From a virus (Duplodnaviria > Caudoviricetes), in IMG/VR virus record IMGVR_UViG_3300033076_000395, positions 1 through 30,453 of that record: a DNA stretch of 30,453 nt; one strand, 5' to 3'. Below, piece after piece: positions 1 to 30,453 of the stretch. Position 1 is the first letter of the stretch. Every line of letters begins with the position of its first letter. The notes under the pieces are model-generated. The model was given only the letters and a program-made list of their open reading frames with translations. It was not told the DNA's origin and did not search any database. A program made the translations under genes and the position numbers.

Positions 1-225
1 AACGATACCAGCAACACCAGCAGCGTTGAAGCCAGCTGACTTAACAACTAATCCCTGAAGACCGTCACCAGTCTGGGTATTGTCGAGTATAACTGCATCG
101 CCAACTGCTATTGTGCTTTTAGCAATAAAAGTTTCGATTTGTCTACGATTTGATGGAGTAACACCAAGATCTAAACCTGAGCTATCGCTAGTCTCAAGGT
201 ACTGAATAAGATTTGAAGTAGCCAT
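1..225 (-). CDS. Capsid decoration/cement protein, alternative allele (first 75 codons; runs off window start)
   Basis: Not in the ORF track. Manual translation gives MATSNLIQYLETSDSSGLDLGVTPSNRRQIETFIAKSTIAVGDAVILDNTQTG..., which matches 29854-30312 at 32/75 positions ungapped. It has the same GGAGG RBS in the capsid 3' end. Confidence 0.8.
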   Translation of the reverse strand, partial: MATSNLIQYLETSDSSGLDLGVTPSNRRQIETFIAKSTIAVGDAVILDNTQTGDGLQGLVVKSAGFNAAGVAGIV

Positions 226-366
226 GTTATTATGCCTCCCCGTTTACAAGTAGACCCTGGCAAGCAAGATGGTCAACAACAAGCTGTGCTCTGGTCATGA
301 TCTGAGCAGAACGTGAAGCGTAACCACTTACATGTTCGAAGTCTGAAAGTTCAAAGTTTGCATCCT
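215..366. repeat. Direct repeat copy 1 (partner at 30302-30453)
   Basis: 146/152 identical at an offset of 30,087; mismatches at 248, 250, 251, 253, 260 and 289. Positions 290-366 match exactly (77 bp). Confidence 0.95.
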
Positions 367-1240
367 TATCAACAACGAGCTTGAGGTACTCAGTGTTGAG
401 GAAGTAAGCAGAAACGTTGTCTGGAGTTGCAGAGATTTGAACTGGTAGGAATGGATCAACGTACATCATTGCGCCGTTGAAAGCAAGAGCCAAACGACCA
501 CCATCAAGTACAGTTTCTTTCATGTAAAGCTCCTGTGCGAAGAGGAGCTTCTTGTAAGCCTTGTACATGTTAGGTGAGGAAAGGATCAAGTTAGGAGCGG
601 ATGTTGGGCTGAAGATTTGGCACTGGATATAAAGATCAGTTAGATCTTCGATACCAAGTGAACCAAGTGCATCAGTTCTCTGGTTCTGATAAGCAGTTGG
701 GAAAGCAGCTTTGCTGATACCACCAACTGTGTTTGTGCCAGAACCAAAAGCAACGTTTTCAAAGAAGCCTTTTGTTGAACCTGCGCCACTGAATACAGTA
801 CCGTTGAGGGTGCTGAGGTCAGAAAGAATTGCAGAAGAACCTGCAACAGCTTGCTTCTCGAACTCTCTCTTGAGTGTACCCATGACGGACTTGAGACGAG
901 CTTCAGCAATCTTTACAATTGCGCGGTCGCCTTTGTTAGCAAGTTCCTCTTTGCGGGTGATGACGATTGGAGCAACGAAGTCACAGAAATTGTAGCTTGC
1001 ATTTCTCATTGCGTCAGCAACGGCGAGGGATACTGGCTCATAACCAGTTGAAAGCTGAGTGATGCTTGAGTGCTCAGCTAGGATGAGTGGACGATCTACG
1101 GTGGAACCACCGTCTACTTCCTCAACTCCACCCTTTGCGCGGATCTGCTCAAGAAGAGGAGTAGACTTGAATAAGTTGTCTACTTCCTGATCCTTCACAA
1201 TGCGAAGGGTTGAAGAGAGGATATCATTTGAAATTGCCAT
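230..1240 (-). CDS. Major capsid protein (HK97 fold, podovirus-type)
   Basis: 336 aa, downstream of a scaffold-like gene. Segments DNLFKSTPLL, DGGSTVDRPL and EELANKGDRAIVKIAEARLK resemble podovirus capsid proteins. Strong AAGGAG RBS; higher GC than neighbours. Confidence 0.85.
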   Translation of the reverse strand: MAISNDILSSTLRIVKDQEVDNLFKSTPLLEQIRAKGGVEEVDGGSTVDRPLILAEHSSITQLSTGYEPVSLAVADAMRNASYNFCDFVAPIVITRKEELANKGDRAIVKIAEARLKSVMGTLKREFEKQAVAGSSAILSDLSTLNGTVFSGAGSTKGFFENVAFGSGTNTVGGISKAAFPTAYQNQRTDALGSLGIEDLTDLYIQCQIFSPTSAPNLILSSPNMYKAYKKLLFAQELYMKETVLDGGRLALAFNGAMMYVDPFLPVQISATPDNVSAYFLNTEYLKLVVDKDANFELSDFEHVSGYASRSAQIMTRAQLVVDHLACQGLLVNGEA

Positions 1241-1360
1241 ATTGATATCTCCTTAAGATTGATTAATAGTTTAATTGGAATTCGGTTTAAAAAGTTTGGG
1301 TTGTCCTTTCGGATCCTTTGTTTAGAAATTATTCCAAGCTAAACCAAACTTGGAGTTCCT
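1241..1360 (-). promoter_or_regulatory. Structured 5' leader of the major capsid gene
   Basis: Minus-strand pairings: AAGTTTGG/CCAAACTT, TTTAG/CTAAA, TCC-GAAA-GGA, and loop TTGGAAT complementary to downstream ATTCCAA. Confidence 0.45.
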
Positions 1361-1381
1361 ATATAATGTAATTATTTTTTT

Positions 1382-2260
1382 TTATTTTTTCTGTGCAGCG
1401 ATCCATTCGTAGATTGCAACTGAACCTTGCTTACGAACATGATCAGGAATTGCTGAACCAGATCCACGATTAGCTCCACCAACTTTTAGTCCATAATCCT
1501 GAGCAGCTTTCTTATATTGTGCAAGTTCAACCTGCATTTGTTTAGATGCTTCTGTGCTCTTCTGGCCTTTAACTAAATAATATGCTTTCTCTAATGTAAG
1601 TGTTTTATCTTTCATTAGCTCTCTAGCAATATCAACTTTATAGGTTTCTATATCTGGATTTTCTCTTTTAAAATTCTCAAGAGCAATCTGTCTTTTATTC
1701 ATCTCAGCTTCTTGACGCATTGGCTCAAGCATTTCTTTCATACGCTTGGCTACTTCTTGCTGGATTTTAGCTTCAATAGAATTAGCATTGAATGGATCAA
1801 GCTCTACTGAAGTCTCTGCTTGTTTAGAAACGCTATCATAAAATCCGCTTTCAAGTAGAGCCTTTCTATCAGCCTCTAATTGTTTGCGCTGTTCAGCAAT
1901 TGACTGAGTTTTCTTTGTATAGTCTGCTCTAAGATTTGCAATTATTTTTTTAGCATCTTCAGGAAGTCCATCAAAAACCTGATTATAATTTAATCCTTTA
2001 GTTTCTGACAGACCAAAATCTGGTGCACTATCTATATTAACATCATTGATGGAAGTTTCTTTTGCTGCTAAATTAGAAGCTAAAGTATCAGCTTCTTTAG
2101 CTGCAGCGTTAGCTCTTGCAGTTTCTAAAGCCCTAACAGCTTCCATTCTAGTTACCGCCTGTGGAGAGTTACCAACGGATACAGGGGTAGAAGAAGCTGA
2201 GCTTCCTGCCTCTGCTCCATTGTTCCCTGAAGGAGTTGGAGTTGAGTTATTTTCAGACAT
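1382..2260 (-). CDS. Capsid scaffolding protein
   Basis: 292 aa with a low-complexity N-terminus and coiled coil. Contains ADYTKKTQSIAEQRK, a motif typical of podovirus scaffolds. Lies immediately upstream of the capsid gene. Confidence 0.8.
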   Translation of the reverse strand: MSENNSTPTPSGNNGAEAGSSASSTPVSVGNSPQAVTRMEAVRALETARANAAAKEADTLASNLAAKETSINDVNIDSAPDFGLSETKGLNYNQVFDGLPEDAKKIIANLRADYTKKTQSIAEQRKQLEADRKALLESGFYDSVSKQAETSVELDPFNANSIEAKIQQEVAKRMKEMLEPMRQEAEMNKRQIALENFKRENPDIETYKVDIARELMKDKTLTLEKAYYLVKGQKSTEASKQMQVELAQYKKAAQDYGLKVGGANRGSGSAIPDHVRKQGSVAIYEWIAAQKK

Positions 2261-2290
2261 TTATTTTTTCCTTTTTATTTATAAGTTTAT

Positions 2291-2854
2291 TTACTGACCC
2301 ATTCTGCTCATCATTAATTTGTCCATTTCACCTGAAGCCATTGGAGGTGCACCACCTTCAACACCAACCTCTAATTTAACTTCAGTCTCTGGACCTTCTG
2401 GTGCTTCTCCTTCCATTCCTTTGGGTCTGCTCTTAAGGAACATCTGGAAGTCACGGTTCTTAGCTAGAAGAATTAATTTACCAGCAACCATTTCTATTCC
2501 ACGATCATCTACCATTGCATCAATTGAAGGAGCAAGGTCAGTAAGCATTGCATCATTTGCAGCTTTATTAACCATAGTAATAGCTTTAATTATTTCTGGA
2601 GAAAGCTTGCCGACAACATCTGCAGAAGCTGAAGGGATCTTTGGAAGAGATGGATCAAAGAGTGGAAGGATTTTATTAAGTGCGTCAACAAGTACATTGA
2701 TAGATCTGAGGGAATATTTTCCTTCAGGTGCAGCCATCTCAGCCATATCATCCATTTCTTTGTCAGCCTCAGCAGCCATTCCCATTGCCTTTTCTTCTTC
2801 GGTATCACCAGCTTCAGGCATTGGACCTAGAGCCATTAAATCTTCTTTAGCCAT
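2291..2854 (-). CDS. Acidic hypothetical protein in the head module
   Basis: 187 aa, AGGAG RBS, co-oriented between the zinc-ribbon and scaffold genes. Confidence 0.65.
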   Translation of the reverse strand: MAKEDLMALGPMPEAGDTEEEKAMGMAAEADKEMDDMAEMAAPEGKYSLRSINVLVDALNKILPLFDPSLPKIPSASADVVGKLSPEIIKAITMVNKAANDAMLTDLAPSIDAMVDDRGIEMVAGKLILLAKNRDFQMFLKSRPKGMEGEAPEGPETEVKLEVGVEGGAPPMASGEMDKLMMSRMGQ

Positions 2855-2885
2855 TTATAGATCTCCTAATATAAGTTTTCTTTTT

Positions 2886-3341
2886 TTATAATCCAGAATT
2901 AATATCGGCATCAAGCAAGCCTTTAGCCTTTAAATTATCTACAGAGAATGTTTCAGCATAAGCTTTGCTTTGATCTCCACCTGTAGACTTTAACATATCT
3001 CTTAGGGTTTCAACATCTTTCTCATGCTGAACGTGTTTAGCTTCTTCCCTTTCTACAATGCTATCAACGAAAGAAACACCACCGAAGTCTGATGCTGCGA
3101 TAAGTCCATTATCCCTAATATATTTTTCTTTTTCAATTGAGTTATTGAAGTGTCTTCCCAAAGAACGGTCGTATCCTCCACCACTATCTCCCCATCTTCC
3201 TGGTGTTCTAAGTGGTGCAGATAACTGGCGAAGCATAAGCTTATCACAAGTAGCACATTTAACTTCATCTTTTTTATCCCACTTAACTAAATGATCTTCT
3301 TTCTTTTTGCATGTATAGCAAACATAATCATAAACTGGCAT
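2886..3341 (-). CDS. FmdB-like zinc-ribbon protein
   Basis: MPVYDYVCYTC...VKCATC fits the MPxYxYxCxxC...CxxC pattern. Abuts the portal stop codon. Confidence 0.8.
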   Translation of the reverse strand: MPVYDYVCYTCKKKEDHLVKWDKKDEVKCATCDKLMLRQLSAPLRTPGRWGDSGGGYDRSLGRHFNNSIEKEKYIRDNGLIAASDFGGVSFVDSIVEREEAKHVQHEKDVETLRDMLKSTGGDQSKAYAETFSVDNLKAKGLLDADINSGL

Positions 3342-5003
3342 TTACTTTAAACCTCCTGGAAGTAATGGTGCAATAGATTGTACTGATGGATTACCTACAA
3401 CTTGAGTTGGGGTTGGAGGTGCTTCAGGAATAGCACCGAGAGGAGGAACATTTGGAGGATTTTGTGGAGGTGTTTGGGCCTGTTGTTTCTGTAAGTAATC
3501 TTTAACAGCTTCAGATTTAAATGTTTCTGGAAGATTAAGCACACGAACAACTTCATCTAATACTAATTCTTTTGGAACACCCAGTTCAATAAGCGTAGGT
3601 ATATTTGAAAGTAATTGTCCTTTGATTAAAGCCTCAGACATTGGTGTGCTAGAACTATCAGATGCATATACCTGAAAGTCTCCCATAATATCTTCAGCTG
3701 TTACTGGAGATAATTTTCCATCAATATATATTAGTGCAGTATCTCCTTCAGAAAGATAAAGTCCCAACACAGAGAAATATATTTTTGTAAGATTTTCTAT
3801 AACAGCATCACGCTCTCTAGCAAGGCGTCCAATTTCTGAGGAGGTATAAGCAGCAAGAGCAGCAGCTTCAGTTGCAGAAACTTTTGTAGCTTCTCCTCTA
3901 GTAAATGGTGCCATGATGGAACCCTTATCTTTATCTCCTGTAACGTGAGCATAATAAAGATCAAGCTCTGGAGGAGTTGGGTTCTGAGGAAGAGGTCTGA
4001 TTATTCCATCCATATTCTCTTCTTCTATTTCAATAAAGATACCATCAATACCAGCTGTAATCTGAGCCATCTGATCAGGATCAATAGAACCTTTCTTTAC
4101 TAGATACTGACGAGAAGCTTTACGTACAGCATTGGCTTGGAAGGATCTTATAATATTCATTTCAAAGATCTGGTCGTATACTCTTTTCATAGCAGAATAT
4201 CCCTCAAGAGGAACATCAGGTATACGATTAAAATAAAATGGAACGATTGGAATAGCTGGCTTTCCATCCCAAGATTTAAATGGAATACCTACTGGTGACT
4301 TCTCAAGTATCTTATCTTCTTTCCAGTTAGGAGAATAGAATACTAATTCATCTTCCATCAAATCATACATCTCAACTATCTTTACATATTCAAAGGTAGA
4401 AGATGGTGTCTCATACTCTTCCATCTTTTCTTTATAAAAATATTCAGTTGACATCTTAGACATACCAGACCAATCTTTAGAACCAAATCTTTCATCGGCT
4501 TCTTCGATTGTCATGTAATAAATATGTCCAACGAACTTCTGTAGATCCCAACGAGGAGCATCATAATCCAATATAACTTCCCATGGAGTAATAGCTACAG
4601 GCAAAACCTTTTGTAGAAGTACATCACTTTCTTTTGGAATTAATTTAAGAAATGAATGTGTATAGATTAAAGCCATACGAGAAGCTGCTTCAATCTCATG
4701 GCGTGACTTCTCTAGAAATTCATTAGCAATAAATCCAGACTTAGAAACATTACCCTTATTCTGTAAGCCTGATTTAAGAACTACAGCTGGATGCTTAGCA
4801 AATAGTGAAGCCATATAGCTTTCTATATAATTATAGCCTTCAGATACTTGAACCTGAAGCTGAGTATCTTTATAAGGAGATACTCCTTGCTCATCCCAGA
4901 AGTTTGTTTCATAGCTGGCTTTGTACCTTCTCATTTCTTTACGGTGCTTTTCCCAATACTTCTCGTGGAATGAAAGAATATTCTTGATTGTTTTTATATT
5001 CAT
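3342..5003 (-). CDS. Portal protein
   Basis: 553 aa directly after the terminase. Has IPIVPF..R.P....G.S and SATEA motifs seen in podovirus portals, plus a Pro/Gln-rich C-terminal tail. Confidence 0.85.
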   Translation of the reverse strand: MNIKTIKNILSFHEKYWEKHRKEMRRYKASYETNFWDEQGVSPYKDTQLQVQVSEGYNYIESYMASLFAKHPAVVLKSGLQNKGNVSKSGFIANEFLEKSRHEIEAASRMALIYTHSFLKLIPKESDVLLQKVLPVAITPWEVILDYDAPRWDLQKFVGHIYYMTIEEADERFGSKDWSGMSKMSTEYFYKEKMEEYETPSSTFEYVKIVEMYDLMEDELVFYSPNWKEDKILEKSPVGIPFKSWDGKPAIPIVPFYFNRIPDVPLEGYSAMKRVYDQIFEMNIIRSFQANAVRKASRQYLVKKGSIDPDQMAQITAGIDGIFIEIEEENMDGIIRPLPQNPTPPELDLYYAHVTGDKDKGSIMAPFTRGEATKVSATEAAALAAYTSSEIGRLARERDAVIENLTKIYFSVLGLYLSEGDTALIYIDGKLSPVTAEDIMGDFQVYASDSSSTPMSEALIKGQLLSNIPTLIELGVPKELVLDEVVRVLNLPETFKSEAVKDYLQKQQAQTPPQNPPNVPPLGAIPEAPPTPTQVVGNPSVQSIAPLLPGGLK

Positions 5004-5028
5004 TTATGTTCCTTAATAAATACCTTCT

Positions 5029-6537
5029 CTAATAATGGCTTTTCTTTTTACCCCAATCATACCCTACTGGTTTCATCGCTAAAGGCATAGTTGCTCTACG
5101 TGTTTTTAAAACCATTTTCCATTTATCTATAGGGTTTTCTCTAACCTCAGTCCAAGGCTCCTTACCGCGTAGGCCCCAGTAAGCTAGCATCATAGAGAAT
5201 AATAAATCATCATGAGAACCATCTGGATGATCAGGTCTACCATCAGACCATATACAAGATTTAATTTGATCGAGTACTTCTTTATCTAATCCAACTATTA
5301 TTCCATCTTCGATAATCTCTTTCATATTTTGGAATAAACGAATACGTGTAGCACCAGTAGTTATAAAAGATTTTCCATCAGAAGTCTTCCATAGATTTTT
5401 ATAACCCCATTCCCTAAGTGCTTCTATAACTGCAGCACCATATGAATTTCCTTCAACAATAATCTTTGCTCCATTAAATTCTTGAGCTACATCTAAAACT
5501 TTAGCAGCCCAAGTTCTAGGTGTAATTATATTAGATACTCTATGATAAACAGGTTGCATTGTATCTATATTAATTACAGAGAGAGCTGAGTAATCTCCAC
5601 CTACTCCAGCAGATACATCAACTCCAATAATATAACGATCATTGTCATCCATATCCACTTTATATCTTCGTTCTTCTTTAGTTCCAAGATTAATCCCATT
5701 GATTTCTTTTGCAGCATCTCCCCAAAAATAAGATGTAGTCTTTCCTCCACGGAATGCTTCTTCAATAGTGCGAGGATATTCTCTGATAAATTTATCAAAG
5801 CCTAGTGTGGCTATTTGTTTTCTACGCCAAGAGATTTGTCCATCAGATAATCCTGCCTTCTTTAATCCCTTTTCTTCTTCTGTAAGTTTAACTATAGGAG
5901 AAGGGTCTGTGTAACTAGTATGAATAGTCCATGGAAAGAAGACAACCTTCCATTCATTCTTTCCAGCAATAGCATCATCAACTAATTTATTAAATAAATC
6001 TCCTGCCATGTTGGGAGAACTTTCAATAATGATTTGTCCATCACCAACGGCAGCAAGAATTGTAGCTAAGGTTTCTTCTGGGTTCTCATAGAAAGGAAAC
6101 TCAGATAAGTGAGCCATAGAGAATACATAAGATCTTGTACCTCCTTGTGCTCCTGCAGTAAATGCTTTTAATTCAGCCCCAGAAGATTTAGATCGAATAG
6201 TCTTGGCTGTAGACTTATCCATAATAGGCTGCAATTTTTTAGGAAGATTATTTAAAAATGTTTTGTCCGTGTTATGTAAGTTTTCTGCAGCTTCTCTAGT
6301 ATGACAAACAACACCAAGCTTTAATGGCTGGGTTGCATTAATCCACTGATAAAAATGCCAAGCTCTTACAAGTGTAGAAATACCAAGCTGACGTGCCTTA
6401 ACTACTATAATCCTTTTGTGACCAGAAGATAATATTTCTAGAAGTTCTTTCTGGGCTTCATTAAGATCAAAGAAGTTAAGGCGAGCTTTATCTTTATTAA
6501 ATATTGTAAGAGCTGGAATTAGATCTGATGCTTCCAT
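5029..6537 (-). CDS. terL: Terminase large subunit
   Basis: Walker A VVKARQLGIST, Walker B variant AHLSE, coupling motif IIIESS, and RNase H-like nuclease motifs YIIGVDVS, DYS and HDDLL. Confidence 0.95.
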   Translation of the reverse strand: MEASDLIPALTIFNKDKARLNFFDLNEAQKELLEILSSGHKRIIVVKARQLGISTLVRAWHFYQWINATQPLKLGVVCHTREAAENLHNTDKTFLNNLPKKLQPIMDKSTAKTIRSKSSGAELKAFTAGAQGGTRSYVFSMAHLSEFPFYENPEETLATILAAVGDGQIIIESSPNMAGDLFNKLVDDAIAGKNEWKVVFFPWTIHTSYTDPSPIVKLTEEEKGLKKAGLSDGQISWRRKQIATLGFDKFIREYPRTIEEAFRGGKTTSYFWGDAAKEINGINLGTKEERRYKVDMDDNDRYIIGVDVSAGVGGDYSALSVINIDTMQPVYHRVSNIITPRTWAAKVLDVAQEFNGAKIIVEGNSYGAAVIEALREWGYKNLWKTSDGKSFITTGATRIRLFQNMKEIIEDGIIVGLDKEVLDQIKSCIWSDGRPDHPDGSHDDLLFSMMLAYWGLRGKEPWTEVRENPIDKWKMVLKTRRATMPLAMKPVGYDWGKKKSHY

Positions 6538-6884
6538 TATCCCTTCTTTACAAGTTTAAGTTTAACATCATCCATCTTATTCTTAGTGATTGTATCTAGC
6601 CTTCTTCTGAAATCATCAGCAGTTACATCACCTTCAATCTTAAGTGTAGCCTCATAAGCTTCCAACTTTCTAAGAGCAATACGAGCTTCAATAATTTCAA
6701 TGACAGTTCTTGGTGTCATCTTATCCGCCAAAGTATTATTCCCTTCAATTTCTAACAGACAGAGATCAAGATAGTATTTAAGAACATCAGAATAGTTTTC
6801 ATCACGGGCTGCACGTCTTACTTTTCTGACAATCCTTTGGCGTCTAGTGTGACGAGAAGGTTTTACTTTAAGTTCATCTGACAT
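6537..6884 (-). CDS. Putative terminase small subunit
   Basis: 115 aa, helical with a basic N-terminus. Stop/start overlap with terL. Positional call only. Confidence 0.5.
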   Translation of the reverse strand: MSDELKVKPSRHTRRQRIVRKVRRAARDENYSDVLKYYLDLCLLEIEGNNTLADKMTPRTVIEIIEARIALRKLEAYEATLKIEGDVTADDFRRRLDTITKNKMDDVKLKLVKKG

Positions 6885-7240
6885 TTTATTTCCTCGATTT
6901 CCTTTTTAACTTTCTGCACACGCTTCCATGCAGTGGAGAGAGACACTCCTAATATATGCGATAAGCTTTCGAAATTCTTTGATCGCATCCAAGCAGCTAA
7001 TATTACTTGGTTTTCTTTGCTAAGCTTTTTAACAATCTTCTTAGCTAACTTCTTCTTCTCGATAAGTCTTTGATCTTCCTCGCTTTTTGGATCATCACCA
7101 TCTAGTCTAGCGATCATCTTATCCTCTTCATTCACATCATTGGATTGGTTCTGTATATGCTCAATAAAGGATAAATCTTTCTGTAAAAGTACTTTCGCTA
7201 TCCAGTCTTTGTTATTCATTTTTATCCTTTTCGTGCTCAC
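6863..7240 (-). CDS. Sigma-70 region-4-like HTH protein (start may be 7219)
   Basis: C-terminal LSKENQVILAAW...FESLSHILGVSLSTAWKRVQKVKK fits the region-4 HTH pattern. Confidence 0.7.
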   Translation of the reverse strand: MSTKRIKMNNKDWIAKVLLQKDLSFIEHIQNQSNDVNEEDKMIARLDGDDPKSEEDQRLIEKKKLAKKIVKKLSKENQVILAAWMRSKNFESLSHILGVSLSTAWKRVQKVKKEIEEIKCQMNLK

Positions 7241-7472
7241 TTATTATCTTAATTATCTCTTTACATTTAATAGAGATTTGTTCAGTTACCTTTTCACATT
7301 CCTCTATCTTTTGGATTAATCTATCCCACTTTTCTATATTACTTTCTAGACTTCCTTTTAGTTCCTGAAGGGATAGGTTCAGGTAGTCTTTGGATAATTG
7401 CTGGCTCTGCTGGGATAGCTTCTCCAATTGTATCCTCTCGTGTAACTTTAGATTTGAGTAAAGGTTTTTCAT
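7212..7472 (-). CDS. Coiled-coil hypothetical protein
   Basis: 86 aa with heptad Leu/Ile pattern; GGGAG upstream of the ATG. Confidence 0.5.
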   Translation of the reverse strand: MKNLYSNLKLHERIQLEKLSQQSQQLSKDYLNLSLQELKGSLESNIEKWDRLIQKIEECEKVTEQISIKCKEIIKIISEHEKDKNE

Positions 7473-7593
7473 TTTGTTTCTCCCATTGGTTTAATGCTTC
7501 TGATAAAGATTTATTTCCTAGCTCATCGAATAACATTTTTAATAACCACATTTGCTTTTCTGTAAGGTGGTTCTTTCTATCTGATATATCCAT
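7339..7593 (-). CDS. Hypothetical protein
   Basis: 84 aa with strong AAGGAG-ATAAT-ATG. Overlaps the next ORF by 134 bp. Confidence 0.6.
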   Translation of the reverse strand: MDISDRKNHLTEKQMWLLKMLFDELGNKSLSEALNQWEKQNEKPLLKSKVTREDTIGEAIPAEPAIIQRLPEPIPSGTKRKSRK

Positions 7594-7633
7594 ATTATCT
7601 CCTTATATATTCCATCAAAATATTTATCCGCTT

Positions 7634-7681
7634 TTATTTAATTACTGGAACTGGTCCGCCAACTAGATCTGGTCTTTCCAT
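7634..7681 (-). CDS. Possible 15-aa micro-ORF MERPDLVGGPVPVIK
   Basis: GGAGG-GTAAG-ATG; the upstream sequence is nearly identical to that of the sigma gene at 7962. Confidence 0.3.
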   Translation of the reverse strand: MERPDLVGGPVPVIK

Positions 7682-7726
7682 CTTACCCTCCTATACTATA
7701 TAGTAAGAATGTAGTAGAAAAGGTGC

Positions 7727-7903
7727 TCTTGATGGAGGCTATTTTAAACTATTTTTTACTGACTTGTTGGGATGGGAGGGCGAAGCCCGACCTTAAGGAG
7801 CTTCGCTCCCTTGGAGAACTTTGTTCTCCCCGTGACCCCCTCACGGGTATAATATACATGAGGTTAGCGATTTGTCCAATGGACCTAAAAATAATTTAAA
7901 AAA
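7727..7903 (-). promoter_or_regulatory. Hairpin-array element A (candidate origin or promoter-leader)
   Basis: Perfect hairpins at 7778-7788, 7797-7809, 7813-7829 and 7829-7847. Boxes at 7727-7736, 7846-7862, 7871-7880 and 7887-7896 are shared in inverted form with element B. Confidence 0.7.
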
Positions 7904-7961
7904 GTTTTAGGATTGGTGGAAGATCTACTACTATCGGACTATATAGTATACGGAGGAAGAA

Positions 7962-8528
7962 ATGGTGGCTCATTTCAAAGAGGACTTTACATCGTGGATA
8001 GCGGATAAGAAAACCTGCTATGATCACATCTTAGAATTTATGACCTATTCAAATGTTGGTAAAATGTTCTCCAGCATTTTAGGTGTGGAAGCTAGAGAGC
8101 TAGCTGTTGATTGCTGGATATGGATATGGGAAGGCTCCTGTACTACTAGAGGATTAGTCAAGGAATGGTACGGAGATATCCTTATAGAGAACTGGAAGGT
8201 GGAAAGAGAAGCACGCATGAGTGTGAAGGTTGCTTCCACATACTTCCTTCGTATCCTTGGTACAAAGAATAAAAGATTTAAAAAGTTTCAGAAAGAAGTT
8301 AAGGAGGCTCTAATGCTAGAGGTTGAAATTAAGAGTACTGGTGAAGGTATAGAATTGAACCTATCAAAAGAAGATAAGGTTCTAATGTTATGGAATGCTG
8401 GAGAGATTGATACAGCTGAGGCTATGGAAAGATTATCTTTATCCTCCCGCCAATCTCTTTATAATCGCTTTCAATCCTTGATGGAAAGACTTAAGTTGGA
8501 GTTGCTATCAGGAAGTACTGCTGAATAA
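7962..8528 (+). CDS. Divergent ECF-like RNA polymerase sigma factor
   Basis: 188 aa. Region-2-like EARELAVDCWIWIW and STYFLRI; region-4-like LSKEDKVLMLW...TAEAMERLSLSSRQSLYNRFQSLMERLK. GGAGG RBS. Confidence 0.6.
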   Translation: MVAHFKEDFTSWIADKKTCYDHILEFMTYSNVGKMFSSILGVEARELAVDCWIWIWEGSCTTRGLVKEWYGDILIENWKVEREARMSVKVASTYFLRILGTKNKRFKKFQKEVKEALMLEVEIKSTGEGIELNLSKEDKVLMLWNAGEIDTAEAMERLSLSSRQSLYNRFQSLMERLKLELLSGSTAE

Positions 8529-8670
8529 TATCTAAAAGATCTTCTACCCATGCATCATCATGTACTGGGAATGGATCTGTAAGACCGTAAGTTAACATAA
8601 TGGAGGCTGCAGCGAATAGCTCGGCCTCCATTTTCTTTTTATCATTATCGGGTAAGAATGCTAAATGCAT
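8491..8670 (-). CDS. Small hypothetical protein, 59 aa (below the ORF-track cutoff)
   Basis: MHLAFLPDNDKKKMEAELFAAASIMLTYGLTDPFPVHDDAWVEDLLDIIQQYFLIATPT, preceded by TAGGAGG-TCTA-ATG. Confidence 0.55.
   Translation of the reverse strand: MHLAFLPDNDKKKMEAELFAAASIMLTYGLTDPFPVHDDAWVEDLLDIIQQYFLIATPT
8599..8640 (+). terminator. Intrinsic terminator after the sigma-like gene
   Basis: Stem AATGGAGGC/GCCTCCATT followed by TTCTTTTT. Confidence 0.55.
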
Positions 8671-8752
8671 TAGACCTCCTATAATATGTGATAAAATATC
8701 TCTTCTATTGACATAATCTATTACTATTAGATGTAATGTTATAGGAGATGTA

Positions 8753-9319
8753 ATGTCATATTTTAAAACTCAGTTACCAAGTTCAGTTCGTGTAGTTGAA
8801 TATACAGTTAGAGCACTGGAAAAATATTATAGTGTAAAAGCTATACGTTGTGAGGAAGAACCATCAAGAGAAAATCCTCATCCTGTTGATATGGTTCAGC
8901 ATACTGGCAGCGGAAGAATTATTAATTATGAAGTCAAACGCGAGGGAAGAAGTAGACAGACAGGTAATGTCTTCTTTGAAATGAATGGGTTATCTGCAGC
9001 TAAGGCGTGTGGTGCAGAAAGATTATTTATGTGGATTGATGGAGCTTTAACTTATATAGATGTAGACCTTGGAGACTTAATCACTTGGTTACAAACTCAA
9101 GACATCTATTATAAAGCTAATGCTGGAGATGCAAAGAAGCTGGGATATTCTAAGGCTAATCCTGGATGGGCAATTCCAATAAAAGTTTTATTCGAATGTA
9201 CACCAAAGATGGATAAGACTATAGGAGATAAGGACCATCCCTTTGTAAGATCATTTGGAAAGAACTTCTGGCGCGAAGGAGATGATGTTTGGGATGCGGT
9301 TGGTAGAATGATTAGATAA
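8753..9319 (+). CDS. PD-(D/E)XK restriction-endonuclease-like protein
   Basis: PVD...YEVKRE...TGNVFFE fits a D-(x)n-EVK nuclease core with the TGNxFxE extension common in phage members. AGGAG RBS; TTGACA at 8708. Confidence 0.65.
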   Translation: MSYFKTQLPSSVRVVEYTVRALEKYYSVKAIRCEEEPSRENPHPVDMVQHTGSGRIINYEVKREGRSRQTGNVFFEMNGLSAAKACGAERLFMWIDGALTYIDVDLGDLITWLQTQDIYYKANAGDAKKLGYSKANPGWAIPIKVLFECTPKMDKTIGDKDHPFVRSFGKNFWREGDDVWDAVGRMIR

Positions 9320-9359
9320 AAGAAAACCCCAGTAGGTGGCTCTACTGGGGCTTCTTTTT
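9318..9359. terminator. Bidirectional intrinsic terminator
   Basis: 9-bp stem CCCCAGTAG/CTACTGGGG flanked by an A-run and a T-run, between convergent genes. Confidence 0.85.
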
Positions 9360-9488
9360 ATGGAGAATTTAATTAACGAGAACGAGCTTCAAAAGATGGA
9401 CAAACTATTTAACTATTGCTGCTAATGTCAATTGTAGGCACCAACGAAATTGTTAGTGAAAGATCCTACCTCTATATATTACTCGCCT

Positions 9489-9896
9489 CTATCCATTTGG
9501 CCAAGTCTTTTTTATATGTTCATAAAGATTTTTTCCTGGACAAAGTGTTGCCGCAAGATCTCTATGACCTACTACCTTTGCTGAAGGATGTTTGGTTTTC
9601 CATTCTTGAATTTGAACTTCTAGAAATAGTAATTGTAGTTCCGTTGGTATATCTCTTTCAAAATTTCCAGTAAGACAAACAGCTAGAGTTCCTTTATTAT
9701 GTTCTTTGACGGAAGCTGGAACTTCATCTTCAGATCTTCCATCATGTATCTTTCCTTCAGGAGTTATTATTTTGTGGTAGCCAATCTTACTAAAGCCACG
9801 CTTCTTGTGCCACTCAGCTATTTCATCTGGAGTTGTGTCTGGATGAGAAGCTGAATGGTGTATTACAAGATGTGTGATTACCTTTGGCTGACGCAT
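9489..9896 (-). CDS. Endolysin, N-acetylmuramoyl-L-alanine amidase (Amidase_2 / T7-lysozyme-like)
   Basis: Zn-amidase motifs LVIHHSA, WHKKRGFSKIGYH and GHRDLAATLCPG. The likely start is the ATG at 9896 (TAATG overlap with the upstream gene), not 9965. Confidence 0.92.
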   Translation of the reverse strand: MRQPKVITHLVIHHSASHPDTTPDEIAEWHKKRGFSKIGYHKIITPEGKIHDGRSEDEVPASVKEHNKGTLAVCLTGNFERDIPTELQLLFLEVQIQEWKTKHPSAKVVGHRDLAATLCPGKNLYEHIKKTWPNG

Positions 9897-10099
9897 TATA
9901 GGACCTGAAGATGTTGAAGAAGATCTAGGACTATATACAGTGTCGATAGACCAACTGCTGCCCAAGTCTTTACGTCTTTCTTTTTTTCTTTTGGGGCTAG
10001 TTCAACTGCAGCCTGAGCAACTACTGGTGCTACATCTTTAACTACTTCTGCAACCTTGCTGCTATCAACCCTTGATACTTTCTTAGTATGTATTTGCAT
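9896..10099 (-). CDS. Small membrane protein in the lysis cassette
   Basis: 67 aa with one C-terminal hydrophobic helix after KEKKK. Coupled to both neighbours by 1-bp overlaps. Confidence 0.55.
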   Translation of the reverse strand: MQIHTKKVSRVDSSKVAEVVKDVAPVVAQAAVELAPKEKKKDVKTWAAVGLSTLYIVLDLLQHLQVL

Positions 10100-10398
10100 T
10101 ATCCTCTCTCCTTAATTATTTTGATATCAGTTTTAATATCTTCTATATCTTCTTCAACACGCTCTTGTCTTTTTGATAACTGAACGATTGTGCTTTCAAA
10201 AACTTCACGATCCTTTTTATGTTCTGAAAGAATAGCCTCAACATTCTTTTGTTGATTGCTTACATATTCTTTTAAAAGTGGAAAGGCTTGGACTGTAGTA
10301 AATTTATAAATTGCATAAAGAACAAGCATAAGAATAGCTAATGCTCCGAATGGACCAAGTGCAGCAGTGATTAAGGCTTCAATCATTTTAAGTTCCAT
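10099..10398 (-). CDS. Putative holin (N-terminal TM plus coiled coil)
   Basis: Hydrophobic GPFGALAILMLVLYAIY followed by a charged coiled coil, a BhlA/UviB-like layout. Lies upstream of the amidase. Confidence 0.6.
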   Translation of the reverse strand: MELKMIEALITAALGPFGALAILMLVLYAIYKFTTVQAFPLLKEYVSNQQKNVEAILSEHKKDREVFESTIVQLSKRQERVEEDIEDIKTDIKIIKERG

Positions 10399-10582
10399 TC
10401 TCTACCTGAGGATATTCTTCTTCTATAATTAGAGGGAAGGTATCTCCTTCTTCTACATTGTCCCACATTGATGGTGGTATAACCAAATAATAAGCAGAGC
10501 AACCTGTTGCTTCTGCTATAGCCCTTGCTTCTTCTGCTGTAGAGTTAGGAGCAAGTAATGTTTTAACTATAATTGTATTCAT
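10388..10582 (-). CDS. Small acidic hypothetical protein (possible fibre partner)
   Basis: 64 aa, AAGGAG RBS, directly after the glycine-rich fibre gene. Confidence 0.6.
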   Translation of the reverse strand: MNTIIVKTLLAPNSTAEEARAIAEATGCSAYYLVIPPSMWDNVEEGDTFPLIIEEEYPQVENGT

Positions 10583-10592
10583 ACCATCTCCT

Positions 10593-11546
10593 TTAGCTCA
10601 TTACTATTATGCATAATGAACCTTGATTTCCGTTTGTTCCATTTATATTTACACCTGTACCAACGTTGTAAGCACCAGTTCCACCAGTTCCACCAAGGAC
10701 CTGAATAGAGCCTAAGTTTCCAAGAGGTGTCTGAGTGATTACAGTTACCTTTCCTCCACCACCACCTCCGCCACCAGCACATTCACCAGTACCAACTCCA
10801 AGTGATCCAGGTCCACCATTGCCACCGTTTGAAGAGATACGTCCATTATTATTTATATATCTTGCTGCTAGCCATACTATACCTGCACCACCTCCACCAC
10901 CACCAGAGATGAATGTGCCAGAAGTATATGATGTAACGTTAATAGCTCCACCACCACCAGATGAAGAACCATTAAAAGTTCCACCAGACCAACGACCATC
11001 AAACCATCTACCATTCCATTTTTGATTTGGGGTTGGTTGAGCTGATGCACCACCAGCTCCACCTACGTTTCCTCTTAAAGAAACATCACCACCCTTACCA
11101 CCAGTAGGAGCTTGGCCAAGGTTATTAAGTGAAGTATTTGAATTGCCTGTTCCAACATTTCCGTTGCCCCAGTTTACAGCTGTTAATGCCCAGCCGTTTC
11201 CACCTTGAGTTCCTGCTCCACCAAGATAGTTTCTTGTGTTTAGGATTAAGCCACCAGCTTGATTGGTGGAACTATTACCATCATCATTAACTGATGCTCC
11301 AGTTCCAATTGTTAATGTTCCTCTTACATAGATACGAAATCCATTTGGTTTAAAAGTATCTCCAACATTTGCCAATGTTAGATTATTAAAATGCATTTCT
11401 CTACCAGCAGTATATGTTCCAATGATAGTTAGATCTCCATCAGAACCATCACCAAACTGACCAGCAAAAAAGTCTGCAGAAAGAGATGATCCACCACCAG
11501 ATACATCTGGTCCAAATACATCAACGCCACAACTTGCTCCTGCCAT
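10593..11546 (-). CDS. Glycine-rich tail fibre/virion appendage protein
   Basis: 317 aa with FGDGSDGDLTI and repeated GGxGG and GGGGGGAG polyglycine segments. Confidence 0.7.
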   Translation of the reverse strand: MAGASCGVDVFGPDVSGGGSSLSADFFAGQFGDGSDGDLTIIGTYTAGREMHFNNLTLANVGDTFKPNGFRIYVRGTLTIGTGASVNDDGNSSTNQAGGLILNTRNYLGGAGTQGGNGWALTAVNWGNGNVGTGNSNTSLNNLGQAPTGGKGGDVSLRGNVGGAGGASAQPTPNQKWNGRWFDGRWSGGTFNGSSSGGGGAINVTSYTSGTFISGGGGGGAGIVWLAARYINNNGRISSNGGNGGPGSLGVGTGECAGGGGGGGGKVTVITQTPLGNLGSIQVLGGTGGTGAYNVGTGVNINGTNGNQGSLCIIVMS

Positions 11547-11547
11547 A

Positions 11548-11769
11548 TTAGTATCCTCTCATCTCGAAGTCAGAGCCAGAAGCTATTATTTGGCAAGCAG
11601 TATTTAAATCTTCTGGAGTATTTATTGTATACATTCTTCCATAACAATCTATAAATCCAACTCCACCATCGGGCCAAGCTGCATGAATAGCATCTGCTGT
11701 AAGTAACCATGTATCTACATACCATACATTGCCTAATACATATGGTTCTGTTTGAACTATCTGTAACAT
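11548..11769 (-). CDS. Small hypothetical protein (possible fibre partner)
   Basis: 73 aa; GGAGG RBS and TAATG coupling to the upstream gene. Confidence 0.6.
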   Translation of the reverse strand: MLQIVQTEPYVLGNVWYVDTWLLTADAIHAAWPDGGVGFIDCYGRMYTINTPEDLNTACQIIASGSDFEMRGY

Positions 11770-12746
11770 TATACAACCTCCTGTATATAGATATTAAGAG
11801 CCTTTACCTTTACAGAAGTTGTTCCAGTTCCTGTTGAACGTGAGAATGTAAGGAATGCCCATACATCATTATTAGCTGTAGCTAAATATCCACCTGTGTT
11901 AGTATTTGCAGTTGCATCCCAGTTCTGCCAATAAGCAGCAGATGCAGACATAGCATCAGTAGTTCCGTTATAATAAACAAATCTCTGTGTACTTGTTGCC
12001 CAGAAGTTTCTTGAACTTCTAGCAGAATAAGAACATCCCCATTTTGTTGGACCGGGATTTGAAAAACTATTCCAAGGTGCAGTATTTAATGAGAACTGTC
12101 CAATAGTATTTCCAGTATTTCCACCAGCAGGAGTTGAACCTAACCAGTTAAATATATTGTAAGGATAGTTTGTAGCTGTTCCAGTTACTGCTTCTGCTCT
12201 ACATGCTGCTGATTGAAATCGAGTAGGATAAGTTGCAGAGTTATTAAAGTAAGCAGTTCCACCTTGAAGAACACCAGCATTAGCCCAACAATAAGTTCCT
12301 ACCTGTGATGTATAAACTGCACCAGCAACTGTAAACATTGGGTCATATTCTGCCTCAACAACTACCTGCCATTTTTCAAAGTTAACATCTGAAAGAACAT
12401 CTGATGATATTGTTCTAATATCAAATGCTAAAACTGGAGCATGAAGTGTTGACCAATACCATCTACCAAACTGTGAGGTTACGTTGTTTGCTACGTTTGC
12501 TACTAATCTTCCACCAGTAATCTGCATGGAACCACCAGTATTGTTAGCAAGATTTTTCCACTTACCAGTTACAGTTGGAACAGATGAACCAGCAGCAGTT
12601 GTAAAAGTAAAATCTCCATCATTAGAAAATGTCTGTGATGCTTGTGTAGAGAAATCAATGGAAGCAACAAGTTTCTTTTTTCCATCAGAAACTATAGTTG
12701 TTCCACCTCCACCATCACTTGTGCTGAATACATCTGCTATTGGCAT
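11769..12746 (-). CDS. Putative receptor-binding/appendage protein (beta-rich)
   Basis: 325 aa, rich in T/S/N/G and aromatic residues, with a short N-terminal peptide and a Gly linker. Confidence 0.55.
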   Translation of the reverse strand: MPIADVFSTSDGGGGTTIVSDGKKKLVASIDFSTQASQTFSNDGDFTFTTAAGSSVPTVTGKWKNLANNTGGSMQITGGRLVANVANNVTSQFGRWYWSTLHAPVLAFDIRTISSDVLSDVNFEKWQVVVEAEYDPMFTVAGAVYTSQVGTYCWANAGVLQGGTAYFNNSATYPTRFQSAACRAEAVTGTATNYPYNIFNWLGSTPAGGNTGNTIGQFSLNTAPWNSFSNPGPTKWGCSYSARSSRNFWATSTQRFVYYNGTTDAMSASAAYWQNWDATANTNTGGYLATANNDVWAFLTFSRSTGTGTTSVKVKALNIYIQEVV

Positions 12747-13180
12747 TAGTTCTTCTCTAGTGTTAAGTTAACATACTTAAGGTTTGCTGTACCTGCATCT
12801 GTCTTGACTGTTACATAAAGAGTTGGTGTCTCAAGCCAAGCATCAACATCTACTTTATAAACTACACCACCTCTGGTTGCAGTTGTATATCCAGTAGCAA
12901 TGGTTGCTTTTGTATCTGGAACAAGTATTTCATCGGCAGTTGCGTCTGGAGAAACACGTACTGTTAAAGCTGTGCATCCACCAGCAATAGAGTGAACATG
13001 GATGTAGATCGCAGAAACTTTAACACCAAACTTTGCAGCAGTTGGAACTGGAGTACCTGGAGTTCCGCTTGCTGGATTGCTAAGTATATTAATACCTATT
13101 GGTGCTATAAAGGTAGTTGATAGTGCGGTAGTTATTGTTCCTGTAGATACAGGCCAAACTTCTGGTGTAATTCTTGCCAT
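12746..13180 (-). CDS. Small beta-rich virion protein (hypothetical)
   Basis: 144 aa, T/V-rich, GAGGA RBS, first gene of the appendage cluster. Confidence 0.55.
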   Translation of the reverse strand: MARITPEVWPVSTGTITTALSTTFIAPIGINILSNPASGTPGTPVPTAAKFGVKVSAIYIHVHSIAGGCTALTVRVSPDATADEILVPDTKATIATGYTTATRGGVVYKVDVDAWLETPTLYVTVKTDAGTANLKYVNLTLEKN

Positions 13181-13201
13181 AATAAGTTCCTCTAATAATT
13201 G

Positions 13202-13339
13202 CTATTTCTTTTTCTTTCTTGACTTACCAGCTTTTGCTAAAGCTGCAGCTATAGATTGTTTCTGAGAATGACCTTTCTTCATCATCTCAGATATATTTTT
13301 TGAAATTGTTTTTCTTGAACTTCCCTTTTTAAGTGGCAT
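13202..13339 (-). CDS. Small highly basic phage protein, 45 aa (below the ORF-track cutoff)
   Basis: [45 protein letters not shown] with AAGGAG-ATAAT-ATG. Resembles the recurrent phage MPLKKG...ISxNI...QAxAxAL peptides. Confidence 0.85.
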
Positions 13340-13348
13340 ATTATCTCC

Positions 13349-16300
13349 TTATTCTTCTGACATTTTATATCTTTCAATTGGAGTAGGTGACTTGCCAGCT
13401 TTTGCTGCCTGCAATTCTCTACTCAACTGCTTAGCTAATTCTTCTTGAGCAGTTACCCATTCAGGAGAAGACATTGGTGTTTCCAATCCAGCAAGATAAA
13501 GAACCCAACGGCCTTCTTTATTTTTCTTTAATTCAGCATTCTTTGGATCTTTTCCATTAGCAATAGCTGTAGCTGCTGCCCAATCCTTTAATGTTCTTTC
13601 TGCACCAAAGGATGTAAGCAAGAAACTATCAGTTAAGAAAGCAATCTTTCCATCAGTAGAACCAAATGTCCACTGATATCCACCATAAGTAGGCTCTCCT
13701 TTTTTAACTATAACTGCATTACCATTCTTATCTTTGACTGGACGTAGATCATATTTGTTTTTCATATAATCAAATAAACCAGTCTCAGTAGCAGTTACAA
13801 TCATTGCTGATGGGAAATAACCATTTGGCGCACCAGAATATGGAGAAACTAATTCTGCAATTTGTTTTGCATATTCTATATGTGGTTGTTTGGTGGTCAT
13901 TTCATAGACTGCTGAAACTCCAGTAGCAAATAATCTTCCCTTGATACCAGCATCTATTACTGTATAGATACCACCACCAAGTCTAGAATAAGCTTCAAAC
14001 ATTGGATTTGATGGACCATAATAACCAACTTTATATCCATCATAAGTTACATCATCTGTCCATGCCCATAATCTTGTACCACCATATTTAGCAGTATAAG
14101 CATCATGTCTCTTTAGATACTGATCTTCTATTCCCTTTTGTACTATTGCCATCTTAGTCATTGTAGCTGCAGATTGTGGTCTTCCAAGTGCAAGTACAGC
14201 TTCCCAAGTTGATTGTCTCATGAAGGAATAAAATAGAACCCAAGATGAAATTAATTTTCTTTCCCATTCAGAAATCTGAGAATAATCTAGAAGTGTATTC
14301 TTTGCAAGAGTTGCTGCTTCAGCTTCAGTTGTACCTCTAATGAGAGCTTCTTTAAATACTGCTTCGCGGAATACATAGTCTGCTTGTGAACCAACTATAT
14401 TCCAGAAAGAAGAATTTCTTGTGAATGGACCATAGCCTCTACGAACCTGCTCTAAAAAGTTGGCAGAATAACCAGCTTCATTTACTTCAGCTGCTCTCTT
14501 TACATCTTGCAATAGGGCTGTACCAAAGTCAAAGTCATACTGAGACATCTTATAAACATTCGTTCTGAATATTCTACTGATCTCTCCATTTGTAAATATC
14601 TTTCCATTTGCTGATACAACATAGTCTGCTGGCTTTATAAAGTCAGGAACTTTATCTATAGCTTTTCTTCCAAGCGATGTTCCTTTAAACCAATCGGAAA
14701 GCTTTCCAGCATAAGGAAGTGCTATCGTTGTAGCTGCACCTATACCAGCACCAGCCAAGGCACCAGGAATGCCACCTACAACGGCTCCTGTTGTCGCTCC
14801 AGTGCTTGCACCAGCTAATGCCCTACCTACCAGTGGGACTTCCTTAGAAGCCTCTAGGATTGGCTTTACGGTGGCCTTTGGAATATTAAGTGCAACAGTC
14901 ATTACGTAGGTTGGATTTGTTACAGAAGCAATAATTGGAGCAGTAAAGTTATTAACACCAAGGAAGCGAGTATTCATAGACCAAATACCACCAAGCATAC
15001 CACCAATAGTATTTCTTCTGATGGTTCCTGCCATCCATCCTATGCGTGACTTCCAGAAATCAGCAGCATCCTTATTTGCTTTTGTTAAATCTTCAAGGCC
15101 AGCAGCAACGAAACGATTGTTCATTGTAACTTGATTTAAAAACTTATAGCTATCTGGATCTAAGAATAATCTCATTCCATTCAAGTTATCAATCGCTACA
15201 TTGATAGCCTCAAATCCACCAGCAGAAGATTTAAAATCAAATCCAAGGCCAATCATCTTTGCAGTTACATCATTGACAGAAAGCTGAAGAGCATTCTCAA
15301 TCATGCCTTGTCTAAATAATGTAGATGCATTCTCAATTATTCTTGGAGTATAAGCAGAACGTTTAAAGCGGAAGCCAGTTGTAGTTTTATCTACTTGACC
15401 TTTATCAATTATTTGTGCAATAAGACCTCTTCTTTCCAAAACTGCAGATCTTGAAGTAGATAGAGTATCTTCAACAACTAAATCAACTAAAGCCTTTCTA
15501 TTTCCAGTTGCTTCTTTTAGAATATCTGATGTAAATATTTTAACACCATCAGTACCAGCTCCAGATATCCAATCATTAATCTTTCCTAATAGAGCTTCAT
15601 CATATGCTAAAGATCCTTCAGGATCAATTGCTGTCCCAACTCTTCTTCTAACTAATTCTGATATCTCTTCAGTTGGAGCTTTTATTCTTCCCTCAATAAT
15701 TAACTGTGGAAGTCCAGCCCCTCTTAATCCTTTGCCTTCTTTTAGGTTTTGAATAAGTAATGAGTATTCATCAAACTCTTTTAATAAATCATCACCCATA
15801 TATCCAGCAGGATCTGCCATAATTCTTTCTCTAAGTCCCTTATCTAATTCGCCAATATCAGAAGTAGTTCTTTTAATAGCTTCAATTACTCTTCCATCAT
15901 CTGTGAATTTTGCAGGATCAGCTATGATTGCATCAGCTATCTTTTTATATTCTTCTCTGCCCAAACGCTTTGGTGCTTCTTGGACAGCCTTGCCCATCCA
16001 TTCACCAAAGTCAATGGCTGGATAATTTTGAGCTAATATCCTTTGTACTGATGAAACTGTACCATCAATCTTGAATACACCATCATAGTATTTTTGTAGC
16101 TCTTCTGCTATCTGTTCAGAATTAACCAAGCCCTTAGAAATAATAGTATTTGTAACTTTAAAGTAAACTTCTTCTGCTACTTTATCCCAAGCTTTACCAG
16201 TAAATGTTTTTCCAATTACTTCTGATACGGCCTGCATAACAAGCGGATGAATTAATCTATCATAATCTCCAAGACCTTTTGTATCTCTAGTTACAACTTC

Positions 16301-19300
16301 TACTACATCTACTACATCTGCTTCTTCATCTACAACCTCAACTGTTTTCAAGCCAATTGGAGCACCCCATTTTTCTCCAGGCTTTATAGTTTTAGTTATC
16401 ATATCATAATTTCTAGAAGCATTTCCAGCAATCTCAGAAGTTATTCCTGCAGCATCTTTTGCTATAATTGCAGCTTTTGCTGGTTCATATGTATAAACCA
16501 ACTCTGGGTGTTTCATTAAAACTTCTGCAGCAAAGCCTTCAATAATAATATCTTTCTTTGCATCAAGCATTTTTCCAATAAAGATATCTGCTATTGCATC
16601 AGCAGTAATAGTTCTTGCTCCCTTTGTTTGAAGGAATGGATTTGTAGATCTTACTTCACTTATTATTTCTTCAAAGATATCAACAACTTGTGACCTACCA
16701 CCTTGAACTCCACCAATAGCTTCTCCTAAGAAGCCATTCTCATCTATTCCGCCAAGTCTTCTTTCTAATATTTTATAGATTGGACCATCTTTTGATAAGA
16801 ATGTTTCTCCAAGTTTAAAGTTACTTAGATCTGGAAGAGAGAAAAATCTTCTTGTCATATCCCAATACATATCAGCAACAGCGTCTGCTCTTACAAGACC
16901 TGTTTCGCTAACTGGTATTTTAGCTGTAACATATTTATCAACCATATCTGTAAATACATCAGAAGCATTTGCTCCAGTATTAGCTAACTGTAAACGGAAT
17001 TCTGCAATTAATTCTGCGGGAAGATTGTTTACTTGTGCTCCTACTTTTTGTAGGGCATTATATATTGGAAGAGAAATACCTTCTGTAGTTATAGCTTTTG
17101 ATGGAATTAACCCAGCTACTTTACTAGTATATTTATAAATAGCTTTACCAATTGTAGTTGAAGCAACTCCCTTCATCACACCTTCAAACTTTGGAAGCTG
17201 ACGAAGTGCCATTCCAGTAGCTCTAGTTACATCCTCTACAGCTCTAACACCTTCAAGTCTTCTAACTACAGGTACTGCTGCTTTTTCTGTAAGCTTAGAT
17301 GTAGCTCTTGGATTTAATACATCAGAGCCTTTTAGTACTTCTCTAACTATAGATGAACGAATAACATCATTTACAGCGTTAAATTCTTCTACAGTTATCT
17401 TTTCACCAGAACTTATTTTGGTGGCAATATCTGACCAATACTTTTGACTTGATACTTTTGGACCAAGTTCTTTTGAAAGTCTTTCTATTATTGGATCAAT
17501 CTGTTCTTCTTTAATTATTACAGTTTCACCATCAATCATTTCTGCTGCAATCTTTTGTATATCACTATCTTTAGATGTACCAAAGATAATGCTTTTTACA
17601 AGATCATCTACTTCTTTGCCAGATTTCTCCCAAGCAGAGTTCTTTACAATCATAGTTGGAGTTACAAACAACCAATCATTATAATTTGATTTAGCTAATT
17701 CAGCAGCTATTCTATCAGAAACTATTAAGTCTCCAACGCCAGATTTAATTTTTGAAATAATACTATTCTCTGCATCAACAGTCCATTCAGCAAGACCACG
17801 TAGATCTCCAAGAAAGTTTGCAAGATCTGATGAACCAACTGTTCCATAAGTTGAAAGCTTTGAGATAGATTTGGCTTGTCTTAATGCATCATAATAAGGT
17901 TCTAACTCTAATGCTGTGCTTCCACTTTTCTCTGCAGTCTTAATTGCATCATCTATAATTTTAACTGATGAGTTTGCTACAACTCTTGATATATAATTTG
18001 CATAGGGAGATGCTGATATTTTTTCAGAATTTTGAAGTATCTGATCCAAACTAGAAGCAACTTCATCAATAGTTTTATCTGCTACTTCTACTTCTTTTAC
18101 TATAGAAGCAAATGCTTCAGGTAATTTTCCACCAGAACGAACTGCATCTGCAACAGCTGGCGCAATTGTTCTAGCCGCTAATTCAGTTACAGGCTCAGTT
18201 GAAAATATTTTTGAATAAGACATTGGCTCAGCACCAAATGCTTTAGCAATATCTCTTGCTTTTGAAATCTCTATTGATCTTCTTGCAAGTGGTCCAGCAG
18301 TTTTTGTGAATGGATTTTCAATTATATCACCAGCAATAGCTACATAAGCAGCAGTCTCTGCATTACCTAATCTTGCTAAGGTTGGAGCAAGACCCCATGT
18401 TTTACCAAATGCAGATGTTCCTTTTAAAGCTCCACCAACTGCAGTTGTTGGCAATACAGGAAGGGCAACCTCTACACCAAGACCAAACATAAATGGCCAT
18501 AGAGATCCTTTTCCACCGCCCATGCTTTCAGGAACTACATTCTCATAAAAGTATTTTGTGGCAGGAAGATCTGAAAAATCATCTCCAACTGATCTACCAA
18601 CAGCCATAGCATATGCTACATCTGATAAGTAATTTCCAGAAGTTAACTCATCTTTGCCAGTTACACCAGAACCAACTTGTCTAGCGGATGTAGCCAAAGG
18701 TCCAGTTCCAAGAGTTCCAATTGTTCCAAGAAACTGTGCGGCTGCAATACCAGCATCAGATTTTCCAGTTAACTTTGTAATTCCTTCTACTTCAGAAGAA
18801 TATAAATTGTGAAGTTTATAATTCCAGTCAGTTGGATCTACTGGAGTTCCATCAGGATTAACATCATAAGTTGCTGCAGCTATTACTGGATCTGTAAGAA
18901 ATCTTATTAATCCACCAACATCACGAAGAGCTGCGCCAGTCTTTGTTTCATAAAGCTGACCTTCTTCTGATTTTGTTTTTGTAGCCTCTTCAAGAAGTTC
19001 CTTTGCTCCAGTTGTTAATGTACGTGGAGAAGTTCTTTCTTTGTAAATTTCTGGTGCAGCTTCTTCAAGCCAAAGCTCTCCAATCTGAGTTGCATAATCC
19101 TTTAGTCTTTTATATTCAGGACTTCCTTCAGCAACTTCTGCACCTTTTGCTCGCTCTCCATTTATTAAGAGCGTCATAGTCTTTGTGACTATATTTGCTT
19201 CCTGATCGTAAACTCTTTTTCTGAAACGATCTTCTTTCCATTTAGCTACTTTCTCAGGATCAATTCCACCAGCAACTGGGTCCTTCATTGAAACCCAAAA

Positions 19301-20221
19301 GCTTTCTTTTGTATCTGGCAACTTACTATCTTGCCATTTAATTAAATCAGAAGTTACCTGATCTTCTATGATCTTTCTGGCAGCTGCACCTCTATCCTCC
19401 CTACTTTGACGGAATTTAAAAGCAGATGTACTTTCAAGAGGTTGTCTTCCCATAGCTTCAGCAAATCCAGCTTCACCTTTTGCATAAGCTTCTTTATCTA
19501 TTGCTGCAGGTCCAGATACAGTTTCTGAATAAGAACCAATCTCTCTTGGTGCTTGTACTATTGCTGCAACTAATTGAGATGCTTGAGCTTCTGCTTCATC
19601 TAATGAAGCTCCTTGGCTAAGCAATTCATCTTTAAAATTTGTCCAAGCAGCAACTTCATCTTCAGACAATTTTGCTGCATATTCTCTTGCAGGACTTGCC
19701 TGCTTTAATTCTCCACCAGAAGGTACAGAAACTTTCTCGCCAGCCTTAGCTCTTTCTGCTGTGATTGGTGTAAATCTTTTTTGCTTTTCAAGTTCTCCAG
19801 CTGTATCAAAAGCTCCAGCTTCAACTGGTGGAAGACCAGTTTCTTCTGATGGTTGTTCTAATTTTCCAGCAGCAATATCTTTCTTGATTTGCTCAGCTTC
19901 ACGCTTTAATCTTTCGCTTTCAGTTTCATATGCACCTTCACCAAAAGAAATATCCTCTGGAGCTGCAGCTGCTTCTTCTTCTGTAAAAGAAGTTTGAACT
20001 GGACTAGAGAATGGTTTTACTTTCTCCTCTCCAAATTGAAGAGTGCCAACGCTAGGAAGTGGTTCTCCTAGCGCCTGTGCAGTTCTTAATTTAGAAACAC
20101 CTTCACCAACTCTTTGCTTTAGAAAGCCATCTTTTGCTTTGGATGATCTTAGAGAATTATAGAACTCTCTATCGCTTTCTGAAAGTAGGTCTATTGGATT
20201 GATCTCTTTTGGAGCAGCCAT
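13349..20221 (-). CDS. Large internal virion (DNA ejection) protein
   Basis: 2290 aa, helical, last of three post-tail genes. Has glycine-zipper segments and the C-terminal EAEAATLAKNTLLDYSQISEWERK...FYSF pattern seen in podovirus ejection proteins. Confidence 0.7.
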   Translation of the reverse strand: MAAPKEINPIDLLSESDREFYNSLRSSKAKDGFLKQRVGEGVSKLRTAQALGEPLPSVGTLQFGEEKVKPFSSPVQTSFTEEEAAAAPEDISFGEGAYETESERLKREAEQIKKDIAAGKLEQPSEETGLPPVEAGAFDTAGELEKQKRFTPITAERAKAGEKVSVPSGGELKQASPAREYAAKLSEDEVAAWTNFKDELLSQGASLDEAEAQASQLVAAIVQAPREIGSYSETVSGPAAIDKEAYAKGEAGFAEAMGRQPLESTSAFKFRQSREDRGAAARKIIEDQVTSDLIKWQDSKLPDTKESFWVSMKDPVAGGIDPEKVAKWKEDRFRKRVYDQEANIVTKTMTLLINGERAKGAEVAEGSPEYKRLKDYATQIGELWLEEAAPEIYKERTSPRTLTTGAKELLEEATKTKSEEGQLYETKTGAALRDVGGLIRFLTDPVIAAATYDVNPDGTPVDPTDWNYKLHNLYSSEVEGITKLTGKSDAGIAAAQFLGTIGTLGTGPLATSARQVGSGVTGKDELTSGNYLSDVAYAMAVGRSVGDDFSDLPATKYFYENVVPESMGGGKGSLWPFMFGLGVEVALPVLPTTAVGGALKGTSAFGKTWGLAPTLARLGNAETAAYVAIAGDIIENPFTKTAGPLARRSIEISKARDIAKAFGAEPMSYSKIFSTEPVTELAARTIAPAVADAVRSGGKLPEAFASIVKEVEVADKTIDEVASSLDQILQNSEKISASPYANYISRVVANSSVKIIDDAIKTAEKSGSTALELEPYYDALRQAKSISKLSTYGTVGSSDLANFLGDLRGLAEWTVDAENSIISKIKSGVGDLIVSDRIAAELAKSNYNDWLFVTPTMIVKNSAWEKSGKEVDDLVKSIIFGTSKDSDIQKIAAEMIDGETVIIKEEQIDPIIERLSKELGPKVSSQKYWSDIATKISSGEKITVEEFNAVNDVIRSSIVREVLKGSDVLNPRATSKLTEKAAVPVVRRLEGVRAVEDVTRATGMALRQLPKFEGVMKGVASTTIGKAIYKYTSKVAGLIPSKAITTEGISLPIYNALQKVGAQVNNLPAELIAEFRLQLANTGANASDVFTDMVDKYVTAKIPVSETGLVRADAVADMYWDMTRRFFSLPDLSNFKLGETFLSKDGPIYKILERRLGGIDENGFLGEAIGGVQGGRSQVVDIFEEIISEVRSTNPFLQTKGARTITADAIADIFIGKMLDAKKDIIIEGFAAEVLMKHPELVYTYEPAKAAIIAKDAAGITSEIAGNASRNYDMITKTIKPGEKWGAPIGLKTVEVVDEEADVVDVVEVVTRDTKGLGDYDRLIHPLVMQAVSEVIGKTFTGKAWDKVAEEVYFKVTNTIISKGLVNSEQIAEELQKYYDGVFKIDGTVSSVQRILAQNYPAIDFGEWMGKAVQEAPKRLGREEYKKIADAIIADPAKFTDDGRVIEAIKRTTSDIGELDKGLRERIMADPAGYMGDDLLKEFDEYSLLIQNLKEGKGLRGAGLPQLIIEGRIKAPTEEISELVRRRVGTAIDPEGSLAYDEALLGKINDWISGAGTDGVKIFTSDILKEATGNRKALVDLVVEDTLSTSRSAVLERRGLIAQIIDKGQVDKTTTGFRFKRSAYTPRIIENASTLFRQGMIENALQLSVNDVTAKMIGLGFDFKSSAGGFEAINVAIDNLNGMRLFLDPDSYKFLNQVTMNNRFVAAGLEDLTKANKDAADFWKSRIGWMAGTIRRNTIGGMLGGIWSMNTRFLGVNNFTAPIIASVTNPTYVMTVALNIPKATVKPILEASKEVPLVGRALAGASTGATTGAVVGGIPGALAGAGIGAATTIALPYAGKLSDWFKGTSLGRKAIDKVPDFIKPADYVVSANGKIFTNGEISRIFRTNVYKMSQYDFDFGTALLQDVKRAAEVNEAGYSANFLEQVRRGYGPFTRNSSFWNIVGSQADYVFREAVFKEALIRGTTEAEAATLAKNTLLDYSQISEWERKLISSWVLFYSFMRQSTWEAVLALGRPQSAATMTKMAIVQKGIEDQYLKRHDAYTAKYGGTRLWAWTDDVTYDGYKVGYYGPSNPMFEAYSRLGGGIYTVIDAGIKGRLFATGVSAVYEMTTKQPHIEYAKQIAELVSPYSGAPNGYFPSAMIVTATETGLFDYMKNKYDLRPVKDKNGNAVIVKKGEPTYGGYQWTFGSTDGKIAFLTDSFLLTSFGAERTLKDWAAATAIANGKDPKNAELKKNKEGRWVLYLAGLETPMSSPEWVTAQEELAKQLSRELQAAKAGKSPTPIERYKMSEE

Positions 20222-20248
20222 ATATTTATTCCTCTATATATGGCTTTT

Positions 20249-22048
20249 TTATTCTACGGCATCTCCATCCATTCCATATCCAGCAGAAGAAGGTGGAGAT
20301 GGTCTGTTTGTTAGATATTTCTGATAAGCTTCGCCAAGAACATTGTAAATTATTTTACCCTTAACATCCTTGGCTACATCAGCACCACCTAGAGTTGCAG
20401 TCATATCTGCACTTCCAGTTGTAGACTTTGATATCTCATCATAAAGATTATCAAACTTAAGTTCTCCTCTTTCATATCTACCTTTGATATCATTATAGAT
20501 TTCAGAACCAGCACCAGTTATTTCTTGTGGAGCGAATGTTCCACCAGCAGCAGCTATTCCTTCTCTTACTTTCTTTGTATAGTCCATTATCTCATCAGAT
20601 GCACGATAAGGAGCCTGTTCCATAACTGGTGCTCTTCTTCCTGCAGTTCCTTCTTTTGGACCAAATCTTCCTTCAGGACCTGGAGGTGTTGCATATTCTC
20701 TTGATGTACCAAGCTCTGGTGCAGTCATTGGAACACCCTGCTCAAATGCTCTGCGTGCTTTTGCTGTCTCACCTGAATAATATGGAGCAATCTGACCAAA
20801 GCCTTTCTGACTTCTATCTGGATAATAAAGTTCTGCACCTCTACGAAGTATATCATCAGCAGTTGGAGCTTCAATCTTTTCTGGTGGAGTATATGGACCA
20901 AGTGCTTCTTTACGTTTTGAAAGTTCACCTTCTCTTACATATGTCTGAAGAATTGGATCATCTACATTTGTAAGTGCATAGTTTTCTATTGCATATTTTG
21001 ATGGATCAATAAAGTTAAGTTTTGAATACATAACTTTCTTTGCTGCTTCAAACTCAGGTGTACCTGGTTCCTTACCAGATAATTCCTTAATCTTTTCATC
21101 AACTAAACTTTCAGCTCTCATTGCTTCTGGAGCATCTATCTTTCCATCATTTCTATATGCATCAATAGCTAATGATCTTAGTGCTATTTCAGTTTCAGAA
21201 GCTATCTTGTCAGATACAGTAATAGAACCAGCAGCACCAAGTTGGTCATCAATATACTTTAATGCCTTCTTCATTTCACCAATTGATGTTCCAGCCATAT
21301 TAACATATTCTTCTGTCTTGTCAATCTTCTTTGCATCAAGACGAGCCTGATCAATCTCTGCTGATGGAACCGCAAATCTTGTTTCTATATCAGTTTTAAT
21401 CTTATCTTGTTCGGCCTGAGTTAGTGGCATACCACCTTTTCCAGCACGAACCTGAGCAGATGTTTCATTATAAAGATGAATGGCTAGAGCCTGCTTCTGT
21501 CCTTCAGAAAGTCCATTGAATGCAACTTCTAGGGATGGATCGCGAAGAATAAAATTATCAATAGCAGCATCAGCAGTTCTTCCAGTTTGTACATTGAACT
21601 TACCAACCTGACCACCAATAGCTCTAGATACCTGATCTGTTGCAGAAACAGGAGCAACGAAAAGACCTTCTGCTTTTGTTACAAGATCAACTCTTTGTCC
21701 AGAAACTTTAGTTGTTTCCTGTGCAATAGTTTCTGCTAGCTTTGTACGCTCCTGAAGAAGAGCGGTACGCCAATCAGTTCCAGCTCCTTTCTTTGCTAGC
21801 TTTCCAATTTCTGCTGAAAATACTTCACGCTCTTTTCTTAGGGCGTTAAGTTCTTCTTCAACACCTTTGAATGCAGCTTCACGATCTTTTTGATAAGCAA
21901 CTTCTGACTGATACTTTTGCTTAAGTTCAGTCTCTGCCCATTGAAGTCTTTGCTTTAATATCTCTTCTTTCTTTTTAAGATATCTTGTTGAATAACTTTC
22001 GCCTGTTGAACTAGCTCCAGGCAGACCTGCTATAGCTCTAATTGCCAT
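20249..22048 (-). CDS. Internal virion (ejection) protein 2
   Basis: 599 aa with an N-terminal coiled coil; positional call. Confidence 0.55.
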   Translation of the reverse strand: MAIRAIAGLPGASSTGESYSTRYLKKKEEILKQRLQWAETELKQKYQSEVAYQKDREAAFKGVEEELNALRKEREVFSAEIGKLAKKGAGTDWRTALLQERTKLAETIAQETTKVSGQRVDLVTKAEGLFVAPVSATDQVSRAIGGQVGKFNVQTGRTADAAIDNFILRDPSLEVAFNGLSEGQKQALAIHLYNETSAQVRAGKGGMPLTQAEQDKIKTDIETRFAVPSAEIDQARLDAKKIDKTEEYVNMAGTSIGEMKKALKYIDDQLGAAGSITVSDKIASETEIALRSLAIDAYRNDGKIDAPEAMRAESLVDEKIKELSGKEPGTPEFEAAKKVMYSKLNFIDPSKYAIENYALTNVDDPILQTYVREGELSKRKEALGPYTPPEKIEAPTADDILRRGAELYYPDRSQKGFGQIAPYYSGETAKARRAFEQGVPMTAPELGTSREYATPPGPEGRFGPKEGTAGRRAPVMEQAPYRASDEIMDYTKKVREGIAAAGGTFAPQEITGAGSEIYNDIKGRYERGELKFDNLYDEISKSTTGSADMTATLGGADVAKDVKGKIIYNVLGEAYQKYLTNRPSPPSSAGYGMDGDAVE

Positions 22049-22800
22049 TATCTACCTCCGTAGCGTTGAACTCTGAAGAAATCATAATCTTGTCTTATCT
22101 CTGCTTCTTGCTGAGGAGTTAGAGAACCTGTCTGCAATCTTTGTAGAAGTGAATTTTCTAATTCTCCAAAGGCTTGTCTTTCAGCTTTCTGCAGTTTGTC
22201 TTGAGCAACTACCTTGGCAACATCACCAAATGCAGCTAATGACTGAAGGTTTGCTTCTCTTGCCATGTCAGCTCTCTTTTGTTCTTCGCCAAGAAGTTCA
22301 TAGATACGAGCTTGTTCAGCTTTTGCTTCTGCCATATTTGCAGCTTCAATTTTGTTTCTTGCTTCTTGTTCCTGAGCAGCAACTCTTTGTTCCTGTCCAA
22401 TACCCATCTTATAAAAAGATCCTGCTCCAACATCTGCACCTTGAAGTGCTTGCTGGAATTGTAATTGCTGTTCTCTACGAGCAGTACGCATTGGATCAAT
22501 CATCTCAGCTTCTAGCTGTGCTCTTTCTCTATCAGTTAAACCAAGTGCTCCAAGCTCTTGTCTACGCTGCAAGTCAGCAAGTTCTTTCATTTGAGCTTTC
22601 TGAAGGATATCTTCATTATAGGTTCCGTAGCCTATTAGACCTCCACCAAGCGCACCTATTCCTGCGCCTAGTCCTGTACCTACAACTGGAACTATCGAGC
22701 CTATAGAAGCTCCTAGGGCCGCTCCTGATGAAGCTCCCTGAAGGGCTGCGGCAGCTCTCTGTTGCTTCATAGCTTGTTCGTATGGATTGTTACTTGCCAT
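22048..22800 (-). CDS. Internal virion (ejection) protein 1
   Basis: Glycine zipper GAALGASIGSIVPVVGTGLGAGIGALGGGLIG followed by a Q/E/A coiled coil; a P22 gp7 / T7 gp14-like layout. Confidence 0.65.
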   Translation of the reverse strand: MASNNPYEQAMKQQRAAAALQGASSGAALGASIGSIVPVVGTGLGAGIGALGGGLIGYGTYNEDILQKAQMKELADLQRRQELGALGLTDRERAQLEAEMIDPMRTARREQQLQFQQALQGADVGAGSFYKMGIGQEQRVAAQEQEARNKIEAANMAEAKAEQARIYELLGEEQKRADMAREANLQSLAAFGDVAKVVAQDKLQKAERQAFGELENSLLQRLQTGSLTPQQEAEIRQDYDFFRVQRYGGR

Positions 22801-22831
22801 ATGTTATCCTCATTAATAGTCTTATTTTTTT

Positions 22832-23515
22832 TTAATTATTTCCGTTAGATCCGCCAGCGGTTAATTCATTACTATCATGCCAAGCTTCAAGAGTAAATCC
22901 CCAGTTAATTAAGAATATATCATTTCCATTTGTATATCCCTCAAGAGATATGTGATGCCATCCCTTGCTTAACTTTTTCATTTGGAAGCCTGTAAAGAAT
23001 TCTCTTTGACGAAGTGCTGGAGAAGTTGCATACCACTCTTCATGTGTAAATGTTTTTGTATCAAGATATGTTATACCATCAATTGCAACATTCAGAGTTC
23101 CTTCTCTTTCGTTTGCAGTTGTGGTTGATAATCCAAAGTTATACATAAGAGGACAAGCAAAGAATTGGAATAGGGCAGTACATTCACTTTCAACATAGAA
23201 TGATATAGATGTGCTTGGATAATATCTTCTAGTATTATTTCCATTTACTGGCTGAGTTGTAGCACCAGCAATCCAAGATAATTTTTCTTCTACAGTTGTA
23301 AATACCTGAGAACCACATACTCCAGAAACAAAGTTAAATGTATTTGGAAGTGGATTAAATGATCCTTTCATTATGTGATGTTTTTGAAAAGGTCCATCAA
23401 CATCTCCAATAAGAACGCCACCATTTATATAAGTTTGTAGTTTATCAAATGCATCCTGAAAACTATCAGCTAGAATTGGTGCGTCAGCTACAACTGGTGT
23501 AAAAGTAAATGACAT
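22832..23515 (-). CDS. Tail appendage protein, paralogue 3
   Basis: 227 aa; N-terminal ILADSFQDAFDKLQTYINGG helix and a beta-sandwich-like C-terminus. Confidence 0.55.
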   Translation of the reverse strand: MSFTFTPVVADAPILADSFQDAFDKLQTYINGGVLIGDVDGPFQKHHIMKGSFNPLPNTFNFVSGVCGSQVFTTVEEKLSWIAGATTQPVNGNNTRRYYPSTSISFYVESECTALFQFFACPLMYNFGLSTTTANEREGTLNVAIDGITYLDTKTFTHEEWYATSPALRQREFFTGFQMKKLSKGWHHISLEGYTNGNDIFLINWGFTLEAWHDSNELTAGGSNGNN

Positions 23516-24462
23516 TATCTATCTCCCTTTTGTAGAACTATTGCTCCTATATTCATTCTTTCCATTTTTAATTCTAATGGATAAAATGGAGTTAGATCTG
23601 CAGCGTTTTGTAAGAATGCCCTAGTGTCATAACCTGGAGCTGTATAGTGTTGAAGTGTCATAATTCCAGTAGTTGCAATACCAAGCTGACGAATAACTAA
23701 TGGTGTATTATCTTCATGCACATAGTTTAAACAACCATGCAATCTTCTCATTGGTTTTACTTCTCTACCAATAGTTACTTCTTCTGATGCTAGATCATAA
23801 ACTGTAATACCATCATCAAGTAATCTTTCATCTGGATTTGTAGATGCTGATGGAGGATCTGTTTGTGGTATAGACATTGGATCTACTATTCCATAATCCC
23901 ACCAAACAGCTCTGCCTGGAAATACTTTCATATTATCTGAAGATCTTGGAGCAGCTACATCCCAATAAACTGGAAAGAATATCATGCAGTTAGATTTATC
24001 GTTTGTTGCTATAGGCCAATTTGCAGCAATGTTATTTAATCTTACAGAATGTATTATTGCTGAGTAGTGAAAACGAAGTACGTCACCTTTATTAAGAACT
24101 AGATAAGGAGGAACATCCCAAATTAAACGTGATGCTCCACCGCCTTGTGACCAGTTTAAAAAGTAAGCTCCCCTTCCGTTTACAGTATTGTCTTCAATAG
24201 AACCACCAGCACCAGTTCCTATCATAAATGTATTGGTTGTTCCATCATCCCATTTATTATAAGCATATGCTGCAGCTTTCATAATAGGAGAAGTTGACTG
24301 AAGGTGTCTTATATCAATTCCTTCAGAACGAACATTATCTTTATTAATTGAAGTTGTAGCAGTAGCTATAGCAGAAAATTTTGCATTAACATCTGCTGCA
24401 AGTATTTCTGCTGGCTGTGCTGGAGGAATTGGCGCTACGTTATCTGTAATTATTTTTGACAT
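23515..24462 (-). CDS. Tail appendage protein, paralogue 2
   Basis: 315 aa; N-terminal ILAADVNAKFSAIATATTSINKDNV, a fibre-anchor-like helix. Confidence 0.55.
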   Translation of the reverse strand: MSKIITDNVAPIPPAQPAEILAADVNAKFSAIATATTSINKDNVRSEGIDIRHLQSTSPIMKAAAYAYNKWDDGTTNTFMIGTGAGGSIEDNTVNGRGAYFLNWSQGGGASRLIWDVPPYLVLNKGDVLRFHYSAIIHSVRLNNIAANWPIATNDKSNCMIFFPVYWDVAAPRSSDNMKVFPGRAVWWDYGIVDPMSIPQTDPPSASTNPDERLLDDGITVYDLASEEVTIGREVKPMRRLHGCLNYVHEDNTPLVIRQLGIATTGIMTLQHYTAPGYDTRAFLQNAADLTPFYPLELKMERMNIGAIVLQKGDR

Positions 24463-25091
24463 TATCTATACCTATTAAGAGCGAAAAGATTTCCTCCAGA
24501 ATAATAGAAGAACTGTTTGTCAGTTCCTGATGTGGAGTTTCTTGATGGAAGTTTAAATCCAATCTTTATTTCTGCAGGACCAGTTGCTATTGGAACTGCA
24601 CCAACTAAATGGATTGTTCCCCATCTTTGATAAAGAAAGTGTGTTTCTGCTATAACATTATTATTTAAAACGATTTGAAACTGAACCCAGTCACCAGATG
24701 TATTTCCACTGATAACATCTTTATCCATCCAATACCAGCAATTAAATTCAATATGAAGAGTTCCTTCAATTGCCTCTATCTTTAATGGATATACTTCATT
24801 ATATTCCCAGCTACTTACATAATCTTTATATACAAGACCATCTACAGTTGTAACTGGAATTACTTCATTATATAAAGTAACTCTGCTTTCTGGCATCTTT
24901 ACATAAGTTTGCCAATATTGATGAAAAGCATAATCTTCAAATTTACTTCCATCAAGAGAAGCATCAGGAATATTTTCTCTATCCATACCAGAGTTTAAAA
25001 TAGCAGTAGATGAATTATAGATTGTGTCAAATTCCTGACCATCTATAATATTCTTCTCTCTAATTTCTCCTTGCTTAGCTAATATAGGCAT
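24462..25091 (-). CDS. Tail appendage protein, paralogue 1
   Basis: Likely start is the ATG at 25091 (MPILAKQ), with AGGAG upstream. Contains IIDGQEFDTIYN...LNSGMDRENI. Confidence 0.55.
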   Translation of the reverse strand: MPILAKQGEIREKNIIDGQEFDTIYNSSTAILNSGMDRENIPDASLDGSKFEDYAFHQYWQTYVKMPESRVTLYNEVIPVTTVDGLVYKDYVSSWEYNEVYPLKIEAIEGTLHIEFNCWYWMDKDVISGNTSGDWVQFQIVLNNNVIAETHFLYQRWGTIHLVGAVPIATGPAEIKIGFKLPSRNSTSGTDKQFFYYSGGNLFALNRYR

Positions 25092-25092
25092 G

Positions 25093-27318
25093 TTAGTAGG
25101 CGCTCCTTGGTCTTGCTGCTTTTGTTTCTGTACCACTTGAATTAAATTCTAATGAGTAATCAATTATGATTATATCATTGGTTGTCTGTAATCCAACGGA
25201 GAACGTAGAAGCAGCCATGTTAGCAACTGGAAATTTAAGTTGAGTATACATTGGTATTTCCCATCTTGCTACAGTGTGATCATTATTGGTGGTTGGACCA
25301 AATACTAATTCTCCAGTTGTTGAATTATAAATATATTGCTCAAGATATTCTGGACGTTGACCTAATCCTGAATTTGATTGGGTGTAATTATAATCCCAAT
25401 CTTTATTATAGAATACATTATATAGATTTGAACCTTCAGTAAAGCAATTTATATAAACCTGCTTTACGTGTTTCTTTAATTGTCCAATTCCAAATACTTG
25501 ATTTGCAGAAATCCAAGTTGAACTAAGTGGACCCTTCTCTTCTATAGAATAATATCCAGGTGTCTGTAATTGTGGAGGATGAAAGGTTGTTCCGTGTCCA
25601 GCATTTCTTCCACGAGAAATAAAGAATAGTCCAGTTTCATCTGGTACTAACCCAGTATATCCAAATGGTGTACCTAATGACTGACCTACATTATGTCCAA
25701 ATATAAATTCACCTCTAGCATCTACAGTTAAACATCCTACGGGAAAGCCTTCTCTTAAAGACCAAGACTTCTTTTCCATATGAAATACTACGCCTAGGTT
25801 ATTTATATCTGATCCATCAGCAGCAAAGTAAAGATGGTATTCTCTCCACTTTTCTGAGTAAGCTCCGCAAGCTCTAGCAATCATTGACTTATTTAATCTC
25901 TTCATCGTATCAATAATTGGTTTGGAAATCTTTGTAACTTCCATTTTAGAACCACCATCAAAACCACCAGAGACTAAGAAGATGCCATCATTTGAAAGGA
26001 ATACAACGCCAACCTCTGGAATAAGAGTTATGGTATGTAGTGCTCTAGTTCCTATTCCTTGTACAAGTGGAGATAATGTAAATCCATTTGTAGCATCTCC
26101 TCTAATTAAATCAATTGCATTCTCACGGAAGACTAGTAAATTATTATAATAAGTAAATAATCCAGTTACATCACCGCCTTGACGAGATCCTACTGAGAAG
26201 AAATCGAGTGCTCTATATTGATCGACTTTGAGTGGTTGGCTGTAGTAAATTTTCTGGGGGTCTGTTTGACCACCATCAATAAATAAACAATTCTTAAAAG
26301 TTGCAGAAAAACGTGTGGCTGGAGCAGGGAATAAAATAGAAGCATCGTCATTTGGGGCTACTGCTCCAAGTCTTGTATCCTTTGTATAATCAACATAGTT
26401 AGTTTCAATATTGTTAATGATGGTATCAACATAATAATATATCTCTTCTAATGTTTCACCATCTTGAAGATTTTTTGTTCTCCATATTTTTCTAGCAATA
26501 CATCCTGCAGGACCAAGTGGAACATTCTCAAGATAAACTGCTTGGGCACGATCATCAAAGTTTGGATCTCCAGCATGATGAGTTATCCATCCAGCAGCAA
26601 TAGAAGGAGCTGAGAGTGGACTTTCAGATCCATCTTCCATCAAGAAAGATACCTTCCATCTATAAAGATTTTCTGCATCTTTTGTCTTTATTCCAAGGCC
26701 ATAAGATTTATCCATCTTAAATGTATGTGGTTCAATTGGCATAACAGTCTGATCTGCTATACCAGAAGATCCATCAACGTTAGGTGTCCAAGGAAGTGGA
26801 GGATTTGGTGCTTCCATAAATCCAAGACCTACTGTTTTTACACCATCAAACTTTATTGGTCTTCCATTTCCAGACAGAATGATAAGGTTCTTTCCAATTG
26901 GATTATAATGTGTATATACCTCATCTGCCGCAGGAACTGATCTTTGACTATCTATAGTTATTTTATTTAAAGTATTTCCTTTCCAATAATGCAATTTCAT
27001 ATTTGCATTTGCATCAGTAGGAAATATCTTAGTAGTTGCTCCAGCATAGTCCTGCTCAAAAAGAAGAAATGACTTTGCTCCTTGATGGGTATTCCAAAAA
27101 TAAGTTGAATTTACTGGACCTCCATTTTGAAATCCAGCCCAATCATTTCTAGATGTTATTGCAGGAACAATACTTTCATATCCAAGTCTATTATCCCAAC
27201 CCATTGACTTTGTATCTATAGTCCAGTTGGTAAGTTTATAACTTGAATTTTCTACAGGATCTATACTTTCATCAATACCAAGTATGCCCTTATATTGTGG
27301 CTTGTTATCAGTTTGCAT
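25093..27318 (-). CDS. Tail nozzle / DNA stabilization protein (P22 gp10 / T7 gp12-like)
   Basis: 741 aa, beta-propeller-like (KIYYSQP, GGDVTGL, LLVFRENAI, VVFLSNDGIF). Follows the adaptor gene. Confidence 0.75.
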   Translation of the reverse strand: MQTDNKPQYKGILGIDESIDPVENSSYKLTNWTIDTKSMGWDNRLGYESIVPAITSRNDWAGFQNGGPVNSTYFWNTHQGAKSFLLFEQDYAGATTKIFPTDANANMKLHYWKGNTLNKITIDSQRSVPAADEVYTHYNPIGKNLIILSGNGRPIKFDGVKTVGLGFMEAPNPPLPWTPNVDGSSGIADQTVMPIEPHTFKMDKSYGLGIKTKDAENLYRWKVSFLMEDGSESPLSAPSIAAGWITHHAGDPNFDDRAQAVYLENVPLGPAGCIARKIWRTKNLQDGETLEEIYYYVDTIINNIETNYVDYTKDTRLGAVAPNDDASILFPAPATRFSATFKNCLFIDGGQTDPQKIYYSQPLKVDQYRALDFFSVGSRQGGDVTGLFTYYNNLLVFRENAIDLIRGDATNGFTLSPLVQGIGTRALHTITLIPEVGVVFLSNDGIFLVSGGFDGGSKMEVTKISKPIIDTMKRLNKSMIARACGAYSEKWREYHLYFAADGSDINNLGVVFHMEKKSWSLREGFPVGCLTVDARGEFIFGHNVGQSLGTPFGYTGLVPDETGLFFISRGRNAGHGTTFHPPQLQTPGYYSIEEKGPLSSTWISANQVFGIGQLKKHVKQVYINCFTEGSNLYNVFYNKDWDYNYTQSNSGLGQRPEYLEQYIYNSTTGELVFGPTTNNDHTVARWEIPMYTQLKFPVANMAASTFSVGLQTTNDIIIIDYSLEFNSSGTETKAARPRSAY

Positions 27319-28811
27319 TAACCCACCTTAGTTAGCTTAGAAGCATAACGATAATCAAATAGGGATTTTCCAGGACCAAATGGTTTCTTAACATGAATTG
27401 CATTTGCTTCTGTAAGCCAACGGTTCTCAAGGTTTAGCAATTCTTTATCTGCTTTTTCTTTATAAACCTTTGCTTGATTTAAATTATTATGCTTTAAGAA
27501 TACTTCTTCACATGTTCTATATACAAGATATTTATGACCAGAGGTTGGTACGTCAGGACAATCCTGATCATCTACCAATCTTTGTGGACGATAAAGATAA
27601 CGAAGAGTTATGACATAATCAGTATCTTGTCTTGGATAAAGACGAATGCGTTGATAAACACCACCATGCTCTGGAAGTGGTTTTCCATTTGTAAGCATTT
27701 CTTTGTAAAGATAAGTTGTTCTGCTTGTTACTGAAGATCCAAATGGAACTTCTTCAGTTGAATAAAAGCGATCAGAGTTTGGAACGCGAACATAATATCT
27801 CTTAAGTAATCCATCATAGACATCAGATGTTTGCATACCTGTTATGCTAATTCCATCAAGAGCTGTAACATTTGGAACTACTTCATCTGAGATTGGAGAT
27901 GGTCCACTTTCCCATTCAACAAGAGTTCCCTGATCTCCAGATCCACCACCCTGTAAATAATTCTGAGCTTGTACGAAGGTATAGCATACTTGATATTTTC
28001 CAGCAAAAGGTGCTCTCAAGCCATCAAAAACTGGACCAGCATTTACTGCTGCTGATGGCTCAATAAGAGGAGGTTTAACATAATAATCTCCTTCAGGAAT
28101 ATAATCAGTTGGTCTTCCTCTTTCATCCATATTTACAGCCCATTGTTCATCAATGTATTTAGACATTGGATCAAATGGCCTTAAATCTGCTTGAGCATTT
28201 GTACCCACAGTTTCCCTCAAGCCAAGACCAAGAATGGCTACGCAGTCCTGTGGAAGCGTTATATAGCGATGCTTAAAGGTGCATACGATATCAGGATTAG
28301 AGTTTCCAATTCGTGGTGTACGCTCATAGATTGAAGCTAATCTTTGCTGATCTTTATCCATTCTCTGGAAGTAAACACGAGACTTTGAATTATTAGATCC
28401 AGTTGTAATATTAGTTACCCAATAATCTGCAGGAATATTCTGAAGAGGTTGATTAGTGATAATATCTGTACCAGAAGTAATAGATATGATACATCCAGCA
28501 GCTAACCAAAAAGGAACATCTGCAGCTGGACATTCTATATAAGCATAGTATCCACCAGTACCAGTTCCTATTGGTCCATTATAATCATTGTAGAGTTGTA
28601 CCTGAGAACCTACTAGATCATCTACAGGAAGAGCTACGTCAGTATGAGCATGAAGCTTTATCTCTTTCTGTGCCCACTTCCACTTACGATCAGAGAATAG
28701 GCTTAAGTAAATATCGTTTAGAATAGAACGAATTTGCTGACGATATTCTGGAACCTCTGGATTGTAATCGAGGATATTGCCAACCTCGTCAATTAGTTTT
28801 CCTAAATTCAT
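27318..28811 (-). CDS. Head-tail adaptor (P22 gp4 / T7 gp11-like) with insertions
   Basis: N-terminal helices ending in WKWA, then ITLPQDC, RIRLYPRQD and a C-terminal PDVP...HKYLVY helix pair. Confidence 0.65.
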   Translation of the reverse strand: MNLGKLIDEVGNILDYNPEVPEYRQQIRSILNDIYLSLFSDRKWKWAQKEIKLHAHTDVALPVDDLVGSQVQLYNDYNGPIGTGTGGYYAYIECPAADVPFWLAAGCIISITSGTDIITNQPLQNIPADYWVTNITTGSNNSKSRVYFQRMDKDQQRLASIYERTPRIGNSNPDIVCTFKHRYITLPQDCVAILGLGLRETVGTNAQADLRPFDPMSKYIDEQWAVNMDERGRPTDYIPEGDYYVKPPLIEPSAAVNAGPVFDGLRAPFAGKYQVCYTFVQAQNYLQGGGSGDQGTLVEWESGPSPISDEVVPNVTALDGISITGMQTSDVYDGLLKRYYVRVPNSDRFYSTEEVPFGSSVTSRTTYLYKEMLTNGKPLPEHGGVYQRIRLYPRQDTDYVITLRYLYRPQRLVDDQDCPDVPTSGHKYLVYRTCEEVFLKHNNLNQAKVYKEKADKELLNLENRWLTEANAIHVKKPFGPGKSLFDYRYASKLTKVG

Positions 28812-28851
28812 GCTTATAGTTTCCTCTATAGATAGTCGTTTATTTTTTTTT

Positions 28852-29010
28852 AATTATTTTTGGACGAATTGGACAAAATAGATTTCTCATGTATATTATA
28901 CCTGCAGAGCAGGGGTTGAGGGCATCGCCCTCCACGGAGCGTAGCTCCCAAGGTTCCTCTCTAGTTTAAGTTAAGGTAAGTTAAAGTAAAGTTAAAGATT
29001 TCCATCAAGA
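28852..29010 (+). promoter_or_regulatory. Hairpin-array element B (inverted relative of element A)
   Basis: Boxes at 28852-28861, 28868-28877, 28886-28902 and 29001-29010. Perfect hairpins at 28901-28913, 28918-28932 and 28936-28948. Confidence 0.7.
28965..28997 (+). repeat. Degenerate tandem repeat (T)TAA(A)G x6
   Basis: TTTAAG TTAAG GTAAG TTAAAG TAAAG TTAAAG. Confidence 0.6.
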
Positions 29011-29096
29011 AGTCCCGACAGACAGTCTACAGTTAAAGATAAGATGCCGACAAAAAGTAAAGAGTATGATTGCTTGTCGGGACTTACTTGACGGAA
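29000..29096. repeat. 21/22-bp imperfect inverted repeat with a 54-nt spacer
   Basis: TTCCATCAAG-AAGTCCCGACA versus the reverse complement of 29075-29096, TTCCGTCAAGTAAGTCCCGACA. Confidence 0.8.
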
Positions 29097-29118
29097 TATA
29101 TAATAGTAGGAGAACAAA

Positions 29119-29475
29119 ATGTTTAAGACGATACCAAATTATCCAGACTATATGATCAATGAACTTGGAGATGTTTATTCTTTAAAATTTAATAAGATAA
29201 AAAAGCTAAAGCCAACTTACACAACATGCTCTACAATAAAATATAATAGCGTTCAGCTAGCTAACGATGATGGAAAAAAGACTTTTAAAATTCACTGGCT
29301 TGTCTGGGAAACTTTCGTAGGACAAAGACCAAAGAAAGGATCTGGACTTGTTATTGATCACATAGATCGTAATGGAATGAATAATGAACTTTCTAATCTT
29401 CGTGTTATTACACATTCAGAAAATCAAATAAATTCAGCTAGATGTGACAGAGCAAAAGAGGTCAGAGGTTCTTGA
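29119..29475 (+). CDS. NUMOD4-HNH free-standing homing endonuclease
   Basis: NUMOD4 KTIPNYPDYMINELGDVYS; IHWLVWETF; HNH motif VIDHIDRNGMNNELSNLRVITHSEN. AGGAG RBS. Confidence 0.9.
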   Translation: MFKTIPNYPDYMINELGDVYSLKFNKIKKLKPTYTTCSTIKYNSVQLANDDGKKTFKIHWLVWETFVGQRPKKGSGLVIDHIDRNGMNNELSNLRVITHSENQINSARCDRAKEVRGS

Positions 29476-29801
29476 TGGAAAATATGATTAAGACTACAGC
29501 CGAGATTGAGAAGGAACTTCAAATCAAAATGGTTCCACCATTTTCTCTTGGTGATAATGTAACAATTGTAGTTAGAAGAACTTGGGGTGACCCTGATTTT
29601 TGTCAGTATAAACTCCTAGCACCAGTTAAAAATGGTGTCTGGTTAGCATATACAGATGAAGATTGTGTTCCAGAAGATAATAAGATTTTAGAAATAGAAG
29701 AATGTGATATAATAGATTTTACAGAAGAGATGCAATATAAACAATCAGCACCAGAGACTGGTGTACCCATTAGTAAGTTTGATTTTTCTGAATGGGATTA
29801 A
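29475..29801 (+). CDS. Acidic hypothetical protein
   Basis: Likely start is the ATG at 29475 (TGATG overlap with the HNH stop). Ends at the terminator. Confidence 0.6.
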   Translation: MENMIKTTAEIEKELQIKMVPPFSLGDNVTIVVRRTWGDPDFCQYKLLAPVKNGVWLAYTDEDCVPEDNKILEIEECDIIDFTEEMQYKQSAPETGVPISKFDFSEWD

Positions 29802-29806
29802 ATAAG

Positions 29807-29842
29807 AAAAGCCCCTCAACCATTTCTGGAAGAGGGGCTTTT
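29807..29842. terminator. Bidirectional intrinsic terminator
   Basis: AAAA-GCCCCTC...GAGGGGC-TTTT between convergent genes. Confidence 0.8.
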
Positions 29843-29853
29843 AGTTTTCTAGA

Positions 29854-30312
29854 TTAGAATTTCTTGAAAACCCATACTGGAGCAACACCAGCAGCAGAAG
29901 CTGCGAGTGATACGCCAACTGGTGGTGCAATGTTTGCAGCGACGTTTGCCTCAGCAGATGGAGCAGAAGCTACAACGCAGAGTGGAACACCAGCTCCAGC
30001 AACGCCAGCAACAACCTTAGCTGTGCCAACATAACCAGAAACTACAACCTTAACTTTTCCACCAGTTGAAGCTGCTTCGGTAGCAACGCCAACTACAAGT
30101 GAACTGCCAAGTGGAACGTTTACTGATGGTATAACTGTAACAACTTTTGTTGCGCCAGTTTTGCTTGTATCGAAAGTAACCCAGTCACCTATGGCAACTG
30201 CGGAACCTGCGATAAAAGTCTCTACCTGTGAGCGATTTGATGGGCTTGCACCAACTGCTCCACCAGCACTGTCAACTACATCGAGTGACTGAATAAGTGT
30301 AGAAGTAGCCAT
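29854..30312 (-). CDS. Capsid decoration/cement protein
   Basis: 152 aa, A/V/G-rich, with AIGDWV and VVGVATEAA...VKVVVSG motifs. Lies directly after the capsid stop codon. Confidence 0.7.
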   Translation of the reverse strand: MATSTLIQSLDVVDSAGGAVGASPSNRSQVETFIAGSAVAIGDWVTFDTSKTGATKVVTVIPSVNVPLGSSLVVGVATEAASTGGKVKVVVSGYVGTAKVVAGVAGAGVPLCVVASAPSAEANVAANIAPPVGVSLAASAAGVAPVWVFKKF

Positions 30313-30453
30313 GTTATTATGCCTCCCCGTTTACGATAATACCCTGACAAGCAAGATGGTCAACAACAAGCTGTGTTCTGGTCATGATCTGAGCAGAACG
30401 TGAAGCGTAACCACTTACATGTTCGAAGTCTGAAAGTTCAAAGTTTGCATCCT
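30302..30453. repeat. Direct repeat copy 2 (circularising overlap)
   Basis: Matches 215-366 with 6 mismatches; the last 77 bp are exact. Confidence 0.95.
30317..30453 (-). CDS. Major capsid protein 3' end, second allele (partial)
   Basis: Encodes ...MTRTQLVVDHLACQGIIVNGEA versus ...MTRAQLVVDHLACQGLLVNGEA in copy 1. Confidence 0.85.
   Translation of the reverse strand, partial: DANFELSDFEHVSGYASRSAQIMTRTQLVVDHLACQGIIVNGEA

What the first reader, a model, noticed from the sequence alone, without database searches (positions are those of the whole stretch)
290..30376. Apparently complete 30,087-bp tailed-phage genome with a full virion set but no recognisable replication or lysogeny genes
Seen: the ends close into a circle with sensible gene order across the join (capsid then decoration gene). 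Roughly 85-90% of the sequence is virion, packaging or lysis genes. The remaining ORFs are all 188 aa or shorter, and by eye none shows polymerase, primase, helicase, HUH-Rep, SSB, integrase or repressor motifs; the only Walker A I found is in the terminase. Established: satellites such as P4, PICIs and PLEs show the reverse pattern, with their own replication genes and borrowed virion parts. Inference: this could be a 'virion-only' replicon that relies on host enzymes, a helper or a second segment, acting at the twin hairpin elements. An unrecognised small initiator or nicking by the HNH or PD-(D/E)XK protein is also possible.
Basis: partly seen in the sequence, partly recalled or inferred. 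Interest (0 to 1): 0.8.

Follow-up and report, generated by a model that had tools for sequence, protein, structure and literature searches.

The report
Replication-less podovirus clade with full virion
This complete 30-kb bacterial virus encodes its own particle, DNA packaging and cell-bursting enzymes but no recognisable DNA-copying protein, and it sits in a branch of equally stripped phages whose sister branch has such genes, so it likely copies its DNA with enzymes borrowed from a co-infecting phage that has not yet been identified.

Summary
Window 290-30376 is a real 30,087-bp circle: an independent contig spans the join at 98.9% identity, and 1-289 is an alternative allele of the decoration gene that rejoins the same flank. 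No ORF matches a polymerase, primase, helicase, initiator, SSB or integrase. The two 188-aa orphans are a PD-(D/E)XK nuclease with a resolvase-like fold and a probable sigma-like regulator. Of 18 near-complete relatives (27-34 kb), 9 carry an O-like initiator/loader module or a primase-helicase, and all 9 have a lysin. The other 9, like the window, show no replication gene and fall on one side of the capsid tree; five of these also lack a detectable endolysin. Best reading (0.55): a tailed satellite virus that borrows replication from a co-infecting phage, acting at an origin-like element present twice here. No helper was found. T4-type late promoters are absent, and one large-phage candidate gave only a weak, post hoc motif hint. 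Rivals are host-enzyme-only replication (0.22) and an unrecognised small initiator (0.18). The scan has noted replication-less tailed phages on other DNA before. In print, MiniFlayer-type satellite viruses are closest. New variant of a known kind.

The parts
1..289 (-). Alternative allele (assembly bubble): capsid C-terminus and start of a second decoration-protein version; not part of the 30,087-bp circle
   Evidence: (X3 contig rejoins 29809-29859)
290..30376 (.). Complete circularly closed genome, 30,087 bp
230..1240 (-). Major capsid protein, 336 aa (3' end completed by 30317-30376 on the circle); 25-28% identical to Myxococcus phage Mx8/Mx9 capsids
   Evidence: phrog_9953 E 2e-29
1382..2260 (-). 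Scaffold protein (inferred from position and conservation)
2291..3341 (-). Conserved 187-aa protein and FmdB-type zinc-ribbon protein of the head block
3342..5003 (-). Portal protein
   Evidence: phrog_332 E 7e-6, weak SU10_portal
5029..6537 (-). Terminase large subunit
   Evidence: phrog_2 E 4e-31, Terminase_6C
6537..6884 (-). Likely terminase small subunit (by position; no family match)
6863..7240 (-). Sigma-70 region-4-like regulator upstream of the packaging genes; likely late-gene activator; counterparts in 7 of 9 replication-less relatives (G001, G008, G010, G011, G016, G021 by HMM; G002 by reading)
7212..7593 (-). Two overlapping small ORFs (84 and 86 aa) in different frames, overlap kept in 4 of 4 genomes read
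7760..7905 (+). Element A: GNA-triloop hairpins (GGGCGAAGCCC, GGAGCGAAGCTCC), GTATAATAKACATGAG core, TTTGTCCA box, A-tract; candidate origin or promoter
7962..8528 (+). 188-aa probable ECF-sigma-like regulator (C-terminal sigma4/LuxR-type HTH; low-confidence model); absent from G001 and G002
8491..8670 (-). 59-aa ORF, conserved in close relatives
8753..9319 (+). 188-aa PD-(D/E)XK nuclease; nearest solved folds are Holliday-junction resolvases Hjc and RecU
   Evidence: (pLDDT 91)
9489..9965 (-). N-acetylmuramoyl-L-alanine amidase endolysin
   Evidence: Amidase_2 E 9e-10, phrog_822 E 6e-36
10099..10398 (-). Likely holin (one hydrophobic N-terminal stretch; inferred)
10593..13180 (-). Fibre/receptor-binding block (317, 73, 325, 144 aa; inferred from position and composition)
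13349..22800 (-). Three likely internal/ejection proteins (2290, 599, 250 aa); the largest has no family or PDB match and has 1707-2330-aa counterparts in both branches
22832..28811 (-). Short-tail genes: 227, 315, 224 aa, 741-aa likely nozzle, 497-aa adaptor
   Evidence: SU10_adaptor E 7e-10; synteny
28835..28975 (-). Element B: second copy of the hairpin element, inverted relative to A; opposite orientation in five related loci
29119..29475 (+). NUMOD4-HNH homing-type endonuclease, accessory
29472..29801 (+). 109-aa ORF of no known family; homologue in G002
29854..30312 (-). Capsid decoration protein (allele on the circle)
   Evidence: weak Phage_cement_2

Best explanation
This is a complete short-tailed phage that encodes its own head, tail, packaging and lysis proteins but no recognisable replication protein, and it likely behaves as a satellite virus whose DNA is copied by the enzymes of a co-infecting phage. 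Shown: closed 30,087-bp genome; no replication or integration family among its ORFs; membership of a branch in which 9 of 9 near-complete relatives show no replication gene, beside a sister branch in which 9 of 9 carry one. Inferred: (1) the branch lost an ancestral initiator or primase-helicase module once; (2) a helper's primase, helicase and polymerase would start at a cis element, here the twin hairpin element, in relatives an AT-rich stretch with short repeats; (3) the PD-(D/E)XK nuclease would resolve branched replication products before packaging, the job RusA does in the sister branch; (4) the sigma4-like and sigma-like proteins would switch on late genes with host RNA polymerase, and the amidase and holin would lyse the cell. 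Host and helper are unknown.
For: Same-sized relatives split cleanly. G009 has an O-like initiator (phrog_4617 E 2e-12). G022-G024 share a gene pair whose second member matches a P-like helicase loader in G023 (E 5e-6), with Sak in G023 and G024. G025-G029 have a VapE primase-helicase (E < 1e-57). None of these six query types hits any replication-less genome. The 9 replication-bearing genomes form one side of a branch in capsid (100/99) and portal (100/100) trees; with three outgroups the replication-less set is one side at 77/77. Lysin detected in 9 of 9 replication-bearing but 4 of 9 replication-less genomes, G011 left out as incomplete (Fisher p 0.029, genomes not independent). G006, closed by an exact 123-nt repeat, keeps a holin-like gene but shows neither replication genes nor an endolysin; host enzymes cannot stand in for an endolysin (own knowledge). 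G008 and G010 are also closed and lack both. Precedent: MiniFlayer, MulchRoom and Ando encode capsids, lack replicases and need a helper (PMC10690885, parts 2-3 of 6 and passages; PMC13587820 passages). Weak hint only: a loosened motif of large Immutovirus-related phages, at most 1 mismatch, precedes 7 of 25 window genes (shuffle mean 2.1), 41 of 246 in replication-less records (19.1), 19 of 178 in replication-bearing ones (13.1) and 88 of 391 in the large phages (36.3).
Against: No helper was identified. T4 late promoter TATAAATA precedes 1 of 24 window genes. The strict large-phage motif precedes 0 of 32 window genes, and 1 gene in the 10 replication-less genomes against 4 in the 9 replication-bearing ones. 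In 1.57 Mb of those large phages, replication-less genomes share only a distant terminase, with no DNA match and no copy of the element; the lysin and fibre matches belong to replication-bearing relatives. The loosened motif was chosen after seeing the data, overlaps a sigma-70 -10 box, and the candidate phages were themselves found with a pattern taken from this clade. The element occurs only in the closest relatives: 7 of 7 metagenome hits. The window keeps its own lysis and regulators, unlike Ando. ORFs under about 90 aa in relatives were mostly not scanned, and a divergent lysin or initiator could be missed. The single-loss rooting is not strongly supported (77/77).
Confidence: 0.55

Rival explanations
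1. Autonomous lytic phage with a protein-free origin: host RNA polymerase or primase primes at the hairpin and -10 element, the host restart primosome and polymerase copy the circle (ColE1- or G4-like), and the nuclease makes or resolves concatemers.
For: The element joins a TATAAT-like core to GNA mini-hairpins; all 3 such hairpins with stems of 4 bp or more in the window lie in the two copies. Stems vary while staying paired across relatives. Mini-hairpins are reported at the G4 primase origin, RSF1010 ssiA and N4 promoters (PMC13037366 passages). Copy B occurs in both orientations. The window has its own lysis and regulators, and no helper was found.
Against: It does not explain the loss of a detectable endolysin in five replication-less relatives. 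The element is not shared across the branch. Three hairpins per genome is within chance as a count (shuffle mean 1.14, maximum 5). I found no cultured tailed phage of this kind in searches.
Confidence: 0.22
2. Autonomous phage with an unrecognised small initiator (the 84/86-aa overlapping pair, the 188-aa HTH protein, the 59-aa ORF or the PD-(D/E)XK protein) that binds short repeats and recruits the host helicase.
For: Three 10-nt repeats beside the element changed in step between G001 (CTTGTTGGAA) and G002 (CTTGTAGGAA), as iterons do. The 84/86-aa pair is conserved in 4 of 4 close genomes. Several small ORFs have no family match.
Against: No candidate is shared across the replication-less branch except the sigma4-like gene, the small terminase type and unrelated-looking PD-(D/E)XK nucleases. 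The 188-aa HTH protein is missing from G001 and G002 and resembles sigma factors. The nuclease fold is resolvase- or restriction-like.
Confidence: 0.18
3. One segment of a two-part genome, or a circle closed by an assembly artefact, with replication genes on other DNA.
For: The contig has a branch at 1-289. No single read or contig spans the whole circle in the runs laid.
Against: The branch is an allele. Five relatives close independently at 29.3-31.9 kb. Replication-bearing relatives are the same size. The element was found on no contig without family genes.
Confidence: 0.05

Closest known systems
MiniFlayer and MulchRoom, satellite viruses of Streptomyces BE-cluster phages (PMC10690885; read parts 2-3 of 6 and passages)
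   Same: Own terminase, portal, capsid, scaffold and adaptor; no primase or replicase; an HNH gene; MiniFlayer has no integrase and a short-tail look.
   Different: Those are 14.8-17.4 kb linear genomes with a known helper. This is 30 kb with a full short-tail block, three large ejection-type proteins, its own amidase and holin and sigma-like regulators, an autonomous sister branch of the same size, and no known helper.
Ando, satellite of AndoPrime (PMC13587820; passages)
   Same: Encodes capsid and packaging genes, lacks replication genes.
   Different: Ando is 13.9 kb, has an integrase, and lacks tail and lysis genes. This genome has tail and lysis genes and no integrase.
P4, PICIs, PLEs, cf-PICIs (PMC10690885 introduction, passages)
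   Same: Proposed dependence on a helper phage.
   Different: They integrate, carry their own replicases and borrow capsids or tails. This is the reverse.
Acinetobacter satellite Aci01-2-Phanie (seen only through passages of the review PMC11476376)
   Same: Small podovirus-like genome that needs a larger phage.
   Different: Phanie has a phi29-like polymerase and borrows the helper's tail.
Myxococcus phages Mx8/Mx9 (Myxoctovirus)
   Same: Nearest cultured capsid relatives, 25-28% identity; similar portal-scaffold-capsid-decoration-tail order in the stretch read.
   Different: 49-53 kb and far too distant for membership or for host assignment.
Host-primed origins with GNA mini-hairpins: phage G4 complementary-strand origin, RSF1010 ssiA, N4 early promoters (PMC13037366; passages)
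   Same: GCGNAGC hairpins in a non-coding control element.
   Different: No sequence match beyond the loop motif was tested; no virion RNA polymerase was detected here.

Membership tests
Bacteriophage satellite virus (MiniFlayer type) | Encodes its own virion and packaging proteins | tested here: met
Bacteriophage satellite virus (MiniFlayer type) | No recognisable replicase, primase or helicase | tested here: met
   folds of the two 188-aa ORFs
Bacteriophage satellite virus (MiniFlayer type) | Cannot replicate without a helper virus | not testable with these tools
   no culture; indirect support from lysin loss in relatives
Bacteriophage satellite virus (MiniFlayer type) | Identifiable helper sharing signals, genes or particles | tested here: inconclusive
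   one candidate group tested: strict motif and gene sharing negative, loosened motif weakly positive
Bacteriophage satellite virus (MiniFlayer type) | Codon usage fitted to helper tRNAs | not tested
   no helper to test against; the window has no tRNA gene
P4 / PICI / PLE / cf-PICI satellites | Integrase and chromosomal integration | tested here: not met
   no integrase family; 2 genome-collection hits for the capsid, of which L101 is a stand-alone 29,422-bp phage-only contig and L102 was not read
P4 / PICI / PLE / cf-PICI satellites | Own replication genes, borrowed capsid or tail | tested here: not met
Replication-less tailed phages wired to T4-type late promoters (earlier notes of this scan) | TATAAATA before late genes | tested here: not met
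   1 of 24 window upstream regions; 0-2 in each replication-less relative
N4-like phages with virion RNA polymerase and hairpin promoters | Virion RNA polymerase domain in the giant protein | tested here: inconclusive
   2290-aa protein: no Pfam, NCBIfam or PDB sequence match, one non-significant PHROG row, no DxDxD or DxxGRxY motif; not folded
Holliday-junction resolvase (Hjc/RecU-like) for ORF 8753-9319 | PD-(D/E)XK fold with conserved D...ExK | tested here: met
   D46 and K62 invariant, E60 nearly so, in 25 sequences; Foldseek E 3e-4 to RecU, Z 8.3, rmsd 3.3 over 112 residues to Hjc
Holliday-junction resolvase (Hjc/RecU-like) for ORF 8753-9319 | Junction-specific cleavage | not testable with these tools
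   restriction enzyme NhoI scores within 1 Z unit (7.6) and I-Ssp6803I close behind (7.2)
ECF sigma factor for ORF 7962-8528 | Region 2 and region 4 domains | tested here: inconclusive
   C-terminal HTH matches sigma4 and LuxR-type domains at Z 5-7; no match at E <= 0.001; model pLDDT 61
Host-primed, protein-free origin (G4-, ssi- or ColE1-like) | Replicates without an element-encoded protein | not testable with these tools
   only the sequence features were seen

The most novel reading that the evidence does not exclude
A widespread branch of full-sized tailed phages has dropped every replication protein and replicates from a cis origin alone. Either it is a virophage-like parasite of larger phages that keeps a complete virion and, in this member, its own lysis timer, or it is the first tailed phage with a protein-free, host-primed origin. 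The autonomous sister branch shows what was lost.
Probability: 0.75. Interest if true: 0.8.

Novelty: new variant of a known kind. Interest (0 to 1): 0.66.

Why it matters
The phage satellite viruses described in the papers I read are a few 14-17 kb Streptomyces isolates. Here a branch of 30-kb phages with complete short tails lacks replication genes while its sister branch keeps two different replication modules, which gives a natural before-and-after comparison for how a phage becomes a parasite of other phages. If such genomes are satellites, many 'complete phages' in viromes are not independent killers, and their abundance should track helpers rather than hosts. If they use host enzymes alone, the element is a compact protein-free origin that can be tested on a plasmid.

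Tried and rejected
Assembly artefact and extra sequence on branch 1-289: rejected. Rfam and tRNA scans: nothing. DNA search of 6500-9500 in cultured phages: no match. G001's non-coding region gave only short AT-rich matches. Element search in viral contigs with a loose pattern: 119 stretches from 49 of 64 parts of the collection; only L238 scored weakly (E 0.0085) against an element profile, the rest look like chance. T4 late promoter: not found. Large Immutovirus-related phages as helper: strict motif, shared genes and DNA negative; loosened motif weak. Sister phages as helper: no similarity between the origin-like regions and the sister genomes beyond AT-rich noise. Host from lysin or capsid relatives: uninformative; the two genome-collection hits lie in metagenome bins of an archaeon and of Maricaulis, and I take them as probable misbinning. 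The family search of whole genomes with Amidase_2 missed the window's own amidase, so I did not rely on it for absences. No RNA holder was listed. The nozzle tree did not finish. PADLOC gave only homing-endonuclease and weak HTH matches. Literature searches found no description of this clade or of a 30-kb fully tailed satellite virus; the library lacks most subscription papers, and no supplements were read. PMC12772148 (part 1 of 2) and PMC8776804 (passages) were read and did not bear on the mechanism.


Full report
1. Observation. The contig is a 30,087-bp circle (290-30376) with a 77-nt exact end overlap. The first 289 bases hold a second version of the capsid C-terminus and of the decoration gene. 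Public contigs settle the topology. In run X2, overlapping contigs at depth 70-83 run through the join with the circle's allele. In run X3, one 4,283-bp contig carries the other allele and rejoins the window at 29809-29859. G003 spans the join at 98.9% identity over 19.9 kb.

2. Gene content. The late block holds terminase, portal, scaffold, capsid, decoration, adaptor, a likely nozzle, three further tail proteins, three large ejection-type proteins, fibres, a likely holin and an amidase (several names are inferred from position). It covers 80.7% of the circle by a strict list. Scans of 34 ORFs (Pfam, PHROGs), 17 of them again (NCBIfam) and 21 shadow ORFs (PHROGs) found no polymerase, primase, helicase, initiator, SSB or integrase family at E <= 0.001. 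ORF 8753-9319 folds confidently (pLDDT 91) into a PD-(D/E)XK nuclease, nearest to the junction resolvases Hjc and RecU, with restriction and homing enzymes close behind. ORF 7962-8528 has a C-terminal sigma4/LuxR-type HTH, and many of its weak matches are ECF sigma factors. ORF 6863-7240 is a sigma region-4-like protein just upstream of the packaging genes; that position recalls RinA/ArpU late activators (recalled, not tested). ORF 29119-29475 is an accessory NUMOD4-HNH endonuclease.

3. The family. Scans with capsid and terminase (286 and at least 485 hits, the best 80 kept each time) gave 18 relatives of 27-34 kb that I read in full. Shorter records (G003-G005, G012-G015) were not scored for absence, and G017-G020 and G030 were not fetched. 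Nine carry replication genes: G009 an O-like initiator; G022-G024 a gene pair whose second member matches a P-like helicase loader in G023, with Sak in two; G025-G029 a VapE primase-helicase with RusA. Nine do not: G001, G002, G006, G007, G008, G010, G011 (incomplete), G016 and G021. For these, 48 early-region ORFs were scanned and about 40 more; ORFs under about 90 aa were mostly not scanned. Five of the nine close on themselves: G001 by a 9-nt overlap, G002 in frame within a fibre gene, G006 by an exact 123-nt repeat, G008 and G010 by 183- and 212-nt overlaps. The replication-bearing set is one side of a branch at 100/99 (capsid) and 100/100 (portal). With three distant outgroups, and G011, G027 and the partial records left out, the replication-less set is one side at 77/77, which allows but does not prove a single loss. 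Genome size is the same in both sets, so the lack is not truncation.

4. Lysis. A lysin was detected in 9 of 9 replication-bearing genomes but in 4 of 9 replication-less ones (window and G002 amidase, G001 and G007 endolysin of phrog_465); none was found in G006, G008, G010, G016 or G021. Fisher's p is 0.029, but the genomes are related, so this is one or a few events. G006, G008 and G010 are closed circles. Loss of both replication and endolysin is what a helper-dependent virus can afford and what host enzymes cannot make up for (own knowledge).

5. The cis element. Two inverted copies flank the two small early regions. Each has GNA-loop hairpins, a conserved GTATAATAKACATGAG core and a TTTGTCCA box. 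Stems differ among relatives but stay paired, and copy B lies in the opposite orientation in five related loci, two of them beside an HNH-like ORF read by eye. All 3 GNA hairpins with stems of 4 bp or more in the window lie in these copies, though 3 per genome is within chance as a count. All 7 metagenome hits for the core are in close relatives. G001 and G002 have a different element, with three 10-nt repeats that changed in step. G001, G002, G006, G008 and G010 have a 300-nt stretch of 10-21% G+C, against a minimum of 24% in replication-bearing genomes; the window, G007, G011, G016 and G021 do not (26-31%). Mini-hairpins are reported at primase origins and at N4 promoters (PMC13037366, passages). 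An origin is a fair reading; a promoter is not excluded.

6. Search for a helper. Earlier notes of this scan describe replication-less tailed phages on other DNA, tied to large T4-related phages by late promoters. That signal is absent here. A pattern built from this clade's upstream motif hit 15 viral contigs, among them large Immutovirus-related phages. In six such records a CTA(T/C)TTA(T/C) motif is enriched upstream of genes (42 sites, about 3 expected). Its strict form precedes no window gene. These phages share no specific gene, DNA or element with replication-less genomes, but share a lysin at 39-49% identity with three replication-bearing ones, a possible sign of a common host. A loosened motif is about twofold enriched in replication-less records and in the large phages, and 1.45-fold in the sister branch; it was chosen after the fact and overlaps a -10 box, so it is a lead only.

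7. Mechanism and odds. Helper-dependent satellite virus 0.55; host-primed protein-free origin 0.22; unrecognised initiator 0.18; second segment or artefact 0.05. Shown: closure, gene content, branch structure, patchy lysin loss, the element. Inferred: every step of replication.

8. Comparison. It works like MiniFlayer in encoding a virion without a replicase (PMC10690885, parts 2-3 of 6 and passages), but helper dependence, the defining feature, could not be tested. It differs in size, in its complete tail and ejection set and in its own lysis. It is not a P4-, PICI-, PLE- or cf-PICI-type element. Searches found no paper on this clade; the library lacks most subscription journals and no supplements were read.

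9. Verdict. Real and lineage-wide; a new variant of the bacterial satellite-virus kind if a helper is needed, categorically new if host enzymes suffice. Interest 0.66.

Noticed in passing
window 7212-7593; G001 700-1130; G002 24520-25000; L123 8060-8530: Two small ORFs overlap in a fixed +1 frame relation in 4 of 4 genomes; the first has a conserved N-terminal helix, the second looks like a coiled coil. A programmed frameshift fusing them is possible.
   Followed up: partly
window 1-225 and 29854-30312; L002, L004, L006-L008 after the capsid gene: The decoration gene is exchanged as a cassette between near-identical capsid genes, with several alleles in the population.
   Followed up: partly
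G007 28643-29527; G008 552-1145; G010 28616-29814; G016 27367-28335: Replication-less relatives carry DNA-modification genes: a TET-associated glycosyltransferase, MT-A70 methylases, and a 322-aa ORF without HMM match that recalls thymine-hypermodification enzymes (recalled).
   Followed up: no
G031, G032, G034, G035, G036, G039; L343: Large Immutovirus-related phages with Shine-Dalgarno sites and a CTATTTAT motif upstream of genes; G032 shares a lysin at 49% identity with G023.
   Followed up: partly
G022-G029 versus replication-less genomes, upstream regions: The two branches differ in upstream words: AATGTTT in 7 of 9 replication-bearing and 0 of 10 replication-less genomes; ATACTT in 9 of 10 against 1 of 9. 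They also use different small-terminase types.
   Followed up: no
G025-G029 capsid genes: The capsid protein has an insertion of about 40 residues near its C-terminus in the primase-helicase branch.
   Followed up: no
L101 (G016:C118) and L102: Family members lie on contigs in metagenome bins labelled as an archaeon and as Maricaulis; L101's contig is phage-only, so probably misbinned.
   Followed up: partly
L123 9534-9875; G002 25575-26027; L476 2885-3214; L479 112-501: Different homing-type endonucleases (endonuclease VII-like, NUMOD4-HNH) sit beside the early control regions of close relatives.
   Followed up: partly
window 13202-13339; G006 16324-17223 and similar: Clusters of small lysine/arginine-rich ORFs between the giant protein and the fibre genes, possibly DNA-condensing core proteins.
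   Followed up: no

Follow-up and report, generated by a model that had tools for sequence, protein, structure and literature searches.

How a tailed phage devoid of replication genes starts to copy its genome is rarely known, and this is the question raised by two non-coding elements, A and B, in the 30,453-nt stretch of viral DNA that we analysed (the window). The window phage is podovirus-like and encodes its own complete head, tail and lysis gene set. No replication genes were recognised among its 32 ORFs using PHROGs and Pfam (and NCBIfam as well for 14 of the 32), or among 18 further ORFs of its relatives, 12 of which are from G001 and G002; specifically, neither the window nor these two near-complete relatives, whose records are rated 92% and 89% complete, gave a recognisable polymerase, primase, helicase or initiator. 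An HNH gene and a RecU/Hjc-like ORF are the only DNA-metabolism genes recognised, and several small ORFs have no annotation in the three libraries (PHROGs, Pfam and NCBIfam). Based on the sequence comparisons described below, we propose, with a probability of roughly 0.5, that each element may be a host-run, transcription-primed replication origin, B being a dispensable duplicate of A. The genes referred to below are:

6863..7240, minus strand: sigma-region-4-type helix-turn-helix protein, downstream of element A, with matches all below curated cut-offs
8753..9319, plus strand: 188-aa protein with a model similar to RecU/Hjc junction resolvases (E of 1.8e-4 for the best match, TM about 0.35-0.41)
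29119..29801, plus strand: two ORFs read from element B, an HNH endonuclease and one of 108 aa

The sigma-region-4-type protein is present in every relative covering that place and is a candidate regulator. Another ORF of 188 aa (7962-8528) had looked sigma-like by eye and was rejected, its model being poor (pLDDT 46.5) and unsupported by searches. Homologues of the HNH gene and the 108-aa ORF lie downstream of the A-position element in G001; a search for a named look-alike of the 108-aa ORF found none, and this ORF was rejected as a universal partner of the element, being absent from G002 and from the G003 fragment. Searching GTDB genomes for a host with terminase and capsid profiles returned nothing apart from one weak partial match. 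The window did not prove to be the clean 30,087-bp circle assumed in the first-pass annotation: its ends overlap over 366 nt with 254 identical bases, and the repeat is only 173 nt long, at 93%; the gene order across the junction is supported by a near-identical contig. Whole-window skew follows gene direction, and skew at fourfold sites tracks the coding strand throughout the window without a switch, a point against the proposed origins, although as a test it was uninformative.

The two elements share a 51-nt core that occurs exactly twice in the window, at 7896-7846 on the minus strand (A) and at 28852-28902 on the plus strand (B). The cores agree at 38 of 51 positions, 37 of which lie in three boxes and only one among the 14 spacer positions, confirming the earlier description of shared boxes with identical spacing and unrelated spacers; about 0.002 such pairs are expected by chance among all 51-nt windows. 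The core regions comprise:

7887..7907, minus strand: T-rich, UP-element-like tract upstream of the -35 box of A
7849..7878, minus strand: sigma-70-type promoter match TGGACA-18-TATTAT of A, inferred start near 7842
28845..28861, plus strand: T-rich tract upstream of the -35 box of B
28870..28899, plus strand: promoter match TGGACA-18-TATTAT of B, inferred start near 28906

Both starts are placed from spacing alone. The hexamers match sigma-70 at 10 of 12 positions with a conserved 18-nt spacing and an upstream A/T tract (a T-rich tract precedes the -35 box in 6/6 elements), and once upstream A+T content is added, the A and B cores are the joint top sigma-70-type matches in the genome. By itself the promoter match is weak, because comparable sites number 12 and 5 in the two scanned regions versus 7.1 and 4.3 in shuffles. 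The pattern TGG(A/T)CA-18-TA(T/C)T(A/T)T is confined to the elements (two in G000, two in G003, one each in G001, G002 and G004, none in G005). A weight matrix built from four cores left the G001 and G002 promoters outside its top four sites, so their equivalence rests on a data-tuned pattern together with position. A 14-base core pattern lacked specificity: among the 234 matches examined in fetched loci (the metagenome scan covering 3 of 64 parts), TATTATA followed within two mismatches in six, and three proved to be genuine elements, belonging to G003 and G004. The rank of the cores as top sigma-70 matches also favours the main rival, which was the fallback of the first-pass annotation and retains that standing, namely, that host RNA polymerase uses the elements as strong early promoters, transcription being tuned by structured leaders or by DNA structures close to the promoter, with boxes serving as operators and no role as origins. 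It is in keeping with this explanation that each copy reads into genes, copy B of G003 into the tail operon behind a terminator, and that the boxes of G001 and G002 flank a second promoter match (11/12) as operators would. Nevertheless, it gives no replication start for a phage without replication genes, and we consider it less probable than an origin in view of the structures that follow the cores:

7829..7847, minus strand: first stem of A, 7 bp with a 5-G loop, starting 1 nt past the -10 box and straddling the inferred start
7813..7829, minus strand: extra stem of 7 bp with an AAA loop, in copy A only
7797..7809, minus strand: GGAGC-GAA-GCTCC, the family's most conserved hairpin, with no change listed in strain contig X3
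7778..7788, minus strand: GGGC-TTC-GCCC, stem fixed, loop variable
28901..28913, plus strand: first stem of B, 5 bp with an AGA loop whose first base is the inferred start
28918..28932, plus strand: hairpin GAGGGC-ATC-GCCCTC of B
28936..28948, plus strand: hairpin GGAGC-GTA-GCTCC of B

The hairpin rows lie directly after the cores, as had been described for A and B, and GC-rich hairpin clusters occur nowhere else in the window. Four hairpins start within 80 nt, whereas a cluster of at least three was reached by one in 100 dinucleotide-shuffled versions of the window; folding z-scores of the DNA are -4.2 (A) and -2.7 (B). In each of the four independent copies the first stem, which starts 1-3 nt past the -10 box, has a sequence of its own, so the earlier claim that its sequence varies while its pairing is kept was correct. 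With this divergence and its position across the inferred start, the stem fits DNA rather than RNA, and the hairpin structure looks selected at the DNA level. A transcript from the inferred start cannot form the first stem, which speaks against a structured leader, as does the leader of A, which folds no better than shuffles (z -1.56, 18/200); however, the leader RNA of B folds well (z -4.36, with 0/200 shuffles as good). No terminator-like site was found after the hairpin rows of A and B, and the hairpins are retained whatever the downstream genes. On the other hand, the transcript of the element itself folds well, which works against an RNA-DNA hybrid, and the window stems are plain Watson-Crick, which counts against our proposal; the two strands have about equal fold energies (-21.7 versus -21.5 and -14.0 versus -14.2 kcal/mol).

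A GAGC-loop-GC hairpin lies 19-40 nt past the -10 box in all seven copies, six of which are independent (the G004 copy is near-identical to B). Its loop is GNA on the transcribed-sense strand in 6/7 copies, that is, in 5/6 independent ones; in copy B of G003 the loop is inverted, with TTC on the transcribed-sense strand and GNA on the other. Accordingly, the expectation of conserved GNA loops held for this hairpin in those six copies, but not for G003 B or for the GGGC hairpin, whose loop varies freely over five sequences among copies and strains (TTC, ATC, TAC, AAC and AAA, the last replacing the loop of A in strain contigs from runs X3 and X5); such loop variation suits the early-promoter explanation. 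The order of hairpins differs among the six independent copies. The GAGC-GWA-GC hairpin is retained in relatives at about 65% protein identity, and over the 42 nt that G001 and G002 have in common there, the sole change is the middle base of its loop. In these two genomes the GAGC stem requires tandem G-A pairs, which can form on the transcribed-sense strand only. Tandem GA pairs are described as stable in DNA in PMC8163305, and GNA triloops as DNA-stable in section 2.3 of PMC13037366.

The first-pass annotation had taken the two inverted copies as a candidate strand-specific initiation pair, one signal per strand, an arrangement like that of RSF1010, where ssiA and ssiB lie on opposite strands and are both required. 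In agreement with this, A and B are inverted in the window, B is likewise inverted in the near-identical G004, and ssiA of RSF1010 contains mini-hairpins. However, a one-per-strand pair is already contradicted as a family rule: both copies of G003 are on the same strand, B is missing at 6/8 of the loci that lie upstream of the adaptor gene, and only one element is present in each of G001 and G002. In addition, A and B of the window are about 9 kb apart round the circle, and no primase or helicase gene was recognised. We therefore regard this model as very improbable. Of related note, a contig from run X1 joins 28692 to 29807, as would a relative lacking the B cassette, but we give it no weight as evidence, as it has only 26 letters on one side.

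GC-GNA-GC mini-hairpins occur in the phiX174 F-G gap and at the left end of N4, and those of phiX174 F-G, G4, RSF1010 ssiA and N4 are all single-strand signals. The first-pass annotation was right about the N4 promoters, which carry GC-GGA-GC and GC-GAA-GC, but the origin of G4 has a four-base-loop form, GCGAAAGC, rather than a GNA triloop. Both this four-base loop and the CTG just 3' of the G4 hairpin are missing from the phage elements; CTG is found in the 20 nt past the GAGC hairpin in 0/6 copies, although the triplet of the host primase may differ. RSF1010 requires RepB', whereas the phage has no recognised primase or helicase, and unlike these mini-hairpin systems, the window genome is double-stranded and must be opened first. 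In promoters of the Frpo/sso type, the -35 and -10 boxes are paired with a nearby complement in a long stem; no such stem was seen at the elements, where the best complement within 400 nt reached 14/20 (A) and 15/20 (B) for start-aligned 20-mers, counted with no shuffle control. It might also be supposed that the elements are signals for the enzymes of a helper phage, either its replisome or an N4-type RNA polymerase that reads hairpins, the phage being satellite-like for replication. The lack of recognised replication genes, the loops of the N4 promoters and the terminase, whose best annotated matches are in other phages at 24-30% identity, are compatible with this idea. However, N4 requires its own polymerase, for which loops of GGA or GAA are described, while the loop is GTA in B and in G001; a 5-bp stem with a GGA or GAA loop on the template strand was not found at the elements, where GNA is on the non-template strand of the sigma-70 match rather than on the template strand as in N4. 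Furthermore, the core suits a host sigma-70 promoter, the 2290-aa protein, conceivably a virion RNA polymerase, has no family match in PHROGs, Pfam or NCBIfam, and the phage has a complete head, tail and lysis set of its own. Dependence on a helper thus seems quite improbable.

Beyond the hairpins, both elements have A+T-rich tracts and repeated boxes:

7763..7772, minus strand: first TCC-WW-CAAG-type box of A, directly past the hairpins, overlooked in the first-pass annotation
7737..7762, minus strand: A-rich tract of A, its sequence varying between strains
7727..7736, minus strand: second box of A, TCCATCAAGA
7610..7619, plus strand: inverted box copy just ahead of the first downstream gene's ribosome-binding site
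28962..28999, plus strand: A+T-rich tract of B with short GTTAA-like repeats, at the region's lowest-GC 50-mer (24%)
29000..29096, plus strand: direct and inverted boxes of B, also pairable as one long stem before the HNH gene

The proposed shared marks TCCATCAAGA and TAGTTTAA are indeed present, but neither marks an element alone, because the window holds seven and four copies of them, respectively, and TAGTTTAA of element A has 3/8 bases changed in a strain contig. The boxes were rejected as DnaA boxes by eye, having at least two mismatches to the consensus and a variable core. Each element carries three to six direct and inverted boxes, the middle bases of which co-vary within a genome, and a tract of 4-8% GC immediately follows them in G001 and G002. 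This arrangement, together with the location of A about 1 kb upstream of the terminase genes, could point to an iteron-type origin or a packaging-start site, with a small phage protein binding to the boxes and the hairpins as accessory features; counting against our preferred reading, an unannotated small ORF could be an initiator with the boxes as its iterons. However, no initiator family was recognised, B is far from the terminase genes, and relaxed matches to the box abound throughout the genome (about 3 per kb), making this explanation extremely improbable.

For the reading of the elements as RNA-primed origins, the closest parallels come from plasmids. The 11-mer GAGCG-N-AGCGA is found in 7/7 fetched plasmid stretches (N being T in five, C in one and G in one), beside ColE1-type and IncX1 origins, in the IncX1 plasmid about 770 nt from the pir gene. 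The hairpin 11-mer of the distant pair G001 and G002 matches this plasmid-origin module, with GAGCG-T-AGCGA of G001 identical to ColE1 1332-1342 in 11/11 bases, though the motif is short. We take the module to be ssiA, which in ColE1 presumably lies hundreds of bases downstream along the long primer RNA II. The phage hairpin differs in being 19-40 nt from the -10 box, rather than hundreds of bases past a long primer RNA; no antisense RNA of the RNA I type was seen at the elements, and no long RNA II-like primer either. Moreover, sequence likeness is limited to the motif, the window stems are Watson-Crick, and the host of the motif is a tailed phage, not a plasmid. An Rfam scan of the window gave no match in the elements and one weak match outside them, and only chance matches came from BLASTN searches with A in plasmids and with B in annotated phages. 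Nonetheless, the phage resembles ColE1 in having a host-type promoter upstream, and it may also resemble it in lacking an initiator, none being recognised in three libraries, although several small ORFs are unannotated; ColE1, as described in PMC3167613 and PMC5778457, uses an RNA primer, Pol I extension and a PriA primosome, with no initiator protein needed.

Elements A and B also resemble oriF and oriG of T4 in being modules of about 100 bp with a promoter followed by an A+T-rich tract; according to PMC3016281, T4 has several such origins with little sequence likeness and a persistent R-loop. T4 differs in using MotA-dependent promoters and its own replisome, while the window phage has no recognised replisome and inserts a GC-rich folded block between promoter and A+T tract. 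In G001 and G002, the only motif of four G-runs sits at the place of the first stem, after the promoter match and on the transcribed-sense strand, similar to the mitochondrial heavy-strand origin with its promoter, CSB II G-quadruplex and R-loop (PMC4412123). The window, however, has hairpins and no G-quadruplex motif, and the polymerase would be the bacterial multi-subunit enzyme.

Taken together, the lack of a recognised replication gene, the stem straddling the start and the retained GAGC-GWA-GC hairpin make the earlier reading as a replication signal plausible, without its strand pair and universal GNA loop. In the origin we propose, transcription by the host RNA polymerase would begin within the first stem, and the displaced non-template strand would fold, into hairpins in the window and a G-quadruplex in G001 and G002, holding the RNA-DNA hybrid open, so that leading-strand synthesis could be primed from the RNA end. 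On the displaced strand, the GAGC-GNA-GC hairpin may be a primosome-assembly-like site for host restart proteins. Unwinding would be easier at the A+T tract, and a regulator would bind to the boxes. The combination of promoter and unwinding tract, R-loop and PriA loading is documented for T4, ColE1 and mitochondria in PMC3016281, PMC3167613, PMC5778457 and PMC4412123. Our literature search for the motif or for such a phage origin returned nothing relevant in a collection with few subscription or older papers. More tentatively, we suggest that these 30-kb tailed phages may form a family that encodes no replication protein, whose promoter-primed origin has an interchangeable hairpin row or G-quadruplex and a primosome hairpin and can be duplicated in either orientation. 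At about 150 bases, the element is a short candidate that offers natural swaps of hairpin and G-quadruplex and a motif common with plasmid origins. If it is a promoter only, it would still be the principal early regulatory element in a group of phages not described before, and its start-site stem would need explaining; if it works as proposed, it would be a minimal origin extending initiator-free, RNA-primed replication from plasmids to tailed phages.

The core shared by element A (minus strand, 7903-7727) and element B (plus strand, 28852-29010) occurs in exactly two copies in the window, with 37 identical box bases and unrelated spacers (1 of 14 bases identical), and the hairpins behind it, present as described in the first-pass annotation, form the only GC-rich clusters of at least three in the window, a cluster of three being reached in 1 of 100 shuffles. 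The 10-mer and 8-mer also put forward as marks of the elements are non-specific, with seven and four copies in the window, respectively. Both cores read as promoters, matching the sigma-70 consensus at 10 of 12 positions and ranking top among 20 such matches after upstream A+T content was added. Since 10/12 matches are frequent by chance, conservation weighs more: TGGACA-18-TATTAT is kept in both copies of the relative G003, where an alternative 16-nt reading is lost. All six independent copies have a pyrimidine-purine step 6-8 nt past the -10 box, from which alone the putative start sites (near 7842 in A and 28906 in B) were placed. In 4/4 hairpin-type copies the first stem starts 1-3 nt past the -10 box, each time with another sequence, and RNA initiated at the putative start would be missing most of the stem's 5' arm. 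If the start site is right, the stem thus appears to be under selection for folding in an opened DNA strand. On the template strand, the spacer between the promoter boxes of G003 copy A contains a second GAGCGTAGC (G003 3457, -), of which the other cores have degenerate forms. The 11-mer AAGGCCACTGG, which may indicate where the homologous position truly is, overlaps the -35 box of that copy (G003 3431, +) but is found ~160 nt ahead of the promoter match in the distant relatives G001 (26600, -) and G002 (2044, -).

Every copy has a GAGC-loop-GC hairpin 19-40 nt past the -10 box. The proposed GNA rule is kept only in part: in G003 copy B the loop of this hairpin is inverted. The GGGC hairpin loop shows no GNA-type conservation, reading TTC, ATC, TAC and AAC in four copies and AAA, with the same stem, in strain contigs of two sequencing runs. 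Among 31 listed differences (of 32) between the window and a contig from run X3, 11 are in element A, where they affect loop, linker and A-tract bases and leave the boxes, stems and GGAGC hairpin untouched; for B, the X3 contig has nine differences, all listed, none of them in a hairpin. The window may itself come from run X1, which is not an independent sample. PMC13037366 bears out that GNA triloops alone form the stable mini-hairpin, RNA counterparts being much weaker, but gives the G4 motif a four-base loop.

G001 (30,218 bases, 92% complete) and G002 (29,355 bases, 89% complete) share their gene order with the window at ~65% protein identity. Their element takes a different form: a T tract and TGGTCA-18-TACTTT, then a four-G-run motif (the only one in its genome) and GTGAGC-GWA-GCGAAC, followed in turn by several boxes, by a second promoter match and by a 4-8% GC tract. 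From the G runs through the hairpin, 42 bases in all, the two genomes differ at the middle loop base only, and the stem closes only via tandem G-A pairs, which the opposite strand to the transcribed-sense one could not form. A weight matrix from four window-type cores left this promoter outside the top four sites of either genome, so its standing as an analogue comes from a tuned pattern together with its position. Under a loose pattern, each element carries three to six TCC-NW-CAAG-like boxes, direct and inverted; within any one genome their middle bases vary together, and in G001 and G002 they flank the second promoter match in an operator-like arrangement. That the elements are an iteron-type origin or packaging site seems highly improbable. 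The inverted pair TCTACTAC-N-ACTATATAGTATA flanks element A (7924-7950, +; 7718-7692, -), each right before a ribosome-binding site. The pair is present in G003, and both the pair and the gene for a 188-aa protein (7962-8528) are absent from G001 and G002; it is possibly a site of this protein. TGGCGG turns up repeatedly around the control region, within the loops of stems that show compensatory base changes:

G001, 26897, minus strand: TGGCGG loop stem
G001, 26271, minus strand: TGGCGG loop stem
G002, 2340, minus strand: TGGCGG loop stem
G002, 1720, minus strand: TGGCGG loop stem
Window, 7661, minus strand: TGGCGG loop stem

Small ORFs at 7339-7593 and 7212-7472 of the window overlap by ~130 nt in different frames, an overlap kept in relatives, and the start of the former looks ribbon-helix-helix-like by eye.

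An element is found in 3/3 records covering the A position. In the gap before the adaptor gene (eight loci), B is inverted in one, G004, which is near-identical to the window, direct in one and absent from six, contrary to the expectation of two inverted copies per genome. One origin per strand, as the opposed elements of the window had suggested, is quite improbable, given that the G003 elements (3440 and 11767) share one strand; G003 copy B is without the HNH gene and faces tail genes. Three of the six relatives without B (L016, L017 and L019) have a single CCCGACAAG box by the terminator at its place, no more than 150 nt ahead of the adaptor gene. In the distant relative L012, a long-looped stem of 13 bp (~440-500) precedes the first terminase-operon gene and is unlike either element form.

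The window's 30,453 bases are the complete virus record. Related-protein contigs reach 29-33 kb, one 39 kb, thus a genome size of ~30 kb is likely. The window ends overlap imperfectly; at 1-366 and 30088-30453 they differ in their allele of the gene that follows the major head protein, which, since strain contigs diverge there too, seems to be hypervariable. At the ends of the plus-strand islands lie two terminator-like stems (29815-29850 and 9323-9354), each flanked by T runs. Family scans of 32 window ORFs (14 of them also by NCBIfam) identified a major head protein, portal-type connector, large terminase, SU10-type adaptor, amidase, HNH endonuclease and one weak sigma-region-4 match, and gave no match to a polymerase, primase, helicase, single-strand binding protein or initiator. 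One weak NCBIfam match below the cut-off (E 0.012), between a 152-aa ORF and a DNA polymerase III epsilon family, was discounted. The predicted structure of a 188-aa ORF at 8753-9319 (pLDDT 84) resembles RecU/Hjc junction resolvases. Eighteen further ORFs (12 from G001/G002 and six others) gave HNH, endolysin and unknown families only. That the elements are signals read by a helper is improbable.

Two copies of the 9-mer GAGCG(A/T)AGC are found in the window, each of them inside the elements, at a background of 0.77 per 100 kb (649 kb of unrelated loci). ColE1 carries GAGCGTAGCGA at 1332, in a module present in 6/6 further plasmid stretches, picked among 30 listed matches of >5,000, with T, C or G as middle loop base. 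We take this module to be the ssiA primosome site. The role of ssiA is described in PMC3167613 and PMC5778457. The 18-base G001/G002 pattern is found in nine viral contigs, namely G001, G002 and seven others in four unrelated groups, where roughly one is expected by chance (estimated by scaling from an earlier pattern scan); the matches sit between long ORFs, putative short ORFs overlapping 5/7. In three related GC-rich phages (L277, L278 and L284), a G002-type hairpin (~3001-3018) lies just downstream of replication-initiator-like genes.

We give a probability of about one half to the elements being a transcription-primed replication origin run by the host. The order of promoter, folded displaced strand and A+T tract would be that of such origins, as reported for T4 oriF/oriG (PMC3016281), ColE1 (PMC3167613, PMC5778457) and mitochondria (PMC4412123). 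As the phage encodes no recognised replisome, loading would most naturally fall to the restart primosome of the host; we infer every functional step of this mechanism. Early promoters with structured leaders, acting as promoters only, are the main alternative; though less likely, it draws real support from the folding of the B leader (z -4.36) and from the skew, where the origin signal sought is absent, whereas folding of the A leader is unremarkable (z -1.56).

No account of these elements or of this phage group came up in a literature search that had most subscription papers outside its reach. By the features tested, the elements are not members of the ColE1, T4, G4, N4 or RSF1010 systems; as a host-run, transcription-primed origin, they would work, by analogy, like those of ColE1 and T4.
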